Under the pieces are notes generated by a model. That model made no database searches. It worked only from the letters and a program-made list of their open reading frames with translations, and was not told the origin of the DNA. 64,000 nucleotides of DNA, from contig CALSUF010000002.1 in NCBI GenBank assembly GCA_943789465.1, forward strand, positions 631,952 through 695,951. Direction: 5' to 3'. The DNA is from an uncultured Flavobacteriaceae bacterium (GTDB lineage: Bacteria > Bacteroidota > Bacteroidia > Flavobacteriales > Flavobacteriaceae). A program made the translations under genes and the position numbers. Below are positions 1-64,000 of the stretch, piece after piece (within the stretch, counting starts at the first letter, position 1; every line of letters starts with the position of its first letter).

Positions 1-2534
1 TTTGCACCTCCTAAGTACATCGCTCCTCCATCACTAGATGTTGCGGTATTATTTACAAAAGTACTGTTGTTCAAAACGAAATCTACACCATTGCCTGTTA
101 CAGCAATTGCACCACCTCTAGTTCCAGAGTTTCCGTTAAAAAGAGATCCAGAGATGGTTACAATTGCAGAATTTCCAGCGACAATAGCCCCTCCTTTATC
201 TGATGATATATTGTTTTCAAAAACACAATCTGTTATGGTTAAATTTCCGTTGGAGACTAATATAACTCCACCACCTGCATTGTTAGTGACAGAGTTTCCA
301 GTAAAGGTACAGTTCTCAAAGGTAGCTGAAGCTCCTGCGTTGTTATTGAAAAAGACACCACCTCCAGCAAGTGTGGTAGTATTGTTTAGAAATGTAAGAT
401 TCTTAAAGGTTACATCTGCAGACGATGCTCCATTAATTGTAAAGAGTCTTCCAGTACTATCGTTTCCAGATAAAGTTGAGCTAGCATCAAGACCTTCTAT
501 CATAAATGAAAAATTCTTAGAATTTAGAGATACTCCTTCTGGTGAAATGGTTCCTACAATAATAAGTTTATCTCCATTAGAAGTGATCTGGTTCATCGCA
601 TTCCCAAAGTTGCCATATGCATTTGATTCACTTGTGCCATCCATATTACCTGCACCTGTTGCAGAAACATAAACGATGTTTTGTGTTTCAATCTGATAAT
701 CCTCTGATTGAACTGTATTAGACGCTGGTGAGATCCCTATTGTATTTGCTGCTTTTAATCTGTAAAAATAGTTTTCTTGTTGCAAATCAGTATCGGTATA
801 CGTTTCTGTATTTTCAGCAAGTGTAGCAATCGTCTGAAAGTTAACACCATCTGATGAGCGTTCTAGAATATAGTTATCTTCTTCTATAGATACATCATGC
901 CAAGTAAGTTCTAAATACTTTTCTGTAGCTGTATATACAAAATCATTTGGAAACAACTTTCCTGGAGTATCTGGCAACACGCCATGTGTCGTTCTATCTT
1001 CAAATTGAGCAGCATATAAAGATTGTATGGATAAATTTTCACCTGTTCCTTCAATATAGCCTACTGGATGACTAAAAGGACCGTCTCCATTAACAGTCGC
1101 GTTACAACCAATAGCATAATTTTGACCAATAGGTGGTTTTTGAATTGCGATTTGATTTGAGGGGGCATTGATATTCCAAGCCACGCCGTTGGTTACAGTC
1201 CAACCATGACCTGTTCCATAACTCCCTCTATTGTGCAAGCCTAAAATACCAGTCGCATTGGTATTGGTCCAAGTAATATTATCCCAAAGTATCCCTTGTC
1301 CCCAACGTCTATGCGACTCCGATCGGGTGTAATCTCCAGAAGAGGAGCAATTGGTAAACACAATTCCATTCACATCACTGGCTCCATTCGCAACAAATGT
1401 ATGCCTGCCGTTAGATGCTACACAGTTTTCAAAAAGAATATTATTACAATGGTCAGTTACTTCGAAATTGTATCTCCAACCTCCAGAAATAGGACCATGC
1501 ATGTCTAGGACATTGGTATCAATTACAGAACAACGTGTGGCTTCATCAAATTTAACGCCTTGGTCACTCACTCTTAAAATAGTGACGCCTTTTACCCAAG
1601 AATTATCGACACCAATCATATTAATACCTACTTTGACATGATCTCTACCTGTAACTCCAGAAGATTCTACAAATACCCTAAGGTTTTCTATACCACATTC
1701 TTTTAATTGACTGTTACCATTGTAAGTATATACGTAGGATTGAGATAAAGACCGGTCTAATATGTCATAAATAGGCGTTGCCACCTGAATTTTGTTACCT
1801 TCAATGCTTGTAATATGTCTATTGAAAACTAAATTTATTGTATTGGGTTCCCACGGAGCGTCCGTGGCTACACCTCCATTATCTACTGCTGCTATCCATG
1901 CTGCTGTGCTGGGGTGTTTAATGATGATATTATCACCAACATTATAAACGGATGCATCTGCAACTTCAATCGTTCTGCTTCCAGTTGGTATGTATGGGCT
2001 TATTATATCTTGCCGAGTTCCTGCAACTTGGCCTCCGAAACCACTTTTGTTATTCGTGCCAATTCTAATTAATGTTCTTTCGTCTGGAATGTTCCCTGCT
2101 CCTATAATAATTGTATTTGATGTGGCATCTTCACCATCGCCAGAACCGCGAAGTACAACGCCACTACTGTTTATAATGAGTTCACCACTAACAGAATATT
2201 CTCCTGGCAATAATAGCAAGGTGCCTCTATGACCATTTGCGTTTAGTGGTAATGCTTCCACATCGTCAATTGCAGCTTGGATATGTGCTGTATTATCTCC
2301 AGCTATAGGACTTATTTCTAGTACAACCGCTACATCTGGCAATGCTTCTTCGCCATTTTTATACCCTACATAACTGTAATCAGGGATATGGTTTCCATCA
2401 GTATCAGAGACATACACCAATTGATCCGAGGTATTGTGGAAAAGGATAGATGATTCGTATTGTGCCTGTATGGAATTTGATACGAAAATTAGAAAACAAA
2501 CTGTAGTCATCTTCAAATAAGCACTTTTTTTCAT
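1..2534 (-). CDS. Secreted right-handed beta-helix protein: pectate-lyase-fold N-terminal domain, FN3-like module and PbH1-type beta-helix repeats. The C-terminus lies beyond the window start (partial).
   Basis: Continuous minus-strand frame from the window edge up to an ATG (complement of cat at about 2532-2534). It is absent from the ORF track because there is no stop in the window. The N-terminus reads MKKSAYLKMTTVCFLIFVSNSIQAQ (Sec signal, AQ cleavage motif). Beta-helix motifs GRDHVKVG and NCVASNGRHTFVANGASD are present. The distal half carries repeats (NNTATSSDGGAMYLGG, GGGVILVSNGNLTITDC) that are paralogous to the beta-helix module of the next gene. The listed 67..672 and 1296..1641 plus-strand ORFs are antisense shadows. 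Confidence 0.55.
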   Translation of the reverse strand, partial: MKKSAYLKMTTVCFLIFVSNSIQAQYESSILFHNTSDQLVYVSDTDGNHIPDYSYVGYKNGEEALPDVAVVLEISPIAGDNTAHIQAAIDDVEALPLNANGHRGTLLLLPGEYSVSGELIINSSGVVLRGSGDGEDATSNTIIIGAGNIPDERTLIRIGTNNKSGFGGQVAGTRQDIISPYIPTGSRTIEVADASVYNVGDNIIIKHPSTAAWIAAVDNGGVATDAPWEPNTINLVFNRHITSIEGNKIQVATPIYDILDRSLSQSYVYTYNGNSQLKECGIENLRVFVESSGVTGRDHVKVGINMIGVDNSWVKGVTILRVSDQGVKFDEATRCSVIDTNVLDMHGPISGGWRYNFEVTDHCNNILFENCVASNGRHTFVANGASDVNGIVFTNCSSSGDYTRSESHRRWGQGILWDNITWTNTNATGILGLHNRGSYGTGHGWTVTNGVAWNINAPSNQIAIQKPPIGQNYAIGCNATVNGDGPFSHPVGYIEGTGENLSIQSLYAAQFEDRTTHGVLPDTPGKLFPNDFVYTATEKYLELTWHDVSIEEDNYILERSSDGVNFQTIATLAENTETYTDTDLQQENYFYRLKAANTIGISPASNTVQSEDYQIETQNIVYVSATGAGNMDGTSESNAYGNFGNAMNQITSNGDKLIIVGTISPEGVSLNSKNFSFMIEGLDASSTLSGNDSTGRLFTINGASSADVTFKNLTFLNNTTTLAGGGVFFNNNAGASATFENCTFTGNSVTNNAGGGVILVSNGNLTITDCVFENNISSDKGGAIVAGNSAIVTISGSLFNGNSGTRGGAIAVTGNGVDFVLNNSTFVNNTATSSDGGAMYLGGA

Positions 2535-2886
2535 AATTTATATTTTAATAATTCTTTACAATGAGGTTTACAATAAAATACAAATTAAAAGATATTCATT
2601 AATTTAAAATTAATATTTACTTAATATGAAACGTTATTGAGATAAATCGACTCTAAAACACAATACAGCAGCAACGTACTTAAATGATTTTTTTGAAAGA
2701 TTAAGCGTTGGAATACGCTTCTCATTGAAGCAAAAAATAATTACATTAGATGTCGTGAGATTTAAAGAGGACGTGAATGTTTATTGAATAAACAGACTCT
2801 TGTTCTATAGCGTTAGGCGAATCGCTGTTCTCTGGCTTTACATCAACAGTTCCATTTAAATTCGCTGATATTACCGTTATAACTGC

Positions 2887-2915
2887 AACAGCCTATAAAG
2901 TTAGTATAGGCTGTT
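2887..2915 (-). terminator. Hairpin downstream of the 2990..7528 gene (11-bp perfect stem aacagcctata / tataggctgtt, 7-nt loop), without a clear U-tract
   Basis: Perfect inverted repeat about 75 bp past the stop codon of the minus-strand gene. No T-run follows, hence low confidence. Confidence 0.25.
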
Positions 2916-2989
2916 ACGGATATAAAAATAGACTTCATCTTCTGTAAAAGTGACGATTAAAAAAACTAAAATAAGAGTGTTTTTCTCAT

Positions 2990-5900
2990 TTAGTATTTAA
3001 CAAACCTCTTCGTCGACGATTTAACACCATCTGAAACCTCAATTAGATAAATCCCTACAGACAAAGAGCTTACGTCAATGGCATGTGTGTTATTGGCTTT
3101 TAAAATAATTTGCCCCAATCTATTGTATACTTTTAAATAATAATTATTTAAACCTTTAATATATAACTTATCAGACGTAGGGTTTGGATACATAATAAAC
3201 TTCAGGGTTTCATTGTCTCCATCAATAGAAGATAAACTAGAGTCTTCCACAATAACTGTTCTTGTTACTTCTGTAGCAGCATTGCCTGAAGCATCACTTA
3301 CATTATAAGTAACAGTATAAGAACCAACAGTCTGAGTATCTACTGTACTAACATCAGTCACGATACTCGCGGTTAATGTTGTATCATCATCATAGTTATC
3401 GGTAGCTGTAGCACCACCATCAACGTATGCAGTTCCAACCTCCACTGTTACTGAGGGTTCGCCCTCTAAAGTAATGACTGGAATTGTAGTATCTACGACA
3501 TTGACCGTACGTGTTACTTCTGTAGCAGCATTGCCTGAAGCATCACTTACGTTATAAGAAACAGTATAAGAACCAACAGTCTGAGTATCTACTGTACTAA
3601 CATCAGTCACGATACTCGCGGTTAATGTTGTATCATCATCATAGTTATCAGTAGCTGTAGCACCACCATCTACGTAGGTCGTTCCAACTTCAATAGTTAC
3701 GATGGCTGTTCCTGTTAAAGTAATGACTGGAATTGTTGTGTCTACGACATTGACCGTACGTGTTACTTCTGTAGCAGCATTGCCTGAAGCATCACTTACG
3801 TTATAAGAAACAGTATAAGAACCAACAGTCTGAGTATCTACTGTACTAACATCAGTCACGATACTCGCGGTTAATGTTGTATCATCATCATAGTTATCAG
3901 TAGCTGTAGCACCACCATCTACGTATGCAGTTCCAACTTCAATAGTTACGATGGCTGTTCCTGTTAAAGTAATGACTGGAATTGTTGTGTCTACGACATT
4001 AACTGTTCTTGTTACTTCTGTAGCAGCATTGCCTGAAGCATCACTTACGTTATAAGAAACAGTATAAGAACCAACAGTCTGAGTATCTACTGTACTAACA
4101 TCAGTCACGATACTCGCGGTTAATGTTGTATCATCATCATAGTTATCAGTAGCTGTAGCACCACCATCTACGTATGCAGTTCCAACTTCAATAGTTACGA
4201 TGGCTGTTCCTGTTAAAGTGATGACTGGAATTGTTGTGTCTACGACATTAACTGTTCTTGTTACTTCTGTAGCAGCATTGCCTGAAGCATCACTTACGTT
4301 ATAAGAAACAGTATAAGAACCAACAGTCTGAGTATCTACTGTACTAACATCAGTCACGATACTCGCGGTTAATGTTGTATCATCATCATAGTTATCAGTA
4401 GCTGTAGCACCACCATCTACGTATGCAGTTCCAACTTCAATAGTTACGATGGCTGTTCCTGTTAAAGTGATGACTGGAATTGTTGTGTCTACGACATTAA
4501 CTGTTCTTGTCACTTCTGTAGCAGCATTGCCTGAAGCATCACTTACATTATAAGTAACAGTATAAGAACCAACAGTCTGAGTATCTAATGTACTAACATC
4601 AGTCACGATACTCGCGGTTAATGTTGTATCATCATCATAGTTATCAGTAGCTGTAGCACCACCATCTACGTATGCAGTTCCAACTTCAATAGTTACGATG
4701 GCTGTTCCTGTTAAAGTGATGACTGGAATTGTTGTGTCTACGACATTAACTGTTCTTGTCACTTCAACGGCTGCATTGCCTGAAGCATCCGAAACATTGT
4801 AAGTCACGTTGTAGCTTGCAACGATAGTAGTATCTACTGTACTAACATCAGTCACGATACTCGCGGTTAATGCGGTGTCATCATCATAGTTATCGGTAGC
4901 TGTAGCACCGCCATCTACGTATGCAGTTCCAACTTCAATAGTTACGATGGCTGTTCCTGTTAAAGTAATGACTGGAATTGTTGTGTCTACGACATTGACC
5001 GTACGTGTTACTTCTGTAGCAGCATTGCCTGAAGCATCCGAAACATTGTAAGTCACGGTGTAGCTTGCAACGATAGTAGTATCTACAGTATTTACAGTAA
5101 TTATATTGCTAGTAATATCCCCATCAATATTATCACTCGCAGTTGCTCCTGCATCTGTATATGAAGTTCCAACCTCAACTGTTACTGAAGGTTCGCCTTC
5201 TAGAGTAATGACCGGGATTATTGTGTCTGAAAAATTAAGCCCAGAATTCCAAGAACCTGCATCCTCGCCATCCGAACCAAAATCAATTGGACTTTCTGTT
5301 CCTACAGCAACGGCATCATATATTACGTTCCCTGTTGTTGAATCAAAACTTAGATTGGAAGCTGTTAAATCCGCAGCGACTATTGAAGTTGCAAAAGAAT
5401 CGTCTGCAGCAAGGTTTGGTGTAATTTTTTTAGTTAACGAATTAATTAAATTTAATTCAACATTAGCAATAACTCCTAAATCGGAGGGTACATCAGTTGT
5501 ACCATTGGTTACAAAATTTCCATAAATTAAAGAGTTTTGGATTGTAAAAGGTCTTGTCCCTTCTATTTTAACACCCCCTCCTTTGGATGGGTCCTGTGTG
5601 TTATTAACTTGATTATTAAAGATGGTAGTATTTGTAATACTACTTAGGTTGTTATTACCGGCTAAGTATAGTGCTCCGCCATCAATACCCGTTGCTGTAT
5701 TATTTACAAAAGTAGATCCTGTAACAATTAATTGTCTTCCAACAGATGTTACAGCGACTGCACCACCTCTATTGGCGCTATTTCCATCAAATAATGAATT
5801 GGTAATTGTTATAACTCCAGTACCCCCTGCTAAAATAGTACCACCATTAACAGTCGAAGTATTATTTTTTAAAATACAACCCGTTAATGTTAAATCTGAG

Positions 5901-7528
5901 TTTTGAGTAATCGTAATAACAGCACCTGGGTTTGTAGTAGTCGCATCTTGAAATGTAATATTTGTGAATGAAATTGTTTTGCCTGCGGTATTTATAACAT
6001 ACATTCTAGCACTCGCACCTGTAATCGTTGCATCAGATTGCCCAACAAAAGAAATCGATTTTCCTATTCCAACTTGACCTGTTTGGTTGATAGCTCCTAC
6101 GATAGTAATGATATCCCCATCTGAAGCAGCTACAACAGCATTGTTTACAGTTGTAAAAGCATTCTCTTCAGTCAAACCGCCATTGTTGTTTCCTCCAACT
6201 TTAACAAAATAAGTGTTTTGAGCAAAAGTGTCTACGACATTAACTGTTCTTGTCACTTCAACGGCTGCATTGCTAGAAGAATCCGAAACATTGTAAGTCA
6301 CGGTGTAGCTTGCAACAACATCTGTATCTACAGTATTTACTGTAATTATATTGTTAGTAATATCGCCATCAATATTATCACTCGCAGTTGCTCCTGCATC
6401 TGTATAAGATGTTCCAACCTCCACTGTTACTGAGGGTTCGCCTTCTAGAGTAATGACTGGGATTATTGTGTCTGAAAAATTAAGCCCAGAATTCCAAGAA
6501 CCTGCATCCTCGCCATCCGAACCAAAATCAATTGGACTTTCTGTTCCTACAGCAACGGCATCATATATTACGTTCCCTGTTGTTGAATCAAAACTTAGAT
6601 TGGAAGCTGTTAAATCCGCAGCGACTATTGAAGTTGCAAAAGAATCGTCTGCAGCAAGGTTTGGTGTAATTTTTTTAGTTAACGAATTAATTAAATTTAA
6701 TTCAACATTAGCAATAACTCCTAAATCGGAGGGTACATCAGTTGTACCATTGGTTACAAAATTTCCATAAATTAAAGAGTTTTGGATTGTAAAAGGTCTT
6801 GTCCCTTCTATTTTAACACCCCCTCCTTTGGATGGGTCCTGTGTGTTATTAACTTGATTATTAAAGATGGTAGTATTTGTAATACTACTTAGGTTGTTAT
6901 TACCGGCTAAGTATAGTGCTCCACCATCAATACCCGTTGCCGTATTATTTACAAAAGTAGATCCTGTAACAATTAATTGTCTTCCAACAGATGTTACAGC
7001 GACTGCACCACCTCTATTGGCGCTATTTCCATCAAATAATGAATTGGTAATTGTTATAACTCCAGTACCCCCTGCTAAAATAGTACCACCATTAACAGTC
7101 GAAGTATTATTTTTTAAAATACAACCCGTTAATGTTAAATCTGAGTTTTGAGTAATCGTAATAACAGCACCTGGGTTTGTAGTAGTCGCATCTTGAAATG
7201 TAATATTTGTGAATGAAATTGTTTTGCCTGCGGTATTTATAACATACATTCTAGCACTCGCACCTGTAATCGTTGCATTAGATTGCCCAACAAAAGAAAT
7301 CGATTTTCCTATTCCAACTTGACCTGTTTGATTGATAGCTCCTACGATAGTAATGATATCCCCATCTGAAGCAGCTACAACAGCATTGTTTACAGTTGTA
7401 AAAGCATTCTCTTCAGTCAAACCGCCATTGTTGTTTCCTCCAACTTTAACGAAATAAATGTTTTGAGCTAATAAATTTAAACTAAAGAAAATAGTTAGCA
7501 ATAGTGTGGTTAGTGTAGTTTTATTCAT
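2990..7528 (-). CDS. Giant T9SS-secreted surface/adhesin-like protein (1512 aa): duplicated beta-helix (PbH1-like) module, 9 DUF5011/Ig-like domains and a Por (T9SS type A) C-terminal sorting domain
   Basis: ORF track. Signal peptide MNKTTLTTLLLTIFFSLNLLAQ. Repeated motifs GGALYLAGNNN and GGGVKIEG are typical of parallel beta-helix repeats. The 83-aa unit PVITLTGTAIVTIEVGTAYVDGGATATDNYDDD...SYTVSYNVSDASGNAATEVTRTVNVVD matches the DUF5011 pattern (P.I.L.G...v..G..Y.D.GA.A.D..D.D......YTVTY.V.D.AGN.A....R.V.V). The C-terminal about 80 aa (KLYIKGLNNYYLKVYNRLGQ...GIYLIEVSDGVKSSTKRFVKY) is a Por secretion tail. Confidence 0.85.
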   Translation of the reverse strand: MNKTTLTTLLLTIFFSLNLLAQNIYFVKVGGNNNGGLTEENAFTTVNNAVVAASDGDIITIVGAINQTGQVGIGKSISFVGQSNATITGASARMYVINTAGKTISFTNITFQDATTTNPGAVITITQNSDLTLTGCILKNNTSTVNGGTILAGGTGVITITNSLFDGNSANRGGAVAVTSVGRQLIVTGSTFVNNTATGIDGGALYLAGNNNLSSITNTTIFNNQVNNTQDPSKGGGVKIEGTRPFTIQNSLIYGNFVTNGTTDVPSDLGVIANVELNLINSLTKKITPNLAADDSFATSIVAADLTASNLSFDSTTGNVIYDAVAVGTESPIDFGSDGEDAGSWNSGLNFSDTIIPVITLEGEPSVTVEVGTSYTDAGATASDNIDGDITNNIITVNTVDTDVVASYTVTYNVSDSSSNAAVEVTRTVNVVDTFAQNTYFVKVGGNNNGGLTEENAFTTVNNAVVAASDGDIITIVGAINQTGQVGIGKSISFVGQSDATITGASARMYVINTAGKTISFTNITFQDATTTNPGAVITITQNSDLTLTGCILKNNTSTVNGGTILAGGTGVITITNSLFDGNSANRGGAVAVTSVGRQLIVTGSTFVNNTATGIDGGALYLAGNNNLSSITNTTIFNNQVNNTQDPSKGGGVKIEGTRPFTIQNSLIYGNFVTNGTTDVPSDLGVIANVELNLINSLTKKITPNLAADDSFATSIVAADLTASNLSFDSTTGNVIYDAVAVGTESPIDFGSDGEDAGSWNSGLNFSDTIIPVITLEGEPSVTVEVGTSYTDAGATASDNIDGDITSNIITVNTVDTTIVASYTVTYNVSDASGNAATEVTRTVNVVDTTIPVITLTGTAIVTIEVGTAYVDGGATATDNYDDDTALTASIVTDVSTVDTTIVASYNVTYNVSDASGNAAVEVTRTVNVVDTTIPVITLTGTAIVTIEVGTAYVDGGATATDNYDDDTTLTASIVTDVSTLDTQTVGSYTVTYNVSDASGNAATEVTRTVNVVDTTIPVITLTGTAIVTIEVGTAYVDGGATATDNYDDDTTLTASIVTDVSTVDTQTVGSYTVSYNVSDASGNAATEVTRTVNVVDTTIPVITLTGTAIVTIEVGTAYVDGGATATDNYDDDTTLTASIVTDVSTVDTQTVGSYTVSYNVSDASGNAATEVTRTVNVVDTTIPVITLTGTAIVTIEVGTAYVDGGATATDNYDDDTTLTASIVTDVSTVDTQTVGSYTVSYNVSDASGNAATEVTRTVNVVDTTIPVITLTGTAIVTIEVGTTYVDGGATATDNYDDDTTLTASIVTDVSTVDTQTVGSYTVSYNVSDASGNAATEVTRTVNVVDTTIPVITLEGEPSVTVEVGTAYVDGGATATDNYDDDTTLTASIVTDVSTVDTQTVGSYTVTYNVSDASGNAATEVTRTVIVEDSSLSSIDGDNETLKFIMYPNPTSDKLYIKGLNNYYLKVYNRLGQIILKANNTHAIDVSSLSVGIYLIEVSDGVKSSTKRFVKY
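3242..4984. repeat. Tandem array of 7 near-identical 249-bp units, each encoding one 83-aa DUF5011-like domain, inside the 2990..7528 gene
   Basis: 249-bp periodicity is visible directly in the DNA (for example ...catcacttacgttataagaaacagtataagaaccaacagtctgagtatctactgtactaacatcagtcacgatactcgcggttaatgttgtatcatcatcatagttatcagtagctgtagcaccaccatctacgta... recurs). The encoded repeats differ by only 0-3 residues. Confidence 0.8.
4979..7468. repeat. Direct duplication of 2 x 1245 bp (415-aa beta-helix + DUF5011 block) inside the 2990..7528 gene
   Basis: Protein residues about 21-435 and 436-850 are near-identical. The antisense shadow ORFs 5106..5525 / 6453..6770 and 5622..5906 / 6867..7151 are identical at an offset of exactly 1245 bp. 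Confidence 0.8.
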
Positions 7529-8033
7529 AATTGGTTAATTTTGAAGATTGTAGTTTTATTTATTATAATTTCTATCAATTATACATTATTACTATTAATT
7601 TAATATTAATTATTGATTAACAAGGTGAGTTGACTTATACAAGAGTTCACTTTTAACCGATTTATAAAATAGTGGTAGTGATACATCCTAAAGAGTGAAA
7701 ATGGGGTTGCAATGCTAAAAGTTTAAATTTTGGATTTTTTTATTTAAAATGTAAGCTAAGTGTTATTGCATATCCCGAGTAGTGTTTTTAAAATTAGATT
7801 TTTTGGAATAACTACACTAAAAATGATTGAAGAATATTAAAATCTATTTAAGACCTATGTAGAGAATTTAAACAACTAAATATATTAATGTACAAAAACA
7901 ATAACGGTTTAGTAGCTAAGGTTGAAGTAACTAAAAAAGGGTTCTTTAAACGAAAAAAAGTGTGTAAAATCCACTAATATTATACAAACTTTTGAAGGAG
8001 ATTCATCTCAGATTATTCAATTCTTTTAAATCT

Positions 8034-8073
8034 TCCTCAAAATAGTTCGATTTTACTCCTCTTGACTCCACGG
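8034..8073 (+). repeat. Dispersed intergenic box, copy A (TCCTCAAAATAGTTCGATTTTACTCCTCTTGACTCCACGG), followed by the AT hairpin cctaaaataaa-t-tttattttagg (8082..8105)
   Basis: One of six same-orientation copies of a conserved ~40-nt motif in this window (consensus TCCTCAnCAAAATAGTTCGACTTCACTCCCyTTrGCTCCAC). Confidence 0.6.
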
Positions 8074-8298
8074 CATTATTCCCTAAAATAAATTTTATTT
8101 TAGGAAATATTTTTTAATTAAATTAATTTAAAATTCGGTAAATGATACGATATCTTAAAAATCTAATATTAAATAAAATTATACAAGTCGTAGCTCGAAT
8201 GACTTTTAATTCGAATAAAATTCCACTAAATTTGTAAGAATAAACATAATGGATATAAAGACAATTGTGTTTATCCATTCGTTCTCATCAATTAAAAA

Positions 8299-8910
8299 AT
8301 GAAAATAAGTCATGTAATATACAAGGTTGATAATTTAAAAAATGGATTCAAACACTTTGAAAGCCAGGGATTTGAAATTGAATACGGTTCAAAAAGAAAT
8401 GCACATAATGCCTTGATTTATTTTTCAGAAGGACCCTATATTGAAGTATTAGAAAATGTAAATATTCCACCCTATGCAAAACTATTTTTAAAGCTAATCG
8501 GCAAGCATAAAGTTATTGATAGATTGGAACTATGGAATAAGGAGAAGGAGGGTTTTATTGAATTATGTTTGGAGAATTATGATACCGACTTTAAAAAAGA
8601 AGAGGAAGTTTTAAAAAAGTATAAGCAAGGTTACTTTGTTACGAAGAGCAAAAGATTAGATCCATCAAATAGATTACTAAAATGGAAACTCCTTTTTCCA
8701 GAAGAACGGAGAATCCCATTTCTTATGACTTATTTTAATATTGACCCCAAACCAAAAAAAAATAATCATCCAAATGGCATAAAAAAAATTAAGAGCATTT
8801 CATATGGTACAAATGCAGGGTTCATTCCAATAGTTAACGAATTATGCGATGATAATATTCTTAATTTATTCATTGGTGATGGGGTTTCAAATTTAGAGTA
8901 TGAAAAATAA
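8299..8910 (+). CDS. VOC (glyoxalase/bleomycin-resistance/dioxygenase-like) family protein, tentative
   Basis: ORF track. N-terminus MKISHVIYKVDNLKNGFKHFESQGFEIEYG resembles the VOC beta-alpha-beta-beta-beta N-terminal motif (HV..V.Dl.....FY...LGFE). The assignment is weak. Confidence 0.45.
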   Translation: MKISHVIYKVDNLKNGFKHFESQGFEIEYGSKRNAHNALIYFSEGPYIEVLENVNIPPYAKLFLKLIGKHKVIDRLELWNKEKEGFIELCLENYDTDFKKEEEVLKKYKQGYFVTKSKRLDPSNRLLKWKLLFPEERRIPFLMTYFNIDPKPKKNNHPNGIKKIKSISYGTNAGFIPIVNELCDDNILNLFIGDGVSNLEYEK

Positions 8911-8993
8911 AAACTGATGAGAACAAAACCTATACGCAATACCCTTCGGGATACTGCGCATAGCCAGACCGTTGGATTCAAAATAATTCGAAA

Positions 8994-9036
8994 TCTTTCC
9001 AAAAATAGTTCGACTTCACTCCCCTTAGCTCCACGA
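8994..9036 (+). repeat. Dispersed intergenic box, copy B (TCTTTCCAAAAATAGTTCGACTTCACTCCCCTTAGCTCCACG)
   Basis: Matches the box consensus. It is followed about 35 nt later by a terminator hairpin with the conserved CCAAGCTTGCTTG loop. Confidence 0.6.
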
Positions 9037-9070
9037 TTAAGCGCAGTGCGACTGCGACTTAAAATTCAAA

Positions 9071-9105
9071 AAACTTACCAAGCTTGCTTGTGTAAGTTTT
9101 TTTTT
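9071..9105 (+). terminator. Intrinsic (bidirectional-type) terminator: A-run, stem cttac/gtaag, loop caagcttgcttgt, then T9
   Basis: aaaacttaccaagcttgcttgtgtaagttttttttt lies downstream of the 8299..8910 CDS. The same loop with a different, compensating stem occurs at 41261 and 62621. Confidence 0.6.
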
Positions 9106-9304
9106 AAGAGGGCTGATGTAAAAAAAAGTTGTCAGGACATTTACAAGAAGTGATTAACATGACAAAAAAAAAAGAAAAGAGATGATTTATTGAATTTATA
9201 ATTTTTATCATAACAATAAAAAAATTCAATATTACCCTTATAATTGTAATTGATAAAAAAACAAGCTTAAGCTAAATTATAAATAGTATTGTAATTAAAT
9301 ACCA

Positions 9305-10411
9305 ATGAAAAAACTATTTTCACTTGTAGCATTAATCATCGGATTTACAGTTAGTGCTCAAATAACTACCAGTAGCACAAATAATAGTGGACCCTCTGCA
9401 TCTGCGATTGGGCTGCAAACGACAGCAAGTGGAGTTGCTTCTACATCAATCGGGCGTCAGACATTAGCAAGTGGAGACTACTCCACTGCATTGGGTTATT
9501 TAACATCAGCATCTGGGGGTAGTTCTATCTCCATGGGACGTTCTACATCTGCAAGTGAATTATATGCAACCGCAATGGGACATGAGACAACAGCAGGTGG
9601 AAATTCTTCTACAGCAACAGGATATAAAACAACGGCAAGTGGAGCTGCCTCTACAGCAATGGGGCTAGAGACAACAGCAGGCGGCGATAATTCGATTGCT
9701 ATGGGTTATCTCACATCAGCATCTGGAGGTAGTTCTATAGCAATGGGACGTTCTACATCTGCGAGTGAGTTGTACGCAACCGCAATGGGACATGAGACAA
9801 CAGCAAGTGGAAATTCTTCAACAGCAACAGGATATCAAACAACAGCAAGTGGATCTGCCTCTACAGTAATGGGAAAAGGTACTATAGCTAGTGATTATGG
9901 TTCTCTTGTGATTGGTACATACAATTTAAGCGGTTCAACGGTTACTGTTGACGCAACACTACCCAATATTGGAAATACTGCTTTTGTGATCGGAAATGGC
10001 ACTAATGCTGTAAAATCTGATGCCTTTAAAGTAATGTACAATGGAAACGCTACTGTTGGTAATGACTTAACAGTAAGTGGTGATGTTGTGGTTTCATCAG
10101 ATGCAAGACTTAAAGCAAATATTGTATCTCTAGGTTCTACTCTATCAAGACTATTACTTATTGATGGGAAGCGTTACACAATGAAAAAAGACGGCAAACA
10201 AAAAATTGGCGTATTGGCTCAAGACATACAAAAAGTATTTCCAAAACTTGTTACAACTGATGACAAAGACATGTTAGCGGTAAACTATCAAGGACTTGTT
10301 CCTGTGCTAATTAATGCGCTTAAAGAACAACAATCAGAAATAGACACTTATAGAGAAGAAGTATCTGAATTAAAGAAAATGGTTAATCAACTTATTACCA
10401 AACAAAAATAA
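9305..10411 (+). CDS. Secreted tail-fiber-like protein: Ser/Thr/Gly-rich repeat region plus a C-terminal peptidase S74 (endosialidase/tail-spike intramolecular chaperone) domain
   Basis: Signal peptide MKKLFSLVALIIGFTVSAQ. About 14-residue repeats (T.ASG..STA.G). The C-terminus DARLKANIVSLGSTLSRLLLIDGKRYTMKK...GVLAQDIQKVFPKLVTTDDKDMLAVNYQGLVPVLINALKEQ matches the S74 chaperone-domain pattern (SD.RLK.NI..L...L..l..l.pv.Y.....G..AQ....fPelV........vdY..L.p.li.AiKEq), followed by a coiled-coil tail. Confidence 0.8.
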   Translation: MKKLFSLVALIIGFTVSAQITTSSTNNSGPSASAIGLQTTASGVASTSIGRQTLASGDYSTALGYLTSASGGSSISMGRSTSASELYATAMGHETTAGGNSSTATGYKTTASGAASTAMGLETTAGGDNSIAMGYLTSASGGSSIAMGRSTSASELYATAMGHETTASGNSSTATGYQTTASGSASTVMGKGTIASDYGSLVIGTYNLSGSTVTVDATLPNIGNTAFVIGNGTNAVKSDAFKVMYNGNATVGNDLTVSGDVVVSSDARLKANIVSLGSTLSRLLLIDGKRYTMKKDGKQKIGVLAQDIQKVFPKLVTTDDKDMLAVNYQGLVPVLINALKEQQSEIDTYREEVSELKKMVNQLITKQK

Positions 10412-10424
10412 CATCACAATAAAT

Positions 10425-11303
10425 ATGAAAAAATCACTTACACTTTTAGCATTAACTATGGCATGTAGTATGAATGCACAAATACAAATTTATCAAACAA
10501 ATATTAGCGGATCAACAACTTCTTCAGCAATTGGAAGTTATACAAAAGCAACTGCTACTGGTGCATTTGCATCAGGGAAAGACACAGAAGCAACTGGAGA
10601 GTATTCTCAAGCATTGGGATATAAAGCAAAAGCACATGGAAATAAGTCTTTTGCAATAGGAGATCTCACCACAGCAAACGGAGTTAACTCTACAGCTATG
10701 GGATATTGGACAGAAGCAAATGGAGATTATTCTACATCAACGGGAGAATTTTCAGATGCAAATGGAAAAACTTCTACAGCAATGGGATATGGTTCATATG
10801 CAAGTGATGCTTTTTCTTTGGTAATTGGTCATAACAATTTAAGTGGATCAACGGTAACCGGTAGTGCAACTGAATTTAATTCAGCAAATACTGCTTTTGT
10901 AATTGGAAATGGTAGTTGGCCTTGGGATAGATCAGATGCTTTTAAAGTAATGTCTAACGGAGATACTACAGTTAGTAATGACCTAACTGTAAATGGTGAT
11001 ATCGTTGTTTCTTCAGATGCACGACTTAAAGCAAATATTGTATCGCTAGGCTCTACGCTTGCCAAACTACTGCTAATTGATGGAAAGACCTACACAATGA
11101 AAAAAAACGGTAAACAAAAAATAGGCGTATTGGCTCAAGATATTCAAAAAGTATTTCCAGAACTAGTTACAACAGACGATAAAGACATGTTGGCGGTAAA
11201 TTATCAAGGGCTTGTACCCGTGCTTATTAATGCACTTAAAGAACAAGACGATAAGATTTCAAGATTAGAAAAATTAGTAGAAAAATTAATTTCTAATAAA
11301 TAA
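10425..11303 (+). CDS. Secreted tail-fiber-like protein with C-terminal peptidase S74 chaperone domain (paralog of 9305..10411)
   Basis: Signal peptide MKKSLTLLALTMACSMNAQ. The C-terminal 100 aa are nearly identical to the upstream paralog (DARLKANIVSLGSTLAKLLLIDGKTYTMKKNGKQKIGVLAQDIQKVFPELVTTDDKDMLAVNYQGLVPVLINALKEQ). There is a 13-nt gap to the upstream gene. Confidence 0.8.
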   Translation: MKKSLTLLALTMACSMNAQIQIYQTNISGSTTSSAIGSYTKATATGAFASGKDTEATGEYSQALGYKAKAHGNKSFAIGDLTTANGVNSTAMGYWTEANGDYSTSTGEFSDANGKTSTAMGYGSYASDAFSLVIGHNNLSGSTVTGSATEFNSANTAFVIGNGSWPWDRSDAFKVMSNGDTTVSNDLTVNGDIVVSSDARLKANIVSLGSTLAKLLLIDGKTYTMKKNGKQKIGVLAQDIQKVFPELVTTDDKDMLAVNYQGLVPVLINALKEQDDKISRLEKLVEKLISNK

Positions 11304-11309
11304 AAAACT

Positions 11310-12875
11310 ATGAGAAAGTTAATACTATTAACAACTCTTGTATCTTTCACATTACAAGCACAAAATATTACAGTTGCATCAGGCAAAAGTTTTACAATTG
11401 ATAAAACAGGTTCTGTGACCATGAGTGGAAATTTCTCAAACTCTGGAACCTTTTCATTAAACTCAGATTCTGACGAGTTTTCATCCATTATAATTGGCGG
11501 TTCTGTTACTGGAAATATTACCTATAATCGGTATGTAAATTCAGTAGGTACAGATAAGTGGGATTTAATAGGGTCTCCAGTAAGCGGGCAATCTATTAAC
11601 TCATTTGTTACTGTAAACTCCTCAACTTTAGCCACTAATGGTTCTACTTATGCGATAGGGTTTTATAACAATTCAAACAATACTTGGACAAACTTAACTA
11701 GTGCTGATTTAGGGGGAGAAATTATCTTTCCTGTGGGTACGGGCTTTCAAATGGGGACCATTGCTAATGGAACTGGGATACTTTCTTTTACAGGAAGTCC
11801 AGCTGCTACAAATCAAACACAGGAAATTATTAATAATGATGCTGCAAATTCAGGATTAGGAACAAGATGGAATTTAGTAGCAAACCCTTTCCCTTCTTAC
11901 ATCCAAGGAAATGCCAATGCGCATGTTACTAATAACTTTTTAACAATAAATAGTGATAAGCTTGACGATGCTTATGAAGCCATTTATGGCTATGATGCAG
12001 ATGGAACAGGATATACAATTTATAATAATAGTAGTGGTGCATTACTTCTTGCTCCTGGGCAAGGATTTATGATCGCATCGGATAATACTAACTCTGAAAC
12101 TATTAATAATATTTCGTTTACAACAGACATGAGAACTATTGTGGGGGGAGATGATTTCATTACAAGTAGTAGAGCCATGCAAGACTCTTATGAACTAATT
12201 CTTAAACTTTATGAAGGTGATACAGAAATAGATCAAACAAAATTCTATTTTGAAGATGGGCTTAATCTAGGTTTAGACCCGGGCTATGACGCTGGTCATT
12301 TTAACCAACAAGCATCTTTAATGTCACGGTTAGTAGAAGAAGATCAAGGAATCGGGTTTGCTATCAATTCAATGGGACTTGAGAGTATTAATGATGTCAT
12401 AATACCTCTTGAAATTAATAGAGAATCTGGAAACGGATTCAGAATAAGCATACACATCAATGGTATTTATGAAGGTACAAACATATATTTAGAAGATAGT
12501 CAAGAGGGAACCATGACTCTTTTAAATGAAGAAGACTTTGAGTTAATTCCAGAAATAAATTTAAGCGAAGTAGGTAGATTTTTTATTCATTTAACTCAAA
12601 CTACTTTTTCTATTGAAAATGAAACGCAAACCAATCATTTAAATGTATATAAGTTAGATGCAAATAACTTTATTACTGTAGAAGGATTAGCTTATCTATC
12701 AAATCAGACCAACCTTCGATTATATAATATTCTTGGTGAAGAATTATTATCTATCTCTTTAGCAAATAACACAAACACACAAACAATTTCTACACAGGAG
12801 TTGACCACAGGTATTTATATTATTAAATTAAAATCAGGGAGTAATGTAATTACTAAAAAACTTATCATAAAGTAA
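11310..12875 (+). CDS. T9SS-secreted protein of unknown function (Por C-terminal sorting domain)
   Basis: Signal peptide MRKLILLTTLVSFTLQAQ. The C-terminus LRLYNILGEELLSISLANNTNTQTISTQELTTGIYIIKLKSGSNVITKKLIIK is a T9SS type A tail. 6-nt gap to the upstream gene. Confidence 0.75.
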   Translation: MRKLILLTTLVSFTLQAQNITVASGKSFTIDKTGSVTMSGNFSNSGTFSLNSDSDEFSSIIIGGSVTGNITYNRYVNSVGTDKWDLIGSPVSGQSINSFVTVNSSTLATNGSTYAIGFYNNSNNTWTNLTSADLGGEIIFPVGTGFQMGTIANGTGILSFTGSPAATNQTQEIINNDAANSGLGTRWNLVANPFPSYIQGNANAHVTNNFLTINSDKLDDAYEAIYGYDADGTGYTIYNNSSGALLLAPGQGFMIASDNTNSETINNISFTTDMRTIVGGDDFITSSRAMQDSYELILKLYEGDTEIDQTKFYFEDGLNLGLDPGYDAGHFNQQASLMSRLVEEDQGIGFAINSMGLESINDVIIPLEINRESGNGFRISIHINGIYEGTNIYLEDSQEGTMTLLNEEDFELIPEINLSEVGRFFIHLTQTTFSIENETQTNHLNVYKLDANNFITVEGLAYLSNQTNLRLYNILGEELLSISLANNTNTQTISTQELTTGIYIIKLKSGSNVITKKLIIK

Positions 12876-12883
12876 TATTGAAT

Positions 12884-13087
12884 ATGGAAAAAAAGGCCGC
12901 TACTAAAAAAGAAACAGCTCCTTCTGGAATTACTAGAAAGGAAGCAATAAAGAAAATGGGGAAATATGCAGCACTTAGTGCTTTGGGTACTTTTGTAATA
13001 CTAAATCCAAAAGCGGCACAAGCTCAGTCTGTAGGTTTAGATAGCTCGGGGGATAATCCACCAGACCCTGATGGATGGGGAGATTAG
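12884..13087 (+). CDS. Small peptide (about 67 aa): putative modified-peptide precursor or small exported peptide (K-rich N-terminus, hydrophobic helix, AQAQS, then Asp/Pro/Gly-rich tail ending GWGD)
   Basis: The ORF track calls 12878 (TTG); the first ATG is at about 12884 (MEKKAATKKETAPSGITRKEAIKKMGKYAALSALGTFVILNPKAAQAQSVGLDSSGDNPPDPDGWGD). It starts 2-8 nt after the upstream stop and is immediately followed by the nucleotidyltransferase and HprK-like genes. Note: my hand indexing near 13080 disagreed with the ORF track by 1 nt. Confidence 0.45.
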   Translation: MEKKAATKKETAPSGITRKEAIKKMGKYAALSALGTFVILNPKAAQAQSVGLDSSGDNPPDPDGWGD

Positions 13088-13121
13088 TAGTCAATAACTT
13101 AAAAAAAAATATGTTAAGTAA

Positions 13122-14129
13122 ATGGTTTGTGTTGAAGAAAAACTTTTAGTTAATATCCTTTACCGAGCAGAAAGTGAAGTCTTAAAAGATATAGACATAA
13201 GCCATCTCAACTTTGAAAAGTTAATAAAAATAGCCAGTGCCCATTTAATGCTACCCGCTCTTTTTTTTAATATTCATAAAAAGAATTTATCTTACTTATT
13301 TCCTGAGGATTTTGTAGACTATACAAAAAACATCTACTCTATTAACAAAGCCAGAAATGAGGTGTTAATTTCTGAGGCAAAAGAGCTCTCACAACTACTA
13401 CATAAAAATAATATTAATCATATTTTTCTTAAAGGATCTGCACTTATACTATCTGATGTTTTTGAAGATATTGGAGAGAGAATGATTGGTGATATAGACT
13501 TTATTGTGCAAGATAAGGATAAAGAAAAAATTAAAAACTTGTTATATAATAAAAACTATTACGGTTTATTTCCTGATAGTTTATTTACATTTTTTAAACC
13601 GAGACACTTTCCTAGAATCGTGCAAAAAAACAAAACCATCGCTATAGAGCCGCACACAGAATTATTATCTCCAGGATATAGATGTGTTATTAATTCAAAA
13701 GAGCTGATTAATGATTTTAAAGATGAAGCTAAATCTATTAAAACACCAAGTAAATCCTTTTTGTTTGATCATTGTATATATAATTTACAAATAAACGATA
13801 GAGGATTATATAACTCAAATTACAGTCATCGAAGTATTTACGATATTTTTAAGATAAACTGCAAAAATAGGTTGGACATAAAAAACATTAAAAAAGATAT
13901 ATATACTAAACACTATTTTTTAACCATAAATAAGTTTGAAATATTTGACATAAATATTACATCTACTTTGTTGAATTCATATTTTGACAAATTAATTATG
14001 GTAGGTAGAAATATTTTAAGAAAAATCTATATCCGATCAATACAAATATTTGAACTCTTTGTAAACTATAATTACAGAAAATATGCTTTAAATAAAATTA
14101 TTAATTTCTCTAATAAAAAAACCTCTTAA
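13122..14129 (+). CDS. Nucleotidyltransferase family protein (pol-beta superfamily; PF14907-like uncharacterised nucleotidyltransferase)
   Basis: hG[GS]...11-13 aa...[DE]h[DE]h signature (FLKGSALILSDVFEDIGERMIGDIDFIV) plus a downstream AIEPHTELL motif, as in PF14907 members that accompany HprK-like kinases in peptide-modification cassettes. Confidence 0.65.
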   Translation: MVCVEEKLLVNILYRAESEVLKDIDISHLNFEKLIKIASAHLMLPALFFNIHKKNLSYLFPEDFVDYTKNIYSINKARNEVLISEAKELSQLLHKNNINHIFLKGSALILSDVFEDIGERMIGDIDFIVQDKDKEKIKNLLYNKNYYGLFPDSLFTFFKPRHFPRIVQKNKTIAIEPHTELLSPGYRCVINSKELINDFKDEAKSIKTPSKSFLFDHCIYNLQINDRGLYNSNYSHRSIYDIFKINCKNRLDIKNIKKDIYTKHYFLTINKFEIFDINITSTLLNSYFDKLIMVGRNILRKIYIRSIQIFELFVNYNYRKYALNKIINFSNKKTS

Positions 14130-14142
14130 ACGATCTATTTAG

Positions 14143-15270
14143 ATGCTTAAATATATGAAGGATTCACCTTTTTCTATAACTCAAAAAATCTCTGAAGAGG
14201 ATTCTATTGTATGGTTAAAAGAATCAAATAAATATATTATTTTAAATTCTAACATATTAGAGTTAATTAAAAAAAAATCAGCTTTTTCTTCAAAAGAATT
14301 CTTAACGCTTATAACTGAATCTTTAAATGTTGGTGTTCGTGTAGCGAAAAGAATAAATAAAGAGATCTCAGAGTTCATATTAGAGACAAAACAGGCTGAG
14401 TTAAAATCCAATACAAAAGATCCAATCATAGTAAAATCATGTGAAATAATTCAATATTATACGTTCAATGACAAGGCTATCAAAATATGCTTTGATTCTA
14501 TAGAAACAAAATCATTAATTCACCAAAAACACAATCATCTAGCTAAAGAAAATATGAATACCTATGATGTTCAATATAAGATTTTTAATACTAAGGGTAA
14601 ACTGTATATTTTCAAGAACAATCAAATTGTTGGTAGTTGGAATAAAAGTACTCAACTAAACGAGTTTCAAGGGAAATTCTCTATGGAAATTCTCTGTTCA
14701 TTTTACAATAAAAAAGAACACGATTGGATGGGAGTATTTCACGCATCTACAATTTCCAAGAATAATCATTCAATTATGTTTACAGGCGACTCTGGAAACG
14801 GCAAAAGTACAGCTGTATCCATATTAATGGCTAATGGCTTTAATGTAATTGCAGACGATTTTACGCCGATATTAAGATCAGATTTTAAAACGTACTGCTT
14901 ACCGACAGCTATTTCTATAAAAGAAAAATCATTCCATTTAATTGAGCAGTTACATATAAATCTTATAAATTCTAATGAATACTATATAAGCGAACAAAAA
15001 GGTAATGTTAAATATCTTCCACCAATATCAAAAGAAACTAGTGCTAATTGCAGCACTGTGGTTTGGGTTAAATTCTCTGAAGGTACAGAAAGCACAATGA
15101 AAAAAATTAGTTCACAAAATGCTTTAAAAAAATTCTTACCTGATACTTGGATCTCAAATAAAGAAGTTAATGCAAAAGCTTTTTTAAAATGGATAAAAAA
15201 AATAAACTTTTATGAACTAAATTATTCCGACAATAATAAATTAATCTCTATAATTAATAGTTATTTTTAG
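14143..15270 (+). CDS. HPr kinase/phosphorylase-related kinase (HprK C-terminal-like P-loop domain; HprK-related kinase A type)
   Basis: MGVFHASTISKNNHSIMFTGDSGNGKSTAVSILMANGFNVIADDFTPI matches the HprK C-domain pattern (HA..v..dg.gvLi.G.SG.GKS..al.L...G..lvaDD). There is no N-terminal HprK regulatory domain, only a 190-aa novel N-domain. Confidence 0.7.
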   Translation: MLKYMKDSPFSITQKISEEDSIVWLKESNKYIILNSNILELIKKKSAFSSKEFLTLITESLNVGVRVAKRINKEISEFILETKQAELKSNTKDPIIVKSCEIIQYYTFNDKAIKICFDSIETKSLIHQKHNHLAKENMNTYDVQYKIFNTKGKLYIFKNNQIVGSWNKSTQLNEFQGKFSMEILCSFYNKKEHDWMGVFHASTISKNNHSIMFTGDSGNGKSTAVSILMANGFNVIADDFTPILRSDFKTYCLPTAISIKEKSFHLIEQLHINLINSNEYYISEQKGNVKYLPPISKETSANCSTVVWVKFSEGTESTMKKISSQNALKKFLPDTWISNKEVNAKAFLKWIKKINFYELNYSDNNKLISIINSYF

Positions 15271-15512
15271 ACTTAAAAAAAAAGGTTCATACTATGAAGG
15301 GTAAACACAATAAGGTTGTAATAAAATTTAATTTCCCACACATATATATATTCCTTTTTGTTTTTTATACTCTGTTAACACTTTTTAAAACCTATATCTT
15401 ATTCATCAATAATTTATTTTTTAGATAAAAATTTATAGATTTAGATAAAATTTATAAAAGAAAATATTTATCACGCTGAAATTTGTATGCTATTTTAGCG
15501 TAAAATAATTTT

Positions 15513-15842
15513 ATGAAATTGGATAACGATAAAATTGAAGAAATCATTGAATTGATAGAGTTAGTCATTAGTGAAGACACACATTTACAGAATGCACTTA
15601 ACGATTCTCATAGTACTAATTTTTATACAAAAGAGGAACTTCAAAAAACAATAGATGAAATTTCATCAAAAGAAATGAAAAAAATATTTGAACAAAAATT
15701 AAAAAACTTTGACTCTAACAGAAAAAAATATCTAATGGAAAAATATGGGAAATTTATTTTGAGCGAAAGACTTGTTAGGTCAACAATAAATTCCTCTTTT
15801 GGACTGAAAAGAAAGTATGGAGTATTTGGAAAATATTATTAA
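15513..15842 (+). CDS. Hypothetical protein (109 aa, charged/helical)
   Basis: ORF track only; no recognisable motif. Confidence 0.35.
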   Translation: MKLDNDKIEEIIELIELVISEDTHLQNALNDSHSTNFYTKEELQKTIDEISSKEMKKIFEQKLKNFDSNRKKYLMEKYGKFILSERLVRSTINSSFGLKRKYGVFGKYY

Positions 15843-15937
15843 CGATTCGTACATAACAACGACCTCTTCCTTTATCCCTCCCCCCAAATCAACCAATATA
15901 CTTAATCTATGATGTGTTATGCTTTAAGTATAGACAC

Positions 15938-17545
15938 ATGAAAAAAATTATAATTTTTTGTTTATTATTTTTTTGTAAATATTCATTTGGAGACTCAAAT
16001 TTTGTAATCCAAAAAATACATACAGATAACATATATTATAATGTTGTAATATATGAGAATGAGGCATACGTCAGTTCAAATCATGGGATATTTCTCATTG
16101 ATTCGTCAAGCGGTAAATTAGTAATGCATGATAAATCTGTAGAGGGTATAATAAATCCTGACTTGTCAAAAAATCTTGGTTTTAAAATTGAATTTATTGA
16201 TTCCCCCATCCCTCTTCCTGATTCATACATGTCAACTGTAACTGATTTTGCATACCACCGCAACTCTCTATATGTTGTAACGAAAGGAGACTTACTTGAA
16301 TACGAAAACAAACCCTATAAATTTTCTCCACACGGAAGTGTTCGTTCTATCTCTAAAAATAGTATTGGAACGTATAGCGGAGTGTATATTAATGGAAATA
16401 AACTTAAAAAAACAAACTATACCGATGGACAAATAAGAGAATTCGATAGTATTACATTTGTTTGCTACAATGGCCTCACAGTAGTCAAGGACGCTACAGA
16501 AAAAATTCTATATGATAACAGTAATTCAAAATTTAGTAGTGCTGAATATGGGAAAATTTCAGATATATTTTCAATAGGAAATTCTAATTATTTAGCTATA
16601 TCATCAATTGGTATTTACATATACGATTACAATTTAAACAGTTTTAATTTAATTTATTCTAATAAAAAAAGAATTATTCCAATAAGAAATAAGATTAACA
16701 ATCGTATTCAAAGTGGCAATGAATTCCATTTTATTGATGATGACAAATATTTTTCTGTTGACATAAATACTTTAAAAACAAGAGTTATTTATGACAACTT
16801 TGATTTTAAAATAGATGACATTTTAGAGTGCAGTATTGATGGGAATATTTTCTATGGAATTGCTGGAAATAAATCATTATTTAAATTTAAAAGATTTAAA
16901 AATGAGCTTAAGTTAATAAGCACTTATGAGATGAGTTTATCAGCACATACAATTTCGGATGTTGGAGATCTCGTTTTTTTAACTGGAAACGATGGTTTAA
17001 GTGTCTTTGTGAAATCTATTGGTAAAATGTATAATGGAATTATAATTGACGAGTTCAATAAATACGCTGTATTCAAATTTAAAAATTACATCAGTTTTGG
17101 AAGTATTCACGGAGTTTATAGCATTGAGAATGTTAATGAATATCAAAAGAGCTCATTTCTTCAAAATTTAAGTTCAAACAGCGACAGTCGCTTCAAATAT
17201 GAAGTTCTAATCATATTATTTATTTTAATTTCATTTTTAATAATTTTCAAGTCATTGAAGAACAAAAATTTGTCTAATGAAGAGCTAGTAATAGAAATTA
17301 AAAAATTTATTGTTAAAAACTTAACAACAGTCACTTTGATTACTTTACAAGACAAATTTAATTTAGATTACAATGCTATAAATAATTTACAGAAAGAATT
17401 TAGTCCTGCCAAATTCATAAAACAAGAAAGAAATAGCAAAGCAAAAGAACTGTTTTTAAAAGAGGAATCCATATCAAAAATCTCCAATAACACGGGGTAT
17501 TCTGAATCATACCTTTTGAAGAACAAATATAATTTCTTAAAATAA
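15938..17545 (+). CDS. Membrane-anchored one-component regulator: signal peptide, extracytoplasmic domain, single TM and C-terminal HTH (AraC-like half)
   Basis: Probable start at MKKIIIFCLLFF (the track ORF starts 24 nt earlier). TM segment YEVLIILFILISFLIIFKSL. C-terminal HTH ...ISKISNNTGYSESYLLKNKY. Confidence 0.55.
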   Translation: MKKIIIFCLLFFCKYSFGDSNFVIQKIHTDNIYYNVVIYENEAYVSSNHGIFLIDSSSGKLVMHDKSVEGIINPDLSKNLGFKIEFIDSPIPLPDSYMSTVTDFAYHRNSLYVVTKGDLLEYENKPYKFSPHGSVRSISKNSIGTYSGVYINGNKLKKTNYTDGQIREFDSITFVCYNGLTVVKDATEKILYDNSNSKFSSAEYGKISDIFSIGNSNYLAISSIGIYIYDYNLNSFNLIYSNKKRIIPIRNKINNRIQSGNEFHFIDDDKYFSVDINTLKTRVIYDNFDFKIDDILECSIDGNIFYGIAGNKSLFKFKRFKNELKLISTYEMSLSAHTISDVGDLVFLTGNDGLSVFVKSIGKMYNGIIIDEFNKYAVFKFKNYISFGSIHGVYSIENVNEYQKSSFLQNLSSNSDSRFKYEVLIILFILISFLIIFKSLKNKNLSNEELVIEIKKFIVKNLTTVTLITLQDKFNLDYNAINNLQKEFSPAKFIKQERNSKAKELFLKEESISKISNNTGYSESYLLKNKYNFLK

Positions 17546-17728
17546 AAAACAGATAATTAATAACTAAAATGCAATGAAAAAAATATACAATATCATAAGT
17601 GATTTTATAAATTTTTATACATGTTAAAGTTGATTTTGAGTTAAGTAAAGAACACAAATCAACTTCAATTTATTCAAAAAAGTGATAAAAAATAAATTAG
17701 GCAAGACACTAAACTAAATATTAAAAAC

Positions 17729-18520
17729 TTGATAATAAAATTATTAAAATTCGCTGTATTAGCTTTATTTACCTTACTGAGCGTTGGTCACGCAAGTGCA
17801 CAAGATAAAAACAACCCATATGCAGTTGGACTTGGAACCAATGTTATTGATCTAAGTAATCTCCCTGGAAACACTGTTAACTACAATTTTTCACAATTTT
17901 TGTCTAGAATATCTTATGAAAAATATTTGAAGAAAGGTTTCACTTTACAGCTTGCAGGAACCGTAAATAGTTTAACAAAAGACGGAATGGCGGGTAATCC
18001 AATGAAAGAAACACAATACTGGTCAGCAGATCTGAGTGTAAAATATGATTTAAACAATCTAATAGGAGAACTAAAAAATTGGTTTGACCCTTATGTGTTT
18101 TTAGGAGGAAGTTATGTGAATTTTTCTGATGCTTATGCAAGATTGGTAAATTTAGGTACAGGTTTTAATACTTGGATCACTGAAAATATTGGTTTTAATT
18201 CACAAATAAGCTACAGAAAAGGAGATTCTGAAAAAATCTCTGAGCACTGGCAACTATCATTGGGTTTGGTGTATAAATTTGGTGGTAAAGATACAGACGG
18301 AGATGGAATCAAAGATTCTGATGATTTATGTCCTAATGTTGCAGGTTCTGAATCAATGAATGGCTGTCCTGACACTGATGTAGAAATTGTTTTAAACAAA
18401 AAAGATGAATTTAATTTTAAAGCTAGCGGTAAAAATAAAAATATTAAACTTTTAATTGATGTAGTTGAAGCTGTAAATGGAACTTCCAAATGTAACAAGC
18501 ACAAAGAGTTTTTCGCATGA
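17729..18520 (+). CDS. Outer-membrane beta-barrel (OmpA-N-like) protein with thrombospondin type 3 repeats but no C-terminal OmpA peptidoglycan-binding domain
   Basis: Signal peptide ...[11 protein letters not shown]. Beta-strand-rich region ending ...[14 protein letters not shown]3 repeats [30 protein letters not shown]. The ORF stops 45 aa later, and its stop overlaps the next start (ATGA). Confidence 0.55.
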
Positions 18521-19830
18521 ATTTAAGACTAATTATTTATTCACTTCTTCTAATTACGCATAGTGTTTCGGGGCAATCTAGATTACAAAAGGTCCTCGCT
18601 CATGACACCTCCAGTATTTATGTTTTTAATAAAGAAAATATAACTATTAAGAACTTTCGAAACTCAATTTTAGATACAATACACCTTAATCCTTCTGAGA
18701 ATATCGATTTTGAGGATTTAAAAATGGTTGTTTTAAAGGGTGTGCCTCATTTAGTTTCTAAAGAAGGCGGAATGGTATGGGAAGTAGTTAAAGATTCGCT
18801 CAAAAGAATAGATAATTCTTTCAACCATAAAAACACTTCTCAGTCAGATATTTTCGTTCGTAATGACACCATCTTTAAATTTGGTGGGTATGGATATTGG
18901 GGTGTAAGAAACTTTTTTACCTACTTTTCCAAGACCACTGCAGAATGGCAGTTTTATGGAATTAACCCTCAATCTTATTTACCTAAAGGTTTAAGTCATT
19001 TTAATGCCTCCTATCACAAGAACAGCTATTATATTTCAGGTGGTGTAACAATAGACGAGCATGATGGAACCAACGAACTTTTAAATACCAACGTTTGGAA
19101 ATTCGATTTTAATACAAAATTATGGAGTGATTTAGGAACATCAAAATTTGAGTCTTACGATGTTCATAATGTTGTTGATATTGGAAATGGGCGTCAGCTC
19201 GTTTTTAGGCGCTTAAACAAAACCGATTCTTATGTTATTCGTATTATAGATTATGTTGAAAATTCCATAGAGGAGTATGACAACTCCAATCCAATCATGT
19301 CTATTGATGGAGGATTTTTCGCGCGTGATTCACTATACACTATCAAAAGTGGAAAGTTAAGTGCTGTGAATTTAAAAGATTTCACAAATGAGTCCACAGA
19401 TCAAACCTCTTTGTATTTAGATGCTAGTGTGTTATTTGAACGCCTCACACTGTTTATTGTCAGTGTTCTAATTTTGTTGTTTGGAGGCTTAGTGTTGTTA
19501 TATTGTAAAAACAGGAAACGCCCAAGACTCACTGATTCAGGTTTTTATCATAACTACATACATTATCCTCTCTCAAATCAAGAGCAAAAAGTTTTAGGCA
19601 TGTTATTGTACAGTAAAAACATTAATTCTAAATTATTATTAGAAGAGTTGAACGATTCATCATCGAGTACTTCGTATAACAATCTAAAAAAACTAGAAGT
19701 TATTGATTCTTTGAATGAAAAAATATCAAAAGTTTTTGGAACCAAAACATTTATACGATCAAAAATGAGTACAAAAGATGAGAATATACTTATCTATTTT
19801 ACCAACTATAGAAAAGAGTTTGTGCTATGA
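18517..19830 (+). CDS. Membrane-anchored regulator: Kelch-like beta-propeller extracytoplasmic domain, single TM and C-terminal LuxR-type HTH
   Basis: Signal peptide. Kelch-like motifs ([34 protein letters not shown]). TM segment [22 protein letters not shown]-terminus [27 protein letters not shown] resembles a LuxR/GerE HTH. Confidence 0.55.
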
Positions 19831-20288
19831 TCTGTTACGATGATTATTGGTGGGTGTTAAAAGTGAAAACAGGACATGAACTAAAGGCTGTTTCTGATTT
19901 GGAAAGCTTTGGGGTCCAGTCTTACACTCCTATAATCGAGGTGGTTCGTAATTGGAGCGATCGTAAGAGGAAAATTCAAACACCACTTATGCCTCGTTAT
20001 GTATTTGTAAAATTGACCCCCAATGAAGAACGCATCGTATTTGGCTGCAAAAGTGTGCTGGGGTATATGCATATTCATGGATTGAGAGCAAAGGTTTGGC
20101 CTAAAGAAATTAAAAAGTTACAGCAGTATTGCAACAACATTCATTACGCTTCGCAAACTGATCGTGGAACACATATTAAAGCTCCCGTATTGGGCGTTGA
20201 TGCAGAAGTTATTAATGTCAAAAACGGAGTTTGTTATTTAGTTTCGGATTGTGGTCGTTATAAGATACAATTCAAACTGGCAAGCTAG
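19827..20288 (+). CDS. upxY: UpxY-family transcription antiterminator (NusG paralog) heading a polysaccharide locus
   Basis: NGN-domain motif YWWVLKVKTGHELKAVSDLESFGVQSYTPIIEVV...RKIQTPLMPRYVFVKL (compare NusG WY.l.t.sg.E.kv...L). It sits immediately upstream of flippase, glycosyltransferase, Wza and Wzc genes. Confidence 0.7.
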   Translation: MICYDDYWWVLKVKTGHELKAVSDLESFGVQSYTPIIEVVRNWSDRKRKIQTPLMPRYVFVKLTPNEERIVFGCKSVLGYMHIHGLRAKVWPKEIKKLQQYCNNIHYASQTDRGTHIKAPVLGVDAEVINVKNGVCYLVSDCGRYKIQFKLAS

Positions 20289-20309
20289 TAAATGAGCTTG
20301 TTATTTATT
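20281..20309 (+). terminator. Hairpin caagct-agtaaatg-agcttg over the upxY stop codon, followed by ttatttatt (candidate attenuator/terminator in the leader of the polysaccharide operon)
   Basis: Perfect 6-bp stem and a T-rich tail. It is followed by an unusually GC-rich stretch gagtgtcatgggacaccctgcggcggagccgtg (20321..20353) containing the hairpin gtgtc-atgg-gacac. Confidence 0.3.
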
Positions 20310-20387
20310 AAAACCCTTTAGAGTGTCATGGGACACCCTGCGGCGGAGCCGTGAAAATTTTAAATCAAATATGAGAACTATTCCAAA

Positions 20388-21497
20388 ATGTTGAAGTTGG
20401 TAATTAAGAATATTTATGACCTAGGATCTAAACTTGTATTTAGGTTTAGTTCAAGTGTTTCCTTATTTATTTTCGCTTATTTAATCGATAAATTAATAGT
20501 CAATGAACACCAACAATCTTGGTATTTAGAGTTTCTTTTGATTTTCCCTGTTGTGAGTTCTATTTCTCGTTTTGGTTTGCCCCTTCAAATTTTATCTAAC
20601 AGTATTTCAAATCATAAAGAAGTAATAAATGTAATAAAATATCAAGCTATCCTCATCTTAATTTTTTCTAGTATTTATTTGACTACGTCTAACGATTATT
20701 TATTATTACTTTCAATATGTCCAATAGGTTCAATTTTATTTAATTACGGAGTTAATAAGATTAGAAAAGGAAACATTATAGGATACTTTTTTCAAAACGG
20801 AATGATTTATTTTGTAATGATAATTACATGTTTTTGTACGGATTGGTTTTTTTACAATTCAAAAACAATAGCACTGTTTATGATTACATTTTGTTTAATT
20901 TATCTTTATAAATTTAGAGATATTAAACTAAAATTGATCGATTTAAAAAATTATTTAAGTGACAGTCTCAACTCATTTACAATACCATTCATAATCTTTT
21001 TAGCATTTAAATCAGGAAATAATTTAGATGTTGGAGATTTTTTGATAGTTAAGTCCACTTCGTTAATTAGTTCTGCTCTAGGAGGCCTTCTTTTATTAGA
21101 TTTTAAAAAAATAGACAAGAAAAAGAAAACTATTGAAAAACTTGATTTTTTTACTTCTTTAAAAAAAAGATATTCTACTTTTTATGTATTCCTCGTTGTA
21201 GTTGTATCTGGGTTTATTATTTTTTCATATCACAAAAAAATATACTTATTGATTATTTTAATTTTGTTTGAAACCTTTTATTTTTTTATAGGCCAACAAA
21301 ATTTATTAAATATTTACTTTAATAACCAAAACGGGATTATCAAATCAAATTTATTGTCAATTGTTGTCACTAGTTTAGGCTTTGCAGTTTTAATGATTTT
21401 TAATTTCAAATATCATGAGATAGTTCTGTATGTCCTTGGTACAGCAAGCTTTCAATATTTTTCATATTTCAATTTAAAAAAATATCAAAACCTTTAA
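20388..21497 (+). CDS. Polytopic membrane protein of the polysaccharide locus (possible Wzx-type flippase)
   Basis: About 10-12 predicted TM helices. Call is from position in the locus; no diagnostic motif. Confidence 0.45.
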   Translation: MLKLVIKNIYDLGSKLVFRFSSSVSLFIFAYLIDKLIVNEHQQSWYLEFLLIFPVVSSISRFGLPLQILSNSISNHKEVINVIKYQAILILIFSSIYLTTSNDYLLLLSICPIGSILFNYGVNKIRKGNIIGYFFQNGMIYFVMIITCFCTDWFFYNSKTIALFMITFCLIYLYKFRDIKLKLIDLKNYLSDSLNSFTIPFIIFLAFKSGNNLDVGDFLIVKSTSLISSALGGLLLLDFKKIDKKKKTIEKLDFFTSLKKRYSTFYVFLVVVVSGFIIFSYHKKIYLLIILILFETFYFFIGQQNLLNIYFNNQNGIIKSNLLSIVVTSLGFAVLMIFNFKYHEIVLYVLGTASFQYFSYFNLKKYQNL

Positions 21498-21558
21498 ATT
21501 ACTTTTAATATTTTTAACTGGGCTGCCTATCTTTGGCTCAAAATTACCCCTCTTTGTA

Positions 21559-22488
21559 TTGTTGCTTTTGATATGTGGGCCTGATTTAAGGTATTTTCCT
21601 TTTAAAAAATATGTTGTGTTTTTTTGTATACTGATTATTCCAATGATCTTGTGCGAACTCATTATTTATCAGGAACTTTCAATGACCTCAATCTCAATAT
21701 TTTTTAGTATGATAATTGGATTTAGCATTCGGGAGGTGAAAATCAATTCAATCCTAATAATACTATCAATTTTCATAGCATTTCATCTTTTTTCATTTGT
21801 TTCTATTTTATATTATGGTTACGATTTGATACCACAATATTTATATGGAGAATCCAGACATCTTGTTGGAGTAAATACTTTAATAAAAATTAGACCTAGT
21901 GGGTTATACCCTGAACCTTCAACTTTAGCTATAAATTATATCGCTATTTCAATTATTCTTTTTCTCAGAAAGGAAAATTATAAATACAAAAATGTTCTTA
22001 TTTCATTGTCCATATTATTTTCAATTTTAACTTTTTCAGTTATTTCTATAGTCTCGGTGTTAATATTAGTAAGTAATTATAGACATTATTTTAAGTCGTT
22101 TTTTTATAAATTTATCATTGCAGGTGGGTTGTCTTATTTCTTATACAATTTTATAACATTATTTGTACTCCCAAAAATTGGACTGTACAACGATAGAGGT
22201 CTTGATAGTTATAAAAGATTTGAACTTTTTTATGTGATGTCTGAAAATATAGGTTTTAAGCCTATAAATTTTACAAAATCAGGGGTTGCTTTAGATAATG
22301 GCCCAATAACATATTTAATATTGTTCTGTGGTGTTTACGCGATACCAATGATATTTTATATACTTAAAAAGTCAAAAAACAACTTAGATGTAATTCTAAT
22401 ATTATTTACCAAAATTAGCTTAACCTACCCTTTGTTGTGGCTTATTTTAAAAAACAATGAAGGTCTTAAAGGTCGCAATAGTAACTAA
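21559..22488 (+). CDS. Polytopic membrane protein (possible Wzy-type polymerase / O-antigen ligase-like)
   Basis: Multiple TM helices with one large loop. Context only. Confidence 0.4.
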   Translation: MLLLICGPDLRYFPFKKYVVFFCILIIPMILCELIIYQELSMTSISIFFSMIIGFSIREVKINSILIILSIFIAFHLFSFVSILYYGYDLIPQYLYGESRHLVGVNTLIKIRPSGLYPEPSTLAINYIAISIILFLRKENYKYKNVLISLSILFSILTFSVISIVSVLILVSNYRHYFKSFFYKFIIAGGLSYFLYNFITLFVLPKIGLYNDRGLDSYKRFELFYVMSENIGFKPINFTKSGVALDNGPITYLILFCGVYAIPMIFYILKKSKNNLDVILILFTKISLTYPLLWLILKNNEGLKGRNSN

Positions 22489-23335
22489 TAAGTTAGAGTA
22501 TCACAGGTTTACATCTAAAATTATTAGTTGTGATGTTATTATTGAACATGAAAACCCATTTACCTATTTGAAATTGTTTAGTTTAAATTTTAAAAAATCT
22601 GAATTTTATTTTATTGGATTAAGATTACCTGATGTTTATTTAATTAAATTATTAAATAATAGATGCTCTAGATTAGTCGTACTTCAGCACGCTTTTAACG
22701 AGAATAATAATGTAAAATCATTTTCTTATTTTTTAAACAACGCTGTAAAATTTTTAATGTGGTTATTCTCAATTTTAATAACTAATCTTTTCTTATATAA
22801 AATAAAATATAATACTAAAACCAGCTGCTACTATTTCACGGATTATTATAGAAAAAGACTTAACACTATTGTTAAGAATGTTCTTTATCATAAATGTGGT
22901 GAACCTGACCCCTTAAATTTTGGCTCAAAAGAAAAAATTTTAATCGAAGATCAAATTATTAATTATTTCTATGTTGATGAACCACTAACTAGGACTCTAG
23001 GAATTTCGTTAAGTCGAGAAAAAAAATTAATATCAGATCTAATCACTGAATTTCATATTAATAAACTGTTTGTAAAGCTACATCCAAGATCATCAAAAGA
23101 AAAGTTTGCGGGACTACCAAATATAGTTTTAACAGATTCTATATACAGTAATTCTAAAACTCTGATTGGTTACAAAAGTAACCTCCTTCGACATCCTTTT
23201 AAATCTGAAAAATTTATCGAGTTGTCTAGAGCTAAATTAAGTTGGCATATAAAAGATTATAATTTTTCAAAATCAGGAAGTTATTCAAATGATGTAAAAA
23301 ATAATATCAAAAAACATGAAATCAATTCTGTATAG
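22457..23335 (+). CDS. Hypothetical polysaccharide-biosynthesis protein (unknown family)
   Basis: ORF track. Overlaps the neighbouring ORF by 32 nt, so the start is uncertain. Confidence 0.4.
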   Translation: MKVLKVAIVTNKLEYHRFTSKIISCDVIIEHENPFTYLKLFSLNFKKSEFYFIGLRLPDVYLIKLLNNRCSRLVVLQHAFNENNNVKSFSYFLNNAVKFLMWLFSILITNLFLYKIKYNTKTSCYYFTDYYRKRLNTIVKNVLYHKCGEPDPLNFGSKEKILIEDQIINYFYVDEPLTRTLGISLSREKKLISDLITEFHINKLFVKLHPRSSKEKFAGLPNIVLTDSIYSNSKTLIGYKSNLLRHPFKSEKFIELSRAKLSWHIKDYNFSKSGSYSNDVKNNIKKHEINSV

Positions 23336-24215
23336 TAATAAAAGTTACGGAGGTGCCGAAATTTATGTAAGAACATTAAGGAATGATTTTAACATCGATT
23401 TTTATTCAATCAAAAGTTATAATTTTTTTAAATTAATTCATGTTTGTTTTTTCGAAAAATCAATTGTTTTTCACGACGTAAGAGCCGCTTTATTTAAATT
23501 CACTAGACCCTTTAAGAACGATAAAATTGTTATTCACGGACCAGGAAAGAATCCAAGATTAATTAAAGTTATTGTAATATTATTATCCTTTACTAATTGT
23601 GAAATAATAATGGTAAGTAAAGATTTGTTTTCGAAATTCAATGGCTCTAAAAAAATCATCTTACTAGAAAACTCCTCTAACTTTGACAACATAAACTTAA
23701 AACTTAATAGTTTTGATTTCATTTATTTTGGCAGATTAGAACCTTCTAAAGGTTGTGATATATTGATTGATTTTTGGATAAATAAAAAAATCAATAAAAA
23801 TTTACACATCATTGGAGATGGATCACTTTATAATAAATACAAAAATAAAACGAACCTAAACGTAATTTTACACGGTCCTCTAGAACAAAGTGAAATCAAA
23901 AAAATAATAGAAAATAACTGTGCTTATTATATTTCTTTAAGTTTTCGAGAAGGACTTTCTCTGTCTTTATTGGAAGCTTTAAGTTCAGGGCTAATTCCAA
24001 TTGTAGCCAATATACCTTCACAAAAATTTATTTCGAAAAAATATGGCTTTAAACTTATTGAAGAGAATCTTTCTAATTTAGAAGATTTAATAAATAATAA
24101 TTTATCCCATGTAAAAATAAAAGCAAAATGTGAAGAAACTAAATTTTTATATAAAAATAATAATACTAATGATGAATTTAAAAAATATTGGAGAAAAGCG
24201 CTAATCCAACTGTAA
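23316..24215 (+). CDS. Glycosyltransferase family 4 (GT-B, retaining)
   Basis: C-terminal GT4 motif: SFREGLSLSLLEALSSGLIPIVANIP (E.fG...lEAma.G.PvI.....) and FIYFGRLEPSKGCDILIDFW. Confidence 0.7.
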   Translation: MKSILYSNKSYGGAEIYVRTLRNDFNIDFYSIKSYNFFKLIHVCFFEKSIVFHDVRAALFKFTRPFKNDKIVIHGPGKNPRLIKVIVILLSFTNCEIIMVSKDLFSKFNGSKKIILLENSSNFDNINLKLNSFDFIYFGRLEPSKGCDILIDFWINKKINKNLHIIGDGSLYNKYKNKTNLNVILHGPLEQSEIKKIIENNCAYYISLSFREGLSLSLLEALSSGLIPIVANIPSQKFISKKYGFKLIEENLSNLEDLINNNLSHVKIKAKCEETKFLYKNNNTNDEFKKYWRKALIQL

Positions 24216-25186
24216 CAGTTATTGGTGGATCTGGGTTTATTGGTTCCAAACTTATAAAAAAGTTAGGATTTGAAAAATGCATTAACATAGACAAAAACCA
24301 ATCTGCTTTTTTTAGTAATATAACCACTATTGGTGATATTCGAAATTCTGACCAAATAGTATTTAATAAAGAAACTAATGCAGTTATTCTATTGGCTGCT
24401 GAACACAGAGATGATGTGCATCCAACTTCACTTTATTACGACGTCAACGTAAGGGGTACAAAAAATGTATTAGCTAAAATGGATCGTACTGGAATTAAGC
24501 ATTTAATTTTTACTAGCTCAGTTGCAATTTATGGACTTAACAAACAGAATCCAAATGAAAATCACATTCACGATCCATTTAATCCCTATGGGAAAAGTAA
24601 ATGGGAAGCAGAGCAAGTGATAAAGGAATGGTATGACAAAGAGCCCGAAAGTAAATCAGTCACAATAATTCGACCGACTGTTATTTTCGGAGAACGTAAT
24701 AGAGGAAACGTATATAATTTATTGAAACAAATTTCTTCAGGAAAATTTATGATGATTGGAAAAGGCAAAAATAAAAAATCTATGGCCTACGTTGGTAATG
24801 TGGTGTCTTTTATCAAAAACAGACATGAAAAGGAAGAACTAGGATATCATGTATTTAACTATGCCGAAAAGACGAACATTAATATGAATGAATTGGTTTC
24901 CGTTATTGAAGAAAAGATGAAATTGAGAATTCCAAAATTTAAAATACCTTTTTGGCTAGGAATGATTGGTGGATTTTGTTTTGATATTATAGCTAAAATC
25001 ACTAGGAGAAAACTATCAATTAGCTCAGTTAGAGTTAAAAAGTTTTGTGCTACTACACAATTCGATGCAACCAAAGCGCATCGGTCATTTAATGTTCCAT
25101 ACACATTAAAACAAGGACTTAACAACACATTAGAATATGAATTTATTAACCCTGAGGAAGACAACATCCTTTCTTATTCTGAATAA
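24188..25186 (+). CDS. NAD-dependent epimerase/dehydratase (extended SDR)
   Basis: Rossmann motif VIGGSGFIGSKL; catalytic YGKSK (YxxxK). Confidence 0.8.
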   Translation: MEKSANPTVTVIGGSGFIGSKLIKKLGFEKCINIDKNQSAFFSNITTIGDIRNSDQIVFNKETNAVILLAAEHRDDVHPTSLYYDVNVRGTKNVLAKMDRTGIKHLIFTSSVAIYGLNKQNPNENHIHDPFNPYGKSKWEAEQVIKEWYDKEPESKSVTIIRPTVIFGERNRGNVYNLLKQISSGKFMMIGKGKNKKSMAYVGNVVSFIKNRHEKEELGYHVFNYAEKTNINMNELVSVIEEKMKLRIPKFKIPFWLGMIGGFCFDIIAKITRRKLSISSVRVKKFCATTQFDATKAHRSFNVPYTLKQGLNNTLEYEFINPEEDNILSYSE

Positions 25187-25357
25187 ACACAACTAATCAT
25201 TCAATTTAAACTCAGCAAAGAAAGTCAGTGGAAAATCAAAAATAACATCTGTCACTTGTCTTTTATTATTTTAAAAGTTGTTGTTTTTAAAGCGAATCAC
25301 AACTTAAACCTCACCTAATTAACCACAAGACTTAACTAAGTAAATAAACTTTTTACA

Positions 25358-26116
25358 ATGTTCAAAAAAATCTTTTTCTATTTATTTCCATTTGCATTTG
25401 TAATGTCTTGCGCTTCAAAAAAAGATGTGTACTATTTTCAAGACATCGATAATTCAGTCCTTGAAAACAGTTTTAAATTTTTAAACATCCAACCTGGAGA
25501 TATTTTAGACATTCAAATTAAAGCGCTCAATCCGGAGAGTGTGTTGGTTTTTCAAAGACAAGCAACTCTAGTTAATAACCAACAACTACAAACTCAAAGC
25601 CGTACTATTGACGGCTACCTAGTCGGAGAAGAGGGCACAATTAACCTTCCCATCGTAGGCAATATCAACACTTCAAATGAAAATACACATACTCTAGCAC
25701 TTATAATTGAAGAGGCATTGAGTACCTATATCAATAACCCTACGGTAAACATCAGACTGCTAAACTTCAGAGTTTCTGTTTTAGGAGAAGTTAATAGTCC
25801 GGGCACATTCACTTTCCTAGAAGAACGTGTGAGTCTCCCCCAGGCGCTTGGAGTGGCAGGAGATTTAACTATTAAAGGAAATCGAACTCATTTGTTGCTC
25901 ATACGAAATGAAAATGGCAAAAACACAAACCAAGTCATAGACCTTACCAAAACCGATTTTTTAAAATCACCTTTTTACTTTCTAAAGCAAAACGACATCA
26001 TTTATGTACGCCCTAACAATGCCAAAGTTAAATCTTCAGGAATAATTGGTAACGCTGGCACTCTGGTCTCTATATTGAGTTTGGCTGTTAGTTTGTTTAT
26101 AGTTATAACACGTTAA
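25358..26116 (+). CDS. wza: Polysaccharide export outer-membrane protein (Wza / Poly_export family)
   Basis: Lipoprotein-type signal (FAFVMSCAS). Poly_export motif LQPGDILDIQI. Size and context match, with the partner Wzc downstream. Confidence 0.75.
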   Translation: MFKKIFFYLFPFAFVMSCASKKDVYYFQDIDNSVLENSFKFLNIQPGDILDIQIKALNPESVLVFQRQATLVNNQQLQTQSRTIDGYLVGEEGTINLPIVGNINTSNENTHTLALIIEEALSTYINNPTVNIRLLNFRVSVLGEVNSPGTFTFLEERVSLPQALGVAGDLTIKGNRTHLLLIRNENGKNTNQVIDLTKTDFLKSPFYFLKQNDIIYVRPNNAKVKSSGIIGNAGTLVSILSLAVSLFIVITR

Positions 26117-26122
26117 TTTAAT

Positions 26123-28462
26123 ATGAAAACTTCCGAAAATTATCCTAGTCAAGAGAACAGTTCTGTTGATATCTTCACAGAAATTCGTTATTATGTCTTT
26201 TTTTGGCCCTGGTTTCTACTTTCTATCTTTCTTTTTTCGTTAGGGGCTTATCTTTACCTCCGCTATACAAATACCATTTATCAAACATCGGCAACCCTTC
26301 AGGTTAAAGACGCTTCTTCAGACCCACCATCCTTTTTGACGGAAGGTGCAGGAAATATGTTTAGCTTTGATAAAGTCAAAATTGATAATTACATTGCTCA
26401 GATTGGCTCAAAACCAAATTTAGCAAGAGTTTCAGATCTCTTGGACCTACAAACTCAAGTTTACTCCGTTGGTCATATCAGGAAAAGACTGATTTTTGGG
26501 ACTGATATTCCCTTCAAAATTATTTTTAAAACCGAACAAACTTACGAGTCCCTTAGCTTGGTTTTAGAGGCTTCTAAAGGCTATCTTTATGTTGATGAGG
26601 ATCCCATCCAATTTGATCTTTCACTGCCTTTAGAAACCGACGATTTTAAGATAATTGTCAACACTAATAAACCAAAATACATAAATAATTACCAAATGAA
26701 CAGATCAAACAGGTATATGGCTGTTGAGCGTCTATCTAAAAATATTGGCATTAGTGGAAGTAGTAAAACAGGGGATAATATGAATTTGAATATTCAAGGA
26801 TTCAACGCCAAACGCAATGAAGCTATTTTGAATACTCTTATTGAGGTGGCACACAAGCAACAAAAATTAGACAAGCAAGAAATTTACGCACTCTCCATAG
26901 GTTTTATCAACAACAGATTAGGCTCCATTAAAAATGAAATTGACTCCTTAACACTTCAAACGACAGGCTTCAAGTCTAATAATTTTATCTTTTCACCAAA
27001 AGCTCAAACTGAATCAGCGCTTACGAGTTTAAAGAACTTAGACCAGCAGCAGTTTAACTTAACTACTCAAAAGGCCCTTGCAAAATCTCTAAAAAAAAAT
27101 CTTGAAAACCAAGCGGACTTTAGTCTTTTGCCATCCAATATTGGTTTGCAAAGTACGAATGTTAATGAACTGGTATTGTCTTACAATGCGCTGGTGTTGG
27201 AACGTAAAAACTTATTGACTGGTGCTACCAAAAAAAACCTATTGGTAGTTCAAATTAGCAATCAACTGAGTGACTTGAAAACTAATATTTTTAGTAGTGT
27301 AGACAATTATCTTTCAAATATCGAGACTTCCTTAACGGAATATAAAGACTTTAAAAATAGAACCAACTCAGAGGTTTCAAAAATTCCAGAACTTGAATCA
27401 ACCTTAATCGGTTTTCAAAGAAGTTACCAAATTGCAGAAAAGTTGTATTTATTTTTATTGGAACGTCGTGAGGAAGCATCAATTAGTTACGAATCGACAC
27501 TACCAAACACCCGTGTAATTAATCATGCCCATACAGATTATGTTCCTGTAAAACCAAAAAAACAAATCATAGCAATGGCTGCTGTTTTATTGGGCTTAGT
27601 ATTTCCTTTTGGTATTTTATACCTACTAAAACTAACCGATACTAAAATTCATAATCGAAACGAACTCGGAAAACTTATTCCTAACATAGATATTATGGGC
27701 GAAGTACCTTTTATAGAAGATATACATTCAACCGACGACTCAAGAAGTATTTTAACAGAAACCTTTCGCATGATTCGATCAAATATAAGTTTCAAGTTAA
27801 ATAGTGATCAATCTTGTAAGGTTATTTTATCTACCTCGAATATTAAAGGAGAGGGAAAGACTTTTACAGCTTTCAATATTGCTGCGAGCTATGTAGCGAC
27901 TGGGAAAAAGGTTTTGCTTTTGGGAGCTGATTTACGAAACCCAAAGCTTCACATCCCAATGGTAATTAAACGCCCAATAATTAACAAAGGATTGAGTAAC
28001 TTGATAGCGAATTCATCAATTGAAATTAGTTCTGATTATTTAAATTCTTTTAACATATTTAATAACAACTTAGATGTACTTTTTAGCGGTCCAATTCCAC
28101 CTAACCCGTCAGAGCTTTTAGGATCTGTTAGATTTGTAAGTTTATTAGACAAATTAAAGGACTCCTATGATTATATCGTTATTGATTCAGCACCACTTAT
28201 GCTTGTCAGTGATAGCTTACCACTCTTGAAACTTGCAGACTTAGTAATCTATACATTAAGAGCAGATTATACCGAAATAAAGATAGTTTCTTATGTTAAT
28301 AGTTTAGTTAAAGATAAAAAAGTAAACAATATTGGTGTTGTATTTAATAGTGTCAAATCTATTACAAAATCCTATTATAAATATGGGTACGGATACCGCT
28401 ATAGCTATCAGAACAAATCCAACTATGGTTACGGCTATGGTTACGATCAAGAAAAGTCATAA
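26123..28462 (+). CDS. wzc: Polysaccharide co-polymerase / tyrosine autokinase (Wzc, BY-kinase)
   Basis: Two TM segments flanking a Wzz-like periplasmic domain. Walker A STSNIKGEGKTFTAFNIAAS. Walker B VIDSAPLMLVSDS. Tyr-rich C-terminal tail YYKYGYGYRYSYQNKSNYGYGYGYD. Confidence 0.85.
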   Translation: MKTSENYPSQENSSVDIFTEIRYYVFFWPWFLLSIFLFSLGAYLYLRYTNTIYQTSATLQVKDASSDPPSFLTEGAGNMFSFDKVKIDNYIAQIGSKPNLARVSDLLDLQTQVYSVGHIRKRLIFGTDIPFKIIFKTEQTYESLSLVLEASKGYLYVDEDPIQFDLSLPLETDDFKIIVNTNKPKYINNYQMNRSNRYMAVERLSKNIGISGSSKTGDNMNLNIQGFNAKRNEAILNTLIEVAHKQQKLDKQEIYALSIGFINNRLGSIKNEIDSLTLQTTGFKSNNFIFSPKAQTESALTSLKNLDQQQFNLTTQKALAKSLKKNLENQADFSLLPSNIGLQSTNVNELVLSYNALVLERKNLLTGATKKNLLVVQISNQLSDLKTNIFSSVDNYLSNIETSLTEYKDFKNRTNSEVSKIPELESTLIGFQRSYQIAEKLYLFLLERREEASISYESTLPNTRVINHAHTDYVPVKPKKQIIAMAAVLLGLVFPFGILYLLKLTDTKIHNRNELGKLIPNIDIMGEVPFIEDIHSTDDSRSILTETFRMIRSNISFKLNSDQSCKVILSTSNIKGEGKTFTAFNIAASYVATGKKVLLLGADLRNPKLHIPMVIKRPIINKGLSNLIANSSIEISSDYLNSFNIFNNNLDVLFSGPIPPNPSELLGSVRFVSLLDKLKDSYDYIVIDSAPLMLVSDSLPLLKLADLVIYTLRADYTEIKIVSYVNSLVKDKKVNNIGVVFNSVKSITKSYYKYGYGYRYSYQNKSNYGYGYGYDQEKS

Positions 28463-28728
28463 ATTTCTGTAGGTTCTGCTTGTTGTTCATAAACTTGTTC
28501 CTAAGAAATCAGTTCTTTTTTATTCAAATACATGTCCTTTAGTTTGTTTATGAGGTTATGTTCCGGACTAGACTTTAAATGCGCAAAAAGGGGATGATAT
28601 CTTTACTGTATTCATGTTAAAGCGTACTGAAAAGAACTTAAGCATCTTCACTTAAATTAGCATGTAATTTTATGACCCTAATATTACTAAATAGTACTGT
28701 TTAATTTTCATTTAAAAAAACTTTTTTT

Positions 28729-29835
28729 TTGTATTCAATATCTTTTATTCTCAAATATATTACGTTTGTCACCATTGCTGGGGTTGTGGCAATCGGCTAC
28801 TATAGGCGACTCATACTAACATTTAGAATTTTTGGGAAACCAAAAAAAAGAGATTTTCACAAAAATCCTTTGCCAAACTCTGTAGGAATTGTTTTTGCAA
28901 TTTTATTTTTAATTGGATCTTTACCTCTAATCCCATACGTTAAAAACATACAAACTTTTTTAGCTCTATTTATTTGCATCTTTTTTCTGTCATTAATTGG
29001 CTTTTGGGATGATTTAAAAATCATGAACACAAGGAAAAAATTAGTTTATCAAATAATACTGATCATTATTACTGTAATCGCAAATGATCTAGTTTTAAAG
29101 AATCTTCATGGTTTCTTAGGGATTAACGAAGTGCCTAGCCTATTAGGGTTGCTGTTATCCGTGTTTATTGGTGTATTTATGGTAAATGCATTTAACTTGA
29201 TTGATGGCATAGATGGATTGGCAGGTTTTATTAGCATCATTGCCTTCACAAGTTTTGCTATCATCTTTTGGGTACTCGACTACAAATTCTATTTTGGGTT
29301 GTGTTTACTGCTCATCGGTATCATCTTAGCGTATCTGCCCTTTAACTTTAGTAGGAAAAGAAAAGTTTTTATGGGAGATTCCGGTTCGCTTTTTATTGGA
29401 TTCATCATTTTTATAATGACCATGATCGTGGTCACAAACATGGAGCCTATTGATACGAGCTTAATCCATAGGTCAATATTACCCATTGCGCCAATGACCA
29501 TTTTTCTCATTCCAATGGTAGATTCACTTAGCATATATACCTACAGACTATCTTTGGGAGTGAGTCCTTTTGCTCCAGACAGACTTCACATTCATCATTT
29601 AGCATTACGGATAACCAATTCACATTTAATGTCTTCAATAGGAATTAGTTCAATTAATTTATTCCTAATAGCTTTGTTTTCATACTTAGCATTCCAAATG
29701 CACCATACTTGCTTTATTGGACTATTTTTTGGGGTATTCTTTGGTTTAGTGTTTTTTACCATCTATCTCAGAATACGTCTTAAGCGGATTGCGCGTAAAA
29801 AATATCATGAGAGATATCCTTATATTCAAGGCTAA
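28729..29835 (+). CDS. Polyprenyl-phosphate sugar-1-phosphate transferase (MraY/WecA family, GT4 'GPT')
   Basis: MVNAFNLIDGIDGLAGFISII (NAxNxxDGxDGLA motif); 10-11 TM helices. The track start is a TTG adjacent to a T9 run, so the true start is uncertain. Confidence 0.75.
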   Translation: MYSISFILKYITFVTIAGVVAIGYYRRLILTFRIFGKPKKRDFHKNPLPNSVGIVFAILFLIGSLPLIPYVKNIQTFLALFICIFFLSLIGFWDDLKIMNTRKKLVYQIILIIITVIANDLVLKNLHGFLGINEVPSLLGLLLSVFIGVFMVNAFNLIDGIDGLAGFISIIAFTSFAIIFWVLDYKFYFGLCLLLIGIILAYLPFNFSRKRKVFMGDSGSLFIGFIIFIMTMIVVTNMEPIDTSLIHRSILPIAPMTIFLIPMVDSLSIYTYRLSLGVSPFAPDRLHIHHLALRITNSHLMSSIGISSINLFLIALFSYLAFQMHHTCFIGLFFGVFFGLVFFTIYLRIRLKRIARKKYHERYPYIQG

Positions 29836-29863
29836 TCACTTTTTTAAAGTTGTTATTTCCAAA

Positions 29864-29905
29864 TCCTCCCACAAAATAGTTCGACTTCACTCCCCTAAGC
29901 TCCAC
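29864..29905 (+). repeat. Dispersed intergenic box, copy C, followed by the hairpin attcccaagaataat-ttatt-attatccttgggaat (29906..29945)
   Basis: TCCTCCCACAAAATAGTTCGACTTCACTCCCCTAAGCTCCAC, located between convergent genes. Confidence 0.6.
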
Positions 29906-29928
29906 TTTTTATTCCCAAGAATAATTTA

Positions 29929-30552
29929 TTATCCTTGGGAATAATTCAATATTGATATTATTACAAATAATAAAACATAAACAGCTATGACAATAAGGCC
30001 CCATTTTAGATTAGAATTTTTATTTAGATATGTGACCATAATATTGACAGTACTTATACTATTTTCTATACCAAGCTTATTTTTAGCCATATTAGATAAA
30101 TGTAACCAAGCTAAAGATAATTGTAGTTTGTTTTTATTTTCATCATCTTCATCCCAAAAACTCACCTTATTGAGCCTGTAGTTATTTTCTGCAAATTCCT
30201 TAATTTCTATCAAAAGTTTTGGGTTTGTAGGCAAAACAAAATTTGCAACTGCTTTGGCTTGTAATTTATAGACTTGTTGCCTTACATCTTCTTCATGGTC
30301 TTCATCCCATTCCTCAAAATTAGTAGTACCAAATATTTTACCTATTAACCCTTCCTTAGTGTTAGTGTTTTTATTATCAATGCGTGCTTGGATTTCTTTT
30401 CTTACTGTAATTTCAATCTCCCTAAGTTCATCCTCAAAATTGTTTATGGGGTGATTAATATCATTACTTTGAAATAAAGTAATTTCTCGTCCACACCATT
30501 CACAGATGACATCTTGTGCCTTTACTGGGTTTTTACAATGGTTACATTTCAT
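29929..30552 (-). CDS. Zinc-ribbon protein with C-terminal TM anchor (last gene of the SPFH/channel operon)
   Basis: N-terminal CxxC...CxxC (MKCNHCKNPVKAQDVICEWCG). C-terminal TM WGLIVIAVYVLLFVIISIL. Overlaps the upstream channel gene by 11 nt. Confidence 0.6.
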   Translation of the reverse strand: MKCNHCKNPVKAQDVICEWCGREITLFQSNDINHPINNFEDELREIEITVRKEIQARIDNKNTNTKEGLIGKIFGTTNFEEWDEDHEEDVRQQVYKLQAKAVANFVLPTNPKLLIEIKEFAENNYRLNKVSFWDEDDENKNKLQLSLAWLHLSNMAKNKLGIENSISTVNIMVTYLNKNSNLKWGLIVIAVYVLLFVIISILNYSQG

Positions 30553-31345
30553 TCTTAGATCGTTTTAATTCATCAATCTGAATTCTTAATTGATTTAATT
30601 CTTCGTCTTGTTTTGCGGATTTGTCTTTACTATATTCAGAATCATAGTTTTTAACAACTGCCCCAATGATAATATTTAACAGAAAAAATGCAGATAGAAT
30701 TAGCCATGAAACAAAATAGATATTTACAATCCAACTTGATACATCTGAACTTAACAAATCGTATCTAAGATCTGTCCAGTCTTCCCCTGTAGTAACTCTA
30801 AAAAGGGAAAATAGAGCCTCAGAGATATTACCAAAAGGATCAAATGTGTCATTAAATTTATTTGAGACATGAGTTTTACCTTTAAATAATATTACTCCTA
30901 CTAAGGCATAGAAATACATCAAAATAATAAGTAAAGAAATAATTCTAAGAAGAGCAGCAAAAGAATTTTTAACTACTCTTAATATAGCAAGAGTTTCTGG
31001 AAAAACTTTTATGAGTCTTATAATTCTAACCACTCTTACAATTCTAAATATTGTGAGTAAGTCAGAATTTAAAAATAAACTTTCTGGAATTAAAGAAACA
31101 ATTATTAACGTTAAATCAATAATATTCCAAATATTTTTAAAAAAAGAAATAACACTATTTCTAGCTAACCACCTAGCTGAAATTTCAACGATAAAGAGAA
31201 TGATACATGCATCTTGAGTCCATGAAATTAAATCTGATTGATAAGATTGCTCAATTCCAATGAGTATACAATTAACAAGAATAATAAATGCCACTGCAAT
31301 ATTAAAAGCTTGAGAAGCTACTGTTTTTTTAAAAAACAAATTCAT
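30542..31345 (-). CDS. Single-domain (6-TM) voltage-gated cation channel, BacNav/NaChBac-like, with a Ca-channel-type selectivity filter
   Basis: S4 voltage sensor with R/K at every third position (FRIVRVVRIIRLIKV). Pore-helix/filter LFRVTTGEDWTD aligns to NavAb TLESWSM with acidic residues at the positions mutated in the Ca-selective CavAb (TLDDWSD), and resembles eukaryotic Cav domain II (LTGEDWN). C-terminal coiled coil DEELNQLRIQIDELKRSK. 267 aa. Confidence 0.8.
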   Translation of the reverse strand: MNLFFKKTVASQAFNIAVAFIILVNCILIGIEQSYQSDLISWTQDACIILFIVEISARWLARNSVISFFKNIWNIIDLTLIIVSLIPESLFLNSDLLTIFRIVRVVRIIRLIKVFPETLAILRVVKNSFAALLRIISLLIILMYFYALVGVILFKGKTHVSNKFNDTFDPFGNISEALFSLFRVTTGEDWTDLRYDLLSSDVSSWIVNIYFVSWLILSAFFLLNIIIGAVVKNYDSEYSKDKSAKQDEELNQLRIQIDELKRSKNEM

Positions 31346-31346
31346 T

Positions 31347-32654
31347 TTATTCAGTTAGTTTTTTACCACAATTTGAGCAAAACTTTGTACCCGCAGTGTA
31401 TTCATTGCCACATTCACAGATATTTGGAAGAACATATTCACAGGCATGACATATTTTTGCATTTGCATCTAAATCAGTATCACATTTTGGACAAGGGTTA
31501 TAACCATCGCCACAATTTGGACAAAATTTATATTTAGGAGAAAAACCTGTAGCACATTTATCGCAGTTTACTGTTTTTTCAGTAATTTGTTTTGGTAAGG
31601 TTGTAGAATTGGCCTGTGCTGTACCACAGTTTTTACAAAAAGGGCTTGTAGATTGCAGAGCAGTGTTGCACTTACTACAAGGCTTTGAAGGATTGGCCAA
31701 ATTATCAGTATTCATCTGGTTTTGAACCATCCCTCCTACTTGATTTGCCAAAGGCATGGCCATTCCAAGTCCTACAACGGTACCTAAAATACCAGAGCCT
31801 CCAGAGCCGTCGCCACCTTCAGAGCCACCAATATTGGTAGCAGCTGCTTCAGTTGTATCAAAAGTTCGTTCAACTTTATATACATTTAACTGCTCGGCTC
31901 TACGTTTGAGTCGTAGTTTTTCCTCCATATCTTCAGACATAATACGGTGGTAATCCTCTACAATTTTTTTTACGCGCTCATCTTCGTCAACTACAGATAT
32001 TCCTTCAACACTAAAAAAACTAATTTCTAAACCATATTTAGACATAGCAAATTTTACAGCTGGCTGAATACTATTGCTAAGCTCTTTGACCATATATTCA
32101 AGTTCTAAAGGACCTAAGTCTAAATCTTTAGATAGTTTCCAAATTGCGTTTTTGGTTGATTCGGTAATAATTCCTCTAAATAATTTTTGTAATTCTAATT
32201 GATTGAATAGGCTAGATACCCCTACAATTTCAGTTAAAAATTTTCTAGAGTCTACTATCTTTACTGAATAACTTCCTCTACAGGTAATGGGAATTGGAAC
32301 TTTAAAATTTGGTTCAACGATATTAAAAGGCATCAAGCCCCACTTAGCATCCTGTGAAAGCGCCTTGTTTACGTAAAAAACCTCGGCAGTGAAAGGAGTG
32401 TCCCCTCCAAAAGCAAGTCCGATTACATCAGCTAGAAAAGGGATGTTATAGCTTGTAAGTGTGTGGGTTCCAGCTCCAAAAACATCTAATAACTTACCGC
32501 CTTTAAACATGAAGGCATCTTGGCTTTCATTGACCACCAATTGGGTGCCAATTCTTAGTTGATTTTCACGTTTTTGATTTCCATTTTTTGGAGACCATTT
32601 CCAAACAAGCTCATCATTTGGTCCTTCATATTTTAATACATCAATAATAGCCAT
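31347..32654 (-). CDS. SPFH/band-7 domain protein with C-terminal multi zinc-ribbon region (COG4260 / B. subtilis YdjI-like, 'virion core protein' family)
   Basis: N-terminus MAIIDVLKYEGPNDELVWKWSP... is typical of YdjI-like SPFH proteins. Gly-rich linker. At least 5 CxxC pairs in the last 110 aa (CSKCNT...CKNCG, CDKC...CPNCG, CPKC...CHAC, CECG...CSNCG). 1-nt gap to the channel gene (TAAAATG). Confidence 0.7.
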   Translation of the reverse strand: MAIIDVLKYEGPNDELVWKWSPKNGNQKRENQLRIGTQLVVNESQDAFMFKGGKLLDVFGAGTHTLTSYNIPFLADVIGLAFGGDTPFTAEVFYVNKALSQDAKWGLMPFNIVEPNFKVPIPITCRGSYSVKIVDSRKFLTEIVGVSSLFNQLELQKLFRGIITESTKNAIWKLSKDLDLGPLELEYMVKELSNSIQPAVKFAMSKYGLEISFFSVEGISVVDEDERVKKIVEDYHRIMSEDMEEKLRLKRRAEQLNVYKVERTFDTTEAAATNIGGSEGGDGSGGSGILGTVVGLGMAMPLANQVGGMVQNQMNTDNLANPSKPCSKCNTALQSTSPFCKNCGTAQANSTTLPKQITEKTVNCDKCATGFSPKYKFCPNCGDGYNPCPKCDTDLDANAKICHACEYVLPNICECGNEYTAGTKFCSNCGKKLTE

Positions 32655-32658
32655 ACTG

Positions 32659-34584
32659 TTACGATTTTGGTATTGGGATTTTCATACTCCCAGATTTTGT
32701 TATTATGTGTATCTCTTTCAAGTTATCCATACTAACTCTTGTACGAAATCTATAAACCAATTTTTGTGCATCAATTTGTTTAGATTTGGGTTGGATCGGA
32801 TTTATAGAATTTATGTCATTTATAGTAACAAAAGGTTCCAAATTAATGAGCTCTTTTGGTACAGAAAACGTGATATCATTATACACATACCCTTTGTCAA
32901 CAGAGATTTCTGATTTTTCTAACGCAGAAATCAATTCGTTTGGTAAATCTGTTTTTAATTTACTATACTCCTCAGATCGATCTTTTGCTGTTTGAAATTT
33001 AAATCCCTCCTCATCGATCCACGAAACAATATCGTCTGTGATGATGACACCTCTTAGTTTTACAATATCTTCAGGAACTATTTTTTTGTTTCCTAACCAT
33101 TCATAATCTATCTCAAGTGGTTCTTTATAGTCCTTTTCTGAGTACGGTGGAAGACTATTTAATGCATCTGGCACTTTAAAAACTTGATAATTATCTTTGT
33201 AACTGTCAGTAAAATGAATACATAAGAACAAACGAACGTTTTCTATAGTCCGGTTGGAATTGTTAGTCATTTTAACACGTAAAGAATTCTTAGGGTCAAT
33301 TATAGACCCTTCTGAAACCTCAATATCAACAAAAGGACGCTCCACAAACATCTCAGAAAAAACAGTTGGCAAATATTTATTGCAAAAATTTAAATCACCA
33401 GGCAAATAATCTTGAACCACTTGGTTGCCACGTCTAAAAAAGTGACGTTTAATTTCTTCGATTGCTTTTGTGTTGTTCCCAAGATTTCTATGCATGATAG
33501 CTTTTTGAAAGTTTGGACTGAAATTACCAAAACCTTCCATGGTACTCATGTAGGTTTTAACGATGAATTCAGACTCAACAGATCTAAAAATAGAACCTCT
33601 GATTTTAAAAATATTCATTAAATCCAGAAGTGCTTCACTTTGTTTTGGATACAGAATAGAGGCTTCATCAAATAATGTGAATGCGTTTTCTATTTCACCT
33701 TTTTGATATTCTAAAATACCCTTCAAAACAAAAGCAGGTGCTGTAGATGAAGGGAATTTTTCAAAATAAGATGCTAAAATGGTTTCTATTTCTTCAAGTT
33801 TAGTGACTTTTTGTTCGTCATTAGAAATGGTATTATTATTCAATGAAAGCAGGGCAAAACCTTTTAATAATATAGACTCACGATCATTGGGAGATAATTC
33901 TAAGGCAGTATCAGCAAACTCAATCACTTTTTGGTAATTAGAATTGTAAAGTGATATGTAGGCCTGATCTCTTTGAGCACAGAGCTTGTCCCATTGGGTC
34001 ATATATTTAAGAAATATAGGGCTTGAAAACTTAACATATTCCAAATAAGTTTCCTTGACTTTTTTTATCTTTTTTAAAACTTCAATTTCTCTTTCATAAC
34101 GGTCTCCAGCTATACTCATCGCATCGGCACCTGCTTTTGCAAGGTTTAAACTACCTCTAATTATATCTCCTTCATAAATTTGAACCCCTGAATTTACTGC
34201 AACAGCAGTAACACTTCCAAATTCTGAAAATGCAGTCCATACAGATTCACCAACTTCCTTTTCTGCCTCTGCATCATAAAGATTTTCTAACACTGGTAAT
34301 AATTTCTGATAACAACTAATAACATCAGGCGCTACACCAGTCAAATCTTGTTTGTAAAGATATTCTGTATATTCTTGAACGTCTTTTACATTTTTTATCG
34401 CTTCATCTAAAGTGAATATAACCTTAATTGTAGCTTCAAGGTTTAAAGAGTTCTTATTGGTTGTTTTAGAGTTTTCTAATTGTTCATCAAGCTGAGTAAA
34501 TTGTGAATTAGGGGATTTAGTCTCTGAACAGGCTGTAAACAATATGACTAAAAAAAGAATATTAAATTTTTTCATGATTTTCAT
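32659..34584 (-). CDS. Lipoprotein with TPR-like helical repeats (first gene of the SPFH/channel operon)
   Basis: Lipobox LVILFTAC. Helical repeat-rich sequence. 4-nt gap to the downstream SPFH gene. Confidence 0.65.
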   Translation of the reverse strand: MKIMKKFNILFLVILFTACSETKSPNSQFTQLDEQLENSKTTNKNSLNLEATIKVIFTLDEAIKNVKDVQEYTEYLYKQDLTGVAPDVISCYQKLLPVLENLYDAEAEKEVGESVWTAFSEFGSVTAVAVNSGVQIYEGDIIRGSLNLAKAGADAMSIAGDRYEREIEVLKKIKKVKETYLEYVKFSSPIFLKYMTQWDKLCAQRDQAYISLYNSNYQKVIEFADTALELSPNDRESILLKGFALLSLNNNTISNDEQKVTKLEEIETILASYFEKFPSSTAPAFVLKGILEYQKGEIENAFTLFDEASILYPKQSEALLDLMNIFKIRGSIFRSVESEFIVKTYMSTMEGFGNFSPNFQKAIMHRNLGNNTKAIEEIKRHFFRRGNQVVQDYLPGDLNFCNKYLPTVFSEMFVERPFVDIEVSEGSIIDPKNSLRVKMTNNSNRTIENVRLFLCIHFTDSYKDNYQVFKVPDALNSLPPYSEKDYKEPLEIDYEWLGNKKIVPEDIVKLRGVIITDDIVSWIDEEGFKFQTAKDRSEEYSKLKTDLPNELISALEKSEISVDKGYVYNDITFSVPKELINLEPFVTINDINSINPIQPKSKQIDAQKLVYRFRTRVSMDNLKEIHIITKSGSMKIPIPKS

Positions 34585-34625
34585 ATTTATTATTCTATAA
34601 ATTTAAAGCATAATTCAATAAATAT

Positions 34626-35903
34626 ATGTACATATTTTGTACATTTAATTTTATGATTAAAACTTTAAAAACAATTACTCAAAAAAAATTAGGATTTAAA
34701 ATTGAAGACTATAACAGTTCTAGAAGGTTAAGTGAAATTATTTATACAGAAACTGGAATCGAAATCAGTTATAATACGCTGAGACGATTTTTTGGAATTG
34801 TAAAACCTGTTAAACCTAGTAATTACACTCTAAATGCTTTGGCGGTGTTTAATGGTTTTAAGAGTTATACCGATTTTGTGATGAACTTCCACTTGAAAAA
34901 TAGATGGAAGGAAGAGTTTCAAATAGTTTCTCTAATGGATGATCGAAAAAAAAAAATATTAGAATACATCCAAACTAATTTACACTCAAAAAGGGAATTC
35001 GTTCTAAAATTAACGCAAATAATTCGAGAGTTAATGTTGATTAAGGACTATAATTTTTTATTGCAGATATTTAGTTTGGATCAAATGAATTTTAATTATT
35101 TCAATTTTGATGATGTTGCATACATTGGTAACTGCACAGGTCCACTTCTAAAAACATTTGATTTAAAATCTACTGGGACTCATAGGCTTATACTCAATAA
35201 TAACTTTTTAGACATAGTAATAACCATCTTTGTAGACTATAAAAACTTAAATAATTATTATGGAGAATACCTAAGATATATCAACGCCAACTGTGAAAAA
35301 GAAAATATTAGCCAGTTTTGTAAAGGGGTCTTAAATTTAAATATGTACCTCAATAACGAAAATAAAAATCAAATGTTTAAACTAAAATTAAGTTCGAATT
35401 TTCACCCCATACTTAAAAGTAGGGTAATTGCTCAGGAGTTATTTTTTGAGTCTAACAACTTAATTGAAATTCTGAACAACTACGATAAACAGTCACAGGA
35501 GAAGGCCAGAATTAACATAGATTATTATTTTGAAATCATTACTACAGCAATTGTTACAAAAAAATTTGAGGTTATGGCATGGATTTTTAAAAAGTTTGAA
35601 TTCAAAACAAAATATGATAAGTTTTATAAATTTGAACATTATGAACACTTTGGGTTGATGGCTATGGTTTTGTTTAAATACCGTCAAGATGATAAGAACT
35701 TAAACTTATGGATTAAATCCATTTCATTTGATAATTTCTCTAGACCGTATGAAACTTTTATGCTACAATTCGTTTACATTCTCAAATACCACAACTCAAA
35801 AGCAAATAAGGTGTTTTATAAAACTAAGTATATGGAATCAGCCAAATATCTCTACCCAAAGTTTTTTACCGAAGACTACTTGATTAATTATTTTAACGTA
35901 TGA
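34626..35903 (+). CDS. Hypothetical protein with N-terminal AraC-like HTH fragment
   Basis: LSEIIYTETGIEISYNTLRRFFGI resembles one AraC HTH repeat. The rest is unknown. Confidence 0.45.
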   Translation: MYIFCTFNFMIKTLKTITQKKLGFKIEDYNSSRRLSEIIYTETGIEISYNTLRRFFGIVKPVKPSNYTLNALAVFNGFKSYTDFVMNFHLKNRWKEEFQIVSLMDDRKKKILEYIQTNLHSKREFVLKLTQIIRELMLIKDYNFLLQIFSLDQMNFNYFNFDDVAYIGNCTGPLLKTFDLKSTGTHRLILNNNFLDIVITIFVDYKNLNNYYGEYLRYINANCEKENISQFCKGVLNLNMYLNNENKNQMFKLKLSSNFHPILKSRVIAQELFFESNNLIEILNNYDKQSQEKARINIDYYFEIITTAIVTKKFEVMAWIFKKFEFKTKYDKFYKFEHYEHFGLMAMVLFKYRQDDKNLNLWIKSISFDNFSRPYETFMLQFVYILKYHNSKANKVFYKTKYMESAKYLYPKFFTEDYLINYFNV

Positions 35904-36727
35904 TAACTGCTGTTCTTGGAGTATTGTTTTTCGGATTCGCAGATGCACTATGGAGACCTAGTGTTTTGCATCATGGACTTCACAAAGTCTTGTTGCACAG
36001 AACTGTGCTTACCACTTTGATATTGGGTTTATATTTACTTTTAGATATTCAACACTTTAAATTTAATATACCAATGATTGGTGTTGGGATATTAAGTGGA
36101 GTTATTGCGGGATTTGGGCTCTATTTCCTAGCAAAAGCTTTCAGTTTGGAAACAACAACAAATGTGCTTTTTTTAAATATATTTACGCTTTTAATTGCCC
36201 AATTATTCTCTTTTATTTTATTTAAAGAAACAATCCAGTGGAAATACTACCCTATCGAAATAGGTCTTTCTATATTGACAGTATTATGTTTTAACGGTTT
36301 TGACTTTAAACTAAGAAAAGGTCTAATTTATGGGCTTTTAGCCTCTATTTGCTTTGGGATTGCATATCCATTAGCAGGTGTTCCAATCAAAGAAATTGGA
36401 TTTAAAACAACTATATTTATTCAAGAGATAACTGTCTTAACTATATTTTTTTGTTTTGGATATTTCATAAAAAAAACAAAAATTGATTTAAAAATATATT
36501 TAGATATTAAGATTTTAGCATTAAGTGTTTTGTCTGCAATTGCAGTAATTTTATTTTTTTACAGCTACACGGTCATAGAAATATATAAAGTAAATTTAAT
36601 TTCAAACTTTCATCCAGTTGGCGGCATGATTGTTTCAATCATATTATTTGATGAACGTCTAACAAAATATCAAATTTTAGGGGTGGTGAGTTCAATTATT
36701 GTTTGCTTATCAATTTTCGTCAATTAG
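35900..36727 (+). CDS. EamA/DMT-superfamily-like 10-TM membrane transporter (tentative)
   Basis: 10 hydrophobic helices in 275 aa with an internal duplication pattern. ATGA overlap with the upstream gene. Confidence 0.5.
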   Translation: MITAVLGVLFFGFADALWRPSVLHHGLHKVLLHRTVLTTLILGLYLLLDIQHFKFNIPMIGVGILSGVIAGFGLYFLAKAFSLETTTNVLFLNIFTLLIAQLFSFILFKETIQWKYYPIEIGLSILTVLCFNGFDFKLRKGLIYGLLASICFGIAYPLAGVPIKEIGFKTTIFIQEITVLTIFFCFGYFIKKTKIDLKIYLDIKILALSVLSAIAVILFFYSYTVIEIYKVNLISNFHPVGGMIVSIILFDERLTKYQILGVVSSIIVCLSIFVN

Positions 36728-36757
36728 TCTAAATATTAAACATCAATTTTAGACAAA

Positions 36758-36797
36758 TCCTCACTAAAATAGTCCGATTTTACTCCCTTTGGGTCCA
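36758..36797 (+). repeat. Dispersed intergenic box, copy D (TCCTCACTAAAATAGTCCGATTTTACTCCCTTTGGGTCCAAA)
   Basis: Matches the box consensus. Located between convergent genes. Confidence 0.55.
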
Positions 36798-36843
36798 AAT
36801 AATATCTTAAGCAAATTATGTGTTACCTCTTAAAGTATTGTAA

Positions 36844-38775
36844 TTAGTTTTCAATAGTTACTAGTGGACTGACTGTTATATCTAGCGTATAGTGACCTCC
36901 AGAATAATTTACATTTGCAAAATGACCATCGGCATCAGCAGTCCAAATTGAACCATCAGAAATACCGGCAGGACCTGCTATTCTATAAATTGCTTTTTGA
37001 TCACCATTAGAATGCTCAGAAGGAGTTGTGAAATCATAGATTTTCACATTATTTTCTGTGTATAGGATGTATTGAGTATCAGCAATTCTATTATAATAAC
37101 CTCCACCAAATTGCGCCCATCCATATATAGTCATTTCTTTGAATTCAGAGATATTGTAAGGAGTATTAAAAAGAATCGTTCCAGTATCACCACCGTTGTA
37201 AGTATAATTATTTGTATCTGTTTTATTATCTCCAATCATGTGAATTATATCTCTTGTACCGCCAAAATTAGGGGATTGATGATTAACATTAGTTGTTGAT
37301 GCTGTTGCATAAGCTGGTCTTGCAGCGTCAAATTCTCCGCTATCACTATCCACAATAAAATGCATTGCTCTGATAGTTTGGTGTCCTCCAATTGATTTTT
37401 TAATTTCAATTTTTTTGATATTTGCAAATTCACTCGGAAGAATAGCATTAGTCATATCGGCGCCGCTTAAATCAGCCCCACTTAAATCAACACCACTTAA
37501 ATCGACACCACTCAAGTCTTGATTTATTAAGTCTGCGTTAGATAGATCAACTCTTGGTCCAACAATATAACCATTAACAATTGAGTATCCTGGCGGTAAT
37601 GTAGGATTTCCTGAAACATTTCCAGAACTGACACCAGTAAAAGTTGCACCAGAAAAATCAATTCCTGTTAAATCAATTCCTGATAAATCAGCAGAATATA
37701 GGTCAGAATTTGTAAAATTACTACTCCCATTTTGTATCATTAATCTTATTAAAGATCTAGCAGGAGCAGCTGAACTTGAAATACTAGACTCTCCTTGAAT
37801 TCCTTGAGGCCCAGTTTCTCCAGAAGGACCTGTTAAGTCAGAGGTTGTGAAAGTTGTTCCATCATCAAAAGACAATGTAAATGTTCCATTATTATTATCT
37901 GTTGCGGAAACAATTCCATTCCCAGCAGAACCAGCATTTCCAGGTGGTCCTACTAGACCTTGTGCACCATCTGCACCATCTGCACCTGGAGCACCTGCAG
38001 CACCTATACTTCCTGTTGGACCTATTGGACCTTGAGCACCATCAACTCCGTCAACACCTGCTGGGCCTGGAGCACCTTGGTTTCCTTGAGGACCTGCTGG
38101 ACCGATTGGACCTATTGGACCTTGAGCGCCATCTGCACCATCTGCACCTGCTGGACCTTGATTTCCTTGAGCTCCTGCAGCACCTATACTTCCCGTTGGA
38201 CCTATTGGACCCTGAGTACCAGTCTCGCCTTGTATTCCTTGGTCGCCTTGTACACCTTGAGCACCATCAACTCCGTCTTGACCATCAACACCTGCTGGGC
38301 CTGGAGCACCTTGATTTCCTTGAGGACCTGCTGGACCGATTGGACCTATTGGACCCGGAACTGTTGAGTCCGCGCCAACTGGACCTTGAACACCTTGATT
38401 TCCTGCTGGGCCTTGAACACCTGCTGGACCCTGAGCACCATCTTCGCCATCTGCACCTGCTAATCCTTGAGGACCTGCTGGACCTTGTGGACCTGTTAGA
38501 CCTTGAGGACCAACTACGCCATCAATTTTTGCCCAAGCTGTTCCATTATAAAAATAAAATCCTGATATTTCATCTGTTTGATAAATCATTAAACCTGTAG
38601 CAGGTGCTGAAATATCATCACGCTGCGTCTCTGTGAGACGTGGAATTAAAATACCTCCTGTGGTGGATTCAATTTCTAATGCCGAAGAAGCATTTGGGGT
38701 ATTGGTATTAATACCAACCTGAGCGTAGCTGAGTACTGTAAATAGCATGACTATCAAAAAGTTGATTTTTTTCAT
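36844..38775 (-). CDS. Secreted collagen-like (G-X-Y) protein with C-terminal pentapeptide-repeat and globular domains; paralog family N-domain
   Basis: Signal peptide MKKINFLIVMLFTVLSYAQ. Conserved 80-aa N-domain VGINTNTPNASSALEIESTTGGILIPRLTETQRD...GLMIYQTDEISGFYFYNGTAWAKIDG. About 70 uninterrupted GXY triplets. Pentapeptide repeats ADLSGIDLTGIDFSGATFTG and DLSGVDLSGVDLSGADLSGADM. Confidence 0.8.
   Translation of the reverse strand: MKKINFLIVMLFTVLSYAQVGINTNTPNASSALEIESTTGGILIPRLTETQRDDISAPATGLMIYQTDEISGFYFYNGTAWAKIDGVVGPQGLTGPQGPAGPQGLAGADGEDGAQGPAGVQGPAGNQGVQGPVGADSTVPGPIGPIGPAGPQGNQGAPGPAGVDGQDGVDGAQGVQGDQGIQGETGTQGPIGPTGSIGAAGAQGNQGPAGADGADGAQGPIGPIGPAGPQGNQGAPGPAGVDGVDGAQGPIGPTGSIGAAGAPGADGADGAQGLVGPPGNAGSAGNGIVSATDNNNGTFTLSFDDGTTFTTSDLTGPSGETGPQGIQGESSISSSAAPARSLIRLMIQNGSSNFTNSDLYSADLSGIDLTGIDFSGATFTGVSSGNVSGNPTLPPGYSIVNGYIVGPRVDLSNADLINQDLSGVDLSGVDLSGADLSGADMTNAILPSEFANIKKIEIKKSIGGHQTIRAMHFIVDSDSGEFDAARPAYATASTTNVNHQSPNFGGTRDIIHMIGDNKTDTNNYTYNGGDTGTILFNTPYNISEFKEMTIYGWAQFGGGYYNRIADTQYILYTENNVKIYDFTTPSEHSNGDQKAIYRIAGPAGISDGSIWTADADGHFANVNYSGGHYTLDITVSPLVTIEN
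38172..38410. repeat. About 240-bp collagen-coding tract, near-identical to 39497..39736 and 48950..49190 (an inter-paralog homogenised segment)
   Basis: DNA identity is visible by eye (...cctatacttcccgttggacctattggaccctgagtaccagtctcgccttgtattccttggtcgccttgtacaccttgagcaccatcaactccgtcttgaccatcaacacctgctgggcctggagcaccttgatttccttgaggacctgctggaccgattggacc...). Antisense shadow ORFs 37881..38600, 39428..39754 and 48902..49600 share identical peptides. Confidence 0.75.
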
Positions 38776-38813
38776 TGTGGTATGTTTTATTAAATTATGA
38801 TTATATATTTTTT

Positions 38814-40355
38814 CTAATTAATTAATATAAAATTTGAAACACCATGATAAGAAAAAATACCTTTATGGTCAGTGTTATTATCAAAATAAGGTATTGTTGA
38901 AGTTTCTTCAACGTTATAATTTGATGGAATACTAGAAGATAAAATATCCTCTGTTTTATGAGTTTGAAGATTTAAAAATAATGAAGAATCAAAACTATAG
39001 TTGCCAATATTTGAAGTTCTTGTGGTGAAACTGTTGCTGTATCCAATATATAATATTCTGTAAGTTTTACCTGGACTTAGAATCAAATCAGGGTATTCAT
39101 TTGTGCTTATGTAAGAATAAATTTTTGCTCCAAACCCATCGTTAATATTATCATTATCTTCAAAAATATATGGTGCAGCAGATGCGTAATTACCTCCATC
39201 AGATTTTGGAATTTTACCTATACTAATTCTTTTTGCTACTTGAAAGGAAATTATGTAACTAACATTATATGTATTCGATGTAGAACTGGACGTAGGAGTA
39301 CTTAAAAAATTAACGTATGTACTACTAACTGTTTCACTTGAACTAGTATAGACGTATAAGTTTTGTTTAGTAATATCAAAAACTAAATCCCCATCACTTA
39401 AACCCTCTATGCTACTAATATCAGAGTATGCTACTACATAAGCATTATTTGCTTGGAATGATTCACCAGAAGGACCAACTGGACCTTGTGCACCAGGAGC
39501 TCCTGCAGCACCTATACTTCCCGTTGGACCTATTGGACCCTGAGTACCAGTCTCGCCTTGTATTCCTTGGTCGCCTTGTACACCTTGAGCACCATCAACT
39601 CCGTCTTGACCATCAACACCTGCTGGGCCTGGAGCACCTTGATTTCCTTGAGGACCTGCTGGACCGATTGGACCTATTGGACCCGGAACTGTTGAGTCCG
39701 CGCCAACTGGACCTTGAACACCTTGATTTCCTGCTGGGCCGATTGGACCTTTAGCGCCATCTGCACCATCTGCGCCATCAGCACCGGCTGGACCTGCTGG
39801 ACCTTGTAAACCTTGTGAACCTGTTGGACCTACTGAGCCTACTGGACCTTGAGCACCATCTTCGCCATCTGCACCTGCTAATCCTTGAGGACCTGCTGGA
39901 CCTTGAGCACCATCAACTCCGTCAACACCTGCTGAGCCTACTGGACCTTGAGCACCAGTATCTCCTTGTATTCCTTGGTCACCTTGTGGGCCTTGAACAC
40001 CTGCTGGACCCTGAGCACCATCTTCGCCATCTGCACCTGCTAATCCTTGAGGACCTGCTGGACCTGCTGGACCTTGTGGACCTGCTGGACCGGCTACACC
40101 ATCAATTTTTGTCCATCCTGTTCCATTGTAAAAATAAAAACCTGATACTTCATCTGTTTGATAAATCATCAATCCCGAAGCTGGTGATACAATCGCATCT
40201 CGCTGTATTTCTGTTAATCTAGGAATGAGAATTCCTCCAGTGGTTGATTCAATGTCTAATGCCGATGAAGCATTTGGGGTATTGGTATTGATACCAACCT
40301 GAGCATAGCTCAATGCTGTAAACAGCATGAGAGTGATTAAAGTAATTTTTCTCAT
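38814..40355 (-). CDS. Secreted collagen-like protein (paralog) with a distinct Ser/Thr/Asn-rich C-terminal domain
   Basis: The same signal peptide and N-domain (MRKITLITLMLFTALSYAQVGINTNTPNASSALDIESTTGGILIPRLTEIQRD...). About 70 GXY triplets. Confidence 0.8.
   Translation of the reverse strand: MRKITLITLMLFTALSYAQVGINTNTPNASSALDIESTTGGILIPRLTEIQRDAIVSPASGLMIYQTDEVSGFYFYNGTGWTKIDGVAGPAGPQGPAGPAGPQGLAGADGEDGAQGPAGVQGPQGDQGIQGDTGAQGPVGSAGVDGVDGAQGPAGPQGLAGADGEDGAQGPVGSVGPTGSQGLQGPAGPAGADGADGADGAKGPIGPAGNQGVQGPVGADSTVPGPIGPIGPAGPQGNQGAPGPAGVDGQDGVDGAQGVQGDQGIQGETGTQGPIGPTGSIGAAGAPGAQGPVGPSGESFQANNAYVVAYSDISSIEGLSDGDLVFDITKQNLYVYTSSSETVSSTYVNFLSTPTSSSTSNTYNVSYIISFQVAKRISIGKIPKSDGGNYASAAPYIFEDNDNINDGFGAKIYSYISTNEYPDLILSPGKTYRILYIGYSNSFTTRTSNIGNYSFDSSLFLNLQTHKTEDILSSSIPSNYNVEETSTIPYFDNNTDHKGIFSYHGVSNFILIN
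39497..39736. repeat. Copy of the shared about 240-bp collagen-coding tract
   Basis: See 38172..38410. Confidence 0.7.
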
Positions 40356-40356
40356 C

Positions 40357-41055
40357 TTATTTTTTTATGATTTTAAACGTTGAGATTTGGTTTTTTGTGT
40401 TTTGTAAATTCAGTAAATAAACTCCTGTAGGTAGGTCTGTAACATCCAGTTCTAAGGCATTTGACTCTAATATTTTTTGACCTACTGTATTGAATAATGT
40501 AGAGTGTTGTGGAGAATTAGAAACTATAATTATTTTATCGGTTGTTGGATTTGGGTAAACCCTTACTATATCATTTAGTGTTTCTGTTTTTATGGTGAGT
40601 GTTGCTGATGAAGCACTTGCTGTAACTTGTTTAAAGCCAACAAGCTCTGTAAAATCATAGCTCAATATGTTATTCACATCATCAATAGTTGGTGCAAGGT
40701 TATTCCAAACATCATTGGCATCCAATACTTCTAGAACTAATTCTGCTTCGTCAATACCATTGAGCTCAGAGTTTAAATAACGAAAAGAAAGTATTCCTGA
40801 ATAATCAGTTAGTTCATTTGATAATTCATAAACTCTTTCAATACTAGAGTTATTTCCAACAACTATTGGGGTAGTCGATCGAGCAATAGAATTAGGCCCT
40901 GTTATGGTATGAGATACACTAGGGGATAATTCTAATCCGTCTACTGAAACAGAACTATTGGAGTTAACGCTAACAAAACTTCCTGATTCAACGCTAAGAG
41001 TTTGGCTAAAACAAAAGGAGGTCGCTAGCAATATAGCGAAATGTAATTTGTGCAT
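40357..41055 (-). CDS. Small T9SS-secreted protein (Por C-terminal sorting domain)
   Basis: Signal peptide [19 protein letters not shown]-terminus RVYPNPTTDKIIIVS...TGVYLLNLQNTKNQISTFKIIKK. Its stop lies 1 nt before the collagen gene start. Confidence 0.7.
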   Translation of the reverse strand: MHKLHFAILLATSFCFSQTLSVESGSFVSVNSNSSVSVDGLELSPSVSHTITGPNSIARSTTPIVVGNNSSIERVYELSNELTDYSGILSFRYLNSELNGIDEAELVLEVLDANDVWNNLAPTIDDVNNILSYDFTELVGFKQVTASASSATLTIKTETLNDIVRVYPNPTTDKIIIVSNSPQHSTLFNTVGQKILESNALELDVTDLPTGVYLLNLQNTKNQISTFKIIKK

Positions 41056-41179
41056 GGTTAAAGGTTAAATTGGAATAGCAATATAGTTTAAAAAAATATA
41101 AAAACCGATACATAGTTGATACAAAACTATTAATGCAATATTAATTACATTTTATTTGAAAGAATTGAACCTCTTTAAA

Positions 41180-41220
41180 TCCTCAACAAAATAGTTCGAC
41201 TTCACTCCCTTTGGCTCCAC
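41180..41220 (+). repeat. Dispersed intergenic box, copy E (consensus-identical: TCCTCAACAAAATAGTTCGACTTCACTCCCTTTGGCTCCAC)
   Basis: Followed by the small hairpin cctg-atattcaa-cagg and then the conserved-loop terminator at 41261. Confidence 0.6.
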
Positions 41221-41260
41221 TTTAAAGCGACCTGATATTCAACAGGATTAAAAACAAAAA

Positions 41261-41292
41261 ATCTGCCAAGCTTGCTTGAACAGATTTTTTAT
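41261..41292. terminator. Bidirectional intrinsic terminator: A-run, stem atctg/cagat, loop ccaagcttgcttgaa, T-run
   Basis: aaaaacaaaaaatctgccaagcttgcttgaacagattttttatttt. Positioned to terminate the minus-strand 41435..46483 gene. Confidence 0.55.
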
Positions 41293-41434
41293 TTTAAGAC
41301 TGCTGGTCTGTAAGAACAGTGCCAGGGCATTTCCTAAGCGAGAGGCTAGAGAAAAACCAACAGTTATTCTTGGTGTTTGCACAATAAAAAACCCCTACAT
41401 TTCTGTAGGGGTTGTATTTTAAGGTATGTCTTGT

Positions 41435-44400
41435 TTAATTCTTTATAATTCTTTGTGTAGTGAGTTTAGCACCATCAGAAAGTTGTAGGATGTAGACTCC
41501 TTTTTCTAGTTGGCTAATATCTATACTATTTGTAATAGACTTATTCATTAGTTGCTTTCCAAGTATATCATATACAACTACTTTTAATTGAGTGTAATTA
41601 CCGTCTATGTATACTATATCTGAAGTAGGATTTGGATAAACAGAAAGCCCTAATTCAAATGCATGATCTCCCACACTTAATGCACTACAAGCTGCTTCAT
41701 CTTCAACAAAAGTAGCTGCAGGATCAATAGTTGTCCAATTTGTAGAACTATAGTCAGCATTGTCCACAAAAATACAGCTCAAATTAGGATTGTTTGTAGC
41801 AATAAAATAAGTAATGCTTGCATTATTTTCGTTTCTAATATCTAATGTTTCTAATTGATTATTATCAACACTCAAAATTTCCAAATTAGTGTTACTACTA
41901 AGATCTAAAGTTGTTAAATTATTTGAATTACAAGTCAAAATCTCTAAGGCAGGATTACTACTTACAATTAGTTCTGTTAATTGGTTATCATAACTAGCCA
42001 AAATCTCTAAGGCAGTATTACTACTCACAATTAGCTCTGTTAATTCATTAGAATTACAAATCAACGTAATCAAGTTTGCATTACTACTGACATCTAAACT
42101 TCTTAATCCATTGTTATTACATTCCAAATACTCCAAAGCAGTATTTTGACTCACATCTAAACTTGTTAATTGATTATTTTCGCATCTCAAATAGTCCAAA
42201 GCCGTAAATCCTTCTATTCCTGTCAAATCTGAAATATATAAACCTCCTAAATTTATACTTGTTATGCCATTAATATTTGCAGTTAATACTTGACCATCAA
42301 TTTCTCCCGAGTCTAGATTATAATCTATTAGGGCTTGTTCAAAATTGGCATCTGGAATGGAGGTGATTGAAGGACAAGTACCCCAAACTGGTGTATTACT
42401 CTCAGCCAATGGTGAATCAACACTAAAATTACTTGGCTCTGAAGTAATATCTGTAACACACCAATTTGATATATCTTGATTGAAAGCAGATGCTTGATAA
42501 AACATAGCTTCCATATTAGTAACACTACTCACATCCCATTCACTTATATCTTGATTGAAAGAAAATGCTCCAGCAAACATTTCTAACATTTCAGTCACAT
42601 TACTCACACCCCAAGCATTCAATGGTTGATTGAAAGATGATGCCCCAAAAAACATAAAAGACATATTAATAACGCTGCTCACATCCCATTCACTTATATC
42701 TTGATTGAAAGAAAATGCTCCAGCAAACATACTAACCATATTAGTCACACTACTTGTATCCCATTCACTTATATCTTGATTGAAAGATGATGCTTGATAA
42801 AACATACCACTCATATCAGTCACACTACTTGTATTCCAATCATTTAGTGGTTGATTGAAAACAGTTGCTCTAGCAAACATACCACTCATATCAGTCACAC
42901 TACTTGTATTCCAATCATTTAGTGGTTGATTGAAAGATGATGCATTATAAAACATATAACTCATATTAGTCACACTACTCACATCCCAAGAACTGATATC
43001 TTGATTGAAAGCAGTTGCTGATTCAAACAAATAATTCATATTAGTCACATTACCTGTATCCCAAGCACTTATATCTCCATTAAAAGTGTTTTTATCTTCA
43101 AATGCATCACTCATATCCGTTACTTGGCTCACGTCCCAATCTGGCATTAAACCGTATTCACTATCTGAACATAGACCATCTTCTGGATTTGTACTTAAAC
43201 AAGTGTTTATAGCAGTATAAAAATTATCATCTGTAATTGGGGTTAGATTGCTTGGACAAGTACCCCAAACTGGTGTATTACTCTCAGCCAATGGTGAATC
43301 AATACTAAAATTACTTGGCTCTGAAGTAATATTTGAAACACACCAATTGGATATATCTTGATTGAAAGCTGATGCTTCTAAAAACATAGAATCCATATTA
43401 GTAACACTACTCACATCCCAAGAACTTATATCTTGATTGAAAGCAGATGCAGAATAAAACATTTCATACATATTAATCACATTAGCCACATCCCAAGAAC
43501 CTATATCTTGATTGAATTCTGTTGCAGAATCAAACATACTATCCATTCTACTAACACTACTTACATCCCAAGAACTTATGTCTTGATTGAAAGATGATGC
43601 TTCTTCAAACATATAACTCATATCAGTAACACTACTTGTATTCCAATCATTTAGTGGTTGATTGAAATCGGATGCAAGAGCAAACATACCAACCATATTA
43701 GTCACACTACTTGTAACCCAATCATTCAATGGTTGATTGAAAGATGATGCATAAAAAAACATATAACTCATTTCAGTAACACTACTTGTATTCCAAGAAC
43801 TTATGTCTTGATTGAATTCTGTTGCAGAATAAAACATATAACTCATATCAGTAACACTACTTGTATTCCAATCATTCAATGGTTGATTGAAAGATGATGC
43901 ATAAAAAAACATATAACTCATTTCAGTAACACTACTTGTATTCCAAGAACTTATGTCTTGATTGAATTCTGTTGCAGAATAAAACATATAACTCATATCA
44001 GTAACACTACTCACATCCCAAGCACCAATAGGTTGATTGAAAGCCGATGCCCCTGCAAACATATAACTCATATTAGTCACACTACTCACATTCCAAGAAC
44101 TTATATCTTGATTTAATTCTGTTGCAGAATCAAACATACCATACATAGTTGTAACACTAATTGTATTCCAAGAACTTATATCTTGATTGAAAGATGATGC
44201 TTGATAAAACATATCTAACATATCAATCACATTACTCACATTCCAATTAGAAATATCTTCATTAAAATTTCGTTTTCCATCAAATAAAGAACTCATATCT
44301 GTAATTAAAGAAACATCCCAAGTATTCATTGCTCCGTAAGTTCCTGAGCCTTGTTCGGATGGTACTGGACTATCTGCAGTAATCGTCCCATCAATCCAAC

Positions 44401-46483
44401 CGTTCACGGCTGATTGTAATTCAGCTTTTGTTCTTGGTTGAAACATATTAAGAGCAACATCCGAAAGTCTCCAAACATCATTACTATCTCGTGTTATGGT
44501 AGGAGTTGGATTGTATCCTAAATCTAGAGCAGCCGCTGCACCACTAAACATATTGGTGACATTAACCGTTTCACTTTTTAATTGCCAGGTCCAAAGGTTT
44601 TGATTAAATAATACTGCATTATAAAACATACTGTCCATTGAATCTACATTACTAACATCCCAAGAACCAATATCTTGATTGAAAGATGATGCTTCTTCAA
44701 ACATAAAACCCATATTAGTCACACTACTTGTATCCCATTCACTTATGTCTTGATTGAAAGATGATGCTTTATAAAACATAGTTAACATATTAGTAACACT
44801 ACTTGTATCCCAAGCATTTAGTGGTTGATTGAAAGATGATGCTTCATAAAACATAAAACTCATAGTAGTCACACTACTTGTACCCCAAGAACTTATGTCT
44901 TGATTGAAAGATGATGCATCATAAAACATACCCTCCATATCAGTCACATTACTCACATCCCAAGCATTCAATGGTTGATTGAAAGATGATGCCCCAAAAA
45001 ACATACCACGCATAGTAGTCACACTACTTGTATTCCAATAATTCAATGGTTGATTGAAAGATGATGCATCCGAAAACATTCGATACATATTAGCAACATT
45101 ACTCACATTCCAATTAGAAATATCTTCATTAAAATTTTGTTTACCATCAAATAAATAACTCATATCTGTAATTAAAGAAACATCCCAAGTATTCATTGCT
45201 CCGTAAGTTCCTGAGCCTTGTTCGGATGGTACTGAACTATCTGCAGTAATTGTGCCATCAATCCAACCGTTCACGGCTGATTGTAATTCAGCTTTTGTTC
45301 TTGGTTGAAACATATTAAGAGCAACATCCGAAAGTCTCCAAATTTCATTACTATATTGTGTTATGGAAGGAGTTGTATTGTATCCTAAAGCTCGAGCAGC
45401 CGTTGCTAAATAAAACATATCCGTAACACTCACCTCACCACTTTTTAATTGCCAGGTCCAAAGGTTTTGATTAAATAATACTGCATTACTAAACATATAA
45501 CCCATATCAGTCACACTACTCACATTCCAAGCACTAATATCTTGATTGAAAGATGATGCATGTGCAAACATAGCATACATATCAGTCACACTACTCACAT
45601 TCCAAGTATTCAATGGTTGATTGAAAGATGATGCATCTGCAAACATACCATACATAGTTGTAACACTACTCACATTCCAATTAGAAATATCTTCATTAAA
45701 ATTTTGTTTTTCCTCAAATAAAGAACTCATATCTGTAATTAAAGAAACATCCCAAGTATTCATTGCTCCATAAGTTCCTGAGCCTTGTTGGGATGGTACT
45801 GGACTATCTGCAGTAATCGTCCCATCAATCCAACCGTTCACGGCTGATTGTAATTCAGCTTTTGTTGTTGGTTGAAACATATTAAGAGCAACATCCGAAA
45901 GTCTCCAAATTCCATTACTATCTTGTGTTATGGAAGGAGTTGTATTGTATCCTAACGCTAGAGCAGCCGTTGCACCATTAAACATATTGGTGACCCTAAC
46001 CGTTTCACTTTTTAATTGCCAGTTCCAAAGGTTTTTATTAAATAATACTGCATTCTCAAACAAATTTATCATGTTAGTCACATTACTCACATCCCAAGAA
46101 CTTATGTCTTGATTGAATTCTGTTGCAGAATCAAACATACCAACCATATTAGTCACACTACTTGTATTCCAATCATTCAATGGTTGATTGAAAGATGATG
46201 CATAAACAAACATATAACTCATATCAGTAACACTACTTGTATTCCATTCACTTATATCTGCATTGAAAGCGGTTTTTTCTAAAAATGCATTGGACATATC
46301 TGTTACTTGGCTTACATCCCAATCTGGCATTGCACCATATTCACTATCTGAACACATTCCATCCTCTGGATTGCTAGTTAAACAAGTATTTATTGCAGTT
46401 TGAAAATTAGCATCTGTAATGGGGGTGTTTTGACTAAAGCAAAAAGAAGTGGCTAGTAATAAAACAAATTGTAACTTTAACAT
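41435..46483 (-). CDS. Giant T9SS-secreted surface protein (1682 aa): about 35 DUF285 (BspA/Mycoplasma-lipoprotein-type) repeats, C-terminal leucine-rich repeats and a Por sorting domain
   Basis: Signal peptide [18 protein letters not shown]. Reiterated approximately 26-aa DUF285 unit ([40 protein letters not shown]). LRR block [36 protein letters not shown].... C-terminus [34 protein letters not shown]...[21 protein letters not shown]. Internal large duplications (three copies of [57 protein letters not shown]). Confidence 0.85.
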
Positions 46484-46520
46484 AGGTTATTTTTGAAAAT
46501 TAATTTTCAAAAATAACCTA
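46481..46520. promoter_or_regulatory. Perfect 40-bp AT-rich palindrome ataGGTTATTTTTGAAAATTAATTTTCAAAAATAACCtat, overlapping the start codon of the DUF285 gene and just downstream of the crp/fnr gene
   Basis: The sequence equals its own reverse complement over 40 nt. There is no loop, so it is a cruciform or dimeric-protein operator candidate, or a hairpin that sequesters the start codon. Confidence 0.4.
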
Positions 46521-46561
46521 TTGGAAATCCACACACATTGATCCGGGTTAAGAAATGACCC

Positions 46562-47140
46562 TTATTTTTTAGAAATTCTATTTTTTATCCTACTAAAGCC
46601 TTCAGGACTCATTCCTAAATAGGAAGCAATCATATATTGAGGCACCCTTTGAAAAAATTTAGGTCTAGTATTTATTAATTCCAAATAACGCTCCTCGGGA
46701 GAATTAAGAAAGAATGATTCGTATTTTCCTGAAACTTCCATGTACAAATTCTCAACTATTTTTCTGCTAAGTACTTGAACTTTAGGAAGTTTTTCATAAA
46801 GCATTAAAAGATCATTTCGGTGTATAAGTGTAACTGAGCAGTCTTCCAAGGCTTGAATATAAAATTTAGACTTATTCTCTAAAAGAAAACATGGGTAGTT
46901 AGAAATAAATTCATTGGGGAAAAAAAACCCTCGTATATGCTCAACACCACCAATTAAGTAATAGAAATTAAAAAAACCTTTGTCTACAAATCCAACATGG
47001 TTACAATAGTCGTTTTCTTTTAATAAGTAGTCCCCTTTTTTGTACTTTTTTGTAACAAGAGATGCTGATAAGACCGACCATTCTTCTTCTGTTAAATTTA
47101 CAAAATTAGTTAATAAGGCTTTAATGTTAACATTCATCAT
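46562..47140 (-). CDS. Crp/Fnr-family transcriptional regulator (cNMP-binding domain + C-terminal HTH)
   Basis: Beta-roll cNMP-like region (KKGDYLLKENDYCNHVGFVDKGFF). C-terminal HTH RVPQYMIASYLGMSPEGFSRIKNR. Confidence 0.75.
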   Translation of the reverse strand: MMNVNIKALLTNFVNLTEEEWSVLSASLVTKKYKKGDYLLKENDYCNHVGFVDKGFFNFYYLIGGVEHIRGFFFPNEFISNYPCFLLENKSKFYIQALEDCSVTLIHRNDLLMLYEKLPKVQVLSRKIVENLYMEVSGKYESFFLNSPEERYLELINTRPKFFQRVPQYMIASYLGMSPEGFSRIKNRISKK

Positions 47141-47392
47141 TTTAATTAGTCAATTGGTTTTTTGCAAATGTAAGTCTAATGATTGAATTCTAAGACAAAA
47201 AGCAAGGGCTGTTTTTGGGTAAACCCATTACAGCATACCAATTATAAAGTCTTGGTTTTTTGGAGTCATTATTATAATTAGCCCAAGCACCTTTGGTTAG
47301 GCTTTCCCGCTGAGTTGGATCAATAACTTGTGGAATGGTGGTACCATCTCTTTGAGAAACCATCTTGGCGTTTTCTGTTTAATTTTTCCAAA

Positions 47393-47433
47393 TCCTTACC
47401 AAAATGGTTCGACTTTTCTCCCTTTGGCTCCAC
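47393..47433 (+). repeat. Dispersed intergenic box, copy F (TCCTTACCAAAATGGTTCGACTTTTCTCCCTTTGGCTCCAC), followed by the cccaagaataat...atccttgg hairpin as in copy C
   Basis: Matches the box consensus. Its trailing hairpin/T-run is shared with copy C. Confidence 0.6.
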
Positions 47434-47606
47434 TTTTTATTCCCAAGAATAATTTTTTATCCTTGGAAATAATTTTTTAATTATTTGCAGAAAATTAGTT
47501 CTTATTAAACTTTAAATTAAATCAACAATATCAAATTGTTATAAAAATAGCATATAAAAACACCACTCAATATTGAGTGGTGTTTATAAGTTTAATTTAA
47601 AAAGTT

Positions 47607-49664
47607 CTAGAAAGACCTTATAGCCCTAACCTTGATTCCTTCAGCGGTATCTTTTGGTTTGAATTGATTGTAATTATTAGCATAATTACCTAAAACTTCT
47701 GCATACGCATTATCTGCATCATGTTCTGTAGAAGACCAATAATTATAAGCATATAAATTTGGCACTCCAGCTCCGGATGTTTTAATTAAATGTAATTCAT
47801 CTTTTGACGGCAAATACCAATCCCCATAATCAACTCCATTTTGTGTGTAACGATATTCATTACATGCTCTGGCTGCAAAATTATTTCCATTGTTTGCAGC
47901 GGAAGCATGAGCAGCAATTATAATAGCAGTATTCATTTTGCCAGCATATATCCCATTACTCTGAGCTAGCGTTTCCAAATTTAATCCATTTGATGCAGTT
48001 CCAGCATTCCAATCCATAACTAACGACCCACCTGAATCTTCAACTGCAACAACCAAACCATGTTGTCCAGTTGCATCTACCCAAAATACTTTTCCACCTT
48101 GAGCAGTATCACCAACATTATACGTTGTAGCCCCACTAGATGGAGTTGTCCACGAAAGTGTTCCGGAACCATCTGTTGCTAAAACCTGTCCATTTTCTCC
48201 ATCTGTATTTGGATAGGTATTTCCACTTGCAATTAAAGTTGGAATGGTTACCGTCCCTGTAAAGGCTGGCGAAGCAATATTAGCTTTTAAATCGATTGCT
48301 GTATTTTGAGCAATTTGCTCCGAAGTAATCGTAGATAATGAACTAGTAGCTAAAGAACTTACAGCACGTACTGCACGCACATAAAAAGAAGCATTCGTAT
48401 CGATGTAATACTGACTACCATTAGCAAAATGCTGGTATGCAGCGACATTGCTACCAGACTGCGTAGAAGTCCAATAGTAACCATTTGTAAAACTAGCTGC
48501 ACCACCATTTTCAACAGCTTTAGTATTTATTGTTACTCTGTTTGTATATATATGATGTAACGCATCTTTTGAGGGTAAAAACCAATCTGTAAAACCGCCA
48601 CCATTATGAGCTCTTGCTAAACCTGCTGCATAGTTGACTTCTGTTAGGCCTTGTGCACTTATAATAGCCGTTGTATTGGCTGCTCCAGTACCTATTGCGG
48701 TTCCTGATGCGCCTGTTACTGTATAAACACCATTGTACCACTGTATTCCTGTACTTTGGTTATCTACAGCACAAACAAGACCTTGAGTTGCATCATTTGG
48801 GTCTACCCAAAACACGATACCACCACCTATATAATCTCCTATTGTTAGTGACGGAGCTGCTTGATCGTTATTAATAATATCTGATAGAGCAGCAATTTCA
48901 CTTGTATCTGCATCTGCACCTGCTGGACCGATTGGACCTTGAGCGCCATCTGCACCTGCTGGGCCTGCAGCACCTATACTTCCTGTTGAACCTATTGGAC
49001 CCTGAGTACCAGTCTCGCCTTGTATTCCTTGGTCGCCTTGTACACCTTGAGCACCATCAGCTCCGTCTTGACCATCAACACCTGCTGGGCCTGGAGCACC
49101 TTGATTTCCTTGAGGACCTGCTGGACCGATTGGACCTGGAACTGTTGAGTCCGCGCCAACTGGACCTTGAACACCTTGATTTCCTGCTGGACCGATTGGA
49201 CCTTGAGCGCCATCTGCACCATCTGCACCTGCTAGGCCTGCAGCACCTATACTTCCTGTTGAACCTATTGGACCCTGAGTACCAGTCTCGCCTTGTATTC
49301 CTTGGTCGCCTTGTACACCTTGAGCACCATCAGCTCCGTCTTGACCATCAACACCTGCTGGGCCTGGAGCACCTTGATTTCCTTGAGGACCTGCTGGACC
49401 TGCTACTCCATCAATTTTTGTCCAAGCTGTTCCATTATAAAAATAAAACCCTGATATTTCATCTGTTTGATAAATCATTAACCCTGCCACTGGTGACACA
49501 ATTGCATCTCGCTGGGTTTCTTTCATTCTGGGAATTAAAATACCTCCTGTTGTGGATTCAATTTCTAATGCCGAAGAAGCATTTGGTGTATTGGTATTGA
49601 TACCAACCTGAGCGTAACTCGACGCTGTAAACAGCATGAGAGTGATTAAAGTAATTTTTCTCAT
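47607..49664 (-). CDS. Secreted collagen-like protein (paralog) with two C-terminal DUF1566 (Lcl-C-terminal-like) domains
   Basis: The same signal peptide and N-domain. Internally duplicated GXY block. C-terminal motifs DWFLPSKDALHHIY and DWYLPSKDELHLIK match the DUF1566 signature (W.LPt..EL..L) known from the Legionella collagen-like protein Lcl. Confidence 0.8.
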   Translation of the reverse strand: MRKITLITLMLFTASSYAQVGINTNTPNASSALEIESTTGGILIPRMKETQRDAIVSPVAGLMIYQTDEISGFYFYNGTAWTKIDGVAGPAGPQGNQGAPGPAGVDGQDGADGAQGVQGDQGIQGETGTQGPIGSTGSIGAAGLAGADGADGAQGPIGPAGNQGVQGPVGADSTVPGPIGPAGPQGNQGAPGPAGVDGQDGADGAQGVQGDQGIQGETGTQGPIGSTGSIGAAGPAGADGAQGPIGPAGADADTSEIAALSDIINNDQAAPSLTIGDYIGGGIVFWVDPNDATQGLVCAVDNQSTGIQWYNGVYTVTGASGTAIGTGAANTTAIISAQGLTEVNYAAGLARAHNGGGFTDWFLPSKDALHHIYTNRVTINTKAVENGGAASFTNGYYWTSTQSGSNVAAYQHFANGSQYYIDTNASFYVRAVRAVSSLATSSLSTITSEQIAQNTAIDLKANIASPAFTGTVTIPTLIASGNTYPNTDGENGQVLATDGSGTLSWTTPSSGATTYNVGDTAQGGKVFWVDATGQHGLVVAVEDSGGSLVMDWNAGTASNGLNLETLAQSNGIYAGKMNTAIIIAAHASAANNGNNFAARACNEYRYTQNGVDYGDWYLPSKDELHLIKTSGAGVPNLYAYNYWSSTEHDADNAYAEVLGNYANNYNQFKPKDTAEGIKVRAIRSF
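48950..49190. repeat. Copy of the shared about 240-bp collagen-coding tract (a second partial copy at about 49230..49400)
   Basis: See 38172..38410. Confidence 0.65.
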
Positions 49665-49800
49665 CTTATTTTTTTATGATTTTAAACGTTGAAATTTGGT
49701 TTTGTGTGTTTTTAAGTTCAGTAAATAAACTCCTGTAGGTAGGTCTGTAACATCCAGTTCTAAGGCATTTCACTCTAAAATATGATAGAATGCGAAATAA
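49665..49800 (-). pseudogene. Remnant of the 3' end of a T9SS C-terminal-domain gene (duplicate of the tail of 40357..41055), disrupted by a stop and a frameshift
   Basis: 49665..49790 is about 90% identical to 40357..40480. It translates (minus strand) to ...LE*NALELDVTDLPTGVYLLNL then goes out of frame, versus the intact ...LESNALELDVTDLPTGVYLLNLQNTKNQISTFKIIKK* upstream of the paralogous collagen gene. Confidence 0.5.
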
Positions 49801-49991
49801 TTTTAAACAACATTAGCTTTTAATTCAAAAGTAATAAAAAAATCAATACGAATAACGTGGATAGCGGGTTGTTTTTGATTTCCGTTGGATAAACTCTTAC
49901 ACTAAATAGAAACCTATTTTACTCGTTTGTTTATCGACAATACATCCAAAAACAGACAGTTATTATGGGCAACACTTTAAGTCTCATATGG

Positions 49992-52295
49992 CTACCAATA
50001 CAATCTAAACATAAGATTTGGAGTAATACCGGTTGAATACCGCTCGATAAGCTCAATGGGGTCATTAAGCGTATTATTTCCTCTATACTCCCTGCTTATC
50101 GGAGTGGCTCGGTTGTAAACATTTCTTATTGACAATCCGACTTTACCTCTAAAATCACTGACATCACTAAATCTAAAATCATAAGTAGAAGAGAAATCTA
50201 ATCTATGATAAATAGGTAATTCTCCAGTATTTACCCCGTTAGTAAATGTCAATACATCATCAACTTCTTGAGTAATGGTAAAGGGCTTTCCTGTTTGCCA
50301 TTTCCAACCTAAAGACAACTGAAGTCCTCTTATCTTGTAGCTTAAAGCTGTAGAAATCGCATGCGAAATATTAGATTTAGATCTAAATTCTTGATTATTA
50401 TTTAACCCGTTAAACATACTTCTTGAGTTGTTGTAAGAGTAACTAAACCAAGAATTAAAGCGGTTCAATTGTTTTTTAAAAAACACATCCACACCAAATA
50501 CGTTTTGCTCTCCAATATTAAAATTACTATTCTCAGGGTTTAAAAAACCAAGAGATAAAGCGGTTATATTTTTTAGTTTTTTATAGTAACTGTCAATATC
50601 TACATTGAACCCATTAAAGGAATATAAAAATCCAGCAGACACTTGTTGACCGTTCATTATAGGAAAGTCATCACCATCCGAAAGCCTCCAAACTCTATTT
50701 TCTAATGATAAGTTACTAAGTAACGTTTCGTCTATTTCACTTATGACCTGGTTTTTTATTTCTCCACTAATTTGAAGGCTTAAATGGGGAGAAATTAATT
50801 TTTGTAGCAAAAGTCTTGGTTCAAAACGCACAGCATCTAATTCTTTAAAATAAGAACCACGTAAACCTATATCAATAGAAAACAAGTTTGAATTGGAGTA
50901 GTTGTATTGACCATATATACTGTGGTTTTGTACAATACGTTTTTCTGAATCTAAAATAAAATTAAGGTCTGAAGAACTTAAAAATGCATAAGCCACATCC
51001 TTAAGTGCATATTGGTAACCTACATTATAACTATTATTGTCCTCTGTCAAAAAAGTCAGTTCTGTTGAAACCCCAGAATCAATTATAGTATTTCGTTTTT
51101 CAAATTCAGAGATTACTTCTCCGAATTCTTGGGTTATAAAATTGTAGTCTAAGCTATAATTAGAAAAATAGAATCTTGTGTTTTGCACTAGATTGTCATT
51201 CCAGATAAAATCCCAACCAGCTCCGTAGCCTATATTATTTGTTACTAATTGATCTGTAAAAATTTTATCCTCATCTCTTTCAGAAACATCATGATCTAAT
51301 TGATTGTCAATAGAAATAATACTTGCAAAAAGTGTATTTTTAGAATCCGGTTTGTAATTTATTTTAAAATTATAATCAAGGAAAGAAAACTCATTAGTAC
51401 CATTTTCAAAACTATTAATCTTAGTGCTTTCAAATACTTTATCTGAAAATTGATTAAATGTTGGGGTCTCAAAAATATCCACATAGCTTCGTCTCACAGA
51501 AGATTGCAAGCTTAATTTATCCTTTATAAGTGGTAAAAACAAAACTGCATCAGCATTTATACCATTAACTCCAACTTGGGCTTTTAATTCATTTTCTATT
51601 GATGAACTAGAGACAACATCTATAACGCTAGACAGGCGTTCGCCATATTTAGCATGTGTTCCTTTATTTATAAAGGAGATTGACGATGCTACATTTGGAT
51701 TGATCGGAGAAATCATCCCAAACAAATGTCCTTTGTGATATAAATTAATACCATCCCAAATTACTCTGTTTTGATCTGAAGCCCCACCCCTAATAAAAAA
51801 TCCAGTGGCTGTTTCATTTGGACTCAATACCCCTGGCAACAATTGTATACTTTCTAAAACATCTGGCTCGGTTAACCCTGGAAGAATACCAAGTTTAGAT
51901 GGATATAACTTAAACGAACCATCATTATTTTTTACAATGCCCTTTGTTAAATAACTTTTTAGTGTAATTTTTTCTAAAGTTTGAATACTGGTTGTTGTTG
52001 CTACTGTGTTGGCATTTATTATTACATAACGATTTTTTATAATGGAATAGTTTAGTTCAAGACGCTTGGAAATTTCATCTAAAACCTCTGTTAATGTCCT
52101 GTTTTTTCCGCTTAGTGATATACGCTTTCCAGATATAAAATCATCGTTGTAAGAAAACAAAACATTGCGTGTAGATTCAATCTTCTCAAAAGCATCTGCC
52201 AGAGTTTCATCATTCAGTTCTATGTAAAAAGCCTCTTCTTGAGAAAAGGCTATAAATGGAAATGTCATTAAAACAAAGGCATAGATTAACCTCAT
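49992..52295 (-). CDS. TonB-dependent transducer (FecA-type receptor with N-terminal STN signalling domain)
   Basis: Signal peptide. STN-like N-domain (AFYIELNDETLADAFEKIESTRNVLFSYND). Plug motif DVLESIQLLPGV. 22-strand barrel ending ...NLMFRLYW. Confidence 0.8.
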   Translation of the reverse strand: MRLIYAFVLMTFPFIAFSQEEAFYIELNDETLADAFEKIESTRNVLFSYNDDFISGKRISLSGKNRTLTEVLDEISKRLELNYSIIKNRYVIINANTVATTTSIQTLEKITLKSYLTKGIVKNNDGSFKLYPSKLGILPGLTEPDVLESIQLLPGVLSPNETATGFFIRGGASDQNRVIWDGINLYHKGHLFGMISPINPNVASSISFINKGTHAKYGERLSSVIDVVSSSSIENELKAQVGVNGINADAVLFLPLIKDKLSLQSSVRRSYVDIFETPTFNQFSDKVFESTKINSFENGTNEFSFLDYNFKINYKPDSKNTLFASIISIDNQLDHDVSERDEDKIFTDQLVTNNIGYGAGWDFIWNDNLVQNTRFYFSNYSLDYNFITQEFGEVISEFEKRNTIIDSGVSTELTFLTEDNNSYNVGYQYALKDVAYAFLSSSDLNFILDSEKRIVQNHSIYGQYNYSNSNLFSIDIGLRGSYFKELDAVRFEPRLLLQKLISPHLSLQISGEIKNQVISEIDETLLSNLSLENRVWRLSDGDDFPIMNGQQVSAGFLYSFNGFNVDIDSYYKKLKNITALSLGFLNPENSNFNIGEQNVFGVDVFFKKQLNRFNSWFSYSYNNSRSMFNGLNNNQEFRSKSNISHAISTALSYKIRGLQLSLGWKWQTGKPFTITQEVDDVLTFTNGVNTGELPIYHRLDFSSTYDFRFSDVSDFRGKVGLSIRNVYNRATPISREYRGNNTLNDPIELIERYSTGITPNLMFRLYW

Positions 52296-52297
52296 TC

Positions 52298-53242
52298 TTA
52301 GTATCTAAGTTTTATATTACGATTTTCTTTTTCAGTATAGCTAATGTCTAAAGCATCAAAAACTGTTGTTAAAGCTATATCGAGATTTCCATGAGGAAAA
52401 CCTCCAGAAAAAATAGTAGTCTCATCGATCTCTTGGGTATTAAATTTGATGTCATATTTATCCTCTAAAGCAGTAATAACATATTTTAATGGGACGCTCT
52501 TAAATGTACTTTCACCGTCTAACCAAGTTGGACTCACTTCCTTAAATATATTGGGTTCTAACTTATATCCAATAATTTTTCTAATGGACTGTGTTGGTAG
52601 GAGTATATGTTCGGTATCAGCTATTTTAACCGACACTTTTCCATGATAGCAAACCACCTCAAAAAAGTCATCGGTAGATTTCACATTAAACTGTGTTCCT
52701 AAAACAGTAACTGAACCATTAGCTGTACGAACAGTAAAGGTTTTTCCCTTAGCAACTTTAAAATAAGCTTCACCATTTAAATCTACAGTCCTATTTTCTA
52801 TCCATTGCTTTGGAGTGTAAGCAATAGTAGATTTAGAGTTTAATGTAACTTCAGAGCCATCTATGAGTTCATGGACTGTGGCAGTTCCGTATCCCGATTC
52901 AACAACTAATTGGTCGCTATCTAAAAACATAAACAAACCAAACAACGTTAAAATTGATGCAGCAACTCCAACAAACCAAGTTGTATTTAGAGTTCTTGTT
53001 TTTGGTTGTAAACCTGCAATTTTATGATTTAATTTTTCAAAACATTGGTCAGTAGGACCATTAAGTTTTTCATTAATTTCTATCCCTCTCCTCAATTTTA
53101 AATAAGCATTAAAATCTTTTTGACTAACTAACTCCTCTAACTGAGAATCTGTGAGTTCACCCTCTAGCCATTGAGCCAAGTATCTTTCTGAGGTAATATG
53201 TGCTTCTTGATTTTCCATATACTTATTGTTATGACAACTCAA
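52298..53242 (-). CDS. FecR-family anti-sigma factor (TM + periplasmic FecR domain)
   Basis: Cytoplasmic N-domain, TM segment FVGVAASILTLFGLFMFL and FecR domain (LIDGSEVTLNSKSTIAY...VDLNGEAYFKVAKGKTFTVRTANGSVTVLGTQFNV). 2-nt gap to the transducer gene. Confidence 0.8.
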   Translation of the reverse strand: MSCHNNKYMENQEAHITSERYLAQWLEGELTDSQLEELVSQKDFNAYLKLRRGIEINEKLNGPTDQCFEKLNHKIAGLQPKTRTLNTTWFVGVAASILTLFGLFMFLDSDQLVVESGYGTATVHELIDGSEVTLNSKSTIAYTPKQWIENRTVDLNGEAYFKVAKGKTFTVRTANGSVTVLGTQFNVKSTDDFFEVVCYHGKVSVKIADTEHILLPTQSIRKIIGYKLEPNIFKEVSPTWLDGESTFKSVPLKYVITALEDKYDIKFNTQEIDETTIFSGGFPHGNLDIALTTVFDALDISYTEKENRNIKLRY

Positions 53243-53286
53243 TTTAAAAAAACCCTACTTTTTTTTTAAATTAATTTTTTAAATGA

Positions 53287-53802
53287 TTAAATGTTACCTA
53301 TTTCCTGACGCATAGTTACTAAAGCCTGATGCATGCGCTTCTCTACAGCTTTTACAGAAATATTCAGTTGTACTGCAATTTCTTTATACTTTTTCTTTTC
53401 TATGCGACTTAATAAAAAAACTTCTCGTTGTTTTTCAGGAAGTCTAGCAATAGTAATCTCTAATTTTTCTAAAAATTCTTTCTCTAGTAAAATAAATTCT
53501 GGAGATTCGTTCGTCGATTCTTTTTTATGGTGTTGTTTATAGTTTTGTACTACCTTAAGATGTTTCACCTGATTTAAAAATACATTATTTGCAATACTGT
53601 ATAGGTAGCTCTTTACCTTATCAAAACTTACATTTGAGCAATTATTCCATAGTTTTACAAATACATCTTGTAGGATATCTTCAGCTGCTTGAATATCTTG
53701 TGTTTTAAAAAATAAAAAACTTCTAATGTCCTTAGCATAGGTTTTGAATATAACTTCAAAAGTTTTTGAATCACATATATTTTGTTTTCTTCCAGACATC
53801 AT
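53287..53802 (-). CDS. ECF-type RNA polymerase sigma-70 factor
   Basis: Region 2 (EDILQDVFVKLWNN) and region 4 HTH (LPEKQREVFLLSRIEKKKYKEIAVQLNISVKAVEKRMHQAL). Confidence 0.85.
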   Translation of the reverse strand: MMSGRKQNICDSKTFEVIFKTYAKDIRSFLFFKTQDIQAAEDILQDVFVKLWNNCSNVSFDKVKSYLYSIANNVFLNQVKHLKVVQNYKQHHKKESTNESPEFILLEKEFLEKLEITIARLPEKQREVFLLSRIEKKKYKEIAVQLNISVKAVEKRMHQALVTMRQEIGNI

Positions 53803-53928
53803 ACCATTCTATTTATGCAACAAAACTATAAAAAAAATAATTTTAAAAAAAAGTAGGGTATTTTGTAAGTCAATTGTCTTACTAATAATTAATCGAGATT
53901 TAACGAGTTAAATTAAACAATTGAAACA

Positions 53929-55464
53929 ATGAAAAATTTAAAAATTACTTTATTTAGCATCCTTTCGACGCTTATTTTATTTACTTCGTGTACTAATAAC
54001 GAACCAGTAGATGTCACTCAACCAAATACAGAAGAAAGTCAGTCTATTACTACAGTATTAGATCAACTTAGCCGTCAGTTTGACACTGATGGAAATTTAA
54101 ACTCCAGTTTAAATCCCTCTGGAAATGTTGTCTTTGACTTCTGCTTTAACTTTACATATCCTTTAGACTTATCCTATAACAACGGCGCAACAGTTAACGT
54201 GAATGGATTAAACGAATTAATACAAATATTAGTGAATTCAACCCCTGAATTATACATCAGTGGTATTGCTCTTCCACTTGATGTAGAGGTCTACAATGAA
54301 AACACTAATGCCATAGAAATTGTGACTATTAGCAATGAACAAGATTTTGAGAGTTTACTAGAAGATTGTGAATTTGATGAGGAAGATACTTGCCAGTGTT
54401 ATGAAATTTATGAGCCAGTATGTGTAGAAATAAACCATCCTAATGGAGAGTCCTTCATGGTTACTTATCCTAATGATTGTTATGCCCAGTGTGATGGTTT
54501 TGATAGTGATGATATAATTGAAGATTGTGGTGATGATTATAACTCTGATGATTTCTATTGTTTTGAACTTAATTTTCCTTTTTCTATTACCACTGATAAC
54601 GGTGAGGTTATAGAAATAAACTCTGAAGATGAGTTAAATACAGTACTTTATGATGTTTATTTTTATGATCTGGTATATCCTTTTTCAATAACATTATTAG
54701 AAAATGATCAAGACGAAACCATAACTATAAATAATGATGCAGAATTTGAAATTATTTTAGAAAACTGTTATGATGATGACAATGGCAACGATGATGACGA
54801 TGATGACGATAATGAATTCGACTGTACAACAGATGAAATCTCTACTCTTTTAGTGAATTGTTTGTGGAAAATTGATTTCATTGATTTTAATGAATATATC
54901 TACAACTTTAACGCTGACAGTACATTCACATTACATTCTGAAGGCAATCTTCTTAGTATTGGAGCATGGACTTTAAATGCTATCGACAACGCGTATATTA
55001 TTACTTTAAATGCTCAATTACCAATGTATAATGATCAATGGATAATTACTGATTGTGATGATGAAAACTTAACGATTGACAGTTTAGAATATCCACAAGC
55101 TATTATTTACTCCATATTTTGTAATGACAATGACAATGGTAACAACACCCTGGACTGTACAATAGAAGAAGGTATTGGAAACATTTTAACTCAATGTCCA
55201 TGGATCATCGAATTCTTAGGTTCTGATCAATATATCTATACCTTTAATACTAATGGATCATATGAATTGTCAACTGCAAATAACATTGTTACAACTGGAA
55301 CATGGAGTATTACCACGAATGAAAATACTTTTTATATTGTTATAAACGCAGCATCTAGTGAATTGAATGATGAATGGATCATGACTAATTGTAATGAAGG
55401 TAGCATAGAATTTGAAAGCCTGGAGTTCCCTCAAGCTGATATATATGTAATTGATTGTGATTAA
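53929..55464 (+). CDS. Acidic lipoprotein with poly-Asp tract and a tandemly duplicated about 100-aa Cys-containing domain
   Basis: Lipobox LILFTSC. DDDNGNDDDDDDDNEFDC. Two homologous modules (DCTTDEISTLLVNCLWKIDFIDFNEYIYNFNADSTF...DC and DCTIEEGIGNILTQCPWIIEFLGSDQYIYTFNTNGSY...DC). Confidence 0.6.
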   Translation: MKNLKITLFSILSTLILFTSCTNNEPVDVTQPNTEESQSITTVLDQLSRQFDTDGNLNSSLNPSGNVVFDFCFNFTYPLDLSYNNGATVNVNGLNELIQILVNSTPELYISGIALPLDVEVYNENTNAIEIVTISNEQDFESLLEDCEFDEEDTCQCYEIYEPVCVEINHPNGESFMVTYPNDCYAQCDGFDSDDIIEDCGDDYNSDDFYCFELNFPFSITTDNGEVIEINSEDELNTVLYDVYFYDLVYPFSITLLENDQDETITINNDAEFEIILENCYDDDNGNDDDDDDDNEFDCTTDEISTLLVNCLWKIDFIDFNEYIYNFNADSTFTLHSEGNLLSIGAWTLNAIDNAYIITLNAQLPMYNDQWIITDCDDENLTIDSLEYPQAIIYSIFCNDNDNGNNTLDCTIEEGIGNILTQCPWIIEFLGSDQYIYTFNTNGSYELSTANNIVTTGTWSITTNENTFYIVINAASSELNDEWIMTNCNEGSIEFESLEFPQADIYVIDCD

Positions 55465-55483
55465 TTAATAACTAAAATAGTAT

Positions 55484-55514
55484 AAAGACCCTTTTTTAAA
55501 GGGTCTTTTTTTTT
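55484..55514 (+). terminator. Intrinsic terminator: stem aaagaccc/gggtcttt, loop ttttttaaa, then T9
   Basis: aaagacccttttttaaagggtcttttttttt lies 20 nt past the stop of 53929..55464. Confidence 0.7.
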
Positions 55515-55669
55515 ATCAAGATTCAGTCAACACTAAAGCCTATAAACGGAAACAAGTTCCTATAATCTAAAAACAACTTACCACTCTTCAAGACTTCAAA
55601 AAATGTATTCAAAATAAATTGATTTCAATATAAAACTAATTACATTTGAGATATAAACCAATTTAACTA

Positions 55670-57427
55670 ATGAAAAAGCTACTCCTAATTTCTGTTTTTT
55701 TAGCCTTCACTTGTTATTTTGAAATGAACGCGCAAAACCAAAAACATACATCAAATACAGTTTTATCAAATATTTCTAAAGACAGACCCGCAGATTTTAT
55801 GTATTTATCTGCGCCAGATTCAACTGGGTACAGAAGGCCCTTAAAAACCCCTAAAATATCTGATGTACAGAGAAGAACAAATGGTATTTCTGAGCTTCCC
55901 TATCCAATAATTTTCATACATGGTTTGAATTCTAATTTCGAAACGTGGTTGGAAATGTCAGAATGGATGGATACCCAATTTAATCTAAGTTATGGAGGGC
56001 GTTTAGATTATTGTTTAGACTATGACAATAGCTTGTATACTGCAAATACAAATATTTATAATTCTGATGGAGATGGATCAGACATTGTTAGGTTTGAATA
56101 TTCTTTAAATCCATATGGTGATTATTTTTTTTTAAATTTTGATATCGGTAACGATGGTTCCTATGCACCTATAATCGGAAGTAATGAAAATGTTTACAGC
56201 AATCAAGCTGCCATAGTAAAACAAGGAGTTGCAGTCAGAGACGCAATTGAGGTAATTCTGAACGAAACCGGAAAATCAAAAGTAATTTTGTTTGGTCATA
56301 GTATGGGCGGTCTAGCAGCCAGAGAATACTTACAAAACTCCGTAAATTGGCAAAATGATGGAGAACATCACGTAGCCAAACTTATTACAACCGGGAGCCC
56401 TCACGGAGGTAGTAATTTTTCATTTGGCACCTTAAGCCTTCTTGCTGGAGTAAATGAATCCTCAGATGCTGTACGTGACTTACGTTCATCTTATTTTTGG
56501 AGTGGACAAGACGGTGTTTTCCTTAAGGGGGGTCTAGAAAGTTCATCGGTAATGTGGGACAGTTTATTTTTTTCTTTTTTCAATCTAGATGTAAATTGTG
56601 ACGGAATAATTTCACAAAACATCATTGGTTTAAATGAAAAAGAAAACCCTACAGATTTAGACTATTCATGCATAATTGGAGAATCTGATATAGTCGTTTC
56701 TGAGCAAGACGCTAATTTGTTTAATTTCATTCAACTGAATTCTAACTTACTTCAAAACCTTTTTTATTCAACAGCTGGCCATTTAGGTTTGACAAATCAA
56801 ACTTTTCAAAACATGCAAGGTTTAGATGAACCTAACGAATACAGTCTGAGTTATGAAATTGATTTAAATAAAAATTATATAGGATTTGTATCCCCACAAC
56901 CCGACGGTGGATATGATTCTGATTATGATGATTTCAAATTCACAATAACAGAAAATGGTATTTATGAACTCAAAGCCACTAATACTACATTTAACAACCT
57001 GAATTATTATATTTTAGATAGTGAGTTTAATATTTTATTCAGTGACATGATCAGCGAAGAATTTAATTCAGATTATAGCACTCAAATTTCGTTGAATAGC
57101 GGTCAATACTTTATAGAATTTGAAAGTAATTCACCATCCTCTTTAAGTACTTACAACTTTTCTATCGAAACCACTTTATCTAATAATGATAACGTTCTTG
57201 AGAACATAGTTTCAGTATACCCAAATCCAACGAATTCAATCACAAATATTGATTCCACAGAAATATTTAATCAAGCTGAAGTATACAATGTATTTGGTCA
57301 GAAAATAGTTTCAAAACTATTAGATTTAAATCAAAGATTAGATTTGAGTGAATTAAAACCAGGGTTTTACAATGTGGTATTGAAAAATAATCAGCAAATT
57401 AAAATTATAAAAATCATCAAAAAATAA
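55670..57427 (+). CDS. T9SS-secreted alpha/beta-hydrolase (lipase/esterase class) with Por C-terminal sorting domain
   Basis: Signal peptide. Oxyanion-region IIFIHGLNSNFETW. Nucleophile elbow FGHSMGG. C-terminus VYPNPTNSITNIDSTEIFNQAEVYNVFGQKIVSK...GFYNVVLKNNQQIKIIKIIKK. Confidence 0.8.
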   Translation: MKKLLLISVFLAFTCYFEMNAQNQKHTSNTVLSNISKDRPADFMYLSAPDSTGYRRPLKTPKISDVQRRTNGISELPYPIIFIHGLNSNFETWLEMSEWMDTQFNLSYGGRLDYCLDYDNSLYTANTNIYNSDGDGSDIVRFEYSLNPYGDYFFLNFDIGNDGSYAPIIGSNENVYSNQAAIVKQGVAVRDAIEVILNETGKSKVILFGHSMGGLAAREYLQNSVNWQNDGEHHVAKLITTGSPHGGSNFSFGTLSLLAGVNESSDAVRDLRSSYFWSGQDGVFLKGGLESSSVMWDSLFFSFFNLDVNCDGIISQNIIGLNEKENPTDLDYSCIIGESDIVVSEQDANLFNFIQLNSNLLQNLFYSTAGHLGLTNQTFQNMQGLDEPNEYSLSYEIDLNKNYIGFVSPQPDGGYDSDYDDFKFTITENGIYELKATNTTFNNLNYYILDSEFNILFSDMISEEFNSDYSTQISLNSGQYFIEFESNSPSSLSTYNFSIETTLSNNDNVLENIVSVYPNPTNSITNIDSTEIFNQAEVYNVFGQKIVSKLLDLNQRLDLSELKPGFYNVVLKNNQQIKIIKIIKK

Positions 57428-57506
57428 AAAACACAAAAAAGTAACATAAGAATCAAAAAAAGATATTTCATTTGAACCAGAAAAACAGGTTTAAGATCAT
57501 TACACT

Positions 57507-57674
57507 ATGAAAGAACGTATTAAATACTGTAACCTATGTAATATAGATTTTTCTACCATGTATAGAGTACAATACAAAAACCCTAAAGAATGGGTATTTG
57601 TATGTGAACAATGTTTACTTCAGCTCAAAAAAAAGTACAGCGACTACAAGTACGGAGGTACTTGGAAGAAATAA
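57507..57674 (+). CDS. Small zinc-ribbon protein (55 aa), not in the ORF track
   Basis: MKERIKYCNLCNIDFSTMYRVQYKNPKEWVFVCEQCLLQLKKKYSDYKYGGTWKK: two CxxC pairs separated by 23 aa, with a clean ATG..TAA frame. Confidence 0.3.
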   Translation: MKERIKYCNLCNIDFSTMYRVQYKNPKEWVFVCEQCLLQLKKKYSDYKYGGTWKK

Positions 57675-57797
57675 AAAGAAGAAATAAAAGATTGAATTTA
57701 TACTAATTCAATAAATCCTTCCAAAAAACAATTGGATATCACCCCCTATCTTCTGCATTAAGACCACAACTCAAGGCAGTAAATTTCTTATTTAAAT

Positions 57798-59039
57798 TTA
57801 TTTATTTTTCCAAAACGATTTGACAAACAAACTCTTAATACTAAACCAGAAAGCCAAAATACCCGGCAGGTTTATTTTTGGAGACTTCCCTTTACCTATG
57901 CGCTGAATTTGAAGCTCATACCAAGGCAATTCTACTCCGCCAAGTTGATCTAAAAACTTAATACCAATTTTAGGAATTGGAGCTTCAAAGCGTTTTACAG
58001 ACCCCTCAAAAATTTGATTCGCTAAATTAGGATACAAACAAAATGGTCTTGCCAAACCAACAACATCCAAATGACCATCTTTCAAAGCGTTTTCCATGAC
58101 TGATACAGAACGAAAACCTCCTGTAAGTAATAAAGGCGTTTTGATCAACTTACGAGCTTTTTCAATGTAATCTAAAAAATAGGCTTCACGCGCTATGGTA
58201 CTTTTTTTACGATCTCCTTGAATCATTGCGGGCTTTTCATAAGTTCCACCAGAAATTTCAATCAAATCAATCCCTTCATTTCCTAGAAGACGAATCACCT
58301 CCATAGACGCTTCTTCTGTAAACCCACCTCGCTGAAAATCTGCTGAATTTATTTTAATTCCTATTGGATACTCCGCCCCTACTTGTCGGCGAATTTCACG
58401 ATAAACTTCTAAAACAAAACGAGCTCTATTTGAAAGAGAGCCCCCCCATTGATCCGTTCGAACGTTGCTATTAGGTGATAAAAACTGACTGACTAAATAG
58501 CCATGAGCGCCATGAATCTGACAACCTGTAAACCCCGCTTCTTTCAAAATTCTTGCAGTATTCCCATAGCGTTTTATGATGTCCCAAATAGCGGCTTCAG
58601 TCAATGCCGTTGGCACTTTAAACATTTTAGAGGCGCTACCCATTTTTAGTGGTATTGCAGAAGGTGCTACAGTTTCTCTATTAATAGCTGCAAAAGCCTG
58701 CCTTCCTGGATGGTTTATTTGTGGCCACAGATGGACTCCTGTACCTTCAACTGATTTTGCCCATTCTTTTAACAACTCAAAATCTTTATAGTCTTCAACA
58801 ACTACATTTCGTGCTTCACCCAATGCCCTTGCATCTACCATCACATTTCCTGTAATAAGCAATCCTGGATTTCCTTTCGCCCAAACCCGATATGCATGTA
58901 TCAAGCCTTGACTAGGAGCGTGATGTCGTGTTCCAAAATTTTCACTCATGGCAGACTTTGCTATTCTATTTTTCAAAACAGACCCGTTTGGTAATGTAAA
59001 AGGAGAAGCGATTTTATTCATTGCTGATTTTTTTTTCAA
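57798..59039 (-). CDS. NADH:flavin oxidoreductase, Old Yellow Enzyme family (TIM-barrel FMN enzyme)
   Basis: N-terminus FTLPNGSVLKNRIAKSAMSE (OYE signature F.l.....lkNRiv.a.M). ...HGAHGYLVSQFLSP (HGAHGYLl.qFls). 413 aa suggests the 2,4-dienoyl-CoA-reductase-like subgroup without an Fe-S domain. Confidence 0.8.
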   Translation of the reverse strand: MKKKSAMNKIASPFTLPNGSVLKNRIAKSAMSENFGTRHHAPSQGLIHAYRVWAKGNPGLLITGNVMVDARALGEARNVVVEDYKDFELLKEWAKSVEGTGVHLWPQINHPGRQAFAAINRETVAPSAIPLKMGSASKMFKVPTALTEAAIWDIIKRYGNTARILKEAGFTGCQIHGAHGYLVSQFLSPNSNVRTDQWGGSLSNRARFVLEVYREIRRQVGAEYPIGIKINSADFQRGGFTEEASMEVIRLLGNEGIDLIEISGGTYEKPAMIQGDRKKSTIAREAYFLDYIEKARKLIKTPLLLTGGFRSVSVMENALKDGHLDVVGLARPFCLYPNLANQIFEGSVKRFEAPIPKIGIKFLDQLGGVELPWYELQIQRIGKGKSPKINLPGILAFWFSIKSLFVKSFWKNK

Positions 59040-59237
59040 ATATATTTAAAACATCAAAAAAATGATTGAAAAAACATTTCTTTTTACAATCTATCTTAGC
59101 TCTTTGATATGATGCAGTTAATGTCAGTAATTTTAGTTTTTAATTGAATTTTGGTTAACATTAATTTACTTTTAAATTCACATCTCTACTTAAATAAAAA
59201 ATTATTCATTAATTTAGCGACTTCTATTTGACAGAAA

Positions 59238-59567
59238 ATGTATCTAAAAAATCAACTTGGTAAAAACATTGCAGCAGTATTGCTTTTATTAGCTTTAATA
59301 CTTCCGACTGCAATTCAGTTTAGCCATATGGTTGAAGGGCACGAAGACGTTACTTGTAACGACCAAAGCACTCATATACATAAATCTTCGAAAACTTGCG
59401 AAGTATGTGCGTTTCATCTCACATCTATCAGTTATGATCTTGCTACATATCCTGATTTATCGTTACTACAAATTTCTGTAAAGGTGAGTACAAACTACAC
59501 ACCACTACAGTTATACTTCTCTACACTAACCAACAAACAACTACGGGGTCCTCCAATTTTTTCTTAA
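59238..59567 (+). CDS. Hypothetical exported His/Cys-containing small protein upstream of the TonB receptor
   Basis: Signal/TM IAAVLLLLALILPTAIQF followed by HMVEGHEDVTCNDQSTHIHKSSKTCEVCAFH (possible metal ligands). Confidence 0.4.
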   Translation: MYLKNQLGKNIAAVLLLLALILPTAIQFSHMVEGHEDVTCNDQSTHIHKSSKTCEVCAFHLTSISYDLATYPDLSLLQISVKVSTNYTPLQLYFSTLTNKQLRGPPIFS

Positions 59568-59606
59568 TATTCGAACACATACGTTTAATATTAATTAAGA
59601 ATTTAT

Positions 59607-62007
59607 ATGCGCAACCTTGCATTTTTGGTACTGCTATTTAGCAGTATTACATCGTTGTCACAAAATTGTAACAACTCACTTTCAGGCACAGTAACAGATA
59701 TTCACGATGGGCAATTGCTTACCGGAGTAACTCTTATTGTGGCAGAAACTGATCAAGCTGTTCAGACTGATTTTGATGGAACATATTCGTTTTCAAACCT
59801 TTGTAATGCTACATATTACATACAGGTTTCACATCCATATTGTTTGACAAAGGGCTTTACGGTTAGAGTTTCTGGAGATACTAAAAAGTCCTTTAAATTG
59901 GAGCACCACATAGAAGAGCTCAATCAAATTACGATTGAAGGCAAAACTTACAGCGATAAATCCAAAACACTTTTTGAAAATAGTATAGATAAAAATGAGT
60001 TGGAACGTTTTAGTAGTGCTTCTTTGGGAGATGCCTTAAAAAGTTTGAGCGGTGTCTCTTCATTAAACACAGGGAATACTGTTGTAAAACCTATGATTAA
60101 TGGACTTCATAGCAGTCGCGTAGTGATTGTTAACAACGGAGTCCGTATGGAAGACCAAGAATGGGGTGCAGAACATGCTCCTAACATCGATATAAATTCC
60201 GTTAGCAACCTTACAGTGCTAAAAGGTGCTGGTGCACTTCAATACAGTGGAGATGCTGTAGGAGGCGTCATTATTGCAGAAACCTCCAAAGTTCCAGTAA
60301 AAGATAGTTTGTATGGTAAGAGTTTAATGACTGCAACAAGTAATGGACGTGGGGCAGCTTTGAGTTCAAAATTGACTAAAAGTTATAAAAATGGAATGTA
60401 TGCAACACTGCAAGGAACATTGAAACACTTTGGTGACTTTGAAGCACCTGACTATATCCTTAGTAATACAGGGATTTTTGAAAGAAGTGCTTCTTTACAA
60501 GTTGGTTTCAACCGTTTTGACTATGGAATTGAGGGGTATTATTCAATCTTTAAAAATGAGATTGGCATTTTAGCTGCTTCACATTTGGGCGGAGCGAGGG
60601 ATCAAATTAGAGCCATAAGTAGCGATGTGCCATTAATCATAAACGATTTTACATATACCATCAATGCACCAAGGCAAGATGTATCGCATCAATTGGCAAC
60701 TGTAAAAGGATTTAAACGGTTTGAAAACTTTGGGAAACTGAGTATCCAATATGATTTTCAAAGAAACAACCGGCTTGAGTTTGATATCAGACGAGGGGAT
60801 GACAAAAACAAAGCTGCATCTGATTTGCAATTAGACACGCACACCGTTTTACTGGACTTAGAATCTCATTTAACAGATGCTATTACTCTGAAATCTGGAA
60901 TTATGACCAGGTATCAAAAAAAACGTTGCCAACCCCAACACAGGTGTTAGAAGGTTGATTCCTGATTATCAAATGTATGACTTTGGAATGTATTTCGTAG
61001 CTGATTACCAATGGAATGAGCAACTGCTTCTGGAAGCTGGAGCTCGCTATGATCATTCTTACATGAATGTTTTTAAATTTTATAGAACTTCCTTTTGGGA
61101 ATCCCGTAATTATGACCAGACTTTTTCTGAAATTGTGGTTGAGGAATTAGAAAATCAAATTTTAACCAATCCGCAACTAAACTTCAATAACGGTTCGGCA
61201 ACACTAGGAGCCAACTACACTTTTGGTGAAGATTATAAATTATTTTTCAACTACTCCATTGCATCTCGAGCACCAAATTCCTCAGAACTTTTCAGTGAGG
61301 GCTTACACCATTCTGCTTCTCGAATCGAACTAGGAGATTTGAGTTTTAACTCTGAAATAGCACACAAAGTTGCATTGACATTTCAAAGGAAAAACGATCT
61401 ATTTAGTTTTAATGTAAATCCTTATATAAATACCATTACTGACTTTATAGTAAATGAGCCTGTAGATGTCCAGCAGACACTAAGAGGCAACTTTCAAGTA
61501 TGGGAATACCGCCAAACAAATGCTCAGTTATTGGGTGTAGATATAGATGCTAGCTTTGCTTTTGCTGAAAATTGTCGTTTAAACAGTCAATTCTCTTTGG
61601 TCAAAGGCTACGATCGAACTCTTAACCAACCATTAATTAGCATACCCCCTGCAAACATAAGCAATGAAATTGTCTATCAAAATTCTGAATTCAATAACAT
61701 TCGCCTGTCTTTACAAAGTGCCTATAATTTTAAACAAAATGACTATCCCGATACTAATTTTGAAGTGTTCACACCAGAAACTCAAACGTGGCAAATGGTG
61801 GATGTAAGCTCTACTCCGGAAGCTTACCACTTACTTAATTTTAATTCGAGTATAGACATTAATATCAACCAAAACTCAAAATTAACAGTAGGATTCAGTA
61901 TTACAAACCTAATGAATACTTCCTATCGAAACTACCTGAACCGTTTGCGCTATTATGCAGATGATTTGGGCAGAAACTTTTTATTTAATCTTAAAATCAA
62001 TTATTAA
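59607..62007 (+). pseudogene. TonB-dependent receptor (CarboxypepD_reg-like N-domain + plug + barrel) interrupted by a +1 frameshift in an A8 homopolymer (60916..60923)
   Basis: Track ORFs 59607..60950 and 60955..62007 are the N- and C-terminal parts of one TBDR (N-domain SGTVTDIHDGQLLTGVTLIVAETD, plug SSASLGDALKSLSGVS, terminal ...FNLKINY). Removing one A from aaaaaaaa gives the continuous reading ...MTRYQKNVANPNTGVRRLIPDYQMYDF. Confidence 0.7.
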
Positions 62008-62031
62008 AACAACAATTCAAAAACAAAAACA

Positions 62032-62589
62032 ATGAAAACAATGAAAACAATGAAATTTTTAACTGCAACAGTATTCGTGAGCTTATTATTTATCGGTTGT
62101 TCAGATGATGACGCACCTGAAGCTGTAAACGAAGAAGAAGTAATCACTACACTAACCGTAACTTTTGTACCAGAAGACGGGGGAACCGAGGTGATTTTAC
62201 AGACTCGTGACTTGGATGGAGACGGTCCTGATGCACCAGTTATTACTACTGGTAATTTAGCCGCTGGTGTTACATACGTCGGAAGCATTGTTCTGCTTAA
62301 TGAAACTGAGGAAGAACCTGAAAACATCACGGAAGAAGTAGAAGAAGAAAGCGATGAGCACCAATTTTTCTATACAACAACTGGAGGATTAGATGTTACA
62401 ACAACTTACAATAACTTTGATAATGCTGATAATCCATTAGGAACACAGTTTACATTGGTTGCAGGAGCCGTGAGTTCAGGTACCTTAACATTTACCTTAC
62501 GTCACGAGCCTACAAAACCGAATGAAGGTCTTGAAGATGCTGGTGGAGAAACGGACATTAGTGCCGAGTTTGAAGTATCAGTAGAGTAG
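62032..62589 (+). CDS. Acidic lipoprotein (185 aa) encoded 25 nt downstream of the TonB receptor, a putative receptor-associated accessory lipoprotein
   Basis: MKTMKTMKFLTATVFVSLLFIGCSDDD lipobox. Begins with three tandem 9-bp units atgaaaaca. Confidence 0.6.
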   Translation: MKTMKTMKFLTATVFVSLLFIGCSDDDAPEAVNEEEVITTLTVTFVPEDGGTEVILQTRDLDGDGPDAPVITTGNLAAGVTYVGSIVLLNETEEEPENITEEVEEESDEHQFFYTTTGGLDVTTTYNNFDNADNPLGTQFTLVAGAVSSGTLTFTLRHEPTKPNEGLEDAGGETDISAEFEVSVE

Positions 62590-62620
62590 ATTTGAATTAG
62601 TCACAATTCACTACACATTG

Positions 62621-62656
62621 AAAAACCTACCAAGCTTGCTTGCGTAGGTTTTTTTT
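62621..62656 (+). terminator. Bidirectional-type intrinsic terminator: A5, stem cctac/gtagg, loop caagcttgcttgc, T8
   Basis: aaaaacctaccaagcttgcttgcgtaggtttttttt. Third member of the conserved-loop terminator family. Confidence 0.6.
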
Positions 62657-62793
62657 AGTTCAAAATTATCCGCTATCATATTCTTATAAATAAAATTTTA
62701 TTCTTGCAGATTTTTTTGTTTATTGTTTCAAGACTTATTCCATCAAAATAGCAGTCCTTAACAACAAAAACAACCAAACATTTAAATACCAAA

Positions 62794-63405
62794 ATGAAGA
62801 TCATATCAATTTTACTTGGAATCCTACTCATCGCTTTTATCGTTGTTCAACTTTTTGCTTTAAAGAGCCAGAAAAATATTGAAACATATGCTTATAATGT
62901 TACTAAAACATATGACAACTTTGAAATACGCACCTATGAATCCACTTTATTTACGTCCGTTAAACTCTCCACCAAAAATTACAAAGAGTCCTCAAGTAAG
63001 GGGTTTTCTATTTTAGCAGGTTATATTTTTGGAGATAATGATCGGAATGAAAAAATTGCGATGACCTCTCCTGTAGCCATGTCTTTAGAAGATTCTATGA
63101 CCATGCTCTTTATGGTTCCAAAGAAATTTGACAAAGAAACACTTCCACAACCCAACCAGTCACAAATAGTATTTACGGAAGAACCTGCAAAAACAGTTGC
63201 TGCCATAACCTTTAAAGGTTGGGCAAATGATGAAAAAATTGAAACGTACAAACAACAATTAAAGTTGGCTTTAGACAAACAAGGAATTACGTATACAAAC
63301 CGTTTTTACTTTTTGGGATACAATGCTCCTTACGAATTTTTTTACCGAAAAAATGAAGTGATTGTGGAGTTGCCAAAGAAAATTGTTGATCTCCAAATAA
63401 ATTAG
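62794..63405 (+). CDS. SOUL/HBP-family heme-binding-like protein with N-terminal membrane anchor (tentative)
   Basis: The size and pattern NFEIRTYES...LAGYIFGDN...IAMTSPV...YFLGYNAPYEFFYRKNEV resemble the SOUL heme-binding protein fold (YE.R.Y...........F..L..Yi.G.N.....i.MT.PV......Y...p....RrNEv). Confidence 0.55.
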   Translation: MKIISILLGILLIAFIVVQLFALKSQKNIETYAYNVTKTYDNFEIRTYESTLFTSVKLSTKNYKESSSKGFSILAGYIFGDNDRNEKIAMTSPVAMSLEDSMTMLFMVPKKFDKETLPQPNQSQIVFTEEPAKTVAAITFKGWANDEKIETYKQQLKLALDKQGITYTNRFYFLGYNAPYEFFYRKNEVIVELPKKIVDLQIN

Positions 63406-63441
63406 ATTACAGATTATATTTATAAGTTTTGAATCTCGTAT

Positions 63442-63873
63442 TTAAAACTCAACATCTGGGATAGGGCTTCCGTGCGGATCTAGCTCACGTTGGCCTAACA
63501 TTTGTTTTACTTTTCTGAAAAATGGAGGGCTGTCTATATGCTCGATTTCTTCAGCAATTTCATGAACATTTTCAGGACCAAAACCCATAACCTCTACCAA
63601 AAATAATTCAATCAGGCGGTGTTTTGCTACAATACTGCGAGCCAGCTCACGCCCTTCAAAAGTCAGCTCTATAGCTTTGTAAGGCGCCGAATTCAATAAT
63701 CCCATAGCCACCAGTTTTTTAACCATATTTGAAACCGAAGATTTAGAAATACCAAATACCTCCGAAAGACCTGATACTGAGACTATTTGACCGTTGGCTT
63801 CCAATCGATAAATTTCCTTTAAATAATGTTCTTTTTCCTTGGTTTTTTTCATTAGTTTTGCAGTGGTGAACAA
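63442..63873 (-). CDS. Metal-dependent transcriptional regulator, DtxR/MntR family
   Basis: wHTH (HYLKEIYRLEANGQIVSVSGLSEVFGISKSSVSNMVKKL) and metal-site/dimerisation helix (HRLIELFLVEVMGFGPENVHEIAEEIEHIDS). Confidence 0.8.
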   Translation of the reverse strand: MFTTAKLMKKTKEKEHYLKEIYRLEANGQIVSVSGLSEVFGISKSSVSNMVKKLVAMGLLNSAPYKAIELTFEGRELARSIVAKHRLIELFLVEVMGFGPENVHEIAEEIEHIDSPPFFRKVKQMLGQRELDPHGSPIPDVEF

Positions 63874-63953
63874 TTATTCTTAATTTATATAAAATTACAA
63901 CTTTGAACTTGAAATATAATAGTATTTATATTCTTTTTTTTCTTCTTTCAAAA

Positions 63954-64000
63954 ATGACTTTGGCACAAACCATCAGCGGTGTTGTTAAAGACCAAGACGA
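63954..64000 (+). CDS. 5' end of an unidentified gene (MTLAQTISGVVKDQDD...), possibly another CarboxypepD_reg-type TonB receptor; partial
   Basis: ATG at 63954 with an open frame to the window end. ISGVVKD resembles the start of a carboxypeptidase-regulatory-like domain. Very little sequence. Confidence 0.2.
   Translation, partial: MTLAQTISGVVKDQD

Follow-up and report, generated by a model that had tools for sequence, protein, structure and literature searches.

Within a 64,000-nt stretch of DNA from an uncultured Flavobacteriaceae bacterium, analysed here in full and called the window, a short intergenic box recurs in one orientation, and the question that it raises is what kind of element this is: an RNA gene, a small transposon, or something that serves the genes around it. 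A sequence-only reading of the window had described six such boxes (A to F) and considered an sRNA or MITE-like family. We propose, with a probability of about one in two, that they belong to a modular intergenic element composed of a minus-strand micro-ORF core and a box-strand terminator, which forms the seams between gene cassettes that are exchanged by homologous recombination.

The box family and its terminator hairpins

The boxes are true copies of a repeat that is widespread in marine Flavobacteriaceae. All six lie where the sequence-only reading had placed them, on the plus strand, outside every ORF of at least 100 aa and adjoining surface-protein genes, and its view that the family is multi-copy far above chance is borne out by a 21-nt core, AAAATAGTTCGACTTCACTCC, with six matches in the window at up to 3 mismatches against 0 expected from shuffles. 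The full 41-nt version of the proposed consensus, allowed the same 3 mismatches, matches copy E alone, and the figure of over 85% identity has to be replaced by 66-89% in pairwise comparison of the window copies over a 44-nt box. A decayed seventh copy (about 57713-57757) is also on the plus strand, so that all 7 window copies point in the same direction; intact boxes stand at the orthologous site in three other stretches (L074, L071 and L114). That the motif forms no tRNA-like fold was also correct: ARAGORN, run on the window, found no tRNA and no match of the box to a tRNA or tmRNA 3' end, and T-arm pairing around GTTCGA is absent from the sequence. The wider pattern search that had been recommended found the box in more than 115 genome stretches among the matches listed, nearly all of them from Flavobacteriaceae, and in no phage contig or plasmid among those matches; the sequences collected hold 188 copies at E<1e-3. 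Many matches stand at contig ends and look like assembly breaks at a repeat. The box is conserved across genera, an invariant core of 21-24 bp being common to all copies and the same AT-rich hairpin often being shared too, and orthologous sites across genera are occupied or carry a decayed copy rather than being cleanly empty. The parts of the window are as follows, the micro-ORFs being the minus-strand reading frames described in the next section.

8003-8071, minus: micro-ORF A, GTG start, 22 aa, MESRGVKSNYFEEDLKELNNLR
8028-8071, plus: box A, 2 mismatches to the core; bounds the mobile glyoxalase cassette on the left
8077-8109, plus: AT-rich hairpin of type 1, then a T-run; predicted plus-strand terminator
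8930-8963, minus: terminator-like hairpin just past the stop of micro-ORF B
8978-9034, minus: micro-ORF B, GTG start, 18 aa, MELRGVKSNYFWKDFELF
8991-9034, plus: box B, bounds the glyoxalase cassette on the right; here the 20.8-kb B..C locus has its left joint
9037-9102, plus: two hairpins after box B (9037-9062 and 9068-9102)
29862-29905, plus: box C, in which 1 nt is inserted; here the B..C locus has its right joint
29909-29944, plus: AT-rich hairpin of type 2, overlapping the stop codon of the minus-strand gene 29929-30552
36736-36798, minus: micro-ORF D, TTG start, 20 aa, MDPKGVKSDYFSEDLSKIDV
36755-36798, plus: box D, core match with 3 mismatches
41152-41220, minus: micro-ORF E, GTG start, 22 aa, MEPKGVKSNYFVEDLKRFNSFK
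41177-41220, plus: box E, the canonical copy
41231-41290, plus: small hairpin (41231-41246) and terminator hairpin (41256-41290) after box E
41297-41382, minus: 'module 2', a conserved structured element upstream of the 41256-41290 terminator on the minus strand
47390-47433, plus: box F, degenerating
47437-47472, plus: AT-rich hairpin of type 2, then a T-run, after box F
57713-57757, plus: seventh, decayed box, about 40 nt past a 55-aa CxxC...CxxC gene (57507-57674)

A predicted intrinsic terminator hairpin directly follows the box on the box strand, and its polarity is clear from the counts: of 99 strong hairpins, 76 start no more than 10 nt from the box, and 61 have a T-tract after them on the box strand, against only 9 with an A-tract before them. 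The stem covaries and the box itself is unpaired (RNAalifold). In the window, the stem-loop that had been claimed for every copy stands directly after boxes A, B, C, E and F; that of copy D is the weakest, with a folding energy of only -6.7 kcal/mol for the entire 70 nt downstream. Copies C and F have one hairpin type in common, as had been noticed, and B and E do share the CCAAGCTTGCTTG hairpin, although the motif taken there for a conserved loop is the palindromic top of the stem. The type 1 hairpin family, as at 8077-8109, is almost always attached to a box and likewise shows stem covariation. The hairpin at 9068-9102 has a conserved AAGCTT apex, with an A-run before and a T-run after it, and could for that reason terminate in both directions; the one at 41256-41290 has T-runs on both strands. 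Of 119 copies, 64 have a same-strand gene that ends upstream of the box (median distance 74 nt), and the upstream neighbour points away in 46%. We infer for the module the role of a boundary element that stops incoming transcription on the box strand. Module 2, whose structure is supported by compensatory pairs and which matches Rfam at sub-threshold level only, is a separate sRNA-like unit; it and the micro-ORF have a 5' GUGGAG...AAGGGA motif in common.

Coding-type constraint on the minus strand

Read on the minus strand, the box spells GTG/ATG/TTG-Glu-x-Lys/Arg-Gly-Val-Lys-Ser-Asn-Tyr/Phe-Phe-x-x-Asp-Leu, which would give a peptide of consensus M-E-x-[KR]-G-V-K-S-N-[YF]-F-x-x-D-[LF] followed by a short unconstrained tail. 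In 170 of 176 copies this frame opens with GTG, the alternatives being ATG and TTG. When the 32 unique copies that lie outside the scan pattern are compared over codons 5-11, the changes divide into 40 synonymous and 17 non-synonymous ones, with 0 stops; since the copies are related, these are not independent events. The other frames fare much worse in this test or are interrupted by a conserved TAG. Val, Gly and Ser are encoded with all four third bases, and replacements are conservative (K/R, Y/F, V/L). Transitions and transversions stand at 27:4 at two-fold sites versus 9:14 at four-fold sites (Fisher p = 3.5e-4), and the micro-ORF frame contains 4 stops versus 16.5 +/- 2.7 expected, a value matched by 0 of 2000 shuffles, with 45-151 stops in the remaining five frames. 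Orthologous copies taken alone give the same substitution pattern. Mostly synonymous change, a transition bias that matches codon degeneracy and the avoidance of stops together point to a micro-ORF of about 21 codons. By the pattern of its substitutions, the conserved box behaves as a protein-coding sequence on the opposite strand and is under coding-type constraint; the micro-ORF is probably translated.

The constraint is confined to the first 15 codons. From codon 16 onward, differences number 495, 693 and 442 by codon position, with no excess at the third. Tails orthologous to that of micro-ORF D are found in L019 and L028, and the 'ELF' tail family of micro-ORF B is seen again at unrelated loci. 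The peptides are hydrophilic (median GRAVY -0.57, with a hydrophobic 15-residue window in 1 of 137), and in the databases they are represented by three tiny read-through ORFs only. Copies C and F deviate: the insertion in box C shifts the micro-ORF frame past codon 11, and in box F two changes, V->E and Y->H, are non-conservative, with a +1 indel in sister strains. The synonymous sites of TCG, AAC, TAT and GAG are nearly invariant; these codons should be rare in AT-rich genomes, and their near-frozen state suggests an additional constraint at the nucleotide level. Expression is harder to account for: the hairpin stands immediately before the micro-ORF start codon, a terminator after the micro-ORF on its own strand is inconsistent (26 of 174 copies), and the sole promoter consensus scored, TAnnTTTG with or without TTG, occurs at no fixed distance and without positional enrichment on either strand.

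Boxes as recombination joints

The boxes are recombination joints, seams at which blocks of surface and defence genes are exchanged, acquired or lost between strains. A check for variation between strains, also suggested by the sequence-only reading, gave a direct example: L124 is a strain that lacks the 20.8-kb B..C locus and in which window positions 7864-9034 are joined to 29854-35781 at 99.7% identity, with the crossover within the core. In L023 and L073 the left flank of F is joined to the right flank of C, and the sole difference between L123 and the window is a conversion patch within the core. At least 5 contexts contain a 1-kb glyoxalase-like cassette at 98-100% identity, a 203-aa protein being identical in at least 5, and similarity to the window ends where boxes A and B have their outer edges (in L120, 8028-9035 at 99%). 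Both flanks are shared between genomes in 1 of 177 pairs at the box, compared with 31-80% at controls 1-2.5 kb away. Other repeated modules also stand beside the box and may contribute part of the one-sided flank similarity.

Breakpoints fall within the box or the hairpin at the junctions mapped, which number only about 8. Their positions are spread over core and hairpin: the left junctions have the hairpin in common and differ over the whole box, and the right junctions switch within the core. Such variation favours homologous recombination over a site-specific enzyme, and junction alignments revealed no target-site duplications. We found no integrase, transposase or recombinase domain in the window ORFs and, by clustering and representative sequences, no integrase, transposase or recombinase among the recurrent neighbour protein families. 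Exchange appears to proceed by general homologous recombination or gene conversion with no dedicated enzyme. Repeats of 45 bp that match imperfectly are short substrates for RecA. The region from D to F is invariant in 10 strains, which implies that not every joint is active. Orientation is uniform throughout, with a single direction in 46 of 46 multi-copy loci and, among 45 pairs of successive copies separated by more than 500 nt, 0 with opposed orientation.

In the explanation that we prefer, marine Flavobacteriaceae would possess a modular intergenic element with the box as its conserved core; read on the plus strand, the box would present an unstructured C-rich stretch running into an intrinsic terminator hairpin. 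Such modules would lie between genes, co-oriented across tens of kilobases, and would form the seams of cassettes in hypervariable regions with genes for surface proteins, polysaccharides and defence. Since copies share the core and often the hairpin, recombination between them could join any left flank to any right flank, and since the repeats are direct, exchange would delete, insert (Campbell-type) or replace the intervening cassettes; selection against inversions would also maintain co-orientation.

Competing explanations and related systems

The functional product might be a plus-strand RNA, with the minus-strand codon pattern incidental or a relic. This would make the box an unstructured C/U-rich segment of a 3'-UTR or sRNA, with three CUCC motifs just upstream of the terminator, and we consider it doubtful, as we do the role it would imply as a protein-binding or seed region or a Rho-loading site. 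It would account for the polarity of the terminators (61 versus 9), the upstream same-strand gene ends seen in 64 of 119 copies (median distance 74 nt), the unpaired and G-poor box, the synonymous sites frozen at the nucleotide level and the failure of promoter and terminator searches to find minus-strand expression signals. However, the minus frame bears three independent coding signatures, the middle CUCC is often disrupted (ACGCC, ACCCC) just where the Gly codon stays synonymous, and the RNA would have no promoter in the 46% of copies whose upstream neighbour points away. Nor is there covariation in the box, which RNAalifold predicts to be entirely unpaired, or an Rfam family, with no match at the gathering score and chance-level matches only at E<=10. 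What survives of the sRNA proposed from sequence is the terminator in most copies; fixed-distance promoter, box structure and Rfam match were not found, which leaves that proposal weak. A type I toxin-antitoxin-like pair, in which the micro-ORF would be the toxin and a plus-strand transcript ending at the hairpin its cis-antisense antitoxin, is very unlikely. Such systems typically have far fewer copies per region than are present here, the peptides are hydrophilic (median GRAVY -0.57; 1 of 137 with a hydrophobic window), the micro-ORF tail is unconstrained and a promoter was found for neither RNA, even though a micro-ORF on one strand faces a terminator for the fully overlapping opposite strand in a multicopy intergenic family. 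There is precedent in the E. coli LDR and QUAD/SIB intergenic repeats, which proved to be type I toxin-antitoxin loci (Kawano 2002, for LDR, and Rudd 1999, both cited in PMC4147584) and which likewise have an intergenic box holding a tiny ORF with an overlapping transcript on the other strand. Unlike these, the copies studied here encode a hydrophilic peptide of which the N-terminal 15 residues alone are constrained, yielded no promoters and act as recombination seams.

Of the explanations that invoke mobility, a target for a dedicated recombinase encoded elsewhere, integron-like and with its attachment site in the micro-ORF, is improbable, although much of the pattern resembles it: co-oriented sites conserved across genera bound cassettes, copies of the same 1-kb cassette, 98-100% identical, stand in at least 5 contexts and a 20.8-kb segment is precisely present or absent. 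The small ORF-11 of attI1 even provides a precedent for a micro-ORF in a recombination site. Integron attC sites, however, are folded imperfect palindromes with RYYYAAC/GTTRRRY cores, whereas the box lacks dyad symmetry and an attC fold, its adjacent hairpin excludes the box, and GTTCGAC departs from GTTRRRY. The crossover point varies, no integrase is encoded in the window or by recurrent neighbours, and coding-type degeneracy is not predicted for a pure DNA site. Integron cassette arrays, CALINs included, share with the boxes short co-oriented sites and cassettes that occur in varied contexts and differ in presence between strains, yet the boxes have no nearby integrase, attC-type palindrome or fixed crossover, and their segments run from 1 to 21 kb and comprise multi-gene loci in either gene orientation. 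A MITE-like non-autonomous transposon would be short, multicopy and intergenic and would break assemblies, all of which applies, and in copy A the left end of the box pairs with the far hairpin arm (17 nt, 76% complementary). Over 151 copies, however, box-end complementarity is no better than in shuffled controls, terminal inverted repeats do not exceed chance and the hairpin alone is self-complementary. The target-site duplications that this reading entails are missing at the mapped junctions, orientation is strictly uniform, copies occupy the same sites in different genera and degenerate where they stand, the constraint is of coding type and no transposase was found nearby. We regard the MITE reading, which is hardly tenable, as largely refuted by the missing inverted repeats and duplications, the uniform orientation and the lack of clean empty sites.

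Two further systems in other bacteria resemble the element that we favour in part. The tycheposon islands of Prochlorococcus carry repeated partial-tRNA attachment sites in tandem island arrays, and there too direct short repeats separate cargo modules in hypervariable islands of marine bacteria; the box differs in that it is not tRNA-derived, has no associated integrase and occurs at many loci instead of being concentrated at a single attachment site. NIME/dRS3 of Neisseria and BIME/REP of enterobacteria are dispersed modular intergenic repeats near surface-protein genes or gene ends, in which a few motifs occur in varied order, hairpins affect transcript ends and copies serve as recombination substrates. 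Being dispersed, intergenic, mosaic and recombinogenic, the box element looks like an intergenic mosaic repeat of the BIME/NIME kind, a likeness of function for which we claim no homology. It has no sequence relationship to those repeats and belongs to another phylum, its core is not palindromic, one strand is under coding constraint and orientation is strictly uniform, and its copies form cassette seams, with near-identical cassettes in several contexts.

Box copies and their distribution

The six repeat copies reported by the sequence-only reading, here boxes A to F of ~45 nt, were all recovered at their positions and on the plus strand, and its intergenic placement held for 6/6, which lie outside ORFs of at least 100 aa. 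A seventh, decayed box lies on the same strand.

8028-8071 (+), box A
8991-9034 (+), box B
29862-29905 (+), box C
36755-36798 (+), box D
41177-41220 (+), box E
47390-47433 (+), box F
57713-57757 (+), seventh box, decayed

The 21-nt core, AAAATAGTTCGACTTCACTCC, gives six matches at no more than three mismatches, with none expected by chance. The 41-nt consensus first proposed proved too strict, fitting copy E only at up to three mismatches, and the identity put at over 85% comes to 66-89% pairwise over 44 nt. Of the hairpins said to follow each copy, one does directly adjoin every box, but that of copy D is weak. The hairpin common to C and F was confirmed and is of an AT-rich type, and the one attributed to B and E is indeed shared by them, but its 'conserved loop' is actually the palindromic top of the stem. 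ARAGORN finds no tRNA in the window, on which a tRNA or tRNA-fragment origin of the box was rejected, and no known Rfam family matches it at gathering score. Upstream of the decayed seventh box is a gene for a 55-aa CxxC...CxxC small protein (57507-57674, +), with no convincing Pfam match; it is conserved across genera (in the box-bearing stretches L074, L071, L114, L055 and L004), and some genera have an intact box behind it, the window, L055 and L004 a decayed one.

The GC content of the window is 26-43% across 2-kb windows, and many of its encoded proteins carry a type IX secretion C-terminal domain. Boxes sit in a surface-oriented variable region that comprises an Ig-like adhesin, YadA-head/Peptidase_S74 proteins, a polysaccharide locus with a NusG-like gene, collagen-like proteins and a 1682-aa DUF285 protein; an integrase or transposase domain was found in no window ORF. 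The adhesin gene (2990-7528, -) contains 249-nt tandem repeats and the DUF285 gene (41435-46483, -) many internal repeats of ~75/225 nt, and both are broken up or length-variable in the sister strains L123, L126, L131 and L133.

A scan of one-genome-per-species contigs with a degenerate 24-nt pattern, the kind of search proposed earlier, extended the family to more than 115 stretches among the matches listed, nearly all of these from marine Flavobacteriaceae (Polaribacter, Formosa, Winogradskyella, Ulvibacter, Lacinutrix and many MAGs), and a profile search of the collected sequence gave 188 copies at E<1e-3. Phage and plasmid origins were dropped, with 0 matches in 2.9 million viral contigs and 0 in plasmids. 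Carriers include a cultured strain, Winogradskyella sp. KYW1333 (loci L107 and L114), and the complete chromosomes OX044355.1 and OX044364.1, with at least one copy each. Many matches lie at contig ends, as assemblies are expected to break at a repeat. Copies are intergenic in 147/148 cases, and all four combinations of flanking-gene orientation are present (33, 27, 24 and 17 copies). Neighbouring gene families are diverse, which speaks against a tie to one particular gene or enzyme; the commonest neighbour is an uncharacterised 435-aa protein with no Pfam match, found at 12 loci.

Coding constraint on one strand and termination on the other

Read on the minus strand, the box takes the form GTG GAG nnn ARR GGA GTN AAR TCG AAC TAT TTT nnn nnn GAT TTR, translating as M-E-x-K/R-G-V-K-S-N-Y-F-x-x-D-L at the start of a predicted micro-ORF of ~21 codons. 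Four lines of evidence from the aligned copies indicate that translation of this frame takes place or did so until recently. In a substitution test on 32 unique copies unmatched by the scan pattern, which therefore does not bias the counts, codons 5-11 have changed synonymously 40 times, non-synonymously 17 times and to a stop 0 times; since box copies are related, these counts are not independent. One other frame is rich in 'synonymous' changes, namely the plus frame with the same third positions, where a conserved TAG and 11 stop-related changes speak against coding; in the remaining two plus frames synonymous change is almost nil. Two-fold sites carry 27 transitions and 4 transversions, against 9 and 14 at four-fold sites (Gly, Val, Ser), where all four bases are present, a pattern that tracks codon degeneracy (Fisher p = 3.5e-4). 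At freely varying codons 4 stops were observed versus 16.5 +/- 2.7 in column shuffles (0/2000 as low), and the other five frames contain 45-151. Codon 1 is GTG in 170/176 copies, the alternatives being ATG and TTG; amino-acid replacements are conservative (K/R, Y/F, V/L), and the coding-type pattern recurs in a set of orthologous copies that lie behind one conserved gene.

The predicted peptides (median length 21 aa) are hydrophilic, without any membrane-like stretch. A reading of the micro-ORF as the N-terminal part of some larger protein, for instance a transposase or an island's target gene, was rejected, as no larger motif-bearing protein was found; among 5.8 billion proteins, a word-indexed search picked up only three ORFs of 49-61 aa with the motif, and none of the Pfam and NCBIfam models match the peptide. 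After codon 15 the tail carries no coding signal; a beta-clamp-like DLELF C-terminus was seen in an 'ELF' tail family and is not general. The limitation of constraint to the first 15 codons makes it conceivable that the role lies in a nascent-peptide effect or in a short peptide motif at the N-terminus. Promoters show no positional enrichment on either strand, and a sigma-70 scan remained at background level, so that an own promoter of this type was dropped. Nor is there a consistent terminator after the micro-ORF on its own strand, one being present after ~15% of copies. Directly past the stop of micro-ORF B, a terminator-like hairpin (8930-8963, -) would shield the adjacent glyoxalase-like gene from antisense read-through.

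The same 45 nt appear to carry more than a reading frame. Synonymous third positions are nearly invariant in the TCG, AAC, TAT and GAG codons (e.g. 41187-41200, 41215-41217), and G/C-ending codons at such frozen sites are expected to be rare in AT-rich genomes, which points to a second, nucleotide-level constraint. A likeness of GTGAAGTCG-AAC to the 3' region of 16S rRNA was considered and dropped, because Bacteroidetes 16S presumably reads GCTAAGTCGTAAC at the corresponding position.

Structure prediction for the box as plus-strand RNA leaves it wholly unpaired, and covariation is confined to the downstream hairpin, which starts no more than 10 nt from the box in 76/99 strong hairpins. T-tracts follow on the box strand in 61 of these 99 and A-tracts precede in only 9, so the hairpin is best read as an intrinsic terminator acting on box-strand transcription. 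G-U pairs were uninformative as a guide to its RNA strand (70 vs 70), and both strands are equal in stability. One AT-rich hairpin family, almost absent away from boxes, occurs on about one third of copies; the remainder have unrelated GC-rich terminators. On its 5' side the box carries AAATCCTCCCCAAAATA, which is similar to the AT-rich hairpin's left arm and hence can partly pair with the right arm (8028-8044 vs 8096-8112), although over all copies this pairing is not significant; the hairpin may have derived from a duplicated, inverted piece of the box.

Exchange of cassettes at the boxes

The 203-aa glyoxalase-like protein encoded between boxes A and B is sequence-identical in at least five neighbourhoods, and locus L120 matches window positions 8028-9035 at 99%, a span bounded exactly by the outer edges of boxes A and B. 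L124 consists of 7864-9034 fused to 29854-35781 at 99.7% identity, without the 20.8-kb B..C locus and with the switch inside the core. The left flank of F is joined to the right flank of C in L023 and L073, L081 retains both ends only of the B..C segment, and L123 combines the window flanks at 99.6% with a core bearing a two-base conversion patch. Box C is an end point of metagenome contigs, and the D-to-F region is identical in 10/10 strains sampled. In cross-species pairs sharing one flank of a box, the other flank was also shared in 1/177, against 31-80% at control points 1-2.5 kb away, a contrast to which other repeated modules beside the box may contribute.

At 9305-11303 and 19827-20288 lie two YadA-head plus Peptidase_S74 (intramolecular chaperone) proteins and a NusG/UpxY-like gene; these genes, within the 20.8-kb locus, are present or absent between strains. 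In L120 (genes 1-5695) and L125, the glyoxalase cassette adjoins a DUF6361 / PLD / DEAD-helicase cluster and a GIY-YIG gene, blocks that look like defence cassettes at the same seams. A FISUMP-like gene fragment (…RLYNWYAV…; 47190-47363, -) lies directly against micro-ORF F, which gives the impression that the 5' end of the gene was exchanged for a joint with a box, and in L073 fragment and box are repeated ~7.2 kb apart.

Orientation is uniform in 46/46 loci with at least two copies, of 45 successive pairs separated by over 500 nt 0 are opposed, and the seven window copies share one orientation. Among the matches listed, same-contig copies are concordant up to 64 kb, the sole discordant pair being 180 kb apart. 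GC skew on the box strand is negative in 79/116 loci and the micro-ORF strand carries 54% of coding bases, which weakly suggests that the micro-ORF may read in the direction of replication.

We propose that the module would join a one-strand terminator, the start of a micro-ORF on the opposite strand and an invariant core of 21-24 bp that serves as portable homology. Exchange between direct repeats would then delete, insert or replace the intervening cassettes; inverted copies would give rise to inversions and be removed by selection, consistent with the uniform orientation. In its full form, to which we assign a probability of roughly one in five, this tentative reading holds that marine Flavobacteriaceae exchange cassettes genome-wide without an integrase by means of a portable joint of translated micro-ORF and one-way terminator, that the joint works in part through its conserved nascent peptide of 15 residues or through the translation process itself (e.g. 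as a boundary/insulator signal or recombination cue), and that each replichore has a single joint orientation. Hypervariable islands with genes for surface polysaccharides, for adhesins and for defence systems shape both the contacts of these bacteria with phages and grazers and their strain diversification, and the traffic of cassettes into and out of such islands has so far been mostly unexplained. The joint offers a concrete mechanism for this turnover, represents a widespread, unannotated predicted micro-ORF family with codon-level constraint, accounts for many assembly breaks and, being 45 bp long, conserved and easily searched, marks island seams in genomes and metagenomes.

Rival readings and a structured element beside box E

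A dedicated recombinase acting on the box is disfavoured: the crossover falls in the core at some of the ~8 junctions mapped and in the shared hairpin at others, which argues against a fixed-site enzyme and for homologous recombination or gene conversion, and the box has no attC-like fold. The MITE-like family of the sequence-only reading fails as well, with terminal inverted repeats at chance level and target duplications, orientation and site history all against it. The box may instead be a plus-strand RNA element, which would account for both the terminator and the frozen bases but would leave three coding signatures unexplained. The layout also resembles a type I toxin-antitoxin arrangement, which has precedent in E. 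coli, in its LDR and intergenic repeats (reference list of PMC4147584), but the predicted peptide is not hydrophobic.

Among known systems, the box comes closest in behaviour to the BIME/NIME intergenic mosaic repeats, whereas its genome architecture is most like that of integron cassette arrays. It belongs to neither, since its core is palindrome-free and coding-constrained and its polarity strict, and our searches of the literature by sequence and by topic yielded no description of box or peptide.

Between the terminator of the DUF285 gene and micro-ORF E lies a conserved structured element of ~130 nt (41255-41385, -), with homologues in L041, L063, L081, L021, L035, L057 and L066. Its nested hairpin shows compensatory changes of GGG/CCC <-> GAG/CUC, its 5' GUGGAG pairs downstream, and it closes with the AAGCTT-apex hairpin and a T-run behind it. 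The sole Rfam match around copy E and this element is Clostridiales-1, at 24.7 bits against a threshold of 48, and by its predicted fold the element looks like an undescribed sRNA. A decayed version of it follows box B.

Follow-up and report, generated by a model that had tools for sequence, protein, structure and literature searches.

Fibres capped by a Peptidase_S74 domain have long been regarded as a hallmark of phages. Two adjacent genes of an uncultured marine flavobacterium, hereafter fibre A and fibre B, encode such proteins, which raises the question of whether they belong to a phage or to the bacterium, and of where in or on the cell their products would act. The genes were analyzed within a window of 64,000 nucleotides, the whole stretch of DNA under study, and compared with related loci from other contigs (numbered L001 onwards). 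Judged from their genomic context, both are bacterial chromosomal genes and not part of a prophage.

Table 1. Features of the fibre locus, with positions in the window.
Feature	Position	Strand	Description
Non-coding leader 5′ of fibre A, presumed cassette promoter region	8911..9304	+	394 nt, without a long ORF
Fibre A gene	9305..10411	+	368 aa; signal peptide aa 1–18 (A18/Q19), ~11–12 YadA-head 14-residue repeats, conserved neck/tip, S74 intramolecular chaperone
Tandem repeat array within fibre A	9417..9873	+	Tandem Repeats Finder: 210-nt unit (5 × 14 aa), 2.2 copies, 85% matches
Fibre A chaperone domain, aa 265–368	10097..10408	+	Ser265 codon 10097–10099, Lys270 codon 10112–10114
Fibre B gene	10425..11303	+	292 aa; signal peptide (A18/Q19), ~6–7 YadA-head repeats, neck/tip, S74 chaperone
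Fibre B chaperone domain, aa 197–292	11013..11300	+	Ser197 codon 11013–11015, Lys202 codon 11028–11030
T9SS cargo partner	11310..12875	+	521 aa; signal peptide A17/Q18; ~290-aa N-terminal domain, beta-sandwich domains, type A CTD (~aa 445–521, nt 12642–12872)
Small exported peptide	12884..13087	+	67 aa; conserved directly after the T9SS partner
NTP_transf_5 nucleotidyltransferase-like protein	13122..14129	+	335 aa; PF14907 E 3.2e-26; optional companion of partner and peptide
HPr-kinase-related P-loop protein, optional companion	14143..15270	+	375 aa; TIGR04352 HprK_rel_A E 4.7e-17 (below cut-off), PF07475 E 2.8e-4

The reading frames of both fibres and of the T9SS cargo gene behind them, with gaps of 13 nt between the fibre genes and 6 nt between fibre B and the T9SS partner, are exactly as described in an earlier note on this DNA. 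That note also gave a gap of 2 nt, which holds for a small ORF starting with TTG at 12878; the conserved start is the ATG at 12884, and the gap to it is 8 nt. Similarly, the "STG-rich repeat stalks" that it reported are present as repeats but belong to another class: since Pfam YadA_head matches both proteins (E 3.6e-22 for fibre A, 1.8e-17 for fibre B), the stalk is a 14-residue YadA-head repeat, with a period of 42 nt at the DNA level. The best PDB match of the fibre A head is the head of BpaC (7o23, E 3.9e-16). The two fibres are 62% identical overall and ~90% identical across the C-terminal third, and fibre A orthologues in other contigs range from 320 to 452 aa, a spread that fits gains and losses of repeats. 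Members of the family abound in ocean metagenomes, where over 900 representatives at 50% identity have E < 1e-30; fibre B homologues number 2587 in 90% clusters, many of exactly 291–292 aa. The 3′ 321 nt of the leader are 96% identical in L001, though the gene further upstream differs there; a sigma-70 scan, which is uninformative for Bacteroidota, identified no promoter in the leader.

The C-terminal S74 domains assigned by the earlier note were borne out in both paralogues. The whole 58-position Peptidase_S74 model (PF13884) was matched with 47.7 bits (E 2e-12) in fibre A and 51.8 bits (E 9.8e-14) in fibre B, against a Pfam gathering cut-off of 22 bits. Both proteins carry the catalytic dyad in an SDARLK motif (S265/K270 and S197/K202, respectively), the S, D, R and K of which are invariant in two alignments. 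This region aligns with gp37 of phage S16 (PDB 6f45, E 2.3e-9 for fibre A; VSSDARLK versus VSSDRRIK), with the motif of 8jov and, at a marginal E of 0.083, with that of MYRF (7dc3). Bdellovibrio protein Bd3182 is cleaved at S782, and its crystal structure stops at A781 (PMC10769870); by analogy, cleavage of fibre A is predicted between S264 and S265. The S74 domain occupies the C-terminus, after YadA-head repeats of a kind that is trimeric in all solved relatives, and the 25–30 aa that follow it resemble a coiled coil. Between fibres A and B, the chaperone regions show 31 synonymous and 11 nonsynonymous differences among 105 codons, in keeping with functional constraint.

Comparison of the window with L001, where flanking genes are 97–99% identical, revealed how unevenly these proteins vary. 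Fibre A differs from its L001 orthologue solely by an 84-aa (6 × 14) repeat indel. In fibre B, the mature part shows 38 nonsynonymous and 14 synonymous differences in 177 codons, versus 2 nonsynonymous and 6 synonymous differences in the 96 codons of the chaperone. When near-identical strains are compared, fibre B is hypervariable in its mature part, with purifying selection acting on its chaperone.

Signal peptides were called by inspection and a simple hydrophobicity script. Fibre A begins with MKKLFSLVALIIGFTVSA and fibre B with MKKSLTLLALTMACSMNA, each followed by Q at the predicted cleavage site, in agreement with the bacterial signal peptides claimed earlier for both paralogues. The same type of N-terminus was found in 74 of 86 distinct relatives from other genomes, with an [AGS]-Q junction in 73 of the 74. 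A Gln after the signal peptidase I site is the Q-rule of Bacteroidetes (PMC5837995, PMC10653852). Neither fibre matches any T9SS CTD model of Pfam or NCBIfam, and searches for outer-membrane signals found no YadA_anchor or beta-barrel in Pfam and no lipobox Cys conserved among orthologues. Given that no export or anchoring signal for the outer membrane is recognisable, the periplasm would be the default expected location. For the same reason, surface display is a property that we infer, and it is the strain-level hypervariability of the mature part, together with the T9SS neighbour, that points to it.

This neighbour carries both an N-terminal signal peptide and a C-terminal sorting domain (TIGR04183/PF18962); its passenger is unrelated to known adhesins and shows no recognisable fold suggesting fibre binding. 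The small peptide encoded next has a long basic N-region, a hydrophobic core, an AQA/QS junction, a variable G/S/D-rich stretch and a conserved PPxPxGW(G/D) C-terminus, the shortest form ending in SGNPPTPGW, and matches no Pfam, NCBIfam or PHROG family. Together these genes form a conserved cassette of one to three S74 fibres, a ~520-aa T9SS protein with a type A CTD and an exported peptide of 50–80 aa. In samples gathered via the T9SS protein, an S74 gene lies at most 150 nt upstream of the partner homologue in 40 of 55 loci and the peptide directly 3′ of it in 57 of 64, counts that overstate the number of independent observations because the compared loci are not phylogenetically independent. 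The peptide also follows the T9SS protein in the divergent loci L095, L096, L098 and L099, and PorV adjoins the cassette in L095 and L099. Gaps between fibre and partner are of 6–16 nt in most close relatives, and loci whose partner is only ~30% identical still show the order fibre, T9SS protein, peptide, which agrees with the earlier view of the fibres as co-operonic with a T9SS cargo. Each side of the pairing also occurs alone. In a fibre-centred sample, 66 of 91 S74 termini are not followed by this T9SS partner family, so that fibres can occur without it, and the T9SS protein and peptide are found without fibres in L098, L099 and many loci of ~50% identity. Other S74 fibres precede unrelated T9SS-CTD proteins (L020, L037, L061 and L064).

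T9SS-CTD genes are frequent in this region of the genome, with at least five in the window. Elsewhere in it, collagen-like fibres without a CTD (36844–40355) adjoin another T9SS-CTD protein, a homologue of which comes after an S74 fibre in L020.

The enzymes encoded downstream had been proposed to modify the fibres. Genes for the NTP_transf_5 and HPr-kinase-like proteins were found only in loci holding a T9SS-partner homologue, and in none of ~50 S74 loci lacking one. The pair accompanies the T9SS protein and peptide in the fibre-less loci L098 and L099, many fibre cassettes are devoid of it (L004, L006, L010, L014, L027, L039), and in L095 the NTP_transf_5 gene is transcribed divergently, upstream of the fibre. 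The enzymes track the T9SS protein and peptide, not the fibres, and modification of the fibres is therefore unsupported; the probable substrate of the pair is the small peptide or the T9SS partner.

With moderate confidence, we regard the fibres as Sec-exported, self-cleaving trimeric beta-roll spikes working with the T9SS partner and the peptide at the cell envelope. Sec would export each fibre, and the cut by signal peptidase I would leave an N-terminal Gln. In the periplasm, the C-terminal S74 chaperone would set three chains in register and nucleate a short left-handed beta-roll, of ~6–7 turns in fibre B and 11–12 in fibre A, plus neck/tip. After folding, the catalytic serine, Ser265 in fibre A and Ser197 in fibre B, would be activated by the Lys at position +5 and remove the 96–104-aa chaperone to yield mature spikes of ~246 (A) and 178 (B) residues per chain. 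Spikes, co-transcribed T9SS cargo and exported PPxPxGW peptide would act as a single module of the cell envelope, for which a surface adhesin or spike complex that varies between strains is the most probable identity; the T9SS protein would supply the outer-membrane passage or anchorage that the fibres do not have.

A more specific version, put forward tentatively, is a three-part surface system of marine Flavobacteriia in which the CTD-bearing partner carries the CTD-less, Sec-exported trimeric fibres through the T9SS or docks them, with the PPxPxGW peptide as third component. The collagen-like fibres would perhaps be a second fibre type carried in this way, and the peptide may be phosphorylated or glycosylated by the HPr-kinase-like/NTP_transf_5 pair in some lineages. 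We know of no established case of hitch-hiking on a T9SS cargo, nor of any description of a CTD-less partner being exported alongside one. If this version is true, T9SS export by hitch-hiking or through an adaptor would be seen for the first time, and the system would be a T9SS-based functional counterpart to trimeric autotransporters.

The moderately favoured reading, in which the fibres act at the envelope with their T9SS partner, was weighed against others. In one, which is rather unlikely, the Sec-exported and self-processing fibres never leave the periplasm or sit at the periplasmic side of the outer membrane; adjacency to the T9SS gene would then reflect envelope co-regulation, or some periplasmic function that the fibres perform for the T9SS cargo or the peptide. 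Such a location fits the finding that both fibres lack a CTD, a conserved lipobox and a beta-barrel anchor, as well as the absence of the T9SS partner from two thirds of related fibres and the abundance of T9SS-CTD genes in the region. Against it, hypervariability of the mature part and changes in repeat number among near-identical strains are typical of exposed proteins, every characterized protein with a YadA head or S74 domain acts outside the cell as an adhesin or spike, and the cassette order persists despite extensive divergence of the partner.

Less probable again is that the fibres arrive at the surface or in the medium independently of their neighbour, for instance by vesicles, lysis or another exporter, as free-standing adhesins, and that the T9SS protein and peptide form a distinct system that simply tends to lie next to them. 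That each occurs without the other, and that the tailoring enzymes follow the T9SS protein and peptide only, would be accounted for in this way. The close linkage is harder to reconcile with it, both the frequency of S74 genes just upstream of T9SS homologues and the short gaps in close relatives, as is the recurrence of further fibres ahead of unrelated T9SS-CTD proteins.

Much more remote is an origin of the genes as remnants of a prophage, tailocin or contractile injection system, with the fibres part of a particle encoded elsewhere. The chaperone and adjoining region do have matches in numerous families of phage tail fibres (PHROGs, lowest E 3e-28), the PDB matches include 6f45 and 8jov, and NCBI labels the relatives "tail fiber domain-containing protein". 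However, the absence of phage genes nearby, noted earlier, was upheld on a wider scale: phage structural, lysis and integrase genes and tRNAs are missing from the whole window, no phage gene, prophage or tailocin cluster was seen in ~180 related contigs inspected (up to 640 kb), and genes adjoining the fibres have no PHROG matches. Matches in phage collections are distant (≤45% identity) and restricted to the chaperone domain. Only nine IMG/VR loci match, at ≤44% identity and in the chaperone only; the 647 INPHARED records are all below 60% identity, and none covers 80% of the fibre protein. Moreover, several S74 fibre copies occur per genome in varied chromosomal settings, and the Q-junction signal peptides of 73 of the 86 relatives are hard to square with a particle that assembles in the cytoplasm. 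Finally, a trimeric autotransporter adhesin (type Vc secretion), as the match of the YadA_head repeats to the heads of BpaC, YadA, EibD and UspA1 might suggest, was rejected as highly implausible, the YadA_anchor beta-barrel being missing, the C-terminus consisting of the S74 domain and a short coiled coil, and NCBIfam autotransporter models scoring 20–33 bits versus cut-offs of 600–3000.

Work on Bdellovibrio in 2024 established that bacteria employ S74-capped fibres as surface adhesins of their own (PMC10769870). The present locus extends host S74 fibres to Bacteroidota and to a new build, a short YadA-head beta-roll without the anchoring domain of the Bdellovibrio proteins. The "tail fiber" label given to this family by annotation pipelines invites false prophage calls. 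The order fibre, T9SS cargo, peptide offers a testable handle on how Bacteroidota could place trimeric fibres without an export signal on their surface, as well as on the targets of the widespread HPr-kinase-like/NTP_transf_5 pairs. That the mature fibre is hypervariable between strains suggests that it takes part in the interactions of bloom-associated flavobacteria with particles, algae or phages.

Among known systems, S74 fibres and spikes of phages (K1F endosialidase, T5 pb1, S16 gp37 6f45) have PF13884 and the Ser–Lys dyad in common with fibres A and B, and 6f45 also the helical or coiled-coil tail after the S74 domain. Unlike fibres A and B, the phage proteins have no signal peptide, assemble in the cytoplasm and are encoded in tail-gene modules. 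The heads of trimeric autotransporters share the 14-residue left-handed beta-roll repeat (PF05658), whereas membrane-anchor beta-barrel, autotransporter stalk and neck domains are absent from the fibres, in which S74, in place of an anchor, presumably drives trimerisation. With the T9SS-secreted adhesins of Flavobacteriia (SprB, RemA), the passenger of the T9SS partner shows no relationship, and the fibres have no CTD. Lasso-peptide clusters (paeninodin, pseudomycoidin) likewise combine an HPr-kinase-like P-loop protein, a nucleotidyltransferase-fold protein and a small peptide; there, the kinase places a phosphate on a Ser, and this phosphate is the site at which the transferase attaches hexose (PMC8498205). 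The likeness of the enzymes is at family level only: the cassette has no lasso cyclase or protease genes, and its peptide, headed by a leader that resembles a signal peptide, has GW(G/D) in place of Ser at its C-terminus.

The known precedent for S74-capped fibres outside phages is the mosaic adhesive trimer (MAT) family of Bdellovibrio bacteriovorus, whose S74 subgroup, e.g. Bd3182, is surface-exposed and self-cleaving (Caulton et al. 2024, PMC10769870), cleavage being blocked by mutation S782A (PMC10769870). MATs have a conserved ~130-aa beta-rich domain directly after the signal peptide (PMC10769870). Fibres A and B lack it, because YadA-head matches start at residues 23–42 (fibre A) and 28 (fibre B), too near the N-terminus to leave room. 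As described, MATs are set apart by this and by phylum, the fibres being from Bacteroidota, with another repeat type that begins ~10–20 residues past the signal cleavage site in proteins of 292–368 aa; a conserved partnership with a T9SS cargo and small peptide is not described for them. MATs are trimeric, beta-structured surface fibres, a state and location that we propose for fibres A and B as well. In other respects the MAT S74 fibres are like fibres A and B: chromosomally encoded, with a signal peptide, a C-terminal S74 domain bearing SDxxxK, and multiple paralogues per genome.

Both genes encode fibre-like proteins that begin with a signal peptide and end in an S74 chaperone, as the earlier note had proposed and as Pfam, PDB matches, the catalytic motif and the N-termini confirmed. 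YadA_head repeats were detected by Pfam in fibre A (E 3.6e-22) and fibre B (E 1.8e-17), together with a complete Peptidase_S74 domain scoring 47.7 and 51.8 bits, respectively, over a cut-off of 22. The N-terminal parts matched trimeric autotransporter heads in the PDB (BpaC, 7o23, E 3.9e-16), and the C-terminal parts the chaperone-bearing end of the long tail fibre gp37 of phage S16 (6f45; E 2.3e-9 with a single sequence, 3.8e-13 with a chaperone-only profile). The repeats have a period of 14 residues (42 nt), and fibre A contains an additional 210-nt duplication. Alignment of the catalytic Ser-Lys dyad, proposed as a check, located it in an SDARLK motif of both proteins (S265/K270 in A, S197/K202 in B), whose S, D, R and K do not vary in alignments reaching down to relatives of ~50% identity. 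Both N-termini are basic, then hydrophobic, and end at A|Q; such an N-terminus with a Q junction was present in 73 of 86 distinct relatives, and A|Q signal-peptidase-I junctions are typical of Bacteroidota (Q-rule; PMC5837995, PMC10653852). A lipoprotein signal in fibre B (Cys14) was ruled out because this cysteine is not conserved among orthologues.

The window is chromosomal and of low GC (~32%), and its nearest relatives are uncultured marine Flavobacteriaceae, with matches named Polaribacter sp., Flavobacteriaceae bacterium and Cryomorphaceae. From fibre A to the HPr-kinase-related gene, successive genes are separated by 13, 6, 8, 34 and 13 nt. A hairpin with a 15-bp stem, directly downstream of a glyoxalase-like gene, is probably a terminator between that gene and the fibre operon. 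Scanning for sigma-70 promoters gives no usable information in Bacteroidota, and an Rfam scan of the window gave no match.

Features of the window (CTD, T9SS C-terminal sorting domain)
Feature	Position	Strand	Length
T9SS-CTD Ig-like/HYR adhesin	2990-7528	-	1512 aa
Glyoxalase-like gene	8299-8910		
Hairpin, probable terminator	8930-8963		
Non-coding leader	5' of fibre A	+	394 nt
Fibre A	9305-10411	+	368 aa
Fibre B	10425-11303	+	292 aa
T9SS partner	11310-12875	+	521 aa
Small peptide ORF	12884-13087	+	67 aa
NTP_transf_5 protein	13122-14129	+	
HPr-kinase-related protein	14143-15270	+	
Two ORFs	15513-17545	+	109 and 543 aa
Polysaccharide locus	19827-29835	+	
Collagen-repeat proteins (three)	36844-40355 and 47607-49664	-	
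T9SS-CTD protein	40357-41055	-	232 aa
T9SS-CTD DUF285/LRR protein	41435-46483	-	1682 aa
T9SS-CTD lipase-like hydrolase	55670-57427	+	585 aa

The proposed operonic link to a T9SS cargo protein held across genomes: the order of fibre(s), partner homologue and small ORF is kept while the flanks change. In a fibre-centred sample, 25 of 91 S74 termini were followed within 100 nt by a protein of the partner family (27-98% identity), and a few others by an unrelated protein with a CTD-like end. A second sample comprised 80 metagenome loci drawn through the 521-aa partner. An S74 gene ended within 150 nt upstream of the partner homologue in 40 of the 55 loci with room upstream, the small ORF lay downstream in 57 of 64 with room there, and HPr-kinase-like or NTP_transf_5 genes were found in 18 of 52 with room for them. 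In divergent loci the cassette persists although its neighbours are rearranged. In L095, HPr-kinase-like and NTP_transf_5 genes on the divergent strand are followed by an S74 fibre, the partner, a 49-aa peptide and PorV; in L096, a fibre and the partner precede a 50-aa peptide, behind which a 905-aa S74 protein is encoded. In two divergent SAG genomes, the gene adjoining the downstream end of the cassette is PorV, the T9SS cargo shuttle (L095:6839-7975, L099:7551-8687). Profile and Pfam searches with the partner passenger returned no match.

A prophage or tailocin origin, suggested by the S74 domain, was not supported by Pfam, PHROGs, the tRNA search, IMG/VR or INPHARED. The absence of phage genes nearby, claimed in the earlier note, was upheld over the 64 kb and related contigs: no capsid, terminase, portal, tail, lysis or integrase gene and no tRNA was detected in the window by Pfam, PHROGs and tRNA search, the two fibres being the only PHROG matches, and the same phage-free picture was obtained in related contigs of up to 640 kb. 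The window instead holds T9SS adhesins, three collagen-repeat proteins, a polysaccharide locus, TonB/FecR genes and housekeeping enzymes. IMG/VR contained no close relative (9 loci, <=44% identity, chaperone only), and the 647 matching INPHARED records were all below 60% identity, none covering 80% of the protein. Moreover, the secretion signals of the fibres are at odds with particle assembly in the cytoplasm. Fibres A and B are not phage fibres. One fibre B relative, P0342 (L093:279-1127), at first resembled a phage copy, with a near-identical chaperone domain and a called N-terminus (MCKCGCGTCETK...) that lacks a signal peptide. Its ORF and the gene before it overlap by 8 nt. Since T9SS protein, peptide and NTP_transf_5 genes as in the window recur on the contig, the phage reading was rejected, and P0342 is probably a recombinant or locus variant, or a miscalled start, on a low-coverage contig. 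An anti-phage defence system was dropped, as PADLOC gave no match.

The family is large, with 2587 fibre B relatives among 90%-identity clusters, many of exactly 291-292 aa and from marine metagenomes, and 928 representatives with E <=1e-30 in a 50%-identity library, many of them (YadA-head)n + S74 proteins of 190 to >5000 aa. GTDB genomes carry several fibre copies each, and cultivable carriers include Polaribacter, Aequorivita and Flavobacterium sp. W22_SRS_FP1 (L060). Protein identity between the two chaperone regions is ~90% and DNA identity 84%; their 31 synonymous and 11 nonsynonymous differences over 105 codons indicate purifying selection. With this nucleotide identity and number of synonymous differences, recent gene conversion as the source of the near-identical C-termini was ruled out. 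The window was also compared with L001, from a strain that is 97-99% identical to it in the flanking genes. Here the mature part of fibre B (10482-11012 vs L001:2951-3481) showed ~21% protein divergence, with 38 nonsynonymous and 14 synonymous differences over 177 codons, as against 2 and 6 over 96 codons of its chaperone and 8 and 7 over the 521 codons of the partner. In fibre A, the sole difference was an 84-aa (6 x 14) repeat indel. The divergence of fibre B points to recombination or diversifying selection limited to the putatively exposed part. Adhesins or spikes exposed to the outside are expected to show this combination, in which the folding module stays constant while the mature part changes quickly and varies in length.

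The small ORF begins with a long basic N-region, and its hydrophobic core leads to an AQA|QS junction; behind the junction, a stretch rich in G/S/D varies, whereas the PPxPxGW(G/D) end is conserved. Its leader follows the pattern [ST]RKxA[IL]KK[MLF]GKYA[AG]L[ST]A[IL]GT..ILNP.K[AS]QA|QS. The basic N-region, with its RK, was likened to a twin-arginine-like motif. Besides the window, copies, always placed immediately behind the T9SS partner, lie at L095:6560-6709, L096:6540-6692 and L098:7914-8063 and 9830-9979. The mature window peptide is predicted to be pyroGlu-SVGLDSSGDNPPDPDGWGD, and that of the shortest versions to have ~10 residues. With no Pfam, NCBIfam or PHROG match, the peptide is a family so far undescribed.

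The suggestion that the downstream enzymes modify the fibres was not supported. The NTP_transf_5 and HPr-kinase-like genes were confined to loci with a partner homologue (15 loci) and did not occur in ~50 S74 loci lacking one; they adjoin fibre-less partner and peptide pairs in L098 and L099, and are missing from many full cassettes (L004, L006, L010, L014, L027, L039). The pair therefore tracks partner and peptide, not the fibres. It accompanies them in three different gene arrangements (in the window; L095:1681-3743, minus strand; L098:10079-11155; L099:3692-4780, minus strand). Lasso-peptide clusters offer an analogy: there, a homologue of HPr kinase places a phosphate on Ser, to which a nucleotidyltransferase attaches hexose (PMC8498205). 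Accordingly, the small peptide or the partner would be a likelier substrate than the fibres. Judged by eye, the N-terminal ~85 residues of the HPr-kinase-like protein look like a PqqD-type peptide-recognition domain, of which Pfam detects none. The 109-aa and 543-aa ORFs accompany the pair in L001, L003, L009, L012, L016 and L045; neither has a family match, the former showing a weak sigma-70 region-4-like one.

T9SS cargo is unusually abundant in the window. The polysaccharide locus, of very low GC (0.26-0.28), is headed by a NusG/UpxY-like gene; besides ORFs without assignment, it encodes glycosyltransferases of families GT1 and GT4, an epimerase and Wza-like and Wzc-like export proteins. 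The same NusG-like gene lies downstream of the cassette in L001 and L003, which gives the stretch as a whole the look of an island for surface structures. All three collagen-repeat proteins lack a CTD; they have in common a signal peptide (..SYA|QVGINT) and an N-terminal domain of ~80 aa that is conserved among them, and their genes are local GC peaks (0.42-0.43).

In the proposed mechanism, Sec export and cleavage would yield fibres with N-terminal Gln, and the S74 domain, as in its family, would align three chains and nucleate the beta-roll. The dyad, whose activity is predicted from the residues present, would then release a chaperone of 96 (B) or 104 (A) residues, and mature spikes of ~178 (B) and ~246 (A) residues per chain may act with the T9SS partner and the peptide at the envelope, a joint function suggested by conserved gene order, PorV adjacency and hypervariability. 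Outer-membrane passage is the weak point of this model, since CTD, lipobox and barrel are all missing from the fibres, which may be carried or anchored by the partner, stay in the periplasm or take another route. Two of the collagen-like proteins sit downstream of the 232-aa T9SS-CTD protein, and in L020 a full-length homologue of that protein (26% identity, E 7e-27) is encoded next after an S74 fibre, a suggestive parallel to the fibre-partner pairing.

Combined, these results confirm the earlier observation and support its interpretation in part, as to host fibre genes and T9SS linkage, and not as to enzymatic modification of the fibres. A literature search found nothing relevant on flavobacterial or Bacteroidetes S74 or YadA-head fibres; S74 domains in bacteria are no longer new. 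No description exists of the conserved cassette that combines fibre, T9SS cargo and peptide, or of how abundant it is in marine flavobacteria. Unlike trimeric autotransporters, fibres A and B have no anchor and are for that reason not assigned to them. The nearest functional precedent is the mosaic adhesive trimer (MAT) fibres of Bdellovibrio, chromosomal, signal-peptide-bearing, S74-terminated (SDxxxK) trimeric surface fibres in which an S782A mutation blocks cleavage (PMC10769870). Chromosomal location, signal peptide and S74 terminus are shared; by contrast to MATs, fibres A and B lack the defining N-terminal domain of ~130 aa, are three times shorter, and have YadA-head repeats and a T9SS partner. 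On this comparison, they would work like MATs and, by the description of MATs, fall outside that family.

Follow-up and report, generated by a model that had tools for sequence, protein, structure and literature searches.

A candidate lasso-independent peptide-tailoring cassette with an RRE-fused HprK-like kinase in a conserved surface-protein operon of Flavobacteriia

We analysed a 64,000-nt stretch of DNA (the window) from an uncultured Flavobacteriaceae bacterium. Three consecutive genes in it encode a small precursor-like peptide, a nucleotidyltransferase (NTase) of family PF14907 and a kinase of the HprK superfamily that carries a PqqD-like, winged-helix peptide-binding domain (RRE) at its N-terminal end. 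We consider it somewhat better than an even chance (about 55%) that these genes form an accessory peptide-tailoring module, independent of lasso-peptide machinery, within a surface-protein operon that is conserved in Flavobacteriia.

Organization of the locus

The cassette lies in a co-directional cluster on the forward strand. The cluster opens with the gene of a surface-fibre protein (9305..10411) that has a signal peptide, YadA_head repeats (Pfam, E 3.6e-22) and a Peptidase_S74 intramolecular chaperone domain (Pfam, E 2e-12). A second surface-fibre gene follows at 10425..11303 (YadA_head E 1.8e-17, Peptidase_S74 E 9.8e-14, Pfam), and then the gene of a T9SS-secreted protein with a type A C-terminal sorting domain (11310..12875; Por_Secre_tail E 2.3e-9, TIGR04183 E 1.5e-10). 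At many related loci, homologs of the first fibre protein are likewise encoded 5′ of the T9SS gene. The precursor-like exported peptide is encoded at 12884..13087 from an ATG (67 aa), or from a TTG at 12878 (69 aa). The genes of the 335-aa NTase (13122..14129) and of the 375-aa RRE-kinase (14143..15270, stop codon 15268-15270) come next.

All three ORFs were found where the preliminary description had placed them. It had also called them translationally coupled; in the window the three are close together, with intergenic gaps of 34 and 13 nt, and do not overlap, while in relatives the kinase and NTase genes do overlap each other. The genes are real and conserved, with 1266 homologs of the kinase and at least 578 of the peptide. 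A survey of homolog neighbourhoods, which the preliminary description had proposed as a check, showed that the NTase adjoins the kinase in nearly all loci examined and that a short peptide ORF is often nearby. The system is abundant in ocean Flavobacteriaceae, for which Tara, JGI and ENA data contain more than 1000 homologs of the kinase and hundreds of the peptide, and it is tied to T9SS surface proteins, which shape particle attachment and polysaccharide use.

Downstream of the cassette, a conserved 543-aa single-pass membrane protein is encoded on the same strand (15914..17545). An N-terminal signal, an extensive extracytoplasmic portion and a TM segment predicted at about residues 425-450 make up this protein, which is a possible regulator of the locus. 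Its homologs lie 3′ of the cassette in related loci L001-L006, L018, L021, L022, L027, L037 and L096, and they also occur at L064 and L071, where the enzymes are absent. A Pfam scan of this protein gave no match. Its C-terminal part resembles, by eye, an AraC-type HTH.

The fused RRE, the kinase and the nucleotidyltransferase

The first 190 residues of the kinase had been taken for a novel domain. They consist instead of an RRE (residues about 8-85; 14164..14397) followed by the beta-rich lobe (102-190) of an HprK/PEPCK-like fold, which together with the P-loop domain (195-375) makes up the kinase body (14446..15267). RREs are domains that bind peptide leaders. In the AF2 model (pLDDT 95) the domain is a winged helix with three beta strands (10-15, 20-25 and 30-35) and then three helices (36-47, 50-61 and 65-84); modelled alone, it reached a pLDDT of 81.5. 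W24, N29 and Y31 are invariant and lie on the beta2-beta3 hairpin. In a fold search, the ten best PDB matches by E-value all came from RRE-bearing proteins (TbiB1, TfuB1, CteB, ThcOx), with TM scores of 0.54-0.63 for the first nine; the E-values were weak (0.03-0.15) and the ranking was consistent. A profile of the N-domain gave the lasso RRE TfuB1 (6jx3_B) as its best PDB match (E 9e-4), and an hhalign comparison with the stand-alone PqqD of B. fragilis gave E 3.4e-4 at a probability of 38%. At the sequence level, homology to known RREs is weak but specific.

Fusion of RRE and kinase is found across the whole kinase family. The N-terminal third of what is annotated as a "hypothetical protein" family can be re-annotated as an RRE. 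B. fragilis has an unfused version, in which an HprK-like kinase gene stands beside a lasso_PqqD_Bac-like gene. Pfam and NCBIfam scans of the window detected no stand-alone PqqD gene and no TIGR04353 (PqqD_rel_X) partner. The peptide had been thought to occupy the slot of the PqqD-like partner; this domain is part of the kinase, and the peptide does not stand in for it.

The C-terminal P-loop domain had been assigned to HPr kinases. The motifs on which this was based, GDSGNGKST and ADDF, are present, but the protein does not belong to HprK_rel_A. Of the NCBIfam models, TIGR04352 (HprK_rel_A) scores highest on the C-terminal half, yet it reaches 62 bits against a cutoff of 200 and covers only residues 196-371; relatives L010, L098 and L099 score 48-56 bits. 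The match to Hpr_kinase_C (PF07475) is weak (E 2.8e-4, 20.9 bits against a cutoff of 33.3), and that to TIGR00679 reaches 19.9 bits against 240. The key residues are H200, the P-loop G215-x-S217-G218-x-G220-K221-S222, D238-D239 and K260. When catalytic residues were checked in 112 homologs, H200, the P-loop and D238-D239 were invariant or nearly so. An alignment with L. casei HprK/P pairs the P-loop GxSGxGKS, the His upstream of it and the ADD motif of the two proteins. By fold, residues about 102-375 match ATP-dependent PEP carboxykinase (E 1e-7) and HprK/P (E 4e-5). Fold and motifs support membership of the HprK superfamily, not orthology to HprK/P: the window kinase stays below the Pfam and TIGRFAM cutoffs, has no HPr/PTS context and carries an RRE where HprK/P has a MurE/F-like N-terminal domain.

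The NTase is a member of PF14907 (NTP_transf_5), as had been supposed from its GS, DxD and HTELL motifs. It scores 92.8 bits (E 3e-26; cutoff 31.2), and the match spans model positions 3-220 of 249. The protein carries KGS (104-106), GDIDF (123-127) and HTELL (178-182). Its pol-beta-type motifs are K104-G105-S106, D124-x-D126 and E176-x-H178; G-S and DxD are conserved, with K104, G105, D124 and D126 kept in at least 95% of 25 homologs with 29-99% identity. No signal peptide or TM segment was predicted in the kinase or the NTase, which points to a cytoplasmic location of both enzymes.

The peptide family and its neighbours

As first described, the peptide is Lys-rich at its N-terminus; a hydrophobic stretch and AQAQS follow, and the tail, rich in D, P and G, ends in GWGD. 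Within residues 1-47 (12884-13024), ITRKEAIKKMGKY belongs to the basic n-region, after which come 13 hydrophobic residues and NPKAAQA; QSVGLDSSGDNPPDPDGWGD (13025-13084) is predicted to be the mature part. The peptide belongs to an unnamed family with at least 578 members and matches no family in Pfam or NCBIfam. In the family alignment the N-part (ITRKxAIKKMGKYAA, the hydrophobic stretch and AQA) is near-invariant, the linker is highly variable in length, the end is usually PPxPxGW and length changes are in frame.

By inspection and hydropathy, the N-part looks like a cleavable Sec/Tat-like signal peptide, with K/R-rich residues 1-27, the hydrophobic stretch of 13 residues at 28-42, which is not long enough to anchor the peptide in a membrane, and NPKAAQA followed by Q. 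The conserved motif is Tat-like in layout and has a single invariant Arg; a twin arginine is absent from it (T-R-K-x-A-I-K-K, with K, S, E or L at the second position among homologs). The gene is also a short ORF beside an RRE-bearing enzyme, and its conserved leader with a hypervariable tail is the classic pattern of a RiPP precursor. The conserved Ser at +2 after AQA (codon 13028-13030) is the only hydroxyl residue after the AxA in two loci that have both enzymes, L010 of Tenacibaculum litoreum (post-signal tail ASPENPGNGF) and L090 (QSVPPAPPGW). It is missing from L100, the most divergent peptide, and in L101 the post-signal site is ambiguous. The C-terminal residue in the family is W, F, D, G or N.

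The constant neighbour of the peptide is the upstream protein with the T9SS sorting domain. Its homolog lies immediately 5′ of the peptide gene in 56 of the 61 metagenome loci with enough upstream DNA, and also in L007-L011, L097, L099, L101 and L103. The enzymes are less constant: among the 28 loci with at least 2.5 kb of downstream DNA, 16 have neither kinase nor NTase after the peptide, and some enzyme-less loci bear deletion scars. The kinase and NTase therefore appear to be accessory tailoring functions and not the core of the system. The N-region of the peptide is as conserved in enzyme-less loci as elsewhere, so RRE binding alone cannot explain its conservation.

Linkage of peptide and kinase nevertheless persists over large distances. 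Of 12 distinct distant loci, 10 have a peptide homolog beside a homolog of the RRE-kinase, with varying gene order, both peptide-NTase-kinase and peptide-kinase-NTase. They lie within 4 kb of the kinase in all five of L007-L011, directly beside it in four and about 3 kb away in L007. For the most distant kinases (about 25% identity to the window kinase), sampled with a profile of the most distant relatives, linkage within 4 kb was seen in five of seven loci. The fused RRE and this linkage strengthen the original proposal that the three genes form a cassette for RiPP-like peptide modification whose likely substrate is the product of the small ORF; the proposal has to be amended in that the enzymes are accessory.

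These data also bear on whether the enzymes act on another target, such as the T9SS-secreted protein, the S74 fibre proteins, a peptide encoded elsewhere or a surface glycan or lipid, in which case the small ORF would encode no more than an exported mini-protein of the usual kind that goes together with the T9SS protein. Consistent with this are the constancy of the T9SS partner, the unchanged peptide where enzymes are absent or deleted, the polysaccharide export and biosynthesis genes that adjoin the cluster both in the window and in relatives, and loci L098 and L102, in which a kinase-NTase pair is present and no peptide homolog was found nearby. We nevertheless regard another target as unlikely. 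A leader-binding RRE is fused to the kinase family-wide, the peptide gene stays close to the kinase in most of the most distant lineages despite changes in gene order, any modification of the secreted proteins would have to precede their export by Sec, and an unsystematic look at the secreted proteins revealed no shared leader-like motif.

Proposed tailoring and comparison with known systems

If the peptide is the substrate, the small gene would encode a precursor whose 47 N-terminal residues combine an RRE-recognised leader with a Sec/Tat-like signal for export that has AQA at its end. The kinase-fused RRE would dock this leader in the cytoplasm, and the kinase domain would use ATP to place a phosphate on a hydroxyl residue of the short variable tail, for which the Ser two residues after AQA is the best candidate. 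The NTase may then add a hexose or nucleotidyl group onto the phosphate, as with PsmN on the phosphoserine of pseudomycoidin. Export and removal of the signal would release a phospho(glyco)peptide of 9-40 residues, rich in Pro, Gly, Asp and Ser, which may act with the T9SS-secreted protein encoded just upstream. A bulky group two residues from the signal-peptidase site might hamper processing, which counts against the Ser at +2 as acceptor.

The position of this Ser allows another function for the mark. By analogy with HprK/P, a regulatory kinase/phosphorylase, reversible phosphorylation near the signal-peptidase site could gate export or processing of the peptide, with the NTase capping or reversing the mark. 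Such a switch would suit enzymes that many lineages do without; the kinase fold also matches HprK/P, and the HprK superfamily includes bifunctional kinase/phosphorylases. We consider it improbable, as there is no sign of reversibility, no regulator-type partner was identified, and the sole characterised kinase and NTase relatives that act on peptides leave stable tailoring marks.

Those relatives come from lasso-peptide clusters. Pairing of an HprK-related kinase with an NTase had been described as known from bioinformatics only, whereas PsmK and PsmN of pseudomycoidin have been characterised by genetics and mass spectrometry. In the lasso precedent, HPr-kinase homologs phosphorylate a Ser and a hexose is then placed on the phosphate; the hexose step depends on PsmN, and the source paper leaves open whether PsmN itself transfers the hexose. 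The PsmK mutant D158A/D159A and the PsmN mutant D134A/D136A are inactive, so that the Asp-Asp and the DxD are essential there; the equivalents in the window are D238-D239 of the kinase and the DxD of the NTase. PsmK/PsmN, PadeK (paeninodin) and the polyphosphorylating kinases of Sphingobium resemble the window enzymes in having an HprK-superfamily kinase with P-loop and Asp-Asp together with a nucleotidyltransferase, described as uncharacterised, that has a DxD, a likeness to PsmK and PsmN that is drawn from their descriptions. As here, the kinase of the PsmK/PsmN system acts on a ribosomal precursor peptide, the window kinase presumptively so, and the lasso clusters contain a PqqD-like RRE.

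The window differs from the lasso clusters in several respects. Its RRE is fused to the kinase, while that of lasso clusters is the B1 protein. Pfam scans of the window ORFs detected neither a lasso cyclase nor a B2 protease nor an ABC exporter, in agreement with the preliminary description. The leader of the peptide resembles a signal peptide, its C-terminus lacks the Ser that the characterised lasso kinases target, and its gene stands in a T9SS/fibre operon. A cryptic or split lasso cluster, with cyclase and protease encoded elsewhere in the genome, would account for the typical lasso tailoring genes (the kinase and NTase, whose closest characterised pair is of this kind, and a sulfotransferase at L103) and for the resemblance of the RRE to the B1 proteins TbiB1 and TfuB1. 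It is very improbable. Neither an Asn-synthase-like cyclase (synthetase C) nor a transglutaminase-like protease (B/B2) was found among the ORFs of the window (Pfam) or the called genes of about 20 related loci. Many predicted mature peptides have 9-10 residues, too short for a ring and a threaded tail. Position -2 of the peptides shows no conserved Thr, and a C-terminal Ser is missing. The peptide has a signal peptide, and there is no dedicated ABC exporter.

That the small ORF is not a gene and that the kinase and NTase are chance neighbours can be practically dismissed: although the ORF matches no Pfam or NCBIfam family and promoter and terminator scans were uninformative, it has 578 protein homologs, a conserved place after the T9SS gene and in-frame length variation, its motifs are kept while the DNA diverges mainly at third codon positions (534 differences against 160 and 88, counts biased by motif selection), and kinase and NTase adjoin in nearly all loci. 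A spurious small ORF is effectively refuted by these conservation data.

The bioinformatically defined HPr-rel-A system (TIGR04352 HprK_rel_A, TIGR04353 PqqD_rel_X and a nucleotidyltransferase, which the TIGRFAMs description includes in the cassette) combines the same three functions. The window cassette differs from it in the sub-threshold kinase score, in having the PqqD function fused and not in a separate gene, and in having an identifiable candidate substrate peptide family. Bufferins are RiPPs whose precursors have Sec signal peptides. Like our candidate, they depend on general secretion, by way of a signal peptide on the precursor, and not on a dedicated exporter; they too involve a partner of RRE type, and their leader may overlap the signal peptide. 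Bufferins are modified by MNIO/DUF2063 enzymes that make thiooxazoles, in contrast to the kinase and NTase here, and their cores are folded Cys-containing small proteins, whereas the tail in the window is short and of low complexity.

The kinase/NTase pairing on lasso peptides is already known; new are the kinase-fused RRE, the lack of lasso machinery and the exported peptide family, and the chemistry suggested here is by analogy. To our knowledge, lasso peptides are the only substrates on which tailoring by an HprK-type kinase together with a PF14907 transferase has been demonstrated. If the tailoring module is as we propose, phospho(glyco)sylation would be a free-standing RiPP chemistry with a built-in RRE and without lasso machinery, and the peptides would be the second precursor family after bufferins in which a general signal peptide replaces the dedicated leader and exporter. 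A bolder possibility, which we put forward tentatively and hold to be rather less than an even bet, is that a new class of RiPP-like products of marine Bacteroidota has its first example in this locus. Its members would be short Pro-rich peptides whose signal peptide is also the RRE-recognised leader. In the cytoplasm, a fused RRE-HprK kinase would phosphorylate them, and a PF14907 transferase would then glycosylate or nucleotidylate them. After export by general secretion they would act as partner of a cognate T9SS-secreted surface protein, for instance as its ligand, as an anchor or as a maturation factor. Such a class would be the first connection between T9SS surface biology and tailoring of the RiPP type. 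These predictions are directly testable, because the system is present in a cultured type strain, Tenacibaculum litoreum CL-TF13.

The gene run and its two enzymes

The cassette lies in a tightly packed run of genes on the + strand. The run begins with two fibre proteins (9305-10411 and 10425-11303) and continues with a T9SS-CTD protein (11310-12875), the small peptide (69 or 67 aa, 12878 or 12884-13087), a 335-aa nucleotidyltransferase (NTase, 13122-14129) and a 375-aa kinase (14143-15270). The last three are real ORFs, as the preliminary description had claimed. The gaps along the run are, in order, 13, 6, 2-8, 34 and 13 nt, so the genes of the window are closely packed without overlap. The translational coupling proposed for the three genes therefore stands as close packing and not as gene overlap (gaps of 34 and 13 nt), although the NTase and kinase genes overlap by ∼11-16 nt in relatives. 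A promoter and terminator scan, by a method not suited to Bacteroidota promoters, stayed at chance level. The G+C content is 25.6-29.7% at 12001-18000, which covers the peptide, NTase, kinase and putative regulator genes, whereas the fibre genes and the left flank have 33-38%; the lower value may point to a different origin or to mere local AT-richness. A putative gene for a charged, helical-looking protein of 109 aa (15513-15842) is located in the AT-rich gap 3′ of the kinase gene, and its family matches were at chance level only.

The NTase is a solid member of PF14907 (92.8 bits in the Pfam scan, cutoff 31.2), in agreement with the preliminary description. Its motifs KGS (residues 104-106) and D124-x-D126 were both kept across 25 homologs of 29-99% identity. 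PDB sequence searches with the NTase, the T9SS-CTD protein and a 543-aa protein encoded 3′ of the cassette gave no useful match.

The same kind of profile search did not place the kinase in a family. Its matches to Hpr_kinase_C (E 2.8e-4) and ScmC were sub-threshold, and TIGR04352 (HprK_rel_A), whose cutoff is 200 bits, gave 62, over residues 196-371 only. The AlphaFold2 model, built on 112 diverse homologs (pLDDT 95, pTM 0.91), predicts three strands followed by three helices at residues 10-84, a beta-rich lobe at 102-190 and a P-loop domain at 195-375. Fold search with the whole model matched ATP-dependent PEP carboxykinases (E ∼1e-7) and HprK/P (E 4e-5 and weaker). In sequence, the GDSGNGKST...ADDF stretch aligns to the P-loop and catalytic Asp-Asp of L. 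casei HprK/P. Lack of catalytic residues had been named as a point against the kinase; H200, G215, S217, G218, G220, K221, S222, D238, D239 and K260 are all present and are invariant or nearly so across the family, and thus the catalytic apparatus is, as judged from the alignment, intact.

The N-terminal 92 residues of the kinase were also modelled alone (pLDDT 81.5). The ten best PDB matches, ordered by E-value, were all RiPP recognition elements (RREs, PqqD-like domains) or RRE-bearing enzymes, including TbiB1 with bound leader (5v1u, 5v1v; TM 0.59-0.63), TfuB1 (6jx3), ThcOx and the sactipeptide enzyme CteB (5why, 5wgg), at weak Foldseek E-values of 0.03-0.5. This domain was masked in the full-length fold search, where only PEPCK and HprK matches were returned. 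Independent sequence checks agree with the assignment: TfuB1 was the best PDB match of the N-domain profile (E 9e-4), and hhalign placed the domain and a stand-alone PqqD-like protein of B. fragilis in register over beta3-alpha3 (E 3.4e-4). From these fold and sequence matches, the N-domain that had been called novel and the PqqD partner that had been called absent are one thing, an RRE fused to the kinase at residues ∼8-85. The B. fragilis protein (75.5 bits against lasso_PqqD_Bac) is encoded directly 3′ of an unfused HprK-like kinase, and so shows the two-gene form of the kinase/PqqD partnership. In that Bacteroides fragilis MAG (locus L012, 8207-10852) the kinase has 294 aa and the PqqD-like protein 91 aa, a 490-aa protein with a ResA-like thioredoxin domain is encoded 5′ of the kinase, and the ORFs listed for the locus include no lasso cyclase. 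A Paracoccus locus tried as an HPr-rel-A system, the cassette with a TIGR04352 kinase, was dropped; its 146-aa ORF appears to be a short HprK of the alphaproteobacterial type.

The peptide family

Inspection bore out the preliminary description of the peptide sequence. The peptide has 578 homologs and belongs to no Pfam or NCBIfam family. In the alignments the N-terminal part is near-invariant, (A)PSGITRK[DE]AIKKMGKYAA[LF][ST]AxGTFxILNPKKAQAxS, and is followed by a linker of 0 to ∼40 residues of S, P, G and D and a conserved PPxPxGW with 0-2 residues after it. The N-terminal part is laid out as a cleavable signal peptide, with a basic n-region, a moderately hydrophobic stretch of 13 residues, too short for a membrane anchor, and a basic c-region leading to AQA, after which Gln is the usual residue. 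The neighbouring secreted proteins of the operon share this A|Q junction, which fits the Bacteroidetes "Q-rule". The T-R-K-x-A-I-K-K layout resembles a twin-arginine signal, but its second basic position varies among homologs; this reading was downgraded, and the leader is graded only as Sec/Tat-like. Among 45 distinct versions of the DNA for the N-terminal part, differences at third codon positions numbered 534 against 160 and 88 at the other two, a count biased by the choice of sequences by protein motif. Distant peptides keep the ITRKEAIxKxGKYAA leader while their tails have wholly diverged; at the sequence level, a conserved leader with a variable core is the classic RiPP pattern.

Neighbourhoods of the kinase and of the peptide

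Relatives at ∼73% identity keep the order fibre, T9SS, peptide, NTase, kinase, 537-aa protein and Wza/Wzc. A locus search with a 15-sequence kinase alignment found at least 10 loci, and five among the matches listed were unrelated P-loop or HprK-like proteins. Kinases at 31-41% identity came from Polaribacter MAGs, an Aquaticitalea MAG, the cultured type strain Tenacibaculum litoreum CL-TF13 and an uncultured Bacteroidetes genome. The peptide homolog was adjacent in four of these five genomes and 3 kb away in the fifth; the order was peptide-kinase, followed by the NTase in 3/5 loci, and a T9SS-CTD homolog adjoined the peptide gene in all five. The most distant kinases, ∼25% identical to that of the window, served as seed for a profile search, and seven further loci were sampled from its matches. 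A peptide homolog lay just 3′ of a large protein in 5/7, the large protein bearing a T9SS-CTD in 4/5, and an NTase was nearby in 6/7. One of the seven also has a sulfotransferase, another tailoring gene of Firmicutes lasso clusters; there (L103, 6001-9433) the RRE-kinase and NTase are followed by a PF00685 sulfotransferase, the same tailoring trio as reported in those clusters. Another distant relative (L097, 2168-11341) is expanded, with a T9SS protein, a 92-aa peptide homolog, an NTase, a DDE transposase, a 367-aa kinase paralog, the kinase, a second NTase and a 378-aa P-loop paralog.

The survey from the peptide side covered 80 metagenome loci. A T9SS-CTD homolog was immediately upstream of the peptide in 56 of 61 informative loci, whereas only 12 of 28 had the kinase and/or NTase within 2.5 kb downstream (both in 7, kinase only in 4, NTase only in 1) and the other 16 had neither there. 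In several enzyme-less loci a 36-codon NTase stub lies directly 3′ of an intact peptide gene. Comparison of L071 (4101-10003) with L059 (2601-8938) revealed a clean deletion of ∼1.4 kb which takes out the NTase, the kinase in L059 being already a remnant; L054, L057, L064 and L073 are further deletion-scar loci. Peptides of enzyme-less loci are indistinguishable from the others. The constancy of the T9SS protein and the frequent absence of the enzymes identify the T9SS protein and the peptide as the stable unit, and mark the kinase and NTase as an accessory module which has been lost repeatedly.

Proposed modification and its alternatives

HPr-kinase homologs act on linear lasso precursors, whose C-terminal Ser they phosphorylate, as in paeninodin and in Sphingobium polyphosphorylation. 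For pseudomycoidin, the kinase PsmK and the "uncharacterised nucleotidyltransferase" PsmN, inactivated by D158A/D159A and D134A/D136A, respectively, together give phosphoserine with one or two hexoses. Bufferins are a precedent for RiPPs with Sec signal peptides. By analogy with the lasso pair, we propose that the fused RRE would dock the conserved leader (ITRKEAIKKMGKYAALSA), the kinase would phosphorylate a hydroxyl residue in the peptide tail, the NTase would put a hexose or nucleotidyl group on the phosphate, and the peptide would leave the cell via its own signal peptide. It may then function with the T9SS protein. Unlike the lasso cases, the peptides here have no C-terminal Ser. The foremost candidate for the modified residue is the Ser at +2 after AxA (S49 of the 67-aa form; codon 13028-13030), which is conserved in nearly all family members and is the sole hydroxyl residue of the predicted mature peptide in two loci with both enzymes, T. 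litoreum (ASPENPGNGF) and L090 (QSVPPAPPGW).

The alternative that the enzymes act on the T9SS or fibre proteins, or on a glycan, is kept alive by the independence of the peptide from the enzymes and by the adjoining polysaccharide locus; the fused RRE and the deep linkage to the peptide argue against it. It is also possible that the phosphorylation is reversible and regulatory, near the cleavage site. A lasso reading was rejected, and a split lasso cluster is very unlikely: cyclase and protease were absent from the related loci and from the Pfam-scanned ORFs of the window (to which a large one at 41435-46483 and four small ones at 60955-63873 do not belong), some cores have a mere 9-10 residues, and the precursors have neither Thr at -2 nor C-terminal Ser. 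A spurious small ORF is excluded by the conservation of the family.

The proposed module works like the PsmK/PsmN pair and like the HPr-rel-A cassette of kinase, PqqD and NTase, which is defined bioinformatically. It is a member of neither type: its kinase scores below the TIGR04352 cutoff, and both a separate PqqD gene and the lasso core enzymes are lacking. The literature searched contains no paper describing a system of RRE-kinase, NTase and signal-peptide precursor. New are the RRE-kinase fusion, an identifiable precursor family bearing a signal peptide, and the strict coupling of the peptide to a T9SS-secreted protein in marine Flavobacteriia.

Downstream of the cassette, 15914-17545 and 18517-19830 encode single-pass membrane proteins of 543 and 437 aa (TM segments at ∼425-450 and ∼301-333), each with a large N-terminal extracytoplasmic part, Kelch-like in the second, and a short C-terminal cytoplasmic part that is HTH-like by eye. 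They may be regulators of the locus. Relatives have conserved the 543-aa protein 3′ of the cassette, including those that lost the enzymes. A NusG/UpxY-like antiterminator (19827-20288) precedes the polysaccharide locus (through 29835), which encodes GT1, an epimerase, a Wza-like Poly_export protein, a Wzc-like GNVR/AAA protein and a GT4 family protein; in relatives, Wza/Wzc come sooner after the cassette than in the window. Elsewhere in the window, a 1512-aa T9SS cargo protein (2990-7528, - strand) has nine Bact_surface_Ig-like repeats and HYR domains. Genes for an ECF sigma factor, a FecR-like anti-sigma protein and an outer-membrane protein bearing FecR_C/STN/Plug (49992-53802, - strand) look like a trans-envelope signalling cluster. 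Three proteins with collagen triple-helix repeats (36844-40355, 40357-41055 and 47607-49664), one with pentapeptide repeats and one with an Lcl C-terminal domain, are adjoined by a small T9SS-CTD protein and form an unusual bacterial surface set.

Follow-up and report, generated by a model that had tools for sequence, protein, structure and literature searches.

Introduction

A literature search found CavMr of Meiothermus ruber to be the only native prokaryotic Cav reported, and it is still debated how a ring of Glu and Asp side chains comes to select for Na+, to select for Ca2+ or to be blocked by Ca2+. The AnclNav channel NavPp, from Plesiocystis pacifica, carries the filter TLEDWTD and is Na+-permeable and Ca2+-blocked, with a PCa/PNa of 0.31 (Shimomura et al. 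2020, PMC7041947). When TLEDWTD was grafted into CavMr, PCa/PNa was 13.8, with a PK/PNa of 0.95 and a PCs/PNa of 0.57 (PMC7041947); the scaffold thus shifts the outcome of a single filter by about 45-fold. The same study identified Gly at filter position 4 as the key determinant of high Ca2+ selectivity: the G4D mutation lowered PCa/PNa of CavMr from 218 to 7.7, and the reciprocal D4G mutation in NavPp gave 41 (vs 0.31). NavPp carrying either T6S (giving TLEDWSD) or T6A (giving TLEDWAD) was still Ca2+-blocked, and of four AnclNav homologues that were cloned, two, those from Halomonas and Teredinibacter, showed no current that could be detected (PMC7041947). In the account given there, which cites Tang 2014 and Yue 2002, TLEDWSD in NavAb and TLEDWAD in NaChBac are Ca2+-selective.

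In NavAb, replacing the Leu at position 2 introduced divalent block with low Ca2+ permeability, partial for L176G, which lost about half of its current at 40 mM Ca2+, and strong for L176A, which lost almost all (Irie et al. 2023, PMC10349818); these effects pertain to a NavAb background that has neither Asp4 nor Asp7. The crystal structure of L176G revealed that Gly2 opens an extra water-filled cavity beneath the filter (PMC10349818). An Asp placed right after the key Glu, the “beacon Asp,” goes together with one of two outcomes, selectivity for Ca2+ or block by it (PMC10120453).

Here we describe a flavobacterial channel whose filter, TGEDWTD, unites Gly2, the “beacon” Asp4 and Asp7, which were earlier studied only separately or by mutagenesis. 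It is encoded in a 64,000-nucleotide stretch of DNA (the window) from an uncultured member of the Flavobacteriaceae.

Results and Discussion

A single-domain voltage-gated channel

The channel is encoded by an intact ORF on the minus strand (Table 1); the plus-strand frame over the same interval is riddled with stops. The gene is 100% identical to one in the metagenome-assembled genome Flavobacteriaceae bacterium cluster4_bin.32 (L007). Its product matches Pfam PF00520 (Ion_trans) with an E-value of 5e-43 and a score of 147.4 bits (cutoff 25), and the match extends over residues 12–240 and covers profile positions 2–239 of 241. The sole NCBIfam match was a K+ channel model, far below threshold, and no specific name was adopted from that source. 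Among single-domain entries of the PDB, the best match is NaChBac, at 95–97 bits; summed against Cav3.1, the channel reaches 232 bits, NavPp 238 and NaChBac 271.

An AlphaFold2 model of the monomer (mean pLDDT 86) contains six transmembrane helices and the two pore helices P1 and P2. The voltage-sensor helices are predicted at residues 12–34 (S1), 38–60 (S2), 72–84 (S3) and 94–114 (S4); these are followed by the S4–S5 linker with S5 (116–154), P1 (174–186), P2 (190–198), and an S6 that is continuous with the C-terminal helix (204–266). A Foldseek search of the PDB with this model returned CatSper, NavAb, NavMs, CavAb, NaChBac and NavRh. The charges of S4, four Arg and one Lys, lie at every third position, and R101, R104 and R110 are invariant among the relatives described below, as are the charge-transfer and countercharge residues F51, E54, R58 and D77. 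A first-pass annotation of this DNA had proposed a 267-residue, six-transmembrane, BacNav-type voltage-gated channel with a canonical S4 (R x x R x x R x x R x x K), and each of these points was borne out by the ORF list, the Pfam match, the model and the filter. The C-terminal coiled coil that it had also proposed can be upheld only in part, as a putative one: the modelled helix does run to residue 266, but the 33 residues that follow S6 offer only about two heptads with hydrophobic a and d positions, a shorter stretch than that of NavAb or NaChBac. One 6TM repeat of 267 residues falls within the range of prokaryotic single-domain Nav/Cav channels (about 230–300 residues). By its sequence, the protein is a single-domain voltage-gated cation channel of the BacNav type, in the broad sense of that superfamily.

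Table 1. Features of the channel gene and its neighbours, with positions in the window.
Feature	Position	Strand	Basis
207-aa protein, N-terminal zinc ribbon and C-terminal TM helix	29929..30552	-	ORF; weak Zn_ribbon_3 match
Channel CDS, 267 aa, stop codon included	30542..31345	-	ORF list and translation
Putative short coiled coil, aa 245–267, a/d = L250, L253, I257, L260	30545..30613	-	AlphaFold2 helix and heptad scan
Pore domain, aa 116–234 (S4–S5 linker, S5, turret, P1, filter, P2, S6)	30644..31000	-	AlphaFold2, Foldseek, conservation
Selectivity filter, T186-G-E-D-W-T-D192	30770..30790	-	In-register alignments, clade invariance
Voltage-sensor domain S1–S4, aa 12–114	31004..31312	-	AlphaFold2 secondary structure, clade conservation
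S4, aa 94–114, R101/R104/R107/R110/K113	31004–31066	-	Segment listing
435-aa SPFH protein (Band_7_1), C-terminal double zinc ribbons	31347..32654	-	PF13421 E=3e-38, PF12773 E=2e-15
641-aa lipoprotein-like protein, first gene of the cluster	32659..34584	-	ORF; sub-threshold TPR matches

The selectivity filter and its relatives

The first-pass annotation had placed TGEDWTD in register with NavAb TLESWSM, and a MAFFT alignment agrees: the motif matches TLESWSM of NavAb and NavMs, TLESWAS of NaChBac, TLEDWTD of NavPp and TLEGWVD of CavMr column for column. The acidic residues E188, D189 and D192 fall at filter positions 3, 4 and 7, inside the filter as had been claimed. A likeness to domain II of eukaryotic Cav channels had also been pointed out, and HMMER indeed aligned the filter onto Cav1.2 domain II (fqilTGEDWnsvmyd) with TGEDW identical. 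The filter is flanked by R183 in P1 and by L193-R194-Y195 in P2, all of them invariant in the clade to which the channel belongs, and further invariant acidic residues, D169 (of the turret pair D169-P170, invariant across the clade) and E176, line the outer mouth. Arg occupies the P1 position in all 117 clade members compared and in all 8 reference channels that have Asp4, whereas canonical BacNavs have Gln there; the junction between filter and P2 is also without the extra residue of canonical BacNavs. Judging from the sequence, each subunit contributes three negative charges, two of which may be counterbalanced by R183 and R194.

Of the described channels, NavPp is one filter residue away. 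Both are single-domain 6TM proteins with the P1 Arg (LFRV) and the short spacing from filter to P2. NavPp differs by its Leu2, by a Met at the position of R194, and by a long Cys-containing turret insertion after P2 that the present channel is without, and the present channel lies in a separate clade that has 100% support. The AnclNav filter type, T-(L/F)-E-(D/G)-W-(T/V)-(D/E), fails to describe the channel at position 2. CavMr shares the superfamily, the architecture and Asp7, but its defining determinant is missing here, since Gly4 and Val6 are replaced by Asp4 (D189) and Thr6. CavAb (TLDDWSD) and the TLEDWSD and TLEDWAD mutants have acidic positions 3, 4 and 7 in common with the channel, whose predicted fold matches CavAb structures; all three filters were engineered in the canonical scaffold, with Gln in P1, Leu2 and the extra post-filter residue (SMGIVRP), compared with the Arg, Gly2 and shorter P2 junction of this protein. 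Relative to the canonical BacNav filter TLESW(A/S)(S/M), the channel differs by Gly2, Asp4 and Asp7. The NavAb mutants L176G and L176A resemble it at position 2, where the clade has TG and, rarely, TA, but keep Ser4 and Met7.

The eukaryotic parallel is limited to the TGEDW motif of domain II. In Cav1 and Cav2 channels, domain II (FQILTGEDWN) is identical in register over TGEDW, a motif that eukaryotic four-domain channels often have there. With Cav1.2 domain II the channel's pore segment reaches 31.6 bits, much as it reaches 34 bits with the pore of NavMs. A eukaryotic Cav or Nav comprises four 6TM repeats per polypeptide, in contrast to the single repeat here; Asp4 is accordingly present in all four subunits of the putative tetramer but only in domain II of Cav, where domains I and III have Gly4, and the P1 residue of Cav1.2 domain II is Gln rather than Arg. 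A special kinship with eukaryotic Cav domains II and IV was considered and rejected: a profile of the clade scores eukaryotic domains at means of 95–113 bits, compared with 121–176 bits for bacterial references, and profiles of AnclNav (115–146 bits) and of canonical BacNavs (116–121 bits) score them higher than the clade profile does.

A large and widespread clade

The first-pass annotation had presented native bacterial Ca2+-selective channels of this kind as rare. As regards the motif, rarity does not hold: TGEDWTD is exact in 116 of 120 database homologues (113 of 120 by the first pattern match, and 116 of the 117 full-length homologues on alignment) and in 70 of 80 loci from species-representative genomes. 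Position 2 is Gly throughout, rarely Ala. Members average about 46% identity to each other and were found in at least 279 species-representative genomes of many phyla; they occur in many marine and gut bacteria, the latter including Bacteroidales, with Prevotella, Alistipes and Muribaculaceae of animal guts among the hosts. A broad profile search was dominated by eukaryotic four-domain channels through their summed domain scores and yielded no clean tally of the clade. TGEDWTD is a near-invariant signature of a large, separate and widespread clade. The motif was found in no paper by a literature search with “TGEDWTD” and with “TGEDW” together with “BacNav,” is absent from all supplementary sequence files of the CavMr paper (PMC7041947), and occurs in none of the reference sequences examined from that paper's supplement.

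Neighbor-joining trees recovered the clade as monophyletic in 200 of 200 bootstraps, whether or not the filter was masked, and placed it outside both the Bacillus group and the NavAb-like group. It joined AnclNav in 62% of bootstraps, and in 43% with the filter masked. Scores with the clade profile were 127–176 bits for AnclNav (at least 143 bits for 15 of 16), 141–157 for the Bacillus group and 121–132 for the NavAb-like group. By tree and by profile score, AnclNav would be the nearest reference group, with weak bootstrap support. AnclNav and canonical BacNavs score 231–237 bits against each other, and either scores 147–168 bits against the clade, so those two are mutually closer. Identity of the channel is about 24% to NavPp and 25–30% to any characterised channel.

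What the pore is likely to conduct

As a homotetramer, the protein would be a cation channel of the BacNav/AnclNav/CavMr superfamily that opens upon depolarisation. Four copies each of E188, D189 and D192 would then create a strong divalent-cation site in an AnclNav-type pore, flanked by R183 and R194, and the channel would carry Na+ or other monovalent ions in a current blocked or tuned by external Ca2+ or Mg2+, with modest Ca2+ permeability at most. The expectation of a Na+ current with divalent block comes by analogy to NavPp and to NavAb L176G; transferring a phenotype is risky because identity to the characterised channels is low (about 24–30%). Of the readings we weighed, a voltage-gated channel with a divalent-binding filter that carries Na+ and is blocked or modulated by Ca2+ is the most likely, although we propose it tentatively, and high Ca2+ selectivity appears unlikely.

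The first-pass annotation had gone from CavAb-like acidic residues to a Ca2+-selective channel. That step is unsupported: the rule on which it draws comes from the NavAb and NaChBac scaffold and the pore here is of the AnclNav/eukaryote type, as judged from the P1 Arg and the missing post-filter residue; the channel also groups nearest AnclNav, to which the Ca2+-blocked NavPp belongs. A native, highly Ca2+-selective voltage-gated channel, in which the E188, D189 and D192 rings act as in CavAb and the whole clade consists of bacterial Cavs, is nevertheless a serious if rather unlikely candidate, given that identity to NavPp amounts to just about 24%. Its acidic residues stand exactly at positions 3, 4 and 7, as in the NavAb and NaChBac mutants that PMC7041947 cites as Ca2+-selective; TGEDW is native to the Ca2+-selective Cav1 and Cav2 channels; the “beacon Asp” class permits Ca2+ selectivity (PMC10120453); and the outer-mouth residues D169 and E176 are invariant. 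Against this, scaffolds of the nearest type lose selectivity with Asp4 and gain it with Gly4, as CavMr G4D and NavPp D4G demonstrate, and NavPp remained Ca2+-blocked even with CavAb-like filters. The invariant R183 and R194 may also cancel negative charge, and a small residue at position 2 adds divalent block in NavAb. A bolder proposal, which we consider unlikely, would make the TGEDWTD clade a fourth major, undescribed prokaryotic group of Ca2+-permeable or Ca2+-selective homotetramers built on a “domain II/IV-type” filter (TG-E-x-W), complementing the “domain I/III-type” filter (TL-E-G-W) of CavMr and working, in Bacteroidota, with SPFH (stomatin-like) scaffolds encoded next to them.

The permeability ratios of the CavMr–Pp chimera, in which TLEDWTD passes K+ almost as well as Na+, suggest another outcome: a poorly selective channel that lets Na+, K+, Cs+ and Ca2+ through and moderately prefers Ca2+, like that chimera or EukCatA. 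The water cavity that Gly2 creates in NavAb L176G could likewise loosen discrimination among monovalent ions. We think this quite unlikely, as the strict conservation of all seven filter positions, of R183 and of L193-R194-Y195 across phyla points to a finely tuned site and not a loose one. That the protein fails to work at all, either as the product of a decayed gene or as a partner-dependent protein that is silent alone, is very improbable. The silent homologues of Halomonas and Teredinibacter do belong to AnclNav, the weakly supported sister group, and the tight linkage to SPFH and zinc-ribbon genes could mean that partners are needed; but the ORF is intact, the gating-charge, countercharge, filter and S6 Asn residues are all conserved in a clade of about 46% identity, and the gene is present in 279 species genomes, a spread that implies purifying selection on a functional channel. 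Should the channel prove NavPp-like, the finding adds to the family in a useful though only incremental way. Each clade member would in effect carry the Cav domain-II filter in four identical subunits and so bears on how far the “add aspartates” rule depends on scaffold, and a functional answer for the clade would assign a physiological class to channels of many marine and gut bacteria.

Gene neighbourhood

The channel is the third gene of a compact cluster in the order TPR-like protein, SPFH protein, channel and zinc-ribbon protein, with intergenic spacings of 4, 1 and -11 nt, so that the SPFH gene ends one nucleotide from the channel start codon and the zinc-ribbon gene overlaps the channel stop by 11 nt (junction ATGAAATGTAA). 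No minus-strand terminator-like site was found within the four genes. A sigma-70 promoter scan stayed at background (25 sites found, 24.2 expected), and its consensus does not apply to Bacteroidota. The SPFH gene is kept adjacent in 8 related loci, and the TPR-like gene is conserved in the same 8; the zinc-ribbon protein is kept in 9 loci at only 41–43% identity, where the channel has about 73–75%. The channel, SPFH and zinc-ribbon genes are probably co-transcribed and translationally coupled in this Flavobacteriaceae lineage. Conservation of the four-gene cluster throughout the clade was rejected: it is absent around two homologues that are 47–49% identical (P0026 and P0035) and from all non-Bacteroidota loci. 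A role in anti-phage defence was likewise set aside, PADLOC returning no matches for the cluster.

The SPFH scaffold and the zinc-ribbon membrane protein may organise or regulate the channel, and the recurrent SPFH neighbourhood could serve as a model, in bacteria, of how ion channels are regulated in the stomatin manner. An SPFH module also adjoins the channel gene in distant Bacteroidales.

Channel family and fold

The channel gene is a single open reading frame on the minus strand, and the plus-strand reading is interrupted by stops throughout. Its 267-aa product matched the Pfam family PF00520 (Ion_trans) with E=5e-43 over nearly the whole profile. NaChBac was the top single-domain match among solved structures (95–97 bits), with NavMs and NavRh next; Cav and Nav chains of eukaryotes outranked NaChBac in total score only because the scores of four repeats, at ~60–75 bits per repeat, are summed. 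An AlphaFold2 model (input of 37 clade sequences; mean pLDDT 86) contained S1–S4, the S4–S5 linker and S5, P1 (174–186), P2 (190–198) and an S6 running on as one helix up to residue 266; its Foldseek matches were CatSper, NavAb, NavMs, CavAb, NaChBac and NavRh. S4 carries R101, R104, R107, R110 and K113, and the voltage-sensor residues F51, E54, R58 (S2) and D77 (S3) are invariant among the channel and its homologues with a TGEDWTD-type filter (the TG clade). These results bear out the first-pass annotation of a six-TM, BacNav-type single-domain channel with a canonical S4. The C-terminal coiled coil it also described is plausible but weakly based, since the tail extends only 33 residues past S6 and holds about two heptads (L250, L253, I257, L260). 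Architecture and gating machinery are those of channels already known; neither the filter variant nor the clade has been characterised.

Selectivity filter and pore context

In a MAFFT alignment with the reference channels listed in the supplementary data to Shimomura et al. 2020 (PMC7041947), TGEDWTD (residues 186–192) fell column for column on TLESWSM of NavAb and NavMs, TLESWAS of NaChBac, TLEDWTD of NavPp and TLEGWVD of CavMr, and HMMER aligned it onto Cav1.2 domain II (fqilTGEDWnsvmyd). The acidic residues therefore lie within the filter columns and the motif does resemble Cav domain II, so the initial description of the sequence was correct. Eukaryotic four-domain channels (our protein set P0121–P0266) alternate TL/TM-E-G-W in domains I/III with TG-E-x-W in II/IV, and both types have homotetrameric prokaryotic counterparts, CavMr-like TLEGW and TG-clade TGEDW.

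Outside the filter, D169-P170, E176, R183, L193-R194-Y195 and N224 are invariant or nearly so in the clade. The P1 position three residues ahead of the filter is Arg in 117/117 clade members and in all eight references with Asp at filter position 4 (Asp4), and Gln in canonical BacNavs (the Bacillus and NavAb-like groups) and in Cav1.2 domain II. The channel also lacks the extra post-filter residue of canonical BacNavs. By these two features, its aligned pore context is of the type found in AnclNav, the "ancestor-like" group of CavMr, NavPp and relatives, to which the eight Asp4 references belong. R194, a second invariant Arg, sits two residues past the filter. We infer that R183 and R194 could counterbalance two of each subunit's three negative charges, and Arg–Asp pairing may be the reason that Asp4 confers no Ca2+ selectivity in an AnclNav-type scaffold.

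Distribution and phylogenetic placement

The filter motif is not rare in the database counts: exact TGEDWTD occurs in 116 of the 120 best homologues, down to ~37% identity (TAEDWTD in three, TGDAWTD in one), and a one-genome-per-species scan recovered 279 genomes with a relative. An initial pattern match had given 113; aligning the 117 full-length homologues gave 116/117. The best 80 loci of the scan come from Bacteroidota (among them animal-gut Prevotella, Alistipes, Muribaculaceae, Paludibacteraceae and Rikenellaceae), Planctomycetota, Verrucomicrobiota, Gamma- and Alphaproteobacteria, Desulfobacterota, SAR324, Campylobacterota, Endomicrobia and Ignavibacteriae. They carry TGEDWTD (70), TGDDWTQ (7), TGDDWTD (2) and TAEDWTD (1), a count biased by the presence of EDWTDLRY in one of the two search patterns.

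Identity of the channel to every characterised or reference channel is 24–30%. In neighbour-joining trees of 49 sequences, the TG clade was monophyletic in 200/200 bootstraps, with the seven filter columns masked or unmasked. It joined AnclNav in 62% of replicates (43% masked) and, inside AnclNav, a Halomonas/Teredinibacter TFEDWTD pair in 52% (36% masked). The TG-clade profile scored 127–176 bits against AnclNav references (at least 143 in 15/16), 141–157 against the Bacillus group and 121–132 against NavAb-like channels. AnclNav and canonical BacNavs scored 231–237 bits against each other, and either scored only 147–168 against the TG clade. Together, tree and profile scores place the TG clade as the most divergent prokaryotic group, with AnclNav its probable nearest neighbour.

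The clade is not especially close to eukaryotic channels, as eukaryotic repeats averaged 95–113 bits with the TG-clade profile versus 115–146 with AnclNav or BacNav profiles. On these scores, the identity that TGEDW shares with Cav domain II is a local one, and could reflect ancestral retention or convergence. Overall profile scores gave no sign of a special ancestry behind the two-type filter correspondence.

Ion selectivity

The rule that Asp at positions 3, 4 and 7 converts NavAb into CavAb holds in canonical BacNavs, where NavAb TLEDWSD and NaChBac TLEDWAD, as cited in PMC7041947, are both Ca2+-selective, but fails in the AnclNav scaffold. NavPp, whose native TLEDWTD differs from the channel's filter only at position 2, shows a PCa/PNa of 0.31 together with block by external Ca2+; the block persists in T6S (TLEDWSD) and T6A (TLEDWAD), and D4G raises PCa/PNa to 41 (PMC7041947). 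In CavMr, Gly4 accounts for the PCa/PNa of 218, which drops to 7.7 in the G4D mutant (PMC7041947). The channel's Gly2 is the residue tested in NavAb as L176G, which opens an extra water-filled cavity beneath the filter and leaves the pore partly blocked by Ca2+; in L176A the block is almost complete at 40 mM Ca2+, and Ca2+ permeability is low in both (PMC10349818). A published classification associates Asp at filter position 4, the "beacon", with one of two outcomes, Ca2+ selectivity or a strong block by Ca2+ (PMC10120453).

Taken together, the AnclNav analogues, pore context, Gly2 data, beacon Asp and R183/R194 point to a channel that would carry a Na+/monovalent current blocked or tuned by divalent cations. 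We consider this the single most likely phenotype, at slightly under even chances. The native Ca2+ selectivity raised by the first-pass annotation is not favoured by the sequence evidence: the canonical-scaffold mutants speak for it, but NavPp, still blocked as T6S or T6A, and CavMr G4D speak against it, and we regard it as rather unlikely. Poor selectivity among cations is less probable again. Both are nonetheless real alternatives, because the channel is far from NavPp in sequence and, with the same TLEDWTD filter, scaffold alone shifts PCa/PNa ~45-fold; CavMr bearing the grafted filter has a PCa/PNa of 13.8 and loses monovalent discrimination (PMC7041947).

Public records carry no annotation of the gene beyond "ion transporter" or "voltage-gated sodium channel". 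TGEDWTD appeared neither in the sequence collections published with the CavMr paper (PMC7041947) nor in any paper of the searched literature, in which no native prokaryotic Cav described after CavMr turned up; most subscription-journal papers lie outside that search, so absence is no proof. Its large clade and invariant filter make the channel a good candidate for electrophysiology.

Genomic context

Features of the channel locus and its surroundings
Feature	Position	Strand	Source
641-aa protein, weak TPR matches	32659-34584	minus	
435-aa SPFH protein (Band_7_1), double zinc ribbons	31347-32654	minus	
267-aa channel	30542-31345	minus	
Filter TGEDWTD	30770-30790	minus	
Filter-flanking arginines R183, R194, invariant across clade	30770-30799 and 30764-30769		alignment A1
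207-aa protein, N-terminal zinc ribbon, C-terminal TM helix	29929-30552	minus	
Capsule/exopolysaccharide export block	25358-29835	plus	
Collagen triple-helix repeat protein, pentapeptide repeats	36844-38775	minus	
Collagen triple-helix repeat protein	38814-40355	minus	
Small protein with T9SS sorting tail	40357-41055		
Giant T9SS-sorted surface protein, 1682 aa: 14 DUF285 repeats, LRR	41435-46483	minus	
Giant T9SS-sorted surface protein, 1512 aa: 9 bacterial Ig-like domains, HYR	2990-7528	minus	

The channel is the third of four closely packed genes (29929-34584); in gene order, the first three are spaced by 4 nt and 1 nt, and the last two overlap by 11 nt. Within the cluster, the minus strand showed no terminator-like site, and co-transcription appears likely from this layout. 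The order is preserved in eight loci of the same Flavobacteriaceae lineage (L001-L003, L007, L009-L012; channel identity 73–100%, with 100% in L007, a Flavobacteriaceae MAG) and was not found around homologues of 47–49% identity. In at least five genomes of Prevotella, Sangeribacter and other Bacteroidales (L032, L036, L050, L063, L068), where the channel is only ~33–37% identical to ours, an SPFH module of different make-up is encoded no more than 4 kb away from it. This module comprises a Zn-ribbon/TM protein, a Band_7_1+GYF_2 protein and two small proteins, one with GYF_2 and one membrane protein; partial traces of it occur at three more loci. This recurrent adjacency suggests a functional tie between channel and SPFH scaffolds, a lead rather than a result; such a partnership would recall the B. 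subtilis ydjGHI module. None of the four cluster proteins matched known defence-system models.

The export block (Wza-like Poly_export, Wzc-like GNVR and P-loop kinase, family-4 glycosyltransferase) meets the channel cluster end to end, in convergent orientation. The adjacent collagen-repeat genes, followed by the small T9SS protein, are an unusual pair for a bacterial genome. Near-identical or closely related copies of the locus occur in MAGs assigned to Flavobacteriaceae, to Saprospiraceae and even to Aeromicrobium (Actinomycetota) (L007, L008, L011); since the window's T9SS genes fit Bacteroidota, contamination or mislabelling is probable for some of these bins.
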